Positions 1 through 34,720 of a DNA stretch of 34,720 bases are shown piece after piece. The stretch covers positions 1 to 34,720 of the forward strand of contig RBNJ01000270.1 of NCBI GenBank assembly GCA_003990765.1, read 5' to 3'. Both the position numbers and the translations under genes were made by a program. The notes under the pieces were generated by a model. That model was not told the origin of the DNA. It saw nothing but the letters and a program-made list of their open reading frames with translations, and ran no database searches. Within the stretch, counting starts at the first letter, position 1. Every line of letters starts with the position of its first letter. This DNA is from Jimgerdemannia flammicorona. Taxonomy: Eukaryota.

Positions 1-4
1 AAAA

Positions 5-8
<4 letters not shown>

Positions 9-43
<35 letters not shown>
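9..43 (-). repeat. Poly(A) tail of the minus-strand family A copy (T35 on +)
   Basis: T run directly abuts ATAAAAC, the reverse complement of the repeat end GTTTTAT. Confidence 0.8.
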
Positions 44-47
<4 letters not shown>

Positions 48-528
48 AACAAGTAGATAATAGCGGAAGAGTTTAGAGCGAGATGTGATACTGTTACGGC
101 AGATATGAAGGTCGGCAGTAAAAGGTCAAACAGTTATGAAAAGCTTATGCGAATTTTCACGACGGAACAGAAAGTGGAATAAAGTGTTTTCTGAAGCTAG
201 ATCAGCAACCCGCCCTCAGCACCGCAATGTGCGGTGGTCTTTATTCATTTTAAGAAACAAAGTTCAGGTAAACAAAGACACGGATCTAACCCCAGAATTC
301 CGGAATCGGATAGGTGCATAAGTACTCGGACCTTGCCCCGATCCAAACAAAGGTCTGAATTGGGCTTCGTCAATCTACACACGTGATGGGCCATTAAAAA
401 CCCAATATAGTAACAACCGGGAAAAGGTACCGGTCACGTGATCTAATGTTACATAATCAGTAAACAATGCCAAAAACGGAACTAGACCAATGACGCAACA
501 TGTGTTGTCACGTGATTGTCACTTATAG
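44..528 (-). repeat. Family A terminal repeat (pLTR-like), 3' copy of minus element
   Basis: Direct repeat of 3930-4414 (offset 3886); reverse complement of 4615-5100 and 8501-8986. Confidence 0.9.
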
Positions 529-728
529 GTTTAAAAACCTAAAAATCGTCGGCACCCGAAGGCGCAGGCGTCAGGCCTAGAGCCTTGCGACCAGAGCGGA
601 GTAGAGCCTCAGCACCGGAGTGAGCGAAGCGAGCGGAGGTAGACAGGTGTCACGGAGCGTAGGTATGCAGGCATCAGGCCTAGAGCCTCGCGCCGGAGGT
701 TGTCCAGTGATTTTTCGCGTTTTTAAAC
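529..728 (-). other. Family A 200-bp GC-rich inverted-repeat-bounded module
   Basis: Begins GTTTAAAAAC and ends GTTTTTAAAC; internal direct repeat CAGGCCTAGAGCCT; contains GAGCGAAGCGAG. Confidence 0.85.
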
Positions 729-758
729 ATCGCACAGCACATACAAGCGGTGCGGCCT

Positions 759-2771
759 TCAAGGAGGACTTAGAGCGAAGCTGGTGTTTGAGACGGCATT
801 AAGAACAGTAAAACTGTTCTTTCGGGTGATGATTGGTCGCCGGGCGGTTGCAGGGAAACCAAAACGAAGCAAAGCGGTATGTAGAGTCTTGTCAGGCTGT
901 TGATGTAGCCATCGGGCCATGTCGTATTGGATGACAAGCAATGGGGGAGGAAAAGCGGAGTGGGGGATAGGGGGGTGGGAAATAAGAGGAGGGGTGAGAA
1001 GTGAAGTTCAGACCTCAAGCCAATCAAACAAACTCAATTGAGCAGTTACAACATCAACAGGGTATCCTTTCCTGTGAACCAGGAACTCGGTCAGAGACCG
1101 ACACTCATCAAGCCAATCACAGCGAGAAGAGCAGAGTAGCGAAAGGTGGCGGGCCTCGTTCACGATGCATAGACGGAGCATCTTCCTAGGATGATTGCTC
1201 AACTAGTCAACAAACTGAGTACTACATGGGAACTTAGCAAAGTGGCCTATGCAGAACGGTGCGACTCGGATTTCCAGGTCTAAGTAATGGCATGGTCCGG
1301 CGGACAAGACTTCCCATTCAATATGATGGTGCGGAGGGTACACGGCAGCAAAGATCGAGGCCAAGTCTATGATCGCGGGTGTAAAGACGATAAGATCATC
1401 AATATACCAGCGGAACTTTAGCTCGGCAGCAACGGCTCAGCTAAGCAGATGATCGGGCGCTTGCAAGGCGTACAACTCATAAGCAAAACCAACAAGATTG
1501 GTAAGGTCTGGAGCACAATTAGTGCCCATAGCAATACCAGTCACAGAGCAGAAGGAACCGATGGCAGATGTAAATGTTGTATGAGTCATGACTATGCGGA
1601 TAAGGCTGAGAATGGCTTCAAGTGGCAAGGAGCTAGAGGGGAAGGCCACCGTCAACAAAAAGGTGAGGCAGTCAATGTACTCATCTAATGTGATCCTGGT
1701 GTAGAAGGCAGCGAAATCTCCAGTAGCGATGTATAAGCAATCTGACATATCAAGGTAATCCGATCAAACCAATTGAAGCAGTTTGAGCATATCATACAGA
1801 GGTGAATAACAGGAATAACCCACATTACAGTGCAGATGGGCCGACCACAGACGGAGAAAGCGAGATAGGAAACGCGAAATCTCGGTTGTGGGAGAGTTAA
1901 ACGCACCAACGATAGGGCGCCATACCACATGAGCCCCTTTGTGTACCTTGGGCAGAGCGTGAAACATGGGTAGCTTACAATCGATGGGCTCCATGAGGTG
2001 TTCCCAAATCGGCATACAATCATGATCGCCGATGCAGAACTCGAGTAGACTAAGAAGGTCTAGCCTCACTAATTCCTTAACGTTATCAATCGTAGAGGGA
2101 TCATTCACATACGCAGGATCATGAAGGAGAGACCGAAGACTGTCGAGATAAAGAGTGCGCGGTATAATGGCGAACCCCAGATTCTTGTCGGTAAGACAGA
2201 CAGTGAAGTCATCATGAGTACAGACACCTTTAAGAAGGTGGCAGAACTTCTTCGGTACAAGCGCGCCGGACACATTCGTCGTGGGTCAGACAGCTTGATT
2301 CAAGGTGGCACTCATATGGAGCATAATCTGCATATTTTCCATACAGTGCAGCAGTCGCCATTTAGATGGCACCCAGGTGGAGATCTCCGGGATGTCATCA
2401 GGATTACCCATAGAGGTCCAGAAGGTGGCAAGGTCAAGATGCCATTGGAATGACGACAACGAAATTGGGTTGATGGTGCTGTTCATCGATGCCGACCTGG
2501 GGAGAACAAACTTAGGGCCAAAGTTCAGCATATACGTGAGCTCGGGGGTAAGCCAAGGCGGAGGTATATCGGTAACAAAGCCCTCCTCGGTAAACATCTG
2601 AAACCGAGGGACAAAAAACTGACTTAATCGAGAACTGGGAAGAGAAGACATGAAGGTAAAATCCTCAATTGGTGTCGAGGCCGCTACCCCACGTGGAATG
2701 GGGACATCGGGGCCAAACCACGCTGCTGGGAAGTCATATAAGACTTCCGGGCTGGGGACCTCTAGTTTTTT
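759..2771 (-). pseudogene. Family A PLE reverse transcriptase, interrupted by nonsense codons
   Basis: Same-frame fragments 2286-2651, 1764-2273, 1437-1748, 1008-1202 and 759-941 match the 6378-8207 protein (TDKN, LPKVHK..WRPIV, GDFAAFYT, GIAMGTNCAP, SNHP). Confidence 0.9.
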
Positions 2772-3919
2772 GACGCTAGAGGACAGGCATCACTGGCATT
2801 ATGCCAGACGACATGACGTTTAGTGGCAGTACACTTGTTGCACTGTGGCATAAATGCCCTGGCAGCGCTCTTAGATAAGCAGCTCGAAGTCGATGAGCGG
2901 CTAGTCCTGGTAGAAGTGGAGGAAATGGACAGGGAAGGCGAAGCCTTACACGCTCGCTTGACCCCTTTTACAGAACCTACTGTCAAAGCAGAGGCTAGGG
3001 GGCAAGGACCCCAGTGGGCCTTCGTCGGTACACCAAGACGTCCAGAACAGCTGTGACAGTTCGGCGCGGCAGAGGCCGAAGTCACATCCACCACCTTGGC
3101 CTTTCCTGCAGCCCCCGCAGGTACGGCGGTAGAGGGTGGGGGGGTGGGGACACTCTTTTTCGGTCAGGCGGAACCGGCAGCAGAGGCAAACGTGCATTTA
3201 GCATCCAGAGTAACAATCTCGAGGCGCTTCCCAAGCTCCTCAACCACAGCTTTGCGGGCGGCGGCAGAAATCCCATCTTGCAGGGAGGAGGACGCAGGGA
3301 CAGTCGGGTGGACTGCAGCAGCAGCAGCTTTAGCAGCGGCGGCAGTGGCAAGATAGCGAGATTGACGCATGACAACATCAAAACCACGGAACAAGAACAA
3401 GTTTGTCTTAGCTCTGTCGGTAGCAGCAAGGGTAGCAATATTCTTGGCAACCCCAAGAGTGATATCGACTGATACACCAAAAAACTGATGGGCATCGGAA
3501 GAACCACCCATGGCCTTGTTGATTTTAGCACGCTGGTCCTTAGCATGCTGGGCGGCAGCTTCTTGATCAGAAACGGCAGCCTCGATCGCGGCAGTGGTAC
3601 AGCGCTTAGCTTCTGCCGAAGCAGTAGCAAGGGTGGCATCACGCTGCTCCTTAGGTAGGAGGGCGATGGTAGCAGCTACCTTCTTGGAAGGAGTAAACCT
3701 CCAATCGGCAACTTGGGCCCGTAGGAAATTGGCATGGCATTCTTTCATGGCGGCGATCTCAAGGACAGAGAGCACTCCGGTGCAAGCAGCACGGAAGTAG
3801 GTAGGGACCTCGGCAGACGCGGCAGCAACATAGGCTGCAAGGTTGTCGAACTCCGCCAAATCGGCGAAGGAAGCTTTGGGGATGGCAGCATCGCCATCTA
3901 CATTCATATTATCTGTCAT
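2762..3919 (-). pseudogene. Family A ORF1 (Ala-rich, two CCHC-type fingers) with one internal stop
   Basis: ORFs 3164-3919 and 2762-3094 match 5110-6267; CGA has become TGA at 3164-3166. Confidence 0.88.
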
Positions 3920-3925
3920 GTTGTG

Positions 3926-4414
3926 TATTATAAAACGAGTAGATAATAGCGGAAGAGTTTAGAGCGAGATGTGATACTGTTACGGCAGATATGAAGGTCA
4001 GCGGTAAAAGGTCAAACAGTTATGAAAAGCTTATGTGAATTTTCATGACGGAACAGAAAGCGGAATAAAGTGTTTTCCGAAACTAGATCAGCAACCCGCC
4101 CTCAGCACCGCAATGCGCGGTGGTCTTTATTCATTTTAAGAAACAAAGTTCGGGTAAACAAAGACACAGATCTAACCCCAGAATTCCGGAATCAGATAGG
4201 TGCATAAGTACTTGGACCTTGCCCCGATCCAAACAAAGGTCTGAATCGGACTTCGTCGATCTACACACATGACAGGCCATTAAAAACCCAATATAGTAAC
4301 AACCGGGAAAAGGTACCGGTCACGTGATCTAATGTTATACAATCAGTAAACAATGCCAAAAACGGAACTAGACCAATGATGCAATACGTGTTGTCATGTG
4401 ATTGTCACTTATAG
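3926..4414 (-). repeat. Family A terminal repeat, 5' copy of minus element
   Basis: Direct repeat of 44-528; ends a few bases before the ORF1 ATG at 3919. Confidence 0.9.
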
Positions 4415-4614
4415 GTTTAAAAACCTAAAAATCGTTAGCACCCGAAGGCGCAGGCATCAGGCCTAGAGCCTCACGACCGGAGCGGAGTAGAGCCTCGGCA
4501 CTGGAGCGAGCGAAGTAAGCGGAGGTAGACAGGCATCACAGAGCGTAGGTACGCAGGCATCAGGCCTAGAGCCTCGCGCCGGAGGTTGTCCGGCAATTTT
4601 TCGCGTTTTTAAAC
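4415..4614 (-). other. Family A GC module forming the centre of the palindrome
   Basis: Same orientation as 529-728; the symmetric arms begin at its terminal GTTTAAAAAC/GTTTTTAAAC. Confidence 0.9.
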
Positions 4615-5103
4615 CTATAAGTGACAATCACATGACAACATGTGTTGTGTCATTGGTCTAGTTCTGTTTTTGGCATTGTTTACTGATTGTGTAACATTAG
4701 ATCACGTGACCGGTACCTTTTCCTGATTGTTACTATATCGGGTTTTTAATGGCCCATCACGTGTGTAGATCGACGAAGCCTGATTCAGACCTTTGTTTGG
4801 ATTGGGGCAAGGTCCGAGTACTTATGCACCTATCCGATTCCGGAATTCTGGGGTTAGATCTGTGTCTTTGTTTACCCGAACTTTGTTTCTTAAAATGAAT
4901 AAAGACTACTGCGCATTGCGGTGCTGAGGGTGGGTTGCTGATCTAGCTTCGGAAAACACTTTATTCCGCTTTCTGTTCTGTCGTGAAAATTCACATAAGC
5001 TTTTCATAACTGTTTGACCTTTTACCACCAACCTTCATATCTGCTGTAACAGTATCACATCTCGCTCTAAACTCTTCTGCTATTATCTACTTGTTTTATA
5101 ATA
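4615..5103 (+). repeat. Family A terminal repeat, 5' copy of plus element (probable promoter/5'UTR)
   Basis: Direct repeat of 8501-8989; immediately upstream of the ATG at 5110; clustered CACGTG sites. Confidence 0.9.
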
Positions 5104-5109
5104 CACAAT

Positions 5110-6267
5110 ATGACAGATAATATGAATGTAGATGGTGATGCTGCCGTCCCCAAAGCTTCCTTTGCCGATTTGACGGAGTTCGACAACCTTGCAGCCTATG
5201 TTGCTGCCGCGTCTGCCGAGGTCCCTACCTACTTCCGTGCTGCTTGCACCAGAGTGCTCTCTGCCCTTGAGGTCGCCACCGCGAAAGAACGCTGTGCCGA
5301 TTTCCTATGGGCCCAAGTTGCCGATTGGAGGTTTACTCCTTCCAAGAAGGTAGCTGCTGCCATCGCCCTCTTACCTGAGGAGCAGCGTGATGCCGCCCTT
5401 GCTACTGCTTCGGCAGAAGCTAAGCACTATGCCATTGCCGCGATTGAGGCTGCCGTTTCGGATCAAGAAGCTGCCGCCCAGCATACTAAGGACCAGCATG
5501 CTAAAATCGACAAGGCCATGGGTGGTTCTTCCGATGTCCATCAGTTTTTTGGTGTATCGGTCGATATCACTCTTGGGGTTGCCAAGAATATTGCTACCCT
5601 TGCTGCCACCAACAGAGCTAAGACGAACTTGTTCTTGTTCTGTGGTTTTGACATTGTCGTGCATCAATCTCGCCGTCTTGCCGCCGCCGCCGCTGCTAAA
5701 GCCGCCGCTGCTGCAGTCCGTCTGACTGTCTCTGCATCCTCCTCCCTGCAAGATGGGATTTCTGCCACCGCCCGCAAAGCCATGGTTGAGAAGCTTGGGA
5801 AGCGCCCCGAGATTGTTACTCCGGGTGCTAAACGCACATTTGCCTCTGCTGCTGGTTCCGCCCGACCGAAAAAGAGTATCCCCACCCCCCCACCCTCTAC
5901 CGCCGTGCCTGCGGGGGCTGCGGGAAAGGCCAAGGTGGTAGATGTGACTTCGGCCTCTGCCACGCCGAACTGTCGCAGCTGTTCTGGATGTCTTGGTGTG
6001 CCGACGAAGGCCCACTGGGGTCCTTGCCCCCTAGCCTCTGCTTCGACAGTAGGTTCTGTAAAAGGGGTCAAGCGAGTGCGTAAGGCTTCGCCTTCCCCAT
6101 CCATTTCCTCCACTTCTACTGGGACCAGCCGCTCGTCGACTTCAAGCTGCTCGTCTAAGAGCGCTGCCAGGGCATTTGTGCCGCAGTGCAACAAGTGTAC
6201 TGCCACTAAACGTCATGTCGTCTGGCATAATACTGGCAATGCCTGTCCTCTAGCGTCAAAAAACTAG
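5110..6267 (+). CDS. Family A ORF1, 385 aa, Ala-rich helical region plus two C-terminal CCHC-type zinc fingers (Gag-like role inferred)
   Basis: Intact ORF containing CRSC-x10-H-x3-C and CNKC-x9-H-x5-C; same architecture as family B ORF1. Confidence 0.85.
   Translation: MTDNMNVDGDAAVPKASFADLTEFDNLAAYVAAASAEVPTYFRAACTRVLSALEVATAKERCADFLWAQVADWRFTPSKKVAAAIALLPEEQRDAALATASAEAKHYAIAAIEAAVSDQEAAAQHTKDQHAKIDKAMGGSSDVHQFFGVSVDITLGVAKNIATLAATNRAKTNLFLFCGFDIVVHQSRRLAAAAAAKAAAAAVRLTVSASSSLQDGISATARKAMVEKLGKRPEIVTPGAKRTFASAAGSARPKKSIPTPPPSTAVPAGAAGKAKVVDVTSASATPNCRSCSGCLGVPTKAHWGPCPLASASTVGSVKGVKRVRKASPSPSISSTSTGTSRSSTSSCSSKSAARAFVPQCNKCTATKRHVVWHNTGNACPLASKN
6258..6264 (+). promoter_or_regulatory. Putative -1 ribosomal frameshift heptamer A AAA AAC
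   Basis: In ORF1 phase just before its TAG. The -1 frame is open for 38 codons into the RT ORF and encodes YDFPAAWFGPDVP, homologous to family B NFPPAWFSPDVP. Confidence 0.75.
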
Positions 6268-8270
6268 AGGTCCCCAGCCCAGAAGTCTTATATGACTTCC
6301 CGGCAGCGTGGTTTGGCCCCGATGTCCCCATTCCACGTAGGGTAGCGGCCTCGACACCAATTGAGGATTTTGCCTTCGTGTCTTCTCTTCCCGGTTCTCG
6401 ATTAAGTCAGTTTTTCGTCCCTCGGTTTCAGATGTTTACCGAGGAGGGCTTTGTTACTGATATACCTCCGCCTTGGCTTACCCCCGAGCTCACGTATATG
6501 CTGAACTTTGGCCCTAAGTTTGTTCTCCCCGGGTCGGCATCGATGAACAGCACCATTGACCCGATTTCATTGTCGTCGTTCCAACGGCGTCTTGACCTTG
6601 CCACCTTCTGGACCTCTATGGGTAATCCTGACGACGTCCCGGAGATCTCCGCCTGGGTGCCATCTAAATGGCGACCACCGCACTGTATGGAAAATATGCA
6701 GATTATGCTCCATATGAGTGCCGCCTTGAATCAAGCTATCCGACCCATGACGAATGTGTCCAGCGTACTTGTACCGAAGAAGTTCTGCCACCTTCTTAAA
6801 GGCATCCGTACTCATGATGACTTCACTGTCTGTCTTACCGACAAGAATCTGGGGTTCGCTGTTATATTGCGCGCTCTTTATCTCGACGGTCTTCGGTCCC
6901 TTCTTTACGATCCTGCATACATGAATGATCCCTCTACGATTGATAACGTTAAGGAATCAGTGAGGCTAGACCTTCTTAGTCTACTCGAGTTCTGCATTGG
7001 CGATCATGATTGTATGCCGATTTGGGAACACCTCATGGAGCCCATCGATTGTAAGCTACCCGTGTTTCACGCTCTGCCCAAGGTACACAAAGGGGCTCAC
7101 ATGGCATGGCGCCCTATCGTTGGTACGTTTAACTCTCCCACGACCAAGATTTCGCGTTTCCTATCTCGCTTTCTCCATCTGTGGTCGGCCCATCTGTGCT
7201 ATAATGTGGGTTATTCCCGTTATTCACCTCTGCGTGATATGCTCGAACTGCTTCAATTGGTTCGATCGGATTACCTTGATGTGTCAGATTGCTTATACGT
7301 CGCTACTGGAGATTTCGCTGCCTTCTATACCAGAATCACATTAGATGAGTGCATTGACTGCCTCACCTTTTTGTTGATGGTGGCCTTCCCCCCTGGCTCC
7401 TTGCCGCTTGAAGCCATTCTCGGCCTTGTCTGTATAGTCATGACTCATACGACGTTTATATCCGCCATCGGTTCCTTCCGCTCTGTGACTGGTATTGCTA
7501 TGGGCACTAATTGTGCTCCAGACCTTGCCAATCTTGTTGGTTTTGCTCATGAGTTGCATGCCTTGCAAGTGCCTGATCATCTGCTTAGCCGAGCCGTCGC
7601 TGCCGAGCTAAAGTTCCGCCGGTATATTGATGATCTTATTGTCTTTACGCCCGCAATCATGGACTTGGCCTCGATCTTTGCTGCCGTGTACCCTCTGCAC
7701 CATCGTATCGAATGGGAAGTCTTGTCCGCCGGACCATGCCATTACTTAGACCTGGAAATCCAAGTCGCACTGTTCCACACAGACCGCTTTGCTAAGTTCC
7801 CGCGTAGTACTCAGTTTGTTGACTGGTTGAGCAATCATCCTAGGAAGACGCTCCGTCTATGCATCGTGAACAAGGCCCGCTGCCTTTCGCTACTCTGCTC
7901 TTCTCGCCGTGATTGGCTTGATGAGTGTCGGTCTCTGGCCAAGTTCCTGGTTCACAGGAAAGGATACCCTGTTGATGTTGTAACCGCTCAATTGAGTTTG
8001 GTTGATTGGCTTGAGGTCCAAACTTCACTTCTCACCCCTCCTCTTATTTCCCACCCCCCTATCCCCCACTCTGCTTTTCCTCCCCCATTGCTTGTCATCC
8101 AATACGACACGGCCCGATGGCTACATCAACAGCCCGACAAGACTCTACGTACCGCTTTGCTTCATTTTGGTTTCCCTGCGACCGCCCGGCGACCAATCAT
8201 CACCTGAAAGAACAGTTTTACCGTTCTTAATGCCGTCTCAAACACCAGCTTCGCTCTAAGTCCTCCTTGA
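6264..8270 (+). CDS. Family A Penelope-like reverse transcriptase with no endonuclease domain; premature TGA at 8205-8207, consensus stop 8268-8270
   Basis: Motifs LTDKNLG, FHALPKVHK..WRPIVG..SPT, GDFAAFYT, GIAMGTNCAPDLANL, RRYIDD, HYLDL, SNHP. The minus copy reads through with Arg at the premature stop. Confidence 0.92.
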
Positions 8271-8300
8271 AGACCGCACCGCTTGTACATGCCGTGCGAT

Positions 8301-8500
8301 GTTTAAAAACATGAAAAATCGCCGGACAATCACCGGCGCGAGGCTCTAGGCCTGACACCTGCATACCTACGCTCCGTGACACCTGTCTACCTCCGCTCGC
8401 TTCACTCGCTCCGGTGCCGAGACTCTACTCCACTCCGGTCGCGAGGCTCTAGGCCTGACGTCTACACCTTCGGGTGCCGACGATTTTTAGATTTTTAAAC
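8301..8500 (+). other. Family A GC module downstream of RT
   Basis: GTTTAAAAAC..AAAAATCG at start and CGATTTTT..TTTTTAAAC at end; reverse complement of 529-728. Confidence 0.85.
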
Positions 8501-9005
8501 CTATAAGTGACAATCATGTGACAACACGTGTTGCATCATTGGTCTAGTTCCGTTTTTGGCATTGTTTACTGATTGTGTAACATTAGATCACGTGACCGGT
8601 ACCTTTTCCCAGTTGTTACTATATTGGGTTTTTAATGGCCTGTCACGTGTGTAGATTGACGAAGCCCGATTCAGACCTTTGTTTGGATCGGGGCAAGGTC
8701 CGAGTACTTATGCACCTATCCGATTCCGGAATTCTGGGGTTAGATCCGTGTCTTTGTTTACCCGAACTTTGTTTCTTAAAATGAATAAAGACCACCGCGC
8801 ATTGTGGTACTGAGGGTGGGTTGCTGATCTAGCTTTGGAAAATACTTTATTCCGCTTTCTGTTCCATCATGAAAATTTGCATAAGCTTTTCATAACTGTT
8901 TGACCTTTTACTGCTGACCTTCATATCTGCCATAACAGTATCACATCTCGCTCTAAACTCTTCTGCTATTATCTACTCGTTTTATAATAAAAAAAAATAA
9001 AAAAA
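8501..9005 (+). repeat. Family A 3' terminal repeat plus A-rich tail
   Basis: Repeat of 4615-5103, followed by an A-rich run instead of ORF1. Confidence 0.88.
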
Positions 9006-9054
9006 TTAGTTATGAGTCTTTTGAGATATCTATTAGAATGTATCTATATTGGCA
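9005..9054 (+). repeat. 50-bp flanking sequence identical to 21053-21102 (probable remnant of target duplication)
   Basis: ATTAGTTATGAGTCTTTTGAGATATCTATTAGAATGTATCTATATTGGCA occurs at both places. Confidence 0.85.
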
Positions 9055-9375
9055 GAGGAGGAAGAAGGCCCAGCGGGAGCCAAGGGAGCAAACCCAGAGC
9101 CAGTGTCAAAACAAACGGAAGACATGTGGAAGAGCATGTATAAGGGGGACGAACAAAGAACGTAACCGAAAATGCATCAGCCGTTTATTGCCATGTAAAA
9201 ACGCAGTCCTTATATACAAAATACAACATCCCAAAAGGGAGGATGCACCACAACTCAGGGCGAACCGAATTAGGAACCACATGACCACCGGAGATAGGTG
9301 GAGATAAAGGGGGAGCCAATCTCAGTTGTAGGATAAAAATCACAAACAAACACAAACAAAACAAATCCAAATCGA

Positions 9376-9556
9376 GATTAAAAAACATCCGCAGACCCCG
9401 GAGGGGTGAGCGCGAGCGAGGGGTGAGGCCGAAACGGAGTGAGCTGCAGTGAGCCCGAGCAAAGCGAGGGGCCGAAGGCAGCAGAGGGGAGTGGAGTAAG
9501 GCCGAGACCCCGGAGCGAGCGCGAGACCCCAGAGAGGGCAAGGATGTTTTTTAATC
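9376..9556 (-). other. Family B 181-bp GC module
   Basis: Perfect 15-bp inverted repeat GATTAAAAAACATCC / GGATGTTTTTTAATC at its ends. Confidence 0.88.
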
Positions 9557-11605
9557 CTCTCTGGCAGAACCGGAGGTACCAGAAGGTGATGAAAATGCAA
9601 AACAAGAGCGATGGATTGAAGAAGAAATGGAAGGAAGACACGAATGAGCAATCAGAGGGCATCGGGAAAGAGATGAAAGTCCATGGCGTGAAAGAGAAGA
9701 GCGCAGGATGGTATCAGGGCATTGAGCAACCCAGCGAGTATGATCAAATGGTACGATAAGAATTGGGGGTGGGAAAGAAGAGGGGGTACGGAGAGGGTAA
9801 GGGGGGAGAGAGGGAAGGGAGGGGGGATAAAGAGGAGAGAGTAGGGTAGATCGAACAACAGATCATTCAACAGAAGCAAGTAGATCACGAACGATAGAAA
9901 TAGGGTAGGCATGATGATGGACCACGAAGTTGCCAAGAACCCGAACAGCAGACACCCAATAAGAACAACGGGAGCAGCATAATGCAAGACGATGAGCCTC
10001 ACCCCGAATACATTCAAGAAGAGTGCGACGAGGATGATTGGACAAGAAGTCAGGGAACTGTTGGGAATGGGGAAAACGAGAATAAACAACAGTTCGGAAA
10101 GGAGAAAGAGAAATGGAAAGGTCCAAAAAGGGAATACTAGTCATACCGCACACCCAGGTAATAGAATGGTGGGGAGGGTAGACATCCAGGAACACACTAG
10201 GGATATCAACACCAGCAACAGTGAAGACAATAAAGTCATCAATGTATTGGCAAAAGAAGATATCCCCAGCCCGGAACGTAATGGAAAGAGGTGAAGTAAT
10301 ATCACATAATGCACGCAGTTCATGGGCCAGGCCAACGAGGTTGGCAAGGGTGGGGGCACAATTCGTACCCATGGCAATACCAGAAGTCTGGTGAAAGGAG
10401 CCAAGGGCCGACTCAAAATAATTAGAGCCACAGACGAGGAGCGTAAGCTCAACAATAGAAGCCAGCGAAACCAGGGAATCCAAAGGAAAAACCAAGGAAC
10501 CCAAGAAGCGAAGACAATTATCGATCTCATCAAAACGAATAGCAGTATAGAAGGAAGAGAAGTCACCAGAGGCCAAATGGGAAAAGCGATGAACAGGCAC
10601 AATGGTGGAGCAGAGAAGGGCGAGCTCCTGAGTATCGTGAAGAATAGTATACTCAGGCCCAAGATGGTGTTGTAAGAGAGCCATCTAGGAGAGAAAGAAG
10701 TTGGATAACCACTTCGAAATCTCGGTGGTAGGAGAACTGTAAGCAGCCATAATAGGACGCCAAGCCAAAATAGGCTTGTGAACTTTAGGAAGAGCATAGA
10801 AAACTGGAAGAGAAATATCCGGGGAGGACAAAGAGTCCTGGAAGAAGTTAAAAATGGGGTTCACGAATGGGAAATCCGAAAGTGATCTAGCATGAGCCAG
10901 AGAAACCCGAAGAAGAGTGAGAACCTCATCCAATCCAAGAGCACTAGGCTCGTAAGCCATGGCTCGAAGGAGGGCAGAAAGGCCATCAAGGTAGAGCGAC
11001 TTAGGAATAAGTACAAAACCCTGATTCTTATCAGTGACTGTGAGCAGATACATAGGCAATTGCTTGACCGATTTAAGCATGGTATGCATGGCACGGTCCG
11101 AAACCAAGCAAGAGCGAGCTTGTATAGGAATGGACAGTGAGTAAGCCATGTCAAGGAATATGCAGTGTGAAGAGACATTGAGAGGGGGGACCCAATCACT
11201 AGGGACAAAGTAGCGGGAGGGCATCTCACCACGATCTTGAAAGAAAATGGCAAGGTCAAGAGCACGACAAAAATGTGTAAGATGAGCCAGATCAGTGAAG
11301 GAGAATTGTGAGGGAGTCGCAGGAAAAACAAAGTGAGGACCCAAGGATAAGGCAAAGACTTGAAGGGGAGAAAGGGGGCAGTTAGCCAAAGAAAAAGGAG
11401 GAGACAAAAGTGTTCCAAGAGAAGAGTAAACCCGAAAGTTCAGAACAAGCAACTGGGAAAGACGAAGGGGGGACAACATGAGGAACCACTCAGGGTGCAC
11501 CAGAAGCGACGACGGAATCTGAGAAGGGACGGGGACATCGGGGGAGAACCACGCCGGGGGGAAGTTTAAGAGTGGGAGGCCTTCCCCTTCCCTCTGACTT
11601 TTTTT
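9551..11605 (-). pseudogene. Family B PLE reverse transcriptase copy 1, with nonsense codons
   Basis: ORFs 10685-11635 and 9863-10684 are in one frame: TDKNQG, LPKVHK..WRPI, GDFSSFYT, GIAMGTNCAP, YIDD, SNHP. Confidence 0.9.
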
Positions 11606-12794
11606 GAAGGTGGCGAGCCCGACGAATGGGAGCACATCCCGTCAGAGTGCCAGACCTTGCAGCCACAGGCTTTCATGCAGCCCTTACATTCAGGGGCACA
11701 GGTGGAGGAGGCGGAGGAGGAACCAGCAGAGGAGGCCGAAGGTGAGCGAGCAGCTGGAGGGACAGCAGCACGAGGAACACCACCATGAGGACAGACGGAC
11801 TTGGCTGGGTGCCAGTAGGCACAGTGGAGGCAACCGGAGCAGACGCGCAAGGCCAGGCCCTGACAGGGCGAGAACCAAGTTGGCGGCCATACTTGGGGGC
11901 AGGGGGAACGGAGGAGGAAGCCTTGGCGGGGGAGGGGGACCAGGAAGAGGCCGATGAAGCCTGGTTGGGCTTGGTGGGGGTCTTGGTGGGGGTCTTGGAG
12001 AGGGCCTTGGCGGTGGCGGCAGTGAAGGAACGAACCTCAGCACGAGCAGCAGCACGAGCTTCGGCACGGATGGCCTCAGAGACTGAAACCTCGGGGGAGG
12101 TAGGCAGAGGAGCAGTGGCAGTGGCACGAGCAGCGGCGGCAGTACGTGATGACTCTTGCTCGTGAAGGTGAGTAATAAAAGAGGTGCCAGCGAGAAGGAA
12201 ACGATATACAGCGTTGATGTTGGCAGCGACAGAAGGAATGTCTTGGATGGTGAAGCTGCAGAAAGGGGCAGCATCCGAAAGGTGAGAGGAGGCGAAGGCC
12301 ACGAAAGCGGCACAGGCACGTTGGAAGGAGGTGGAAGCAGTGGCGGCGGAAGCAGTGGCAGCATCAGTGGTAGCATCAGTGGCAGCGAGCTTGGTGGTAG
12401 TAGTGGTGGCACGAACCTCTTTGGAGAGGGCTTGGCGGCGGGCCTCGGGGAGAACAGAGTAGCGGACAGCGGGTGGAGCGACGACATCGACATTACAGCG
12501 GAGATGAGCCTCCTTGGCGGAGAGGGCAAGAACCGACTGGAACTGAGAGAGGAGTGGATGACCAGAAGGACAAAGGTCCAGGGGAAGGGAAAGGATGGCA
12601 GAAGAGACATAGGTCTCGAAGGAGACAGTGGCGGGGGTGAAGGCAGGGGGAGGAGGAGGAGGAAGTACCTCATCCATGAGCTCGTCGATGAGGACGGAGG
12701 CCCCGAGGGCAGACAGTACAGCAGAGGAGAAAGAAGGCCCAGCAGGAGCCAAGGGAGCGAACCCAGAGCCAGTGTCAAAACGAACGGAAGACAT
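11566..12794 (-). pseudogene. Family B ORF1 copy 1, frameshifted before the zinc fingers
   Basis: N-terminal part of 11673-12794 plus 11566-11850 together match 17133-18350. Confidence 0.85.
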
Positions 12795-13044
12795 GTGGAA
12801 GAGTGTGTATAAGGGGGACGAATAAAGAATGTAACCGAAAATGCATCAGCTGTTTATTGCCACGTAAAAACACGGTCCTTATATACAAAATACGACGTCC
12901 CAAAAGGGAGAACGTGCCACAACTCGGGGCAAACCGAATTAGGAACCACATGACTGCCGGAGATAGGCGGAGATAAAGGGGGAGCCAATCCCAGTTGCAG
13001 GATAAAAATCACAAACAAACACAAACAAAACAAATCCAAATCAA

Positions 13045-13225
13045 GATTAAAAAACATTCTTGCCCCCTCCGAGGTCTTGCGCTCACTCCGGGGTCTCGGC
13101 CTTACTCTGCTCCCCTCCGCTGCCTTCGGCTCCTTGCTTCGCTCGGGCTCGCTGCGGCTCGCTCCATTTCGGCCTCACCCCTCACTTGCGCTCACCCCTC
13201 TGGGGTCTGCAGATGTTTTTTAATC
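13045..13225 (+). other. Family B GC module at the centre of the palindrome
   Basis: Matches 16702-16882; symmetric arms start at the GATTAAAAAACAT / ATGTTTTTTAATC repeat. Confidence 0.9.
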
Positions 13226-13475
13226 TCGATTTGGATTTGTTTTGTTTGTGTTTGTTTGTGATTTTTATCCTGCAACTGGGATTGGCTCTCCCTTTATCTC
13301 CGCCTATCTCCGGCAGTCATGTGGTTCCTAATTCGGTTCGCCCCGAGTTGTGGCACGTCCTCCCTTTTGGGACGTCATATTTTGTATATAAGGACCACGT
13401 TTTTACGTGGCAATAAACGGCTGATGCATTTTCGGTTACGTTCTTTATTCGTCCCCCTTATACACGCTCTTCCAC

Positions 13476-14692
13476 ATGTCTTCCATTCGTTTTGACACTG
13501 GCTCTGGGTTTGCTCCCTTGGCTCCTGCTGGGCCTTTTTCCTCCTCTGCTGTACCACCTGCCCTCGGGGCCTCCGTCCTCGTCGACGAGCTCATGGATGA
13601 GATACTTCCTCCTCCTCCTCCCCCTGCCTTCACCCCCGCCACTGTCTCCTTCGAGACCTACGTCTCTTCTGCCATCCTTTCCCTCCCCCTGGACCTTCAT
13701 CCTTCTGGTCGTCCGCTCCTCTCTCAGTTCCGGTCGGTTCTTGCCCTCTCCGCCAAGGAGGCTCATCTCCACCATGATGTCGACGTCGTCGCTCCGCCCA
13801 CCATCTGCTACTCTATTCTCCCCGAGGCCCGCTGCCAAGCCCTCTCTGAAGAGGTTTGTGCTGCCACTACTGCCACCAAGCTTGCTGCCGCTGATGCTGC
13901 TGCTGCTTTCGCCGCCACTGCTTCTGCCTCCTTCCAACATACCTGTGCCGCTTTCGTGGCCTTCGCCTCCTCTCGCCTTTCGGATGCTGCCCCTTTCTGT
14001 GGCTTCGCCATCTAAGACATTCCTTCTGTCGCTGCTGACATTGACGCTGTACATCGTTTCCTCCTCACCAGCACCTCTTTTGTTGCTTGCCTTTATGAGC
14101 AGGAGTCATCACATGCTGCCGCCGCTGCTCATGCCGCTGCCACTGCTCCTCTGCCTATCTCCCCCGAGGTTTCGGTCTCCGAGGCCATCCGTGCTGAAGC
14201 TTGTGCTGCTGCTTGTGCTGAGGTTCATTCCTTCGCTGCTGCCGCTGCCAAGGCCCCCTCCAAGACCCCCGCCAAGACCCCCGCCAAGCCCAATCAGGCT
14301 TCGTCGGCCTCTTCCTGATCCCCCTCCCCCACCAAGGCTTCCTTCTCCATTCCCCCTGCCCCAAGCATGGCCGCCAACTTGGTTCTCGCCCTGTCGGGGC
14401 CTGGCCTTGCGCTGTCTGCTCCGGTTGCCTCCATCGTGCCTACTGGCACCCAGCCAAGTCCGTCTGTCCTTATGGTGGTGTTCCTCACGCTGCTGCCCCT
14501 CCAGCTGCTCACTCGCCTTCGGCCTCCTCTGCCGGTTCCTCCTCCGCCTCCTCCATCCGTGCCCCTGAATGTAAGGGCTGCACGAAAGCCTGTGGCTGCA
14601 AGGTCTGGCACTCTGATGGGGTGTGCTCCCATTCGTCGGGCTCGCCACCTTCAAAAAAAGTCAGAGGGAAGGGGAAGGCCTCCCGCTCTTAA
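13476..14692 (+). pseudogene. Family B ORF1 copy 2 (stops and a frameshift)
   Basis: MSSIRFDTGSG start; CAA has become TAA at 14013-14015; matches copy 3. Confidence 0.85.
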
Positions 14693-16707
14693 ACTTCCCC
14701 CCGGCGTGGTTCTCCCCCAGTGTCCCCATCCCTTCTCGGATTCCGTCGTCGCTTCTGGTGTGCCCTGAGTGGTTCCTCATGTTGTCCCCCCTTCGCCTTT
14801 CCCAGTTGCTTGTCCCGAACTTTCGGGTTTACTCTTCTCTTGGAACACTTTTGTCTCTTCCTTTTTCTTTGGCTGACTGCCCTCTTTCTCCCCTTCAAGT
14901 CTTTGCCTTATTCTTGGGTCCTCGCTTTGTTTTTCCTGCGACTCCCTCACAATTCTCCTTCACTGATCCGGCTCGTCTTATACGTTTTCGTCGTGCTCTT
15001 GACCTTGCCATTTTCTTTCAAGATCGTGGTGAGATGCCCTCCTGCTACTTTGTCTCTAGCAATTGGGTCCCTCCTCCCAATGTCTCTTCACACTGCGTAT
15101 TCCTCGACATGGCTTGCTCACTGTCCGTTCCTGGATGAGCTCACTCTTGCTTGGTTTCGGACCATGCTGTGCGTACCGCACTTAAATCGGTCAAGCAATT
15201 GCCTATGCACCTACTCACAGTCACTGATAAGAATCAGGGTTTTGCACTTATTCCTAAGTCGCTCTACCTTGATGGCCTTTCTGCCCTCCTTTGAGCCACG
15301 GCTTACGAGCCTAGTGCTCTTGGATTGGATGAGGTTCTCACTCTTCTTCGGGTTTCTCTGGCTCATGCTAGATCGCTTTCGGATTCCCCGTTCGCGAACC
15401 CCATTTTTAACTTCTTCCAGAACTCTTTGTCCTCCCCGGATGTTTCTCTTCCAGTTTTCTATGCTCTTCCTAAAGTTCACAAGCCTATTCTGGCTTGGCG
15501 TCCTATTACAGCTGCTTACAGTTCTCCTACCACCAAGATTTCGAAGTGGTTATCCTGCTTCTTTCTCTCCTGGATGGCTCTCTTACAACACCGTCTTGGG
15601 CCTGAGTATACTATTCTTCGCGATACTCAGGAGCTCGCCCTTCTCTGCTCCACCATTGTGCCTGTTCATCGCTTTTCCCATTTGGCCTCTGGTGACTTCT
15701 CTTCCTTCTATACTGCTATTCGTTTTGATGAGATCGATGATTGCCTTCGCTTCTTGGGTTCCTTGGTTTTTCCTTTGGATTCCCTGGTTTCGCTGGCTTC
15801 TATTGTTGAGCTTACGCTCCTTGTCTGCGGCTCTAATTATTTTGAGTCGGCCCTTGGCTCCTTTTACCAGACTTCTGGTATTGCCATGGGTACGAATTGT
15901 GCCCCCACTCTTGCCAACCTCGTTGGCCTGGCCCATGAACTGCGTGTGTTACGTGATATTACTTCACCTCTTTCCATTGCGTTCCGGGCTGGGGATATCT
16001 TCTTTCGCCGATACATTGATGACTTTATTATCTTCACTGTTGCTGGTATTGATATCCCTAGTGTGTTCCTGGGCGTCTACCCTCCCCACCATTCTATTAC
16101 CTGGGTGTGCGGTATGACTAGTATTCCCTTTTTGGACCTTTCCATTTCCCTTTCTTCTTTCCAAACTGTTGTTTATTCTCGTTTTCCCCGTTCCCAACAG
16201 TTCCCTGACTTCTTGTCCAATCATCCTCGTTGCACTCTTCTTGAATGTGTTCGGGGTGAGGCTCATCGTCTTGTATTATACTGCTCCTGTCGTTCTGATT
16301 GGGTGTCTGCTGTTTGGGTTCTTGGCAACTTCGTGGTCCATTGTCGTGCCTACCCTATTTCTATTGTTCGTGATCTGCTTGCTTCTGTTGAATGGTCTGT
16401 TGTTTGATCTACCCTACTCTCTCCTCTTTATCCCCCCTCCCTTCCCTCTCTCCCCCCTTACCCTCTCCGTACCCCCTCTTCTTTCCCACCCCCGATTCTT
16501 GTCATACCATTTGATCATGCTTGCTGGGTTGCTCAATGCCCTGATACCGTCCTGCGCTCTTCTCTTTCATGCCATGGACTTTTATCTCTTTCCCAATGCC
16601 CTCTGATTGCTCGTTCGCATCTTCCTTCCATTTCTTCTTCAATCCATCGCTCTCGTTTTGCGTTTTCATCACCTTCTGGTGCCTCCAGTTCTGCCGGAGA
16701 GGATTAA
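14653..16707 (+). pseudogene. Family B PLE reverse transcriptase copy 2, several CGA-to-TGA stops
   Basis: ORFs 14623-15138 and 15325-16407 are in one frame with RRYIDD; the natural TAA lies inside the module inverted repeat. Confidence 0.9.
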
Positions 16708-16882
16708 AAAACATCCTTGCCCCCTCCGGGGTCTCGCGCTCGCTCCGGGGTCTCAGCCTTACTCTGCTCCCCTCTGCTGCCTTCGGCCCCTCGCTTCACT
16801 CGGGCTCGCTGTGGCTCACTCCGTTTCGGCCTCACCCCTCGCTCACGCTCACCCCTCCAGGGTCTGCAGATGTTTTTTAATC
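16702..16882 (+). other. Family B GC module between tandem copies
   Basis: GATTAAAAAACATC...GATGTTTTTTAATC; internal repeat CCCCTCCGGGGTCT. Confidence 0.85.
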
Positions 16883-17132
16883 TCGATTTGGATTTGTTTT
16901 GTTTGTGTTTGTTTGTGATTTTTATCCTGCAACTGGGATTGGCTCCCCCTTTATCTCTGCCTATCTCCGGCGGTCATGTGGTTCCTAATTCGGTTCGCTC
17001 CGAGTTGTGGCACATCCTCCCTTTTGGGATGTCATATTTTGTATATAAGGACCACGTTTTTACGTGGCAATAAATGGCTGATGCATTTTCGGTTACGTTC
17101 TTTGTTTGTCCCCCTTATACATGCTCTTCCAC

Positions 17133-18350
17133 ATGTCTTCCGTTCGTTTTGATACTGGCTCTGGGTTCGCTCCCTTGGCTCCCGCTGGGCCTTCTTCCTC
17201 CTCTGCTGTACCGCCTGCCCTTGGGGTCTCCGTCCTCATCGACAAGCTCATGGATGAGGTACTTCCTCCTCCTCCTCCCCCTGCCTTCACCCCTGCCACT
17301 GTCTCCTTCGAGACCTACATCTCTTCTGCCATCCTTTCCCTCCCCCTGGACCTTCGTCCTTCTGGTCGTCCGCTCCTCTCTCAGTTTCAGTCGGTTCTTG
17401 CCCTCTCCGCCAAGGAGGCTCATCTCCGCTGTGATGTTGACATCATCGCTCCGCCCACTGTCCGCTACTCTGTTCTCCCCGAGGCCCGCCGCCAAGCCCT
17501 CTCCGAAGAGGTTCGTGCCGCCACTGCCACCACCAAGCTCGCTGCCGCTGATGCTGCCACTGCTTCCACCGCCACCGCTTCCGCCTCCTTCCAACGTGCC
17601 TGTGCCGCTTTCGTGGCCTTTGCCTCCTCTCGTCTTTTGGATGCTGCCCCTTTCTGCGGCTTCGCCATCCAAGATGTTCCTTCTATCGCTGCTGACATTG
17701 ACGCTGTATGTCGTTTCCTCCTTGCCGGCACCTCTTTTGTTGCTCGCCTTCACAAGCAGGAGTCATCACGTGCTGCCGCCGCTGCTTGTGCCACTGCCAC
17801 TGCTCCTCTGCCTACCTCCCCCGAGGTTTCGGTCTCCGAGGCCATCTGTGCCGAAGCTCGTGCTGCTGCTTGTGCTGAGGTTCATTCCTTCGCTGCCGCC
17901 GCTGCCAAGGCCCCCTCCAAGACCCCTGCCAAGACCCCTGCCAAGCCCAACCAGACTTCGTTGGCCTCTTCCCGGTCCCCCTCCCCCACCAAGGCTTTCT
18001 CCTCCATTCCCCCTGCCTCCAAGCGTAGCTGCCAACTTGGTTCTCACCCTGTCGGGGCCTGGCCTTGCGCTGTCTGCTCCAGTCACCTCCACTATACCTA
18101 CTGGCACCCGGCCAAGTCCGTCTGTCCTCATGGTGGTGTTCCTCGCACTACTGTCCCTCTAGCTGCTCGCTCGCCTTCGGCCTCCTCTGCCAGTTCCTGC
18201 TCCGCCTCCTCCACCTGTGCCCCTGAATGTAAGGGCTGCACGAAAGCCTGTGGCCATAAGGTCTGGCACTCTGATGGGGTGTGCTCCCATTCATCGGGCT
18301 CGCCACCTTCAAAAAAAGTCAGAGGAAAGGGGAAGGCCTCCTGCTCTTAA
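17133..18350 (+). CDS. Family B ORF1 copy 3, 405 aa, Ala-rich with two CCHC-type zinc fingers
   Basis: Open frame; CAVC-x9-H-x5-C and CKGC-x9-H-x4-C, each with WH. Confidence 0.85.
   Translation: MSSVRFDTGSGFAPLAPAGPSSSSAVPPALGVSVLIDKLMDEVLPPPPPPAFTPATVSFETYISSAILSLPLDLRPSGRPLLSQFQSVLALSAKEAHLRCDVDIIAPPTVRYSVLPEARRQALSEEVRAATATTKLAAADAATASTATASASFQRACAAFVAFASSRLLDAAPFCGFAIQDVPSIAADIDAVCRFLLAGTSFVARLHKQESSRAAAAACATATAPLPTSPEVSVSEAICAEARAAACAEVHSFAAAAAKAPSKTPAKTPAKPNQTSLASSRSPSPTKAFSSIPPASKRSCQLGSHPVGAWPCAVCSSHLHYTYWHPAKSVCPHGGVPRTTVPLAARSPSASSASSCSASSTCAPECKGCTKACGHKVWHSDGVCSHSSGSPPSKKVRGKGKASCS
18311..18317 (+). promoter_or_regulatory. Putative -1 frameshift heptamer A AAA AAA (also 14653-14659 and 11599-11605 minus)
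   Basis: ORF1 reads tcA AAA AAA gtc while the RT frame is -1; a possible pseudoknot follows. Confidence 0.65.
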
Positions 18351-20365
18351 ACTTCCCCCCAGCGTGGTTCTCCCCCAGTGTCCCCGTCCCTTCTCGGATT
18401 CCGTCGTCGCTTCTGGTGCGCCCTGAGTGGTTCCTCATGTTGTCCCCCCTTCACCTTTCCCAGTTGCTTGTCCCGAACTTTCAGGTTTACTCTTCTCTTG
18501 GAACACTTTTATCTCCTCCTTTTTCTTCGGCTGACTGTCCCCTTTCTCCCCTTCAAGTCTTTGCCTTATTCTTGGGTCCTCACTTTGTTTTTCCTGCGAC
18601 TCCCTCACAATTCTCCTTCACTGATCCGGCTCATCTTACACATTTTCGTCGTGCTCTTGACCTTGCCATTTTCTTTCAAGATCGTAGTGAGATGCCCTCC
18701 TGCTACTTTGTCCCTAGCAATTGGGTCTCCCCTCCCAATGTCTCTTCACACTGCGTATTCCTTGACATGGCTTGCTCACTGTCCGTTCCTGGACAAGCTC
18801 GCTCTTGCTTGGTTTCGGACTGTGCCATGCATACCACACTTAAATCGGTCAAGCAATTGCCTATGCACCTGCTCACAGTCACTGATAAGAATCAGAGTTT
18901 TGCACTTATTCCTAAGTCGCTCTACCTTGATGGCCTTTCTGCCCTCCTTCAAGCCATGGCTTACGAGCCTAGTGCTCTTGGATTGGATGAGGTTCTCACT
19001 CTTCTTCGGATTTCTCTGGCTCATGCTAGATTGCTTTCGGATTCCCCATTCGCGAACCCCATTTTTAACTTCTTCCAGGACTCTTTGTCCTCCCCGGATA
19101 TTTCTCTTCTGGTTTTCTATGCTCTTCCTAAAGTTCACAAGCCTATTTTGGCTTGGCGTCCTATTATGGCTGCTTACAGTTCTCCTACCACCGAGATTTC
19201 GAAATGGTTATCCTGCTTCTTTCTCTCCTGGATGGCTCTCTTACAACACCATCTTGGGCCTGAGTATACTATTCTTCGCGATACTCAGGAGCTCACCCTT
19301 CTCTGCTCCACCATTGTGCCTGTTCATCACTTTTCCCATTTGGCCTCTGGTGACTTCTCTTCCTTCTATACTGCTATTCGTTTTGATGAGATCGATGATT
19401 GCCTTCGCTTCTTGGGTTCCTTGGTTTTTCCTTTAGATTCCCTGGTTTCGCTGGCTTCTATTGTTGAGCTTACGCTCCTCATCTGCAGCTCTAATTATTT
19501 TGAGTTGGCCCTTGGCTCCTTTCACCAGACTTCTGGTATTGCCATGGGTATGAATTGTGCCCCCACCCTTGCCAACCTCGTTGGCCTGGCCCATGAACTA
19601 CATGCATTACATGATATTACTTCACCTCTTTCCATTGCTTTCCGGGCTGGGGATATCTTCTTTCACTGATACATTGATGACTTTATTGTCTTCGCTGTTG
19701 CTGGTGTTGATATCCCTAGTGTGTTCCTGGGCGTCTATCCTCCCCACCATTCTATTATCTGGGTGTGCGGTACGACTAGTATTCCCTTTTTGGACCTTTC
19801 CATTTCTCTTTCTCCTTTCCGAACTGTTGTTTATTCTTGTTTTCTCCATTCCCAACAGTTCCCTGACTTCTTGTCCAATCATCCTCATCGCACTCTTCTT
19901 GAATATGTTTGGGGTGAGGCTCGTCGTCTTGCATTATGCTGCTCCCATCGTTCTGATTGGGTGTCTGCTGTTCGGGTTCTTGGCAAATTCGTGGTCCATC
20001 GTCGTGCCTACCCTATTTCTATCGTTCGTGATCTGCTTGCTTCTGTTGAATTGTCTGTTGTTCGATCTACCCTACTCTCTCCTCTTTATCCCCCCTCCCT
20101 TCCCTCTCTCCCCCCTTACTCTCTCCATACCCTCTCTTCTTTCCCACCCCCGATTCTTGTCATACCATTTGATCATGCTCGCTGGGTTGCTCAACGCCCT
20201 GATACTGTCCTGCACTCTTCTCTTTCACGCCATGGACTTTCATCTCTTTCCTGACGCCCTCTGATTGCTCGTTTGCATCTTCCTTCCATTTCTTCTTCAA
20301 TCCATCGCTCTCGTTTTGCGTTTTTGTCACCTTCTGGTACCTCCAGTTCTGCTGGAGAGGATTAA
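18311..20365 (+). pseudogene. Family B PLE reverse transcriptase copy 3, two CGA-to-TGA stops
   Basis: ORFs 18281-19669 and 19721-20254 are in one frame; the first stop falls immediately before YIDD. Confidence 0.9.
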
Positions 20366-20860
20366 AAAACATCCTTGCCCCCTCCAGGGTCTCATGCTCA
20401 CTCCAGGGTCTCGGCCTTACTCTGCTCCCCTCCGCTGCCTTCGGCCCCTCGCTTCGCTCAGGCTCGCTGTGGCTCGCTCTGTTTCGGCCTCACCCCTCGC
20501 TCGTGCTCACCCCTCCAGGGTCTGCAGATGTTTTTTAATCTTGATTTGGATTTGTTTTGTTTGTGTTTGTTTGTGATTTTTATCCTGCAACTGGGATTGG
20601 CTCACCCTTTATCTCCGCCTATCTCCGGCGGTCATGTGGTTTCTAATTCGGTTCACCCCGAGTTGTGGCGCATCCTCCCTTTTAGGACGTCATATTTTGT
20701 ATATAAGGACCGCATTTTTACATGGCAATAAATGGCTGATGCATTTTTGGTTATGTTCTTTGTTTGTCCCCCTTATACACACTCTTCCACATGTCTTCCA
20801 TTCATTTTGACACTGGCTCTGGGTTCGCTTCCTTGGCTCCCGCTGGGCCTTCTTCCTCCT
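20360..20860 (+). repeat. Family B terminal GC module, terminal repeat and first ~70 nt of ORF1
   Basis: Repeat of 16702-17202; similarity stops at CTTCTTCCTCCT. Confidence 0.88.
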
Positions 20861-21102
20861 TGACTTCATTACTTATTTCTTCTTATATTTCAGTATAATT
20901 AGTAGTTTTTCTTTCTTTAGTATTTCTCTATTAGTTTTGAATTGTTTTTAGATTCTGTTAATAATTATTTATATTTATTCTTTTAGATATTAGAGTATCT
21001 TTCACTATCTCAGATAGATGATAACTCTATAGTAAAGTTTCTTATCTCCTTTATTAGTTATGAGTCTTTTGAGATATCTATTAGAATGTATCTATATTGG
21101 CA

Positions 21103-24100
21103 TTAATTCTTCTTAGGTAGTATATATGATAGTTGTATTATAGATTTATAGCTTTATGATCTATCTAGTAAGGTCAGTTAATAGGCTTAGATGGCTGACT
21201 GTAAGGAGACAAGGAGAAGGTAAGAGTTGTAGGACCTGGAGAGGTAACTTAGGGTAGAAGTAGTGGTAGAGCTGAGGGAGTAGTAGCTAGAGAGAAGAAG
21301 AGAACTATTGATAGAGGAGAGACTACTAATCTGGAAAAAAAAATCCAAATATAATAGCTGATAGTGGGTCTGAGCAGAGGAGTGGCATGAGGTCTGAAGA
21401 CTTGGCTGATAGCATAATAAGTCTAGAAAATTGATATCTGAATTTGCTATCACATTGTACTTCTGAGGCTTAATGGTCATAGTAAAAATAGTTCTGGAGA
21501 TTCTGGCTCAAAAGATAAAGAGAGCAGTCTTAGTGAAGTTTCTAAAGAGGTTGGAAGAGGTAGAAGTAGGCTTTGAGGAGAAGGATTTGATACTGAAAGT
21601 ATTAGAGAAAAGAGTAGTGGTTAGGGGGGTAGTAACTCCTATAGCTTAGTATCTATACTAAGACCTCTGGATGATTTAGTTAGTGGTGGCTAATATACTA
21701 ATAGTAAAGAAGAAGAAGGCCAGAAGATTAATTATTGATACTATTAAAGAGTATAGGAATGTTGTAAATATCAGCTTCTGAGTCTAAGAGGGTATGGAAT
21801 TCAGAATAGAAGATATGAATATCAGAGTGAGGCTGGTAGAGAAGGATAATACTGGAAAAGTGGAAAACTAGTCAGTGGTATTGAAGTAGGGCTCAGTAGA
21901 GTACAAGGTCTCAAGAGTGAAGGGGATATCTGAGGAGGAGGAGGATTTGCTGGAGATATTAGAGAACTTGGCTAGAGTAGTAGAGAGAAGAAGACTGACC
22001 TGGAAGAAGTTTAAGACTAAGACAATAGTAGAGATTGTTAATAAGAAAGTGTAACTAGATTGAACTGCCTGGGAAAGAGTTCAAGAAAGGCAGCAACAGA
22101 AAGATTTATTGGCAAATTTGAGAGAAAGTACAAGAGGGATGGATACTGCTGAGAGAGTTAGTTTCTGAGCTAGTATCTAAGTAAGTGAGAAGAGAATAGC
22201 TACTAGATGAAGGTGGGGCTCAGGGGTAGTATGAGATAGCTGAAGATGAGATGATGGAGAAGGGAGCTCAAGTTCAGTATAGGTCCCTATAGAGGGAGAG
22301 AAGACTGATGAGCTGCAAGATATACTAGAGGAGGACTGAGATAAGTTAGTGAGAATGAATACTGATAGGGGCTGAGAAGTAGATGAATAAGAGATAACTC
22401 TGAGAGTGGAGAAGGCTATTAGTGATGAGAAATAGCTGTAGAAGATACTGATGAATATTATAGTAGATGAGTTAAGAAAGGTGGATTTTTATATTATTAG
22501 TAAGGAGTACTGGAGTTCTATCTTATAAGGAGAGGAAGTAGTACAAAAGCTCTAGAATGAGTTGATTACAGCTCTGCTAGAGATAGAGGAGTATGAGGTA
22601 GATGCTGATAGGGAGGTAGTACTTCTGGTAATTATAAATGATCATATAGCTTATCTGTAGGGCCTGAGAAAGGGGCTGGTCAAATAATAGATAGTATGTA
22701 AGAAATATAAGACTTCCATAAAAGCACAGGATAGAGAAGACTGTCTGGAGCTATTGGCAGCTCTAAATGCTCAGCAAGGAGAGATAGATGAACTTGGGGC
22801 TGAAAGGAACTTAGATATGGCTAGTAATATAGTGAGTATAGAATTGTAGAGTAGGTAAATCTTCTTTAAACATTATTCAATATGAATAGAACAACTAGAA
22901 TCTTTTTTCTAAATGTCAATAGATTATGAGGAATAGTGAGATATTTGAATATTTTCTACTGGCTGAGGGGGCTGGATGCAGATCTATTCTTGCTATAGAA
23001 TGTAGAGTATGATAAGAACTTAGATATAGAGACTAGATAAGAGAATAAAGAGGTGTGACTATATAGAGGAGCAGGGTAGATATTCTTGTTCAGAAGGAGA
23101 AGAGAGATATTAGAGATATTAGACACTAGAAGGGCAGATTGGTATGGAGAGTGTGATAGAGGCCAGGTTGGGGCTCAGTAGTAGTTAGGTCTTACTACTA
23201 CACAGTAGAAAGAGAGGGACATGTAGAGTAGATAAGCAGATTGTAGAACTCAGATACTCTAGTAGAGGCAGAGATTGACTGTTTGGGTGGGGACTTTAAT
23301 ATGGTATATAATAGGAGACTGGACAGGACAGATAGTAGAAAGAAGCTATCTGGAAGGAGTAGGAGAATAGAAAACTGAGAGAAGATTGAAATATTGAGCT
23401 CTCTGATAGATGTAGATCACCAAAAGTAGAGAGAGTGCTGGGTCTATATATATTGAGTAGCTAGACTTAACTCAAGGATTGACTGGATTCTTACTGCTGA
23501 GTTCTGAAGAAAAAATATTTGGAAATTATTAAAAGCAGTATGGTATTCATAGTCTGATCATTGAAATCTTCTGAAATATAAAAGGTTTAGAGGAAGTGGA
23601 GAGGGGTCTGGATATTAGTATTTGAATACTTTCTTATTAGATGAGCTCTCTTTGTAGAATACCTGAATAGTGAATATTAACTTTAGAATTCTTGGTTGGT
23701 AGGCAGAAGGGCTTGCTATTAGAGATCAATAACAATAGTTAAAGTTTGATACTCAGTAGTTCTGGGGGGAGGCTAGGAGGAAGAAGAGCTCTCAGAAGAA
23801 GAGCTATATGAGGTGAGCTTTATGTAGGTTAGAGAAGCTGTTAATGGACTGGACTAGATTGTTAGAGGGTAAGAAGGGGGGAGATTGGAGGGCCCAGTAT
23901 ATCAGGTTTGAGATAGAGGAACTACAGAGGCTACTGAGATAGGAGGAGAACTTACAAGTAAAGAGTATGGTAGTCCAGCTAAGGTGACAGAGTTTGGAAG
24001 AGAGGGAATGGTCTACAAAGTTTTTGTCAAGGCTTCTTCAGGCATAAAGAGTGAGATAGCAGTAGGATGGAGTTTGGAGAAGTCTAGGGAGATAGTGGTG

Positions 24101-26622
24101 GAGACTCAGGGAATCTTAGACCAGTTGAGTGAGTGTTGGGGATTGTTATAGAGCAGAAGGAGAGTGGGGAGAATATACTGACCATTGAGTAGTATCTGGA
24201 GAACTGATACTCAGATCTGACAGAGAGCCTAGGTGAACTTAGAGTATTAGTTCAAAGAGAGGAGATTCTTTGAGTTTTAACAATGATAAGTCTTGAGACA
24301 GCATCAGATAAGGATGGCTTGTCTTGAGATTTTTGAAAGAGAATAGCAAGTATTGAAATAGTATTGAAGAAAATGACTTAGATATATAATAAAGTTATTG
24401 GCTCTAAAACTTAGATTGGGGAACAATGTCTGGGGCTAGGGTTTTATTGTATAAGAACAAGGAGAGAAGAGAGAAGTAGAAGAACTGGAAACTAATTATG
24501 TATACTTCTGAATATAGATTGCAAACTGATTATAAAGATATTAGTAGTCACACTATAAAAGATAGCTCAGTGAGTGCTAGAAGAGGAGCAGAGAGACTTT
24601 GTCAGTAGCTAATTAATTCAAGATAAAACAGTATAGATATATAGAGTTATTGAGAGAGTGTGAGCAGTAGGGATAGATAGTCATCTGGTATTTCTGGACC
24701 AGAAGAAGGCTTATAATAGAGTTCAGTAGGTGTGACTAGAGGGAGTACTGAAGTATATTAGAGTTCTCTCAGGATTTCAGTAGTCCTTGATCAGTCTGTT
24801 AGAGGGAAGTCAGGCAGCTATTCAGATAAATGAACATTGGAGAGTTTCATTCCCTCTGGATAGAGGGGTGTTACAGAGAAATCTACTTTCACTAATCCTT
24901 TATATCCTCTCCTTAGAGTCTCTATTGAACAGGATTTAATATAAGATAGGGGGGTTGAATATTCTTAGAGTGAATTTGAAAGTAGGAGCCTTTGCTGATA
25001 ATATAGTAATTAGGCTGAACTCTATAGAGGATATATATATTAGTACTGAAGAGAGTAGTGGAATAGTATAAAGAGTCTCAGGAGCCAAACTTAACTAGTA
25101 TAAGTATGGAACTCTTATATTAGGAGATAAAATTATAAGTAGGATGTAATTGGAACAATTGTCCTAGCAGGAGAGGCAGTTTTCTATCTGGGGATCTATT
25201 TCTCAGTATATAGCTCTCTGCTATCTAGAGTATAGTGGGAGAAGCAACTAGTGGAGTGGAAAACACTCTATTAGGTTAGAGTGACCAATATATCTCTCTA
25301 ATATAGAGAGTAATAGTGTTGAATGTATATTGGCTGCCCAAGTTATAGTATCTGAGATATTATCTAGACTTTCTAGTATAAGTAATTAAGAGATTGTTGA
25401 AAATAACCAGTACCTGGCTCTGGACTGAGTGGCATAGTCAGATTGGTTGAAAGGTATTGATATTACTAGTAAAATAGAGGGGTCTTAGTCTAGTAGACTT
25501 CACTAAGTACTTATACTGTCTAAGAGCATAGTAGCTAAAGCAAGCTAGTGAGCTGAGAGAGTGAGAGTAGATTCTCTTTATATAGAGAGTATAGGAGGTA
25601 TAGTTCTTCTCCAGAGGTAGGTCTAGTGATTTGCTCTCTCTAGTAGTACTAGAGAGGAGTTAGAGGATATACTTTAGAGGATTCTGATAGAGAGTAGTTG
25701 ATGAGACTCATCATATTGATTTCTGCTGATAAGGTGATGAGAGTGAGATAGACTGGAGATCCCCAGATATAGAGATAGAACCACCTTCTGCTAGAGGGTA
25801 TACCAGTGGATAATTTTTGCCTTGAGGATGATATAGAGTGTCTTTGAGAGTGAGAGAGAGATCTGTAGTTAGAGGCTTAGCAGGTGATGAGAATTAGTGA
25901 AGAGTAGAATAGAGCCAGTATCTGATTATAGAATAAGTTAATAATATGGTAGCTTCTACCTAAGTTCTGAGTAGTGTAGTAGAGGCTTCTGCAGTATAAT
26001 GAAATGTTGAACTTTTGGTCTAGATATCTAGTGAAAGGAGATGCCTTAGAGTGTGAGAAGTGCTTCAATATTGGACAGAAAAGGGGGGTGGTTCAGACTC
26101 CTGAGTACTGGCTAAGAGAGTGTGAAGTATTGAAGAACTTCTGGAGAGTAATTGAAGACCAGATGAGAGTATACCATCCTGAGCAAACAGTGTAGAGAAG
26201 GTGGGCAGCCTTTTAGATAAGACTGGTGGGGGGGTTGGTAATGAATGGCTAATAGTCAGATAGACTCTGACTGTTTTGGATTGGGCTTACTGGACATTGA
26301 CTGTATATTTTTGAGAATGGCTGACAGTTGGCTTTTGGAGTACAAGTAACAAGGTAGGAGTGGTTAGTGATGGAGCTTTTGAATAGATAGTAGCAGAGAT
26401 AAAGATACTGAGAGAGTCTTTATTAAAGACTAGTAGAAAAAATTTGTAAGCAGAGTGAGAGAAGGATTGAGGTAGTTGAGAAAGTAGTATTATTCTAAAG
26501 AGATAGAGAGAGGAGGGGAGCTCTCTCTGTGAGATTGGATGAGGGGTTGATATATATTAGTATATTATAGACTAGTTGGTAATAAATATAGCAGTCTAAG
26601 TGACTATAAAAAAAATAAAAAA
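21103..26622 (+). mobile_element. Degenerate L1/Tx1-like non-LTR retrotransposon (APE endonuclease, RT, C-terminal zinc knuckle); 5' boundary uncertain
   Basis: Relic motifs in order: GDFN ~23290, SRIDWI ~23472, SDH ~23553, LDQKKAY.RV ~24695, RGVLQ ~24863, AFAD ~24988, SGAKLN ~25078, YLGI ~25185, CEKC..C ~26053-26122, then an A-rich tail at ~26608-26622. Confidence 0.85.
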
Positions 26623-27029
26623 ATATAATCTATTTAGCAAATATTTCTTTGGATTTACTTATCTTTCTATAGGTATAAGATTTTTTTATTAACTAATCTA
26701 TAACAAAGATAGTCCTCATACTATACTGATAGCCCTAACCCAATCTACTCTACTCTATCTCACCCCAATATACTCTCTCTCTCTTACTCTTATCTTCTTA
26801 AAGACAATTATATTATTAACCACTACAATTCACCCATCACTTTTTTGCAAATTTCTTCTATCAGATACTGACAGTGACTACTCTGAGGGCCCCACCCTCT
26901 CTATCAGCTAGATAGTATATCTACTATTAGCTCTTTCTAGTGCTCTGAATGAATGGAGTTGATCCAGATGAGATTCAATTCAGGTTCATCATATGATGGA
27001 TTTGAATCAACTTGGATTGGTCTCATGAT

Positions 27030-27130
27030 CTAATCTGGATTGATCCAGATTGATCCAGATTAATCCATCCAGATTGATCTATCCGGATGATCCATCTGGA
27101 TTGATCCATCCAGATGATTCATCCAGATTG
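27030..27130. repeat. Degenerate short tandem repeat (GATTGATCCA / ATCCAGAT units)
   Basis: Recurring gattgatcca, tccatcc and agatg words. Confidence 0.65.
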
Positions 27131-27888
27131 AAATCTTTAATAACATCACCCTTTCTTTTGTTCATTTCACTCTTGTTTTTTTTTTCCTACTACACTTTGG
27201 TGACATTACCCTTTCCTTTGTTCTCTCTCTTTTCTTTGTTCTTTTTCTTTATTCTTTCCTGCCGCATCATGAGCAAACAAAACAGTAGCCCTTAATTCAT
27301 ATGTTGGTCCAGTCTACTCATTTTTCACCCTGCAATGATCATCAAAAGAGAGAGTATTCAAGGTGAAAACATACTCTCTGCTGATAATGTTAGATTCTTT
27401 CTCATATGAGCAGCACACAAGCTGCTCATCGAGAGCCAAAAAGGTGATGGCAGTGGTGATGGCAATGGTGATGGCAATGGCAGGGATGAGGGTGAATTCC
27501 AGCAACAACTCACAGCGGCCCTTCAGACCTCAGAATTCACAGACCTCACAGCTATTATGCAGCAGCCTTTTTGGAGCAGTCAGTAGTAGATGTAGGTTGC
27601 TCTTTTCTACCACTACTTTTTACTTGTTTAAATTCCCCCAGCATGACCTAATTCACCTCATACTCTTCTTAGGGTCCACAGCTCTACAGCGAGATCTGTC
27701 AACTTTATTCACAACATCTGGTCAAGATGAAAAAAGGTTGGAGGATATTGCGGGGCATGCCTTTGGTGGCTGAGCTGTTGAGTCAATGTATCATGTGGTG
27801 GAGGTCTCAAAAGGAACAGAAGCAAGCCTTTGTGAGCAATCTTGTACAACTTATATAACTCATCAGTGTGCAACTCATCAGCATATAG

Positions 27889-27935
27889 CTCACTCACTCA
27901 CTCACTCACTCACTCACTCACTCACTCACTCACTC
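27889..27935. repeat. (CTCA)n microsatellite
   Basis: About 12 perfect CTCA units. Confidence 0.95.
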
Positions 27936-28009
27936 ATGCTCTTTTTCTGAAATACCCATCTCCGTGTTTTATTTAATTTCATTTTTTATATGGTCTCTCT
28001 CTAAAAAAC

Positions 28010-28113
28010 ACCCACACCTGTATACAACCCACCTGCACACAATCCGTCCACATGCAACCCATCTACATGCAATCTGTCCACATGCAATCCATCTACACGC
28101 AATCTGTCTACAC
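28010..28113. repeat. Degenerate 15-bp minisatellite
   Basis: Units like CATCTACATGCAATC and TGTCCACATGCAATC. Confidence 0.7.
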
Positions 28114-29704
28114 ACTTATCTCAGTCTCTCAGATCAAGGCTCAGTTCCATTGGAAAGGAGAGTTCAAAGTTACCTGAGTTCAACCACATCCAGCATCTGA
28201 TCAAATAGAGAAGTTCAAGGGCAAGATGTTCAGTATGAGCAGTACCAGCATCATCATCAAGGCTTGGGGGTCTATATTCAAATCAGAGCCAATCATTCTT
28301 GACCAAGGGGTCCATTGGCCAGCAGGAGTAACCAACAATGAAGAGAACTATATCTTTATTAATGAACATAGAGAGGTGGTTGCAATGGTAGTAAGGAACC
28401 TCTACAGTGATGAGCTTCATTGCCACATCAATGAGATTTGTGAGGATTGTGTCAAATACTGAGTGGCAGGAAAGAGGGGGCAAAAAAAGCAAGGAGGGGG
28501 GGTTTGGACAGAAATTGGGTATACTACAATACTGGCAAAGAGTGGGTTCCAAAATCCCCTACACTTGTCTCCCTTTTTTTTTACTCCTTCCCAGATAAAT
28601 CACACTCTTCACCGATATACTCTTTTTGATACAAATCCAGGGATGCACAAGATTCTGTACCCCTACTAGAACTTTAGAAGTGCTGTTGAAGAGCAAACTA
28701 TACATGAGCATGATATGGCCTATACAGTGATGGCAGCTATGATCTGGGGTTCTTTGAGCAGATTGGTAGAGCATACAGCAGGTCAGCTTGGTGGTGATCT
28801 CAGTATGGCTGTATATACATTCTTGGTGCAATTTAGCATGCTATATGAGGTGAGGAGCTCTACTCTTTTGGGGTACTGCAGCCTGGGGGGTTTCTGCAGC
28901 CCAGGGGATTTCTGCCCCCCTGCATGTAAAAAGGACTAACTGATTGCCATCTGCTTTGGTAGGGTTTCAAGCCAGGGCTCCCAGGGCTGGACCAAGGGCA
29001 GGCATCCACCAGCACAGCCTGGTAGTATGAGGTCTTGGGCCAAGAGTTCACCCAACTGTATACTTACATCACATCAGGATATGTTGGGCGCAACCTTTCT
29101 CTGCCCACACACACAGACAACAATGTCACTCTGGTAATATTTTATGTTCTAGAAAGGAAGGGCCCAACCTGGGAGGATAGCAGCAGAGTCTGATACAACC
29201 TCACTTATGATTTTGGGGTCCCATTTATAGCCAACACAGCCATCCTCTTCTAACCACATGACCACCATGGTACTGTTGCCTTTGAGGAGAGCTCAGACAC
29301 AACAGTGTCACACTCACAATAGATGATAGACTCATCAAGGCCTAGGACCAGTGGGTGGAGCAGTTTTTGTGAGGGTTAGGCAATCTTTCACAAGGGATAG
29401 ACAGTCTTTCATGAGGGTTAGGCAGTCATTTTGTATAGGTTGGGCAGTCTTATGTGGAGGGTTAGGCCAGATGTCTCTTCTATAGCACTAGCTTAGCCAT
29501 TATGCAGGGTCCTATCAGCCCCTTGGCTCTGCTCTGCAGTGCTGCTAGTGCAGTGCTGTGGTGCAGGGCCAGGGCACCCATGGGACCCAAACTGGCAATG
29601 GGGCCTGAATCTGTGGTGGACTTTGACTGCTGAAAATGCCCTCCAACTGCCAGAAGCACCCTCCAACCACTAGAAGCACCCTCTGCCCTGAACTCCTTGG
29701 CAGC

Positions 29705-30335
29705 TTGGGGCTGCCCCCTATACTACTAGTGGAGGGCCACAAATTTTGTATACTCCCTCTGCCTGCCCTGCCTGTCCTGGACACTTGTGGCTCAGGGCTT
29801 CCCCTTACTGCTGATGGAGGGCCACAAATTTTGCATATTCCCTCACTGACCCCATACCCACCAACCCCACTGACTGACCCTGCCCACTGACCCAGGCACT
29901 GATAGCTTGAGGCTGCCCCTTGCTGCTGACAGAGGGCTGCAAATTTTGTATGCTCCCTCTACCTGCCCTATCTATCCTGGACACTTGCAGCTCAGGACTG
30001 CCCCTTGCTGCTGGCAGAGGGCTGCAAATTTTGCACACTCCCTCTACCAACCCCATACCCACCAACCCCACTGACCAACTCCACCCACTGACCTGGACAC
30101 TGACAGCTCAGGGCTGCCCCTTGCTGCTGGCAGAGGGCCATAAGTTTTGCATACTCCCTCCATCAACCCCCCCAACCAGGACACTTGTGGCTTGGAGCTG
30201 CCCCTCGCTGCCAGCAGAGGGCCACAAATTTTGTGTGCTCTCTCTGTCGACCCACCTACCAACCCAAACACTGACAGCTTGGGGCTGCCCCTTACTGCTG
30301 GCAGAGGGCCACAAACACTGCATGCTCTCTCTGCC
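29705..30335. repeat. Complex repeat: seven ~50-bp cores with two alternating linker types
   Basis: Core GGCTGCCCCTTGCTGCTGGCAGAGGGCCACAAATTTTGCATACTCCCTC near 29709, 29796, 29911, 29996, 30112, 30197 and 30282. Confidence 0.85.
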
Positions 30336-30488
30336 GCTGCTGCCAACCCCACCGACCACTGCCCACTTGGGCCACAAACTCCAGACTGAGTCCTTAGGGT
30401 TTTTTACCTTTTTTATTATTTTTAAAAGGTATTAAATATTTCATATGGCCAACCAACTTATCCACAAACCCCCAGGGCCTACAGAATT

Positions 30489-32900
30489 TTAGCAGCCTGA
30501 GCCCCACCAAGACTTCAGACACACATATGCCTGGATTGTCTCAGCATTCAGTGCATACCTCTTTGGAGCAATGAGGTCCACCCCACCTGAGAACACTTGC
30601 TCGATGAGAGCACTGGAGGCAGGAATCACCAGGTAGTCCCGAGCTATACCACATAGACTGGGGAAGTCCATTTGATGCAGCTGCACACCCCAGTGGGTAG
30701 AGTGGTGGTTAGATTGGTGGGTTAAGTTGGCCCAATGCCCACCTGACAATGCCTCCTGATAACCCACCTTCCACCAGTTGAGTACCTCTGTACCCTCCAG
30801 CAGGATCACATGGTCACTGGTAAGATAAATGGTAAGTTCATCTATTGATGGCAGCTCTTCCACTGATAGCTCTCTCTTCCTCTTTCTGCTGAAGTAAATG
30901 TGGGACAGAAGGGATCCCTCAGCATATTTGTCCGGACTTTGGCTGGAACCTTGCAGTGGTGTATAGTTTTTCTGATATACTTCAATTATGGCCTGCTTGG
31001 TTCTCTCAATGAAGTGCTGCTCCCAGCTCTGATCTTTATAGTATTGTAGTTTTAAGCATGGGTCCAGTACTATTCAAAGAAGAGGAGAGAGTGAGCTTTT
31101 GCAGAGGTTTCTCTGTTTTGGAAGGGGCAATGGCCACACACCAACATCAATATATCTGTACTGATTGAGTATACAGCAGTATCTGTTTAGGAGTAGTACT
31201 TTCTGAGCTTGCTAAGAGTAACCTTCATGGTATCTCTCTGATCTGAGCTCAACTGTAAATTACTACAACCCTCCAGCCTGTCCTTGAGCTTGTCCTCTAG
31301 CTGATCAATTAGAAGGTTGTGTACTGGTATTGCTGAGCTTATTGTCGGGGTCGTTTGTTTGACTATATCCTTCATACAATCATCAAAACACTGGCAGTTA
31401 TATGTGGTGAGGTGTTGTATTGTGTAGAGACAGACAAAATGAGTGTAGAGGCTGACAAAATGAGTGTGGAGCCAGAGCAATCACCACTTACTTCCAAAAC
31501 TCTGATAATATTCCTAAGTACATCCCACTTGCTTTCACCTAGAGCCTTGGTCCATATTTCCTTGTTGGCAGCCACTGTTGAATCTATTGGCTTTTTTTGT
31601 TTTTTTTTTTAAAATAAATCATCTGAAATAAGTTGCTTCAGCTGATCAAAGAAAAAAAGAACACATATCACAGCAAACTCCAGTGCACACTAGATCATTG
31701 CAAATATTGAGTTCCAATATATACAGATGTCCAATATAAGCTCTTTCAGGGCTAAACTAATTGCCCTACACTGTGCAGCGAATTTGTCTCATCATTGTGA
31801 GAACAATTGGACTGATACAACCAGGTTGTGCAGCTTGGAAATTATACTCAGGGCCCCTTCTCTCTCAGATGTTTTGTCTACATACATAAGATAGTCCTGA
31901 ACAGTAAGGTTCAGTAAATGGGTCTGGCATCATACACAGTAGCTTTCTGCACCGAAGGCCACATTTTCCTGTTTGAGGCTGGCCACTAAAACTTTGAAAA
32001 ATGTTGAGTTGTTTGTAGCATTGTCTGTCGTAATGGCCAAAATCTGTACTTGAAATATTCAGTTGGCGAATTTATGTGAAAATAAATAACTAATAAAATC
32101 TGGTTTGTTTTAGGACCTCCCTCAAAATGCCGACCTGATAGCAAGTCCCCCTTTTTTACCTTGGTTGTGATTCTAAGCTCCTGGATATAACTAATAAAAG
32201 CATTTGCGATATTGTCTCCAGAATGAGGGCCAGCAAGTTTGACGAAGTCAAGGGTGAGAGATTTAAGCTGCCAATTGAGATCAATCTAATGACTGATAAT
32301 ACCCAGAAATAAAATTGCATTGGGGGATGTCCATGTGTCGATCGTAAATAAAATTTTGCCTGCTGAATTCTACTTATTGAATGTGAGGTTAAATTGGTGA
32401 GCTCTTTTATATAATTCAGCTTGCAAAGGTCATAGTGCTGCTCTTATTTTATCTAAAGTGTCTGGTGGAGATTATCATGCTCCTTCCTATAGGCCTCTAG
32501 GACATCTTTACAAATAGTATCAGTACTTGGCAAATATAAATCATACTTGAGGAGGCCAAAGATGCTATGCAATTGATCACTCTCAATGGTTGTGAATAGT
32601 TGGTCTGTGCACACAATCTAGCAAATGAGCTGATTTCAAAATTCTGCTGAAGAGTATAGCTAAATATTTTTGATTAAATGGCATTGTTGGTATAGAAATA
32701 GTCAGGCAATCAGATAAACATACCCACTATAGCTTAGATGTCAATTTTATTTGTCTCTGTATTCTTTTTGATTTTGTCAGAGTACTTGTCTTTTATGTGT
32801 CGATTTATGTTCAAAGTCATATCCCCAAGCATTTTGAACTTCTGGCTGGTGCAGTTTATAGGGGTAGATGAAACAATATCATGTGTATGTCAAAACAAAC
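30489..32900 (-). pseudogene. hAT-family transposase, degenerate, with introns; 5' boundary approximate
   Basis: TIDTWTSP ~32335, ITTDNATNN ~32020, WNS ~31712, VLDP.LK ~31060, and C-terminal dimerisation domain WWK..FPSL..IARDYLVIPASSA..EQVFS. Confidence 0.88.
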
Positions 32901-33276
32901 AAAAAGTATCAATAGGTGTGTCTTAATTTTTTACCTATAATAATTACAAACAACATTATCTCCTATCTTAGCACAATATTGCCAGATTTTGGAGCAAATA
33001 TTACGTGAAAGGTATGGAACTATTAGGAATGTTTGACTTGAAGCATCATTGGTACTGTGAAATGTTGAAGACTGATCTATTGATATGTGTGTTTGTGTAT
33101 TTGCATATGTATGTATTGTAACAGACCAAAAACGTACCACCTGAATTATAACTTAGCCAGATGATGCGAACAATTAGCATACTTACTCAGCATGATGTGA
33201 CTTCCAGTGTATCATAGTTACTCATGCCCGCCACACTTATAATTAGCCAAGACACCAGATCAGGATTGTTTACCTG

Positions 33277-33349
33277 TGTCCTGCGGACACACTCATGTCC
33301 TGCGGACACACTCATGTCCTGCGGACACACTCATGTCCTGTGGACACAC
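33277..33349. repeat. 19-bp tandem repeat x4 (TGTCCTGCGGACACACTCA)
   Basis: Directly visible; lies upstream of the hAT relic. Confidence 0.9.
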
Positions 33350-33559
33350 CTGTACCCAGAGGACACACCCAAACATTACCAAAGATAGCAAATATATAAT
33401 TAGCCACATAGTAACCAGATAGCAACCAACTTGTATAAATTACCCCAGTGGCGAGAGTGAATAAAACCTCAGTCCGAAATTGAAGCAAAAGACAAGTCTG
33501 CCTACCATACTTCAAGAGGAACTCTACAGCCACTGCTAGGAGATTGTGAGCTTATTTCC

Positions 33560-34405
33560 CCACTCCGGTCCACTTTCCGATACAAAGAACAAGTCCGAAA
33601 GTTGAATACAAACCAAAGCAAAAGTCAATTGTCTGGTACACTTAGGAGAAATACCTGCCAAAAGCCACTTGATCCAGGAAGGATTGCAACACTTAGGAGA
33701 TACGCCTGCCAACGAGCCACTGCCAAGAAGTTGTGAGCTTGGTTCTCTTCTCTTCCACTCCGGTCCACTTTCCGATACAAAGCTGAGTTTGCCGCCAAGT
33801 TCAAGGAAGAACTTCGCCGCCTTTGGAACTATTGGTATGCTTGCCAGATAAGCCTGAAGTTTGCCGCCCAAGTTCAAGAAAGAACTTCGCTGCTGTTTCC
33901 CAGTTAGAAGCCCGCCGATTCAGGAAGGATCCGCGCCATCGTATTCCCAGTTGAAGCCGCTGGTTTAGAAGAATCCGCGCCACCCGAGTTAATTCCCAGT
34001 TAAGCCGCCGTTTTCAAGAAGTCCGCCGATTCAAGAAGAATCCGCGTCATCCGCCATTCCCAAGTTATCCGCATTCCCAGTGAGCCTGTTACAGAAGAAT
34101 CCACGCCATACAATTCCCAGTGAAGCCCGCCGCTTTTGGAAAACCTGCACCAAATCGAGAAGTCCGCCAAAATCGTCCCACCAGAAACCGCATACTTTTG
34201 GAAACCCGTCGCGCTACACCAAGATCGTCGCGCTACACAAGAGATCGTCACGCAGAAATTGCATAAGGAGAACTGCTAGATTGCCAGACCGTCACACCCA
34301 GAAATTGCATACTTTTGGAGATCGTCGCGCTACACAAATTATTGTGGCATTCCCAGTTGACCCAAGAAGGAAGTCCATTCACACACAAATCGCCGCTACA
34401 CCCAG
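33560..34405. repeat. Patchwork of dispersed direct repeats
   Basis: CCACTCCGGTCCACTTTCCGATACAAAG x2, ACACTTAGGAGA x2, TTCCCAGT and AAGAATCCGCG several times, CGTCGCGCTACAC x3. Confidence 0.7.
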
Positions 34406-34720
34406 AGAACCATCCCAAAAAGGAAACTGCTCGCTCAGTATCCAGATCTTGACTATTATACCGCTAAACACCAAGAACATTTTGTTGCTTTTAACAAAGT
34501 AACTGGGGGCTCAAGCCAAACTACATCAACCCCCAACCTTGTAATTTGCCTCCATTGAGCCGGCACGTTACATTTGGGGGCTCAACTGGGAATATTTCAA
34601 AATCGACGTGACTTTTCAGCTCACAAGAACCCACAGTCAAACTGGATACATTTGATACAACACCAATCTCTGCCACTACAGGAGAACCAGTCATCACCAG
34701 CATTTGGACAGGAAGAGAAG

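Follow-up and report, generated by a model that had tools for sequence, protein, structure and literature searches.

Among Penelope-like elements (PLEs), those of the endonuclease-bearing (EN+) Penelope type are described as carrying pseudo-LTRs in tandem and an inverted copy placed head-to-head, with palindromes at the junction that have been explained by self-priming (excerpts of PMC3846280 and PMC8557442). In these excerpts, the EN+ elements Penelope, Naiad and Chlamys have direct terminal repeats that stem from partial tandems and include the ORF start. Their inverted copy is 5'-truncated or an inverted pseudo-LTR, overlaps the direct copy by a palindrome of ~15 bp and is accompanied by an extension of 30-40 bp at one end only, with target-site duplications variable or absent. 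Fungal and protist endonuclease-deficient PLEs are stated, in the excerpt of PMC3846280, not to share this organisation. As far as the excerpts of PMC8557442 and of the account of Coprina-1_Alen (PMC13159263) go, the endonuclease-deficient elements encode ORF1 followed by an RT with DKN, RT1-7 and thumb, with a frameshift between the two, carry flanking direct repeats and hammerhead motifs, end 3' in reverse-complement telomeric repeats and sit at the ends of chromosomes.

The window analyzed here, 34,720 nucleotides of a Jimgerdemannia flammicorona contig, holds two related PLE families, F1 and F2, each present as a head-to-head pair of full-length copies meeting at a short inverted repeat (Table 1). 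The central observation of the preliminary description, palindromes that turn at a module bounded by an inverted repeat, is confirmed for both junctions examined, which lie in this one window. The modules of the two families are homologous, and symmetry sets in within their terminal inverted repeats in F1 (termini GTTTAAAAAC / GTTTTTAAAC) as well as in F2 (termini GATTAAAAAACAT / ATGTTTTTTAATC). Module length is 181-200 bp, with inverted repeats of 10-13 nt at the ends. Each element runs in the order module, 5' region, ORF1, -1 frameshift, RT, module and 5' region repeated. As had been claimed, a module follows every RT (5/5 copies), and the two central copies bring the number of modules to seven. 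Besides the inverted arms, direct terminal repeats are spaced 3886 bp apart in F1 and 3657-3669 bp in F2. The earlier view of a shared layout with little nucleotide similarity also holds, as the RT proteins of the two families are 39-40% identical and their DNA matches in patches of 40-53 nt only. The region around both elements is repeat-rich.

Table 1 Features of the two palindromic PLE complexes and their flanks (positions in the window).
Feature	Position	Strand	Remarks
F1 A35 tail, left copy	9..43	-	T35 on + strand; A8 before, at window start
F1 left arm, full-length copy	24..4431	-	sense on - strand
F1 module copy 3' of left RT	529..728	-	
F1 left RT frame	822-2798	-	6 stops
F1 left ORF1	2762-3919	-	1 stop
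F1 central module	4415..4614	-	orientation of left arm
F1 module terminal inverted repeat	4415-4431 / 4598-4614		10-nt perfect core; arm symmetry begins here
F1 right arm, full-length copy	4598..9005	+	ends ...TTTTATAATA then A8TA7
F1 right ORF1	5110..6267	+	385 aa, without stop
F1 right RT frame	6231..8207	+	658 aa open; DKN motif, weak RVT_1 match, TERT-like fold
F1 slippery site	6256..6264	+	TCA AAA AAC in ORF1 frame; A_AAA_AAC heptamer
F1 module copy 3' of right RT	8301..8500	+	93 nt past RT stop; starts 3' pseudo-LTR
F1 3' pseudo-LTR R region	8501-8994	+	~490 nt, after module
50-bp repeat, copy 1	9005..9054	.	between F1 right end and F2 left end
F2 left arm	9052..13057	-	~1.09 units; sense on - strand
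F2 module copy 3' of left RT	9376..9556	-	
F2 left RT frame	9644-11641	-	2 stops
F2 central module	13045..13225	+	orientation of right arm; 13-nt terminal inverted repeat
F2 right arm	13213..20860	+	two tandem units (3657/3658 bp) and terminal pseudo-LTR, ~500 bp
F2 RT frame, unit R1	14617-16614	+	3 stops
F2 module copy, R1/R2 junction	16702..16882	+	
F2 ORF1, unit R2	17082..18350	+	first 42 codons within terminal repeat
F2 RT frame, unit R2	18275-20272	+	2 stops
F2 slippery site	18309..18317	+	TCA AAA AAA in ORF1 frame
F2 module copy, terminal pseudo-LTR	20360..20540	+	
AT-rich stretch	20861..21052	.	192 bp, between F2 right end and second 50-bp copy
50-bp repeat, copy 2	21053..21102	.	50/50 identical to copy 1

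The two arms of F1 comprise 4408 nt each, are 93% complementary in an ungapped alignment and are separated by 166 nt. Full-length inverted arms had been described for both families, and one correction applies: the arms of F1 are equal, those of F2 unequal, with ~1.09 units on the left against ~2.09 on the right. Within F2, positions 9052-11844 match inverted 14414-17206 and 18072-20860 (93-94%), and 12342-13057 match inverted 13213-13928 and 16870-17585 (92%). Both families have a slippery site at the same position, where ORF1 overlaps the RT, which is read in the -1 frame. The terminal repeat of F2 takes in the start of ORF1, so that the 3' end of the element falls inside this frame. The C-terminus of the F1 ORF1 protein shows Cys/His knuckle-like motifs.

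Both elements are Coprina/Athena-like PLEs, judged by the DKN motif, the TERT-like fold, the order ORF1-frameshift-RT and the lack of an endonuclease. Their RTs contain LPKVHK, RPI, D..FYT.I, GIAMGTNCAP and YIDD, core motifs of the PLE type. They also carry TDKNLGF (F1) or TDKNQGF (F2); DKG/DKN is given as diagnostic for PLEs in the excerpt of PMC8557442, and DKN as a PLE/Coprina hallmark in PMC13159263. A Foldseek search of the PDB with the RT model returned telomerase RT at ranks 1-3 and 13 within the top 20, while R2 (rank 41), L1 ORF2p (rank 50) and the group II and retron RTs came below it. With a mean pLDDT of 63.7, residues 1-188 disordered and TM-scores of just 0.35-0.42, this predicted proximity to telomerase RT is supportive, not decisive. 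PDB sequence searches with the RT were non-discriminating. In the Atlas, the closest clusters contain many rotifer sequences and are annotated with PF26215/PF28514; 4 of 2746 relatives lie at E≤1e-30, the best being 46% identical, and one named relative is annotated from the fungus Racocetra fulgida. A GIY-YIG domain was absent from the window ORFs in the Pfam search and from all 27 relatives examined (0/27), and the F1 RT stop and the following module are merely 93 nt apart. Pfam gave weak RVT_1 alone for the RT frames at E≤10 and nothing credible for the ORF1s at E≤1, the F1 ORF1 having no Pfam family. RT motifs, fold and missing GIY-YIG domain thus bear out the claim of two endonuclease-less PLE families, and pseudo-LTRs made of partial tandem copies with an adjoining inverted copy, a PLE feature, are present in both.

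Two features expected of endonuclease-less PLEs are absent, a point against this classification. Across the entire window, Rfam gave five matches at E≤1, all miRNA-like and located at 27-29.6 kb, none a hammerhead ribozyme. For the two 3' regions, scanned at E≤10, there were four chance-level matches, again none of them a hammerhead, and the core pattern CUGANGA...GAAA occurred three times against 3.56 expected, never within the elements. Deamination could have erased the motif; hammerheads in PLE pseudo-LTRs are also reported missing from Naiads and most Chlamys. Reverse-complement telomeric repeats were not found at the 3' ends, F1 ending in poly(A) and F2 in (TCTGC), and a search of the window for (TTAGGG)2 with ≤1 mismatch, TTAGGG being the sole telomere unit tried, gave no match.

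Set against the excerpted accounts, the elements resemble EN+ PLEs in their direct terminal repeats, their head-to-head inverted copy with a palindromic overlap, the extension at one end only and target-site duplications that are variable or absent. They differ in having an inverted copy of full length (4.0-4.4 kb), a palindrome split into 10-13-nt repeats around an interior of 155-166 nt and a one-sided extension of 192 bp, and in lacking both the GIY-YIG endonuclease and the hammerhead ribozyme. With endonuclease-deficient PLEs as described in those excerpts they share the absence of an endonuclease, DKN, RT1-7 and thumb, ORF1 and RT linked by a frameshift, and flanking direct repeats. Unlike them, they have neither the telomeric 3' ends nor a detectable hammerhead, lie in an internal or repeat-rich setting with a repeat resembling a target-site duplication, and form palindromic head-to-head dimers. 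What is new is the full-length arms, the endonuclease-less lineage and the split inverted repeat; the arrangement itself is already known for the class. The hint of novelty in the preliminary description was therefore too strong, as the excerpt of PMC3846280 already reports head-to-head copies, junction palindromes and self-priming for EN+ Penelope.

All four outer arm ends are canonical element 3' ends. The F1 tails are unlike, A35 on the left and A8TA7, about 18 A-rich nt, on the right. F2 3' ends read ...CTTCCTCC(TCTGC), and the short F2 arm ends within 4-7 nt of the canonical 3' end, where it shares a microhomology of 3 nt (TGC) with the flank. The flanks of the palindromes are not mirrored. 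As the F1 left flank within the window amounts to 8 nt, the comparison of flanking duplications covers F2 alone, which is surrounded by a perfect 50-bp direct repeat that looks like a target-site duplication. The repeat may nevertheless be of another kind, since its second copy lies 192 bp from the F2 right end and AT-rich DNA here contains a third copy at 60%. The 192-bp stretch is a one-sided extension, either a 'tail' or a 3' transduction.

Palindromic chimeras are a known artefact of long reads, and a fold-back artefact of reads or assembly was considered for both complexes. It predicts near-identical arms or indel-type noise, whereas 6-8% of positions are unlike between the arms and the long arms lack indels (none in the 4408 nt of F1). 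Overall 98% of the differences are transitions (289/295 in F1; 158/161 and 177/185 in F2), concentrated at CpG, with C>T rates of 16-21% at CpG, 4% at CpA and 0.3% at CpT; those in CpG/CpA context fall about equally on both strands and both arms. In addition, the right F1 arm has open frames while the left has seven stops. An artefact is thus extremely improbable: the CpG-rich transitions and zero indels indicate old genomic DNA, and the host would have deaminated cytosines in every copy after integration, chiefly at CpG. The three F2 units are related to one another as a star, with 15, 22 and 16 derived sites shared by the three pairs and 71, 49 and 75 private ones, and by these substitutions all copies within a complex are equally old. 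Since each arm also ends at an element 3' end, the palindromes were probably formed at integration. This equality of age speaks against a later host origin, whether through fold-back repair, through a template switch during replication at the short inverted repeat or through another, independent insertion of the family next to the first. Short inverted repeats near breaks do seed large palindromes (excerpts of PMC3907307, PMC6103520 and PMC10766183), and the region is repeat-rich. However, each of the four arms terminates at an element 3' end and none continues into flanking DNA, the geometry is identical in two different families, and an independent second insertion would have to place a full-length 5' end precisely at the repeat, twice. 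We consider a host origin quite improbable. Our main reading, at a probability of roughly 0.8, is that reverse transcription made the junction as the elements integrated, with the inverted repeat as its guide.

Within this reading we favour two separately primed cDNAs that anneal via the inverted repeat, a version to which we give about even odds. At a staggered break, each side would separately prime a minus-strand cDNA starting near the RNA 3' end, and each cDNA would extend to the RNA 5' end, which would lie in the module. The terminal 10-13 nt of each cDNA would then be complementary to the opposite module end of its partner, so that the two could anneal head-to-head. By priming on its partner, each annealed cDNA would start a second strand, so that both arms become double-stranded and the break is sealed without an element-encoded endonuclease, and the unpaired module interior would be fixed in either orientation. 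Alternatively, the same terminal sequence could direct a template switch onto the 3' module in a different RNA, giving tandem units. Each family may accordingly have integrated as one complex insertion of partial tandems (pseudo-LTRs) and a head-to-head inverted copy, a proposition on which the balance is level.

The preliminary description had instead proposed a self-primed hairpin: a single cDNA, once extended to the RNA 5' end, folds back through the module inverted repeat and self-primes from its 3' end, and the hairpin DNA so made, after unfolding and copying, enters the genome as a palindrome. Much would fit, as the junction lies exactly within the inverted repeat in both families, the central module is single, and extrachromosomal copying before integration would give element 3' ends on both outsides, as seen. 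In the fold predicted for the cDNA-sense strand, the repeat pairs to close the structure; the same holds for the minimum-free-energy structures of the module on either strand, whether folded as DNA or as RNA (z between -1.7 and -4.9 relative to mononucleotide shuffles, with six foldings for each parameter set), which we also count for the joining of two cDNAs. Self-priming at palindromic junctions has a precedent in the proposal for EN+ Penelope elements (excerpt of PMC3846280). F1, with arms of equal length, is the only family compatible with the hairpin. In F2 one arm exceeds the other by a whole unit of 3658 bp, even though the three F2 units do not differ in age. Because the F2 module is oriented with the long arm, this arm would be the hairpin template, and the copy would have halted within 4-7 nt of the canonical 3' end, midway along a continuous template. 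Two cDNAs account better for these unequal arms, for the TGC microhomology at the short arm end, for the unlike F1 tails, for the 192-bp extension at a single end, for the perfect 50-bp direct repeat round F2, and for the orientation of the central module, which follows the left arm in F1 but the right arm in F2. Slippage after integration can alter a poly(A) tail, which counts against the tail argument, and the second F2 unit could have been added by a very early unequal crossover. The self-primed hairpin is weakened by the F2 arms, the F1 tails and the unmirrored flanks, with the direct 50-bp repeat and the one-sided extension of F2, and we regard it as unlikely. Hairpin retroplasmids and parvoviral rolling-hairpin replicons, the analogies drawn in the preliminary description, are autonomous linear replicons with hairpin termini, whose DNA 3' ends can fold back at a terminal inverted repeat and act as primers. 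The elements here, by contrast, are known from chromosomal copies alone, and unequal arms, differing tails and direct flanking repeats fit such a scheme poorly.

The joining of two cDNAs recalls LINE-1 twin priming, reportedly described by Ostertag and Kazazian in 2001, in which both 3' ends of a break are said to prime cDNA and a microhomology join leads to an inversion. In both cases the two ends of a staggered break would prime and the cDNAs would be joined. In L1, however, one RNA gives two non-overlapping segments, one of them inverted, and the joint is a chance microhomology, whereas here both arms are complete copies and the joint is a dedicated 10-13-nt inverted repeat. The inversion had also been called programmed; the turning point inside the module repeat in both families agrees with this, but only two junctions stand behind it.

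Tentatively, and with less than even confidence by a wide measure, the module might be a dedicated cis element for colonising internal chromosome breaks, with the full-length head-to-head dimer as the regular integration product. If so, second-strand synthesis and the sealing of the break would be achieved in one step, and a single mechanism would cover tandem and inverted PLE pseudo-LTRs alike. It would represent a new integration strategy, by which telomerase-related RTs would act away from telomeres.

The window holds two giant palindromes, one for each of the Penelope-like element (PLE) families F1 and F2. In both, the genes are directed away from the centre, so that the copies lie head-to-head. 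A short A/T-rich inverted repeat closes the module between the arms, GTTTAAAAAC...GTTTTTAAAC in F1 and GATTAAAAAACAT...ATGTTTTTTAATC in F2, and in both families arm symmetry starts inside this repeat. The preliminary description had reported palindromes turning at the module inverted repeat in exactly this manner; its layout needs correction for F2, where the arms are unequal and measure 1.09 and 2.09 units.

Coordinates of the palindrome arms and central modules of F1 and F2
Feature	Position	Remarks
F1 arms	24-4431 / 4598-9005	4408 nt, 93% complementary, ungapped
F1 central module	4415-4614	200 bp, between F1 arms
F2 left arm	9052-13057	
F2 central module	13045-13225	181 bp, between F2 arms
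F2 right arm	13213-20860	two units in tandem (3657/3658 bp), then terminal repeat

Besides its central position, the module was found about 90 nt downstream of the RT in all five RT copies, giving seven module copies in total. In F1 the central module has the orientation of the left arm, in F2 that of the right arm. The predicted module fold is closed by the inverted repeat on both strands. The repeat sequence is not the same in the two families and self-complementarity is retained in both, a pattern that we do not count as proven covariation because positional homology in the alignment is ambiguous.

Each unit is ordered as module, 5' region, ORF1, RT, module and a repeat of the 5' region. 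ORF1 matched no Pfam family and gave a single, weak Atlas lead (0.75, Basidiomycota). The RT frame is -1 relative to ORF1. A slippery site in the ORF1 frame, TCA AAA AAC at 6256-6264 in F1 and TCA AAA AAA at 18309-18317 in F2, lies directly before the ORF1 stop codon in the former and within the ORF1/RT overlap in the latter. Conservation of the heptamer (A_AAA_AAC or A_AAA_AAA) in this frame at the overlap, together with the -1 position of the RT, suggests programmed -1 frameshifting.

The RT proteins of F1 and F2 are 39-40% identical and carry a DKN motif along with core motifs of PLE type. An AlphaFold model of the RT (mean pLDDT 63.7, N-terminal 188 residues disordered) found its best structural matches in telomerase RT, with TERT at ranks 1-3 and 13 among the 20 best, and group II, retron, R2 and L1 RTs ranking below the best TERT matches. 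PDB sequence searches with the RT did not separate RT classes. DKN is reported as a conserved PLE/Coprina feature (PMC13159263), and DKG and its variants as diagnostic (PMC8557442).

Relatives are distant: 2746 representatives were retrieved at E<=1e-3, only four at 1e-30, and the best was 46% identical. The nearest Atlas clusters are rotifer-rich with PF26215/PF28514, and the fungus Racocetra fulgida was the sole organism name among 20 relatives looked up. A word-based protein search returned one match for the F1 RT and two for profile A2 (E<=1e-10). No endonuclease domain was detected in the ORFs of the window or in any of 27 relatives scanned. Hammerhead ribozymes and telomeric repeats would be expected in endonuclease-less PLEs. 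However, the former were absent from F1 and F2 in Rfam scans of the window and 3' regions and in a core-pattern scan, and the latter were absent from the 3' ends and the rest of the window when searching for (TTAGGG)2 with at most one mismatch. F1 and F2 are provisionally filed as endonuclease-less PLEs of the Coprina/Athena type.

A chimeric read or an assembly fold-back would yield identical arms, whereas the observed arms have diverged almost exclusively by transitions. These account for 289 of the 295 differences between the F1 arms, with zero indels across 4408 nt, and for 158/161, 177/185 and 163/169 differences in the F2 arm comparisons. With C/G set as ancestral, C>T rates were 16-21% at CpG, 4% at CpA, 2-3% at CpC and 0.3% at CpT, and the changes are spread about equally over both arms and both strands. 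Given this CpG-rich transition pattern and the absence of any F1 indel, the palindromes are real DNA rather than the read or assembly artefacts considered in the preliminary description. The arm differences reflect deamination of cytosines in repeated or methylated DNA after the copies had formed. Ancestral CpGs remain intact at 65-71% in F1 and 53-66% in F2, indicating similar decay. Across the neighbouring 22-31 kb, CpG observed/expected is 0.00-0.10, so that CpG in repeats is evidently subject to erosion by the host. The segment 20861-27000 shows a marked strand bias (G 1588, C 671) and no long ORFs; comparing 20861-31000 to F1 and F2 by blastn and tblastn revealed no similarity, and this old, decayed DNA may represent a much older deaminated repeat.

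Each of the four arms terminates at an element 3' end. In F1 these ends read ...TTTTATAA followed by A35 on the left and ...TTTTATAATA followed by A8TA7 on the right; in F2 they read ...CCTCCTCTGC on the left and ...CCTCCT on the right. Had the host folded back or mis-replicated the DNA at the short repeat, flanking DNA would have been copied as well, which is not the case here. For dating, transitions were polarised among the three F2 units, i.e., the inverted unit of the left arm and the two tandem units of the right arm. Over 2789 nt, pairs of units have 15, 22 and 16 derived states in common, compared to 71, 49 and 75 private ones, and in a second segment the shared derived states number 6, 6 and 5. 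Each indel is private to one unit and thus gives no grouping information. On these substitutions the F2 units form a star, which makes the inverted and the two tandem units equal in age. Because the arm ends are element 3' ends and the F2 units are equally old, each complex was presumably made at integration, either at once or within a very short time.

Two ways of making such a centre have to be weighed, both of which predict what is observed. A single cDNA could fold back and prime itself through the module repeat, giving a hairpin DNA intermediate as the preliminary description had proposed. Alternatively, the two 3' ends left by a staggered break would each prime on element RNA, and each cDNA would run into the module where the RNA 5' end lies; its last 10-13 nt would pair with the inner repeat of the partner cDNA, along which it would then be extended. 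The position of the centre at the module repeat is as expected for self-priming, and equally so for two annealing cDNAs. The outer details favour two cDNAs over snap-back of one. The F2 arms differ by a full unit in length, yet are of equal age. Under snap-back, co-orientation of the F2 module with the long arm would make this arm the template; the short arm nevertheless ends within 4-7 nt of the canonical 3' end, at a point where the template has no discontinuity, and is joined to the flank via 3 nt of microhomology. The two F1 tails are of different length and their addition sites lie 2 nt apart, which again favours two cDNAs.

The flanks are likewise not mirrored as snap-back would have it, and the F2 complex is bounded by a perfect 50-bp direct repeat (9005-9054 = 21053-21102). 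The left copy of this repeat, 9005-9054, joins the F1 tail at its left junction and the F2 3' end at its right junction; its two 3' ends resemble primers, serving distinct elements. F1 and F2 may have entered in a single compound event or in two; the F1 left flank within the window comprises 8 nt. A 192-bp extension is present at the right end of the F2 complex only and resembles the one-sided 'tail' described for PLE insertions (PMC8557442) or a 3' transduction. The differing module orientation in F1 and F2 is expected if the centre of two annealed cDNAs begins as a mismatched bubble. Thus, the centre proposed in the preliminary description stands, while its single self-primed cDNA is disfavoured by the unequal F2 arms, differing F1 tails and unmirrored flanks.

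According to PMC8557442, PLEs typically form partial tandems that give rise to pseudo-LTRs, their 5' end carries a 5'-truncated copy in inverted orientation, and a tail of 30-40 bp is present on one side. PMC3846280 describes palindromes of 18-38 bp at the pseudo-LTR 5' end and inverted pseudo-LTRs that overlap the direct ones by 15 bp, and presents fungal and protist endonuclease-deficient PLEs as lacking such organisation. The underlying idea of a self-priming-type palindrome is already published for endonuclease-containing PLEs (PMC3846280, PMC8557442) and hence not new. What is new here is the endonuclease-less lineage, the full-length arms and the split of the repeat around a 155-166-nt interior, in a junction sample of n=2 from one window; the apparently non-telomeric insertion with a TSD-like repeat is new as well. 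On these two junctions, the inversion may be programmed, as the preliminary description suggested. The openly accessible literature searched contained no account of endonuclease-less PLEs forming full-length head-to-head dimers.

The F1 right copy (5110-8207, + strand) is the sole candidate intact copy in the window, with ORF1 and RT frames free of stops despite ~134 inferred C>T/G>A changes; the left copy contains 7 stops. Synonymous to non-synonymous changes (31:59 in the right arm, 38:79 in the left) gave no evidence of selection on this copy. Since these ratios are alike in both arms, the frames may be open by chance.

A metagenome search with a smaller RT alignment retrieved 77 loci (L001-L077) at 21-33% identity, on contigs too short to show palindromes. 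None of the 20 loci scanned matched an Rfam family at gathering score. Inverted repeats of 11 nt spaced 100-260 nt apart numbered 48, inflated by redundant contigs, compared to 18 in shuffles, and no conclusion is based on this figure. By our count from the listing, 33 of the 77 contigs carry the same 43-372 nt at both ends with >=99% identity, as is characteristic of 3-6.5-kb units that are circular or arranged in tandem; in L020, a 3196-bp unit is repeated ~3.5 times. Distant RT relatives thus exist also as head-to-tail arrays, or possibly circles.

Elsewhere in the window, 30492-31073 (- strand) holds a hAT transposase remnant (Pfam hAT C-terminal dimerisation domain, E 4e-14), with more short frames on its strand reaching ~32.4 kb; the fragment had no match among longer proteins in a word-based protein search. 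Adjoining it at 29732-30336 are 6 degenerate tandem copies of 69-77% identity, with periods of ~85-116 bp and 200 bp. A 19-nt unit, TGTCCTGCGGACACACTCA, is repeated in tandem at 33277-33371 (3.8 copies, 98%), each unit containing a palindrome (TGTCC..GGACA). The short tandem or hairpin of ATCCAGAT-type units at 27038-27136 was considered as a miRNA; Rfam miRNA matches were sub-threshold (best 40 bits vs a gathering score of 84), and it is most likely low-complexity sequence.

How PLE tandem and inverted repeats are built is an unsettled question in the field, as is the insertion of endonuclease-less PLEs away from telomeres. At this locus, two families that have diverged from each other both have complete copies in head-to-head arrangement, and one of them retains open reading frames. 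The joint is readable to the nucleotide in both families and lies within a conserved inverted repeat, which offers a concrete, mutable sequence for studying how an RT related to telomerase switches templates or primes itself. Should the pattern not hold genome-wide, the locus would merely represent two old, deaminated complex insertions. If it does, Penelope architecture would extend to the endonuclease-less lineage, said in the literature to be without it, and retroelement cDNA synthesis would be linked to break repair.

Follow-up and report, generated by a model that had tools for sequence, protein, structure and literature searches.

Architecture of the family A palindrome

The window, the whole 34,720-nt stretch of Jimgerdemannia flammicorona DNA analysed here, opens with a palindrome of ~9 kb in which two copies of a telomerase-like, endonuclease-less (Penelope-class) retroelement stand head to head. 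It probably arose by writing of the element onto the two ends of a chromosome break, not by copying back onto its own tail. The element, called family A, and an older neighbour, family B, share this design. The segments of the window copy are as follows.

1-8: A8, the window start, directly before T35
9..43, minus strand: T35, the A-tail of the left arm, directly after GTTTTAT and without AAT
44..533, minus strand: left-arm outer UTR, second part of a pseudo-LTR (antisense UTR segment 39-533)
534..728, minus strand: left-arm outer 195-nt module
729..3928, minus strand: left-arm body with ORF1 (ATG at 3919) and the putative RT ORF2, both interrupted by stops
3926..4419, minus strand: left-arm inner UTR
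4415..4614, minus strand: central module, single copy in left-arm sense, axis of the palindrome (module proper 4420-4614)
4610..5103, plus strand: right-arm inner UTR
5101-8300, plus strand: right-arm body, sense
8301..8495, plus strand: right-arm outer module
8496..8988, plus strand: right-arm outer UTR with the terminus GTTTTAT AAT (sense UTR segment 8496-8990)
8989..9005, plus strand: right tail, A9 T A7, no mirror of the left tail

These mapped segments bear out the order given in the original prediction: T35, antisense unit, antisense module, sense unit and A-rich tail. Both tails had been placed at essentially the same repeat position, and both do follow GTTTTAT; the left joins it directly and the right through an extra AAT. 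As had also been noted, the right tail is an imperfect mirror with an internal T (AAT A9 T A7 versus T35).

The central module forms a long imperfect hairpin (z -4.7 and z -5.4), closed by a 10-nt stem in which 4415-4424 pairs with 4605-4614. Left and right arms are 92.5% identical over 8985 columns with 6 gaps, and differ by 287 transitions and 4 transversions per 4381 aligned bases. The decayed state lies in the left arm at 153 sites and in the right arm at 134; the differences are mostly later CpG decay. A read-chimera artefact is ruled out because the arms decayed independently.

A fixed centre and a common template

The centre junction was identical in 40 of 40 scored genomic matches of family A, the window included, and likewise in 40 of 40 of family B; the loci were mostly retrieved via this junction, so that the counts are no measure of the palindromic share among all copies. 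First-look candidates numbered 303 and 779 for the two families. The recurrence of the centre is far beyond chance, and the head-to-head palindrome is a family trait, the standard form of insertion. The centre is a stereotyped switch at the built-in 10-nt stem. In 10 centre variants the 5' stem served to rewrite the 3' stem of the antisense-module strand, and in 1 the reverse holds; this polarity fits fold-back. Folding energies of the module gave no support for a strand preference.

The arms of a locus also resemble each other more than they resemble other copies. By transversions, the partner arm was the nearest in 17 of 20 family A loci, with a median distance of 2.9 per kb within a locus versus 15.6 between loci. 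In family B, arm haplotypes were identical in 37 of 40 copies, versus 11% between loci. This supports an origin of both arms in one event from one template lineage. Between the four UTR copies of a locus the relations are star-like, and mirror pairs are not in excess (arm 71, cross 75, mirror 84).

Several subfamilies nevertheless meet within single insertions (L034, L158, C7176 and C778). In L158 and L034 the centre lies at the usual stem and the outer part of the non-module arm comes from another subfamily. In family B, arms of two subfamilies occur in one copy. Chimeric copies of this kind could stem from later ectopic recombination. Arms made by independent insertions of different subfamilies, named beforehand as a counter-case, are contradicted by the within-locus distances. 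In C7176 and C778 the repeat that the short arm matches is the innermost one, the last to be copied; this speaks more for fold-back at the centre than for annealing of two cDNAs alone.

Outer ends of the arms

The two outward tails look separately made. Of the loci compared, 7 carry the longer tail on the module-bearing arm and 7 on its partner, with 1 tie and 3 undecided. Presence of AAT at the junction was discordant between the arms in 3 of 18 loci; in the window and in L047 the second tail has it and the first does not. In 5 of 18 loci the non-module arm has a tail that is a prefix of its counterpart on the module-bearing arm, and in L059, where both lie at contig ends, the tails are identical. 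A-tracts mutate after insertion, a caveat for all tail comparisons.

Family B has no poly(A). Both its arms end at one internal site, give or take a few bases, and carry no tail; this site lies about 74 nt into ORF1. Among 24 asymmetric copies the module-bearing arm was longer in 17 and shorter in 7 (p 0.064). L035, L039, L042, L050, L052, C613, C2306 and C6195, whose module-bearing arms are truncated, do not enter the arm-length counts. The spacing in L050 and C722 points to a later insertion of ~5 kb. In family A, the non-module arm is the longer in L033 and L037. The non-module arm of L054 stops at the inner site with a tail of its own, and that of C1563 bears a re-initiated 3' end.

Target sites and the family B neighbour

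Long direct target duplications flank family A at 4 of 13 informative loci; they measure about 311, 462 and 715 bp, and one reaches 2811 bp (338 bp visible). Those of family B are 843 and 240 bp. Comparison with intact repeat copies revealed small target deletions in L038 (10), C722 (11), C2621 (6), L043 (about 165) and C5361 (about 200); the target gaps of L031 and C1924 are ambiguous. As for short duplications, no match over 4 bp was found at 11 family B junctions and none was evident in the family A flanks. A 119-bp match at L051 lies 6.5 kb from the end and was not counted as a duplication. To the right of the palindrome the window holds:

9004..9051: host target of 48 bp, which recurs at 21052-21100 and in contig C778
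9052..20860: the older palindrome of family B, same design but without poly(A); one unit on the left, two on the right, centre module 13045-13218
20861..21100: family B 240-bp target duplication, 100% identical to its other copy at C778:15245-15006

A duplicated target of about 550-730 bp begins with these 48 bp and continues into the end of family B. A join of C778 to the window start via its terminal T run was rejected as unproven, since many contigs end in the repeat to which this T run belongs.

Coding capacity and class

The right arm encodes:

5110..6267, plus strand: ORF1 of 385 aa, rich in Ala and with a pair of Cys/His clusters at the C-terminus
6258..6264, plus strand: A AAA AAC heptamer ahead of the ORF1 stop, followed by a hairpin; a probable -1 frameshift site
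6231..8207, plus strand: ORF2, predicted Penelope/telomerase-like RT with DKN, LPKVHK, GDF, GIAMG, YIDD, SNHP and GYP

The window ORF2 stops ~21 codons earlier than most copies. ORF1 has no Pfam match and a single weak one (0.75) in an Atlas search. A single-sequence fold of the RT reached a pLDDT of 35.9, so an alignment-based model was used (pLDDT 81.6). Its top three Foldseek matches are TERTs (E about 2e-8), closely followed by viral RdRps and retron RTs; the RT is predicted to fold like TERT. A PDB sequence search gave no meaningful match.

The features expected of Penelope-like elements (PLEs) in general are present: a telomerase-related RT, with DKN and thumb seen in the alignments, and pseudo-LTRs via partial tandems with the optional inverted 5' copy. 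Endonuclease-bearing (EN+) PLEs (Penelope/Poseidon, Neptune, Nematis, Naiad, Chlamys) have a GIY-YIG domain N- or C-terminal to the RT and a short target duplication, and here neither was found. Pfam detected no endonuclease in ORF1 or ORF2 and no GIY-YIG in any of 30 relatives, which are ORF1-RT fusions or RT-only proteins, none with a nuclease match. A GIY-YIG motif scan, run without a positive control, gave one off-strand match among 81 sequences.

The element agrees with endonuclease-less (EN-) PLEs (Coprina/Athena) in lacking an endonuclease and in an ORF1 upstream of the RT, with the optional frameshift. It departs from them in two respects: they are telomeric, with reverse-complement telomere repeats at the 3' end, and their terminal repeat contains a hammerhead ribozyme. 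Three TTAGGG units in a row did not occur at any family locus examined, and TTAGGG arrays sit on other contigs of the same genome (first 100 of 883 matches listed). Rfam gave no hammerhead in 1-21200 at E up to 5, a search that a decayed or atypical core could escape; CTGANGA within the window copies is confined to the ORFs. Two Rfam snoRNA matches were dismissed as chance. The RT may resemble that of the Coprina clade. A metagenome scan yielded 22 loci at 21-37% identity with no long inverted repeat, most contigs being 2-4 kb and too short for one. Distant relatives assembled as unit-length circles or tandems.

How the palindrome may form

We consider it likely, from the sequence features above, that this endonuclease-less element inserts at DNA ends that are already broken or staggered, by separate priming and joining at the module. 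Each free 3' end would prime reverse transcription separately at a fixed 3' start site, after GTTTTAT/AATA and with a stuttered A-tail, from an RNA that is nearly always a single source for both ends. The growing ends would meet at the self-complementary module heading the pseudo-LTR. Tentatively, the first cDNA may fold back on the module stem and the second-end cDNA anneal to the new strand; with nearly the same probability, the two cDNAs may anneal stem to stem. Host repair would then fill both strands, and CpG transitions would decay the arms. Here we infer the RNA ends, the order of the steps and the source of the break. Some observations speak against this proposal: arms identical at birth demand one source for both ends despite the multi-subfamily insertions, the module-bearing arm tends to be long, and some tails are of the prefix type or, in L059, identical.

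The original prediction held that a single cDNA primed on poly(A) folds back at the module and copies its own oligo(T); ligation to the second end would follow. One event, one template and a stem polarity fitting fold-back survive from it, and the scheme would also explain arms identical at birth, the 10:1 ratio, the module usually on the long arm (17 vs 7) and the L059 tails. Its final copying step is already contradicted by the AAT present in the second tail and absent from the first in the window and L047, by second tails that are longer in 7 of 14 decided loci, and by second arms that are longer in 7 family B and 2 family A loci. Where the second arm is short, it ends precisely at the RT start site and has either a tail of its own (L054) or none (17 family B loci), and kilobase duplications require both overhangs to be retained. 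The module, predicted to be antisense on the strand with the long poly(T), is oriented without correlation to the longer tail, which comes near the outcome named in advance as speaking against the prediction, if the longer tail marks the primed end. Altogether, this course is unlikely.

Conversion of single-arm insertions into palindromes, or flipping of the module, by host replication or recombination is about equally unlikely, despite a plausible switch site in the module stem and a later inter-arm crossover that might account for the 7 short/long copies and for the chimeras. The inverted copy never enters the flank but ends at the element's RT start site on both sides, and the star-like UTR copies show no mirror excess. 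Capture at breaks, by host end joining, of a palindrome made extrachromosomally as linear double-stranded DNA fits the invariant centre, the common template, the small target deletions and the circles or tandems of distant relatives; stuttered and re-initiated ends directly at target junctions, long target duplications, unit numbers that differ per side and the lack of an evident primer source make it about as unlikely. That the two arms inserted independently at one site, or that the assembly created the palindrome, has nothing specific in its favour; it is already refuted by the within-locus distances, the same centre in 40 of 40 and the independent decay of the arms, and retains practically no probability.

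Separate priming at both break ends could belong to a wider process, a reading that is tentative as a whole. The normal insertion of this lineage may be RT-driven end joining: lacking nuclease, telomere repeats and ribozyme, the element would extend any pair of free 3' DNA ends and join them through its dedicated self-complementary module, with kilobase duplications, small deletions and at times rearrangements as the outcome. The window would be one such rearrangement: a staggered break whose right end received family A and whose left end (C778) was extended by family B RNA, each with a different partner end.

Comparison with known systems

How PLEs form head-to-head structures is a standing question for which both families matter. 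Endonuclease-less PLEs have been described as confined to chromosome ends, and the two families here are spread through chromosome interiors with one fixed centre. At population level they provide a test whose outcome rejects simple copy-back and favours priming at each break end separately, linking telomerase-like end extension with break repair. With one RT, a single 3' start site and one 195-nt module, the system is also compact, and fold-back and two-cDNA annealing could be compared in it in vitro.

The EN+ PLEs Pen2a_Av and Pen3a of Adineta vaga (PMC3846280) and Naiad and Chlamys (PMC8557442) have pseudo-LTR tandems with an inverted 5' copy, and self-priming was proposed for their head-to-head form. 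They share with our families the partial tandems, the head-to-head inverted copy, the junction palindrome and a 3' end just before or inside ORF1. They differ in their GIY-YIG domain, 8-10 bp duplications in the cases described and 5'-truncated inverted copy. Our families, by contrast, show no detected nuclease and an invariant centre; each arm terminates at the RT start site, A-tails point outward in family A, and duplications extend to kilobases. According to PMC3846280, such an organisation is not shared by fungal endonuclease-deficient elements.

Coprina and Athena, as described in PMC8557442, PMC13159263, PMC4209133 and PMC6431247, resemble our element in the RT with DKN and thumb, the missing endonuclease, the frameshift junction of ORF1, the direct repeats and a 3' end joined to a free DNA end. 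They are telomeric, with reverse-complement telomere repeats and a hammerhead ribozyme; our copies are interstitial, with no adjoining telomere repeats and no hammerhead found.

In L1 twin priming, according to PMC11702581, a second end also primes RT and two cDNA ends anneal, and RT-extended ends give fold-back junctions and translocations. L1, however, cuts its own site, primes the second time internally on the RNA and makes 12-18 bp duplications, and these are side outcomes; in our proposal, reverse transcription would begin at the 3' site on both ends, which would then join at a dedicated module. Long flanking duplications, with a median of 900 bp, occur in the LINE Dualen-4b_cRei, where the authors hold two endonucleases responsible (PMC9977147); none is seen here. 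Poseidon PAc of Anolis (PMC11167929) uses fixed internal RNA start sites without target homology, comparable to the family B ends, and its RT, a predicted dimer, extends both strands; unlike our element it has GIY-YIG and a hammerhead ribozyme. From this comparison, the architecture appears to be known in endonuclease-bearing relatives, and what appears new is its use by an interstitial endonuclease-less family.

Structure and coding capacity of family A

The window is the entire contig C270 of a eukaryotic assembly of 231 Mb. As originally predicted, and confirmed by its coordinates (9-9005), the family A palindrome runs in the order T35, antisense unit, antisense module, sense unit and A-rich tail.

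Features of the window
9-43: T35, preceded by A8
downstream of T35, minus strand: left arm, with antisense UTR, module, body and UTR
4415-4614, minus strand: single central module, antisense, 195 nt
to 9005, plus strand: right arm, with UTR, module, body and UTR unit in sense, ending in AAT A9 T A7
5110-6267, plus strand: ORF1, without Pfam family
6231-8207, plus strand: RT frame, overlapping ORF1
9052-20860: family B palindrome, same design as family A, without endonuclease
21100-26630, plus strand: heavily decayed LINE-like element with GDFN and FADN remnants and an A-rich 3' end
30489-31073, minus strand: hAT transposase C-terminal dimerisation domain (PF05699, E 4e-14)

Many family A contigs break at tails, so the A8 at positions 1-8, at the contig start, could be target sequence, a further tail or the edge of the assembly. 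The LINE-like element has zero CpG over 5.5 kb, and imperfect tandem repeats of 85-116 nt lie at about 29680-30340.

The aligned arms of the window palindrome are 92.5% identical, with 287 transitions and 4 transversions over 4381 bases. Decay is two-sided (153 and 134 sites), and the palindrome is therefore genomic and old. A read chimera was rejected, as both arms have decayed and nearly all changes are transitions.

The unit of family A is 3886 nt long. All eight commonest site variants (54 arms) have an A AAA AAC heptamer ahead of the ORF1 stop, where a -1 frameshift probably occurs. Alignments revealed the RT motifs DKN, LPKVHK, GDF, GIAMG, YIDD, SNHP and GYP, and the best matches of the RT structure model (pLDDT 81.6) are telomerase RTs, closely followed by viral polymerases and retron RTs. 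GIY-YIG was not found in the element itself or in 30 scanned among 150 listed relatives. The element has no Rfam hammerhead match, and the loci collected from its own genome hold no telomere-repeat run; TTAGGG arrays occur on other contigs, among the matches listed. Family A is a Penelope-class element without endonuclease, at interstitial sites. It is not placed in Coprina or Athena because these telomere and ribozyme features were not found.

Among ten relatives looked up, the sole protein with a name is from the fungus Racocetra fulgida. Furthermore, 11 of 22 distant RT relatives from metagenomes (L127-L147) lie on contigs of 3.1-3.7 kb with identical ends, and one (L138) is a near-perfect tandem of 3196 nt. 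These are unit-length circles or head-to-tail arrays.

Recurrence of the centre

A search with a 321-nt query covering the centre gave 303 first-look candidates, of which 40 were scored, window included. The match spanned the junction in all 40, always in the order UTR(-), module, UTR(+), and centres were also present in three contigs selected by outer-module match alone (C477, C1154 and C1563). The module is a long imperfect hairpin on both strands (folding z -4.7 and -5.4), and the central copy is complete apart from a bulge where the stem closes. This bulge is native in 29 of the 40 centres, rewritten from the 5' stem in 10 and the reverse in one. The outer modules, where compared, retain the native form, and the centres must therefore be newly made at each insertion.

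Among the family A modules (window 534-728 and others), the three best preserved carry GCGAAGC, a very stable DNA mini-hairpin, on their cDNA-sense strand; it is absent from the RNA-sense strand, and folding energies are overall similar between strands. The modules of L057, L063 and C5955 lack about 80 nt of their interior, deleted between short direct repeats. In C5955 the deletion affects outer and central modules alike, and the centre nonetheless formed normally.

Family B

The RT of family B is about 40% identical to that of family A, and all 40 scored centres, from 779 candidates, share the design. Family B is without poly(A), and the ends of both arms cluster, to within a few bases, at a single CCT/CTT run some 74 nt inside ORF1. 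Its module is 174 nt long with a 13-nt closing stem, and a similar heptamer lies near the ORF1/ORF2 overlap. The module arm was long and the other short at 17 centres and the reverse at 7 (p 0.064); both were long at 8, both short at 2, and 6 were undecided. Arm haplotypes agree in 37 of 40 loci, against 11% of between-locus pairs; in L158 the arms differ at 7 of 11 diagnostic sites and the centre is normal. The short arm matches the innermost repeat, not the outer one, in C7176 and C778, which favours fold-back at the centre. Two palindromes, L162 (C21501) and L172 (C9866), have two short arms (about 830 bp) and no RT, and are MITE-like non-autonomous forms.

Target sites

Long direct duplications flank 4 of the 13 family A loci with both ends inside a contig: about 311 bp (L044), 462 bp (L053), 715 bp (L047) and up to 2811 bp, of which 338 bp are visible (L036). 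Among 11 family B loci, duplications measure 843 bp (C6624) and 240 bp (window copy), and no short target duplication above 4 bp was found at the 11 junctions. Comparison with intact repeat copies implies deletions of 10 bp (L038), 11 bp (C722), 6 bp (C2621), about 165 bp (L043) and about 200 bp (C5361). A range this wide would suit insertion at breaks already present, or at nicks far apart, better than cutting by a dedicated nuclease.

The 240-bp segment at window 20861-21100 matches C778:15245-15006 at 100% identity, against at most 83% for any other copy in the genome. Related repeats show it to have once linked the C778 flank with window 21101 onward in one continuous stretch. On C778 the segment is followed by a family B end, joined as at window 9052. 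The outer 500-690 nt of this end have the haplotype of the window family B and decays in common with window 9052-9556 (32 differences in 503); the remainder is another subfamily. Given the shared junction, haplotype and decays, a target duplication of about 550-730 bp therefore begins at the right end of family A. Its copies have diverged by 6.4%, the same as the family A arms (6.6%). The second copy adjoins a different family B palindrome, not family A, and that palindrome ends in single-copy DNA. Either different families repaired the two ends of a single break, each of which was then joined to another partner, or the left copy was moved by later ectopic recombination. The palindrome on C778 (L187, G000:C778:15245-10231), which shares the 240-bp target and the outer end of the window family B, contains UTRs of three haplotypes, together with a jump that leads from UTR position 39 to a new 3' end.

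Formation of the palindromes

In 40 family A loci, 7363 of 7625 arm differences are transitions, enriched at CpG (28%, vs 9% at CpA, 5% at CpC and 4% at CpT). Among 20 loci with two long arms, 17 have the partner arm as the closest relative when distances are counted in transversions, and in the other three it ranks no lower than fourth. The median distance is 2.9 per kb within loci and 15.6 between them, and there is no grouping of left arms with one another. This points to one template for both arms and excludes independent insertion of the arms, which would have undermined the original prediction of first-strand cDNA folded back on itself; independent insertion or artefact is scarcely credible. 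Within a locus, the four UTR copies stand in a star-like relationship (counts of 2:2 patterns in 15 loci: arm 71, cross 75, mirror 84), and inner and outer UTRs are only about 1.5-2.5 events apart (15.6 between loci). Thus one UTR is usually passed on per round, LTR-like. To judge from the sequences, the template was probably a unit-length RNA, combined with a template jump. In L053 (G000:C35:38033-38217) an internal A-tail (AAT A27) lies between two units, one of which halts at about module position 33 and is joined onto the next unit's tail, a direct trace of a template jump.

Copying through to the oligo(T) end, also part of that prediction, was not borne out. Tails could be compared in 18 family A loci with both ends present: the module-bearing arm has the longer one in 7 and the other arm in 7, one locus is a tie and 3 are open at contig ends, by a rule that may take in AT-rich target bases. 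The AAT junction differs between ends in 3 of the 18, and in the window and L047 it is present on the supposed copy and absent from the supposed template. On the other side, 5 of the 18 loci have a second tail that repeats the beginning of the first as a prefix; in two of these it is AATA only, and in L059 the tails are identical, both at contig ends. Full copy-back is unlikely. Later inversion by the host is slightly less likely still, and capture of free palindromic DNA ranks lower again.

The outer ends of the two arms appear not to be copies of one another. Arms hold 0, 1 or 2 units: the module arm is short and tailed and the other longer in L033, the other arm holds at least part of a second unit in L037, and in L054 it is short with its own A-tail. 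In L034, the outer 570 nt hold 10 of 15 transversions, and the UTR there has its closest counterparts at other loci. C1563 shows, at the end of its non-module arm, a tail followed by a second GTTTTATAAT and a further tail, which reads as putative re-initiation.

We consider it probable that both free 3' ends prime RT separately and that the sides are sealed at the module. Each 3' end would prime at the 3' start site of the element, and the two sides would then be joined at the module. Sealing could tentatively be assigned to fold-back followed by bridging; annealing of two cDNAs is a somewhat more doubtful route, and the finished products of both are nearly identical. In this reading, family A behaves as an end-capping Penelope element would, acting at each of the two sides of a break.

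Comparison with known systems

In passages of PMC3846280 and PMC8557442, tandem-plus-inverted architecture and self-priming are described for endonuclease-bearing elements, and a passage of the former states that fungal endonuclease-deficient elements are without this architecture. Endonuclease-deficient elements are described in parts of PMC8557442, PMC13159263 and PMC4209133 as telomeric, with hammerheads, whereas family A is interstitial and neither a hammerhead nor a telomere-repeat run was found. Related steps appear in excerpts on other systems: in PAc, RT starts at fixed internal sites, both strands are extended and a dimer is predicted (PMC11167929), L1 joins two RT-extended ends (PMC11702581), and long duplications are known for the Dualen LINE with its two nucleases (PMC9977147). 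A literature search, mainly of open-access main texts, gave no account of a family that is interstitial, lacks an endonuclease and combines fixed palindromic centres with long duplications. What is new is the endonuclease-less, interstitial use of an architecture known from endonuclease-bearing elements.

Follow-up and report, generated by a model that had tools for sequence, protein, structure and literature searches.

Two palindromic insertions in one contig

The window that we analysed is one whole contig (C270) of 34,720 bp from the Jimgerdemannia flammicorona assembly, which has 231 Mb in 35,354 contigs. It contains two palindromic insertions, a dimer of one element family (family A, positions 9-9005) and a palindrome of a second one (family B, 9052-20860). 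In both families the order of the unit is module, UTR, ORF1, reverse transcriptase (RT), module, UTR. The modules, 200 nt long in A and 177 nt in B, are the start of the pseudo-LTR in two endonuclease-less Penelope-like element (PLE) families, which have hundreds of copies in the genome. A first look gave 281 module A, 722 module B and 821 A RT matches, which are candidates and not copy numbers. Copies decay mainly by C>T/G>A changes. The features are collected in Table 1.

Table 1 Features of the window. The element lies on the strand given for its parts; features of the predicted rod are given on the strand that would fold.
Feature	Position	Strand	Remark
Outer end of A left arm: 3' UTR repeat (42-528), A-tail (poly-T on +, 9-41)	9-528	-	
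Module A1, after RT	529-728	-	Element on -, so + is the cDNA strand predicted to fold into the rod
Rod foot, left arm (terminal inverted repeat)	529-539	+	Predicted to pair with 717-728
ccGAAgg	556-562	+	Its GAA faces GGA 695-697 in a predicted 3x3 purine loop
Internal direct repeat copy 1, self-complementary words	564-589	+	Predicted to pair with copy 2, forming a long stem
Shared 11-mer	593-603	+	Strand of predicted duplex CC/GG - GGA/GTA - GC/GC - GGA/GGA - GT/AC
Apex hairpin with shared 13-mer (621-633)	614-640	+	C(GAA)G, GC/GC, GA/GA, GC/GC, GGA/GGA, ACC/GGT
Duplex partner ACGGAGCG	652-663	+	Conserved in B too
Internal direct repeat copy 2	666-692	+	
Rod foot, right arm	717-728	+	cDNA 3' end if the module is copied last
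Family A left arm, decayed: RT region 729-2761, ORF1 2762-3919	729-3919	-	
A left-arm UTR	3921-4414	-	Adjoins the axis
Central module A2	4415-4614	-	Axis of the 9-kb palindrome
A right-arm UTR	4615-5109	+	Each A UTR has three CACGTG words
ORF1 of family A, 385 aa	5110-6267	+	Two C-terminal CxxC..H motifs, no Pfam family
Penelope-like RT, 609 aa	6378-8207	+	TDKNLG, GIAMG, YIDD; no GIY-YIG domain
Module A3, after RT	8301-8500	+	
Outer end of A right arm: UTR repeat to nt 489, A-rich tail	8501-9005	+	
50-bp target-DNA copy	9005-9054	+	Identical to 21053-21102
Outer end of B left arm: UTR and first 73 nt of ORF1	9052-9375	-	Tail-less
Module B1, after RT	9378-9554	-	+ strand predicted to fold
Family B left arm: RT region, ORF1, UTR	9555-13042	-	
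Central module B2	13047-13223	+	Axis of the B palindrome; oriented as the longer, two-unit arm
Family B right arm: two tandem units	13226-20860	+	Ends 69 nt into ORF1
Module B3	16704-16880	+	
Module B4	20362-20538	+	

The RT motifs listed in Table 1 align as Penelope-type motifs, and the RT gives weak RVT_1 matches. Its structural model (pLDDT 61) has telomerase RT as top matches (TM 0.35), and a search against the sequences of solved structures returned weak RT matches only. The closest named RT relative is from Racocetra fulgida (37% identical). No GIY-YIG match to Pfam was found in the RT or ORF1 of either family, and the motif is absent from the 194 aa after YIDD; among 60 scanned relatives, two carry a GIY-YIG domain. 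ORF1 had no homologs, no Pfam family and no useful atlas match. The RT frame is open over 658 aa and overlaps the end of ORF1 in another frame (about 6231-6267), and the listed RT start is a GTG at 6378; translation of the RT by frameshift or reinitiation is possible. The A UTRs (35-528, 3921-4414, 4615-5109, and 8501-8989) contain repeated palindromic CACGTG words, candidates for a promoter active in both directions, and the inverted UTR upstream of the central module could drive a full-length RNA. To the right of the B insertion, 21100-26500 is C-poor and G/A-rich with many stop codons, and probably represents an old transposon, mutated heavily by C>T changes, that B used as its target. Tandem arrays at 29698-30340 (units of ~85 and 116 bp) and 33258-33371 (19-bp units) are unrelated to the modules.

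In a quick tree of 47 rows, built without named reference elements, A and B form one branch with four relatives (P0001, P0004, P0005, and P0006) with a support of 100; this branch is long and its position is weakly placed. In protein searches with P0004 and P0006, the matches that could be placed were A and B copies. For P0001, P0004-P0006 and P0009, the closest outside relatives, a metagenome scan gave only matches of 21-37% identity, viral contigs gave none, and prokaryote contigs gave distant stray contigs only. The module is absent from distant relatives with 21-29% RT identity. The distant RT relatives at 64 metagenome loci (L086-L149; 21-37% identity) are largely circular or tandem contigs of 3.1-4.0 kb with terminal repeats. 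Hammerhead-like CTGANGA..GAAA cores are present in them, in some cases on both strands, and the extended apex motif described below is absent; 20 of the 64 loci were scanned with Rfam and gave no match. Rfam gave no match in window positions 1-21200 either. No ribozyme or known RNA family was found in the elements here; the lone CTGANGA..GAAA sits in the A RT frame and is absent from B.

The insertions are mirror images around a single module

One module is the exact axis of the palindrome in the window and in 10/10 A dimers at fetched loci, which had been picked for inverted RT pairs; the same was found at B loci. The arms carry 0, 1 or 2 units. Arms of the same insertion are sisters in all ten A insertions (2-24 transversions, compared with at least 30 for non-sisters) and in 5/5 multi-unit B insertions; the A arm tree was made without C113, whose left arm is interrupted. 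The central module has the orientation of the longer arm in 16 of the 17 insertions with unequal arms (P = 3e-4), the sole exception being C720.

The junctions contain two further marks. Four of 17 central A modules, belonging to at least two lineages, have their first 12 nt exchanged for a sequence exactly complementary to the other foot, and this replacement was seen in none of 57 readable A modules located after an RT (P = 0.002) and in none of 20 central B modules. Such a converted foot reads as the footprint of a 3' end that paired inside the stem and was then extended. At locus C35, the poly-A end is joined to module nucleotide ~28 by a template jump, which shows that the sense RNA was the template and the antisense module the end of the nascent cDNA.

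In family A, both outer ends stop at UTR nucleotide ~489 and are followed by variable A-rich tails. In family B, the ends stop at ORF1 nucleotides 68-78 without tails, and these sites recall the internal initiation described for the Penelope RT PAc (PMC11167929). The tails at the two ends of an A insertion are often unlike, and the supposed second arm can have the longer tail, which suggests that both ends were primed separately and not copied through. We also compared short arms with the UTRs next to and far from them. In C15108 the poly-A tail of the short arm is identical to that of the long arm, both being contig ends, and in C465 two private transversions of the short arm recur in the adjacent UTR but not in the far one. 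Of nine B short arms, six resemble the adjacent UTR more closely, one the far UTR, and two are tied; the single A short-arm case leans to the far UTR, with an identical tail at both contig ends. The assignment of short arms to either UTR was dropped, as its signal is mostly swamped by decay.

The insertions have flanking sequence on either side within their contigs. Three of eight A insertions are bounded at both ends by direct target duplications, of 310, 462 and 715 bp. None were found in the other five A or in 11 B insertions (C5994 is left out of the B count), where duplications below ~12 bp were judged by eye in the junctions only, and longer duplications abutting both ends were not seen within up to 7.5-8 kb at four A and seven B loci. 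The (TTAGGG)2 repeat was not found in the window or at 11 extended loci. Since target duplications are variable or absent and no (TTAGGG)2 is nearby, the pattern would fit priming at existing breaks.

These features raise the question of how many cDNAs make one palindrome. We favour, as discussed below, a single cDNA that folds back on itself. The same DNA fold may instead act in trans: the two ends of a break would prime separate cDNAs on two RNAs, or at two sites of one RNA, and the feet of these cDNAs would anneal, while the fold protects or presents each end. Stops of both outer ends at one site with independently varying tails are explained better in this way than by fold-back in cis, and the long target duplications at both ends of three A insertions also argue for it. 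A Penelope RT extends both target strands in vitro and is predicted to be a dimer (PMC11167929), and foot conversion would be expected equally. However, symmetric joining predicts a central module in either orientation, and the observed one follows the longer arm with one exception. Arms of different lineages were found in 0/15 insertions, though a single active source would hide mixing. We consider two cDNAs unlikely, while regarding them as a serious alternative.

Several other observations concern the targets and shapes of insertions. A 240-bp target stretch abutting the B end (20861-21100) is present, 100% identical and reversed, to the right of the B copy of C778, which is 91% identical to the B copy of the window and shares the nick of its left end; this suggests a long duplication and a rearrangement between broken ends. 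The 50-bp copy between the two insertions of the window is likely a remnant of a long target duplication around B. Locus L033 (C25682) is a mini-palindrome of ~820 bp with the order end, UTR, module, UTR, end and without ORFs, the product that fold-back at the first module would give. One DNA sequencing run contained fragments of B-like copies and no joints.

One strand of the module is predicted to fold into a rod with G·A pairs

We derived majority sequences from 49 copies of A and 33 of B and folded them. The antisense (cDNA) strand of each module is predicted to form a single rod, in which GA/GA and GNA/GNA loops alternate with short Watson-Crick blocks and C(GAA)G forms the cap. From the apex, the A rod runs through the C(GAA)G loop, GC/GC, GA/GA, GC/GC, GGA/GGA and ACC/GGT, and then through an internal duplex of GT/AC, GGA/GGA, GC/GC, GGA/GTA and CC/GG. 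In the lower part, the two internal direct repeats are paired together, followed by GAA/GGA and the terminal inverted repeat. The B rod has the same apex, closed by CCC/GGG, with a second GAA hairpin alongside and ten purine-only loops between helices of 2-5 bp below it. Between A and B, the apex and the duplex are kept while neighbouring pairs are swapped (G-C to C-G; CC/GG to GG/CC), and the polarity of the duplex is opposite. Within each family, non-decay changes are too few for covariation.

The fold accounts for motifs that a first-pass annotation of the window had reported as common to both modules. Its 13-mer is the apex of the rod and its 11-mer is one strand of the internal duplex; the partner of the latter, ACGGAGCG, was not in its list and is kept up to decay in 74/74 A and 57/57 B copies. 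As majority sequences, the motifs are indeed common to A and B, but as exact sequences they do not hold in the decayed copies of the window. Among its seven modules, the 13-mer has no exact copy (one mismatch in six, two in the seventh), and the 11-mer is exact in one with one mismatch in the other six. In fetched copies, the 13-mer is exact in 22/74 A and 26/57 B modules, and copies that differ by C>T/G>A decay only amount to 74/74 and 56/57 for the 13-mer and to 73/74 and 55/57 for the 11-mer. The motif TTAAAAA is present at both ends of all seven modules, and the internal direct repeats of A were found as annotated (564-589 and 666-692).

The annotation had also drawn attention to cGNAg mini-hairpins. 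These are in place on the antisense strand (556-562, 624-630 and 693-699 in A1; 9395-9407 and 9471-9479 in B1; gcGAAgc in B2 and B4), and none were found on the sense strand in the seven modules. Their number exceeds shuffled controls in some modules, with a weak enrichment overall: against 2000 dinucleotide shuffles, P = 0.025, 0.12 and 0.41 for A1-A3, 0.015, 0.10, 0.010 and 0.051 for B1-B4, and 0.055 and 0.009 for the majority sequences. Mini-hairpin density was therefore rejected as the main signal. The antisense strand is purine-rich throughout the element (sense purine fraction 0.42 in A and 0.32 in B, the same in modules). Several of the listed mini-hairpins are not local and face each other across the rod, as GAA 558-560 and GGA 695-697 do in A. 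We note that, on the sense RNA, the sequence complementary to ccGAAgg of A is a cUUCGg hairpin.

The rod itself stands out more clearly. Each family has five sheared-type loops, compared with at most three in 300 shuffles and at most two (A, 96 windows) or three (B, 80 windows) elsewhere in the element. The order of G first and A last holds for 10/10 loop strands in A and 16/20 in B (P ~1e-6 and 4e-7 under a purine-only null). Unpaired positions are purines in 40/50 (A) and 69/71 (B), and G·T wobbles are found in 1/75 pairs (A) and 0/54 (B). The fold is a computed one, and its energies include a bonus of our own choice for G·A loops in DNA. If the bonus is left out, the A rod is unchanged under plain RNA parameters and the B rod almost so. 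With plain DNA parameters, the sense strand of B yields the lower helices again, now with loops of pyrimidines, while the inner part of A is not recovered. The plain energy of the modules is equalled by GC-rich windows elsewhere in the element. The RNA:DNA hybrid, at about -300 kcal/mol, is far more stable than the rod, and thus the RNA must be removed before folding. We rejected the idea of a weak hybrid that lets the rod strip the cDNA from the RNA, as the hybrid is 11-31 kcal/mol weaker in this orientation but still much more stable than the rod.

RNA, too, can hold sheared G·A loops and tandem G·A pairs stably, and the choice between DNA and antisense RNA as the folding molecule has to be weighed from other evidence. 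An antisense RNA through the module might fold and prime itself, as proposed for Penelope, or regulate the element. Plain RNA parameters give the same antisense rod (-98.5 and -87.5 kcal/mol), the palindrome makes an antisense module RNA unavoidable, and an antisense template and bidirectional pLTR promoters have been proposed (PMC3846280). Against this, the apex C(GAA)G is a DNA-type triloop, and the corresponding RNA mini-hairpins are far less stable (PMC13037366). One wobble pair in 129 would also be unusual for an RNA rod, and the outward poly-A ends and the jump in C35 show that the template was a sense RNA. An antisense RNA thus appears improbable to us. In DNA, tandem sheared G·A pairs and GGA/GGA zippers are well established, and such structures form on the purine strand but not on the pyrimidine one (PMC11014236); GCGAAGC-type loops are much more stable in DNA than in RNA (PMC13037366). 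We infer that the rod functions as DNA, in the cDNA.

Individual copies show events at the fold. C1659 has lost the whole module after the RT between GATT repeats, the central module of C1134 has lost its inner 73 nt between paired GGCC stems, that of C465 has lost 17 nt across the apex, and L204 has a partial duplication. These changes are typical of slippage across a hairpin.

We also searched for the apex outside the two families. A third family with the motif was not found in the same genome among the matches listed (the first 100 places of each search, of which 30 and 20 were examined), which were A, B, a 5.16-kb repeat and scattered singles only; the repeat (L190-L193, L207-L209) is unrelated, in tandem units of ~5.16 kb and without a PLE RT match. 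An 18-mer of the apex is present in at least 121 viral contigs (104 flank clusters), compared with 8 for one control of the same composition that is unable to form the loop. In many of these contigs (L210-L330), which are unrelated to each other, it is grouped with similar G·A hairpins in stretches that look non-coding. The excess over the control suggests that the hairpin design is convergent. A 66-nt core compared with plasmids gave chance-level matches and none that were meaningful.

The recurrence in phage contigs bears on the proposal of the first-pass annotation that the module is an origin. Such an origin would be an entry site for primase or a host polymerase on single-stranded DNA, like G4 ori or plasmid ssi, serving the second strand or an extrachromosomal linear form. 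Mini-hairpins of this type are found at G4 ori, ssiA and N4 promoters (PMC13037366). In our elements, on the other hand, junctions lie at the rod foot with continuous sequence, as expected for covalent fold-back, and the RT is the only replication protein. We regard an origin as very improbable. As the 5' end of a Penelope-type pseudo-LTR and the precise axis of palindromic insertions, the module is more likely a site where cDNA primes by fold-back or is joined than one of primase-type initiation.

Conservation of the module

In the ten A insertions, transversion columns common to both arms were counted as inherited. There are 2 in 200 columns of the module, compared with 40/495 and 41/489 in the UTRs, 96/1158 in ORF1 and 70/2033 in the RT (P = 1e-4, 8e-5, 2e-5 and 0.06, respectively). 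Arm-private changes, which arose after insertion, have similar rates across regions (1.5-2.7%). Few inherited transversions at equal private rates indicate that the interior of module A is constrained, beyond the inverted repeat. By this measure, module A is under stronger purifying selection than ORF1 or the UTRs, and its difference from the A RT is not significant (P = 0.06). In the younger family B, the module has 0/179 compared with 1.2-1.6% elsewhere, which is not significant (P = 0.16-0.27).

This result bears on a simpler view, in which only the A/T-rich inverted repeat matters and the interior consists of repeated words, such as promoter or protein sites in duplex DNA. The ladder would then be a by-product, as GAGC-type repeats self-pair automatically. 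Both families are built of low-complexity words (GAGC, GGAGC), and with two families only, convergence could account for the motifs that they share. Direct repeats make up part of the rod arms, the purine skew is element-wide, the mini-hairpin counts alone are weak, and the switch point is within the foot. But several helices are complementary and yet unrepeated (ACC/GGT, GT/AC, CCC/GGG, GGGGT/ACCCC), which duplication does not yield. The swapped neighbouring pairs, the conservation of the whole A interior beyond the foot, and the excess of the apex 18-mer in viral contigs over a control that cannot form the loop are also at odds with a by-product, and we judge it improbable, marginally more so than an antisense RNA. 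The reading of the first-pass annotation that the module is selected to fold as single-stranded DNA on the cDNA strand is supported, on better grounds than triloops: a strand-specific rod in both families, purifying selection in the A interior, the C(GAA)G apex and few G·T wobbles. Our analysis supports the view that this 200-nt stretch is kept by selection for the potential of its antisense DNA strand to fold into a long hairpin with G·A pairs.

A model for the mirror arm

Our conclusions concern dead copies of two families in one genome. The anatomy of the insertions, the strand-specific fold potential, the selection and the junction footprints are observations, from which we propose that the cDNA folds back through the rod and serves as primer for the mirror arm. 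We hold this to be the best explanation, with a confidence slightly above even. The model supposes that the fold forms, in DNA and in cis, and that a protein binds it.

In this model, the module, as the first 180-200 nt of the pseudo-LTR, would act in first-strand cDNA. As the sequences show, the sense RNA, in the unit order given above, is copied from a fixed 3' site, the poly-A UTR end in A and about nucleotide 70 of ORF1 in B, and copying would be primed by a free 3' end of chromosomal DNA. When the cDNA reaches the 5' module, it may fold into the rod, with Watson-Crick blocks of 2-10 bp stacked through tandem sheared G·A pairs and GNA/GNA zippers and closed by the C(GAA)G loop. The complementary strand, with TC/TC and TCC/TCC loops, cannot pair in this way, so that the RNA and the chromosomal duplex would remain comparatively relaxed. 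The rod would set the 3' end of the cDNA flush on the inverted repeat of the foot, where the mirror arm could be primed. The new strand may then capture the other broken DNA end, again at the fixed site; early capture would give a short arm, common in B, and late capture the full dimer usual in A. The captured product would open into a palindrome with the module as its axis. The apex and the internal duplex are the likeliest contact points for the RT or ORF1, as candidate sites. Self-priming at palindromes on the antisense strand has been proposed for Penelope (PMC3846280).

A broader and more tentative idea, which we think possible but rather doubtful, is that a nuclease-less PLE branch replaced hammerhead and telomere targeting with a cDNA G·A rod. 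Recognised by the RT or ORF1, the rod would be a cap similar to a hairpin telomere and the primer of the mirror copy, bridging breaks genome-wide and so leading to hundreds of copies, in convergence with phage hairpin arrays. If true, a natural, selected and non-canonical DNA fold would be a cis-element of a eukaryotic retroelement. Apart from this idea, the elements would be a case of a telomerase-related RT that spreads at internal breaks.

Comparison with known systems

Parvovirus and poxvirus termini have an imperfect hairpin between perfect inverted arms, as A and B would, and self-prime from a terminal fold, as proposed here; A and B differ in having an RNA intermediate and in lacking a Rep/NS1 nickase or resolvase. 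The un-opened intermediate proposed here would resemble the plasmid pFOXC, a DNA made by an RT, which ends in a hairpin on one side and in reiterated repeats on the other (PMC3035579). This plasmid is free, protein-primed and mitochondrial, whereas A and B are chromosomal and target-primed with a PLE-type RT, judging from the integrated copies, which alone are visible. DNA mini-hairpins and G-zippers at G4 ori, ssiA, the N4 promoter and human satellite III share with the rod the C(GNA)G loops, sheared G·A pairs and GGA/GGA zippers (PMC13037366, PMC11014236), but the module would be one non-repetitive rod of 180-200 nt at the insertion axis of a eukaryotic retroelement. G·A zippers, known from model oligonucleotides and satellite DNA, would here be a rare case under measurable purifying selection.

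Among endonuclease-deficient PLEs, Coprina and Athena likewise have no nuclease, a DKN-motif RT related to telomerase RT and two ORFs (PMC8557442, PMC13159263), and a fungal host, probable for A and B, is a further common feature. Coprina is telomeric and has hammerheads (PMC13159263). In contrast, A and B have hundreds of internal copies, a palindromic layout, no terminal telomeric repeats and no hammerhead, and with four relatives they form their own long branch in our quick tree, in which named Coprina or Athena references were not included. Canonical PLEs with and without endonuclease have a hammerhead in the pseudo-LTR. Fungal nuclease-less elements are said in PMC3846280 to lack the direct-plus-inverted layout. 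In the literature outside subscription papers and Repbase, we found no description of a G·A-laddered module or of an internal palindromic fungal PLE without endonuclease.

The closest parallels are endonuclease-containing Penelope/Poseidon elements (Pen2a_Av, Pen2_Av and Pen3a_Av of Adineta vaga; PAc), which have direct and inverted pseudo-LTRs (PMC3846280, PMC11167929), as A and B have direct, inverted and partial-tandem ones. Penelope/Poseidon, Neptune and Naiad/Chlamys have a GIY-YIG domain C- or N-terminal to the RT; A and B differ from Penelope/Poseidon in lacking this domain and in having a separate ORF1 and frequent full-length dimers. Target duplications are hundreds of bases or none in A and B, compared with 8-10 bp in Penelope/Poseidon. 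The palindromes at Penelope junctions have 18-38 bp, where A and B have a rod of 180-200 nt that contains purine-purine loops. These short palindromes have been interpreted as sites of self-priming, with an antisense template that is left unspecified (PMC3846280), and PMC8557442 and PMC11167929 state the formation of inverted PLE structures and of the second strand as open. The pseudo-LTR layout is already known from Penelope, and the G·A rod is not. In our analysis, the module corresponds to the Penelope pseudo-LTR palindrome in a longer, strand-specific and apparently DNA-built form, within a nuclease-less internal family. A long palindrome on one strand with DNA-type non-canonical pairs in such an element bears on how the mirror arms of PLEs form.
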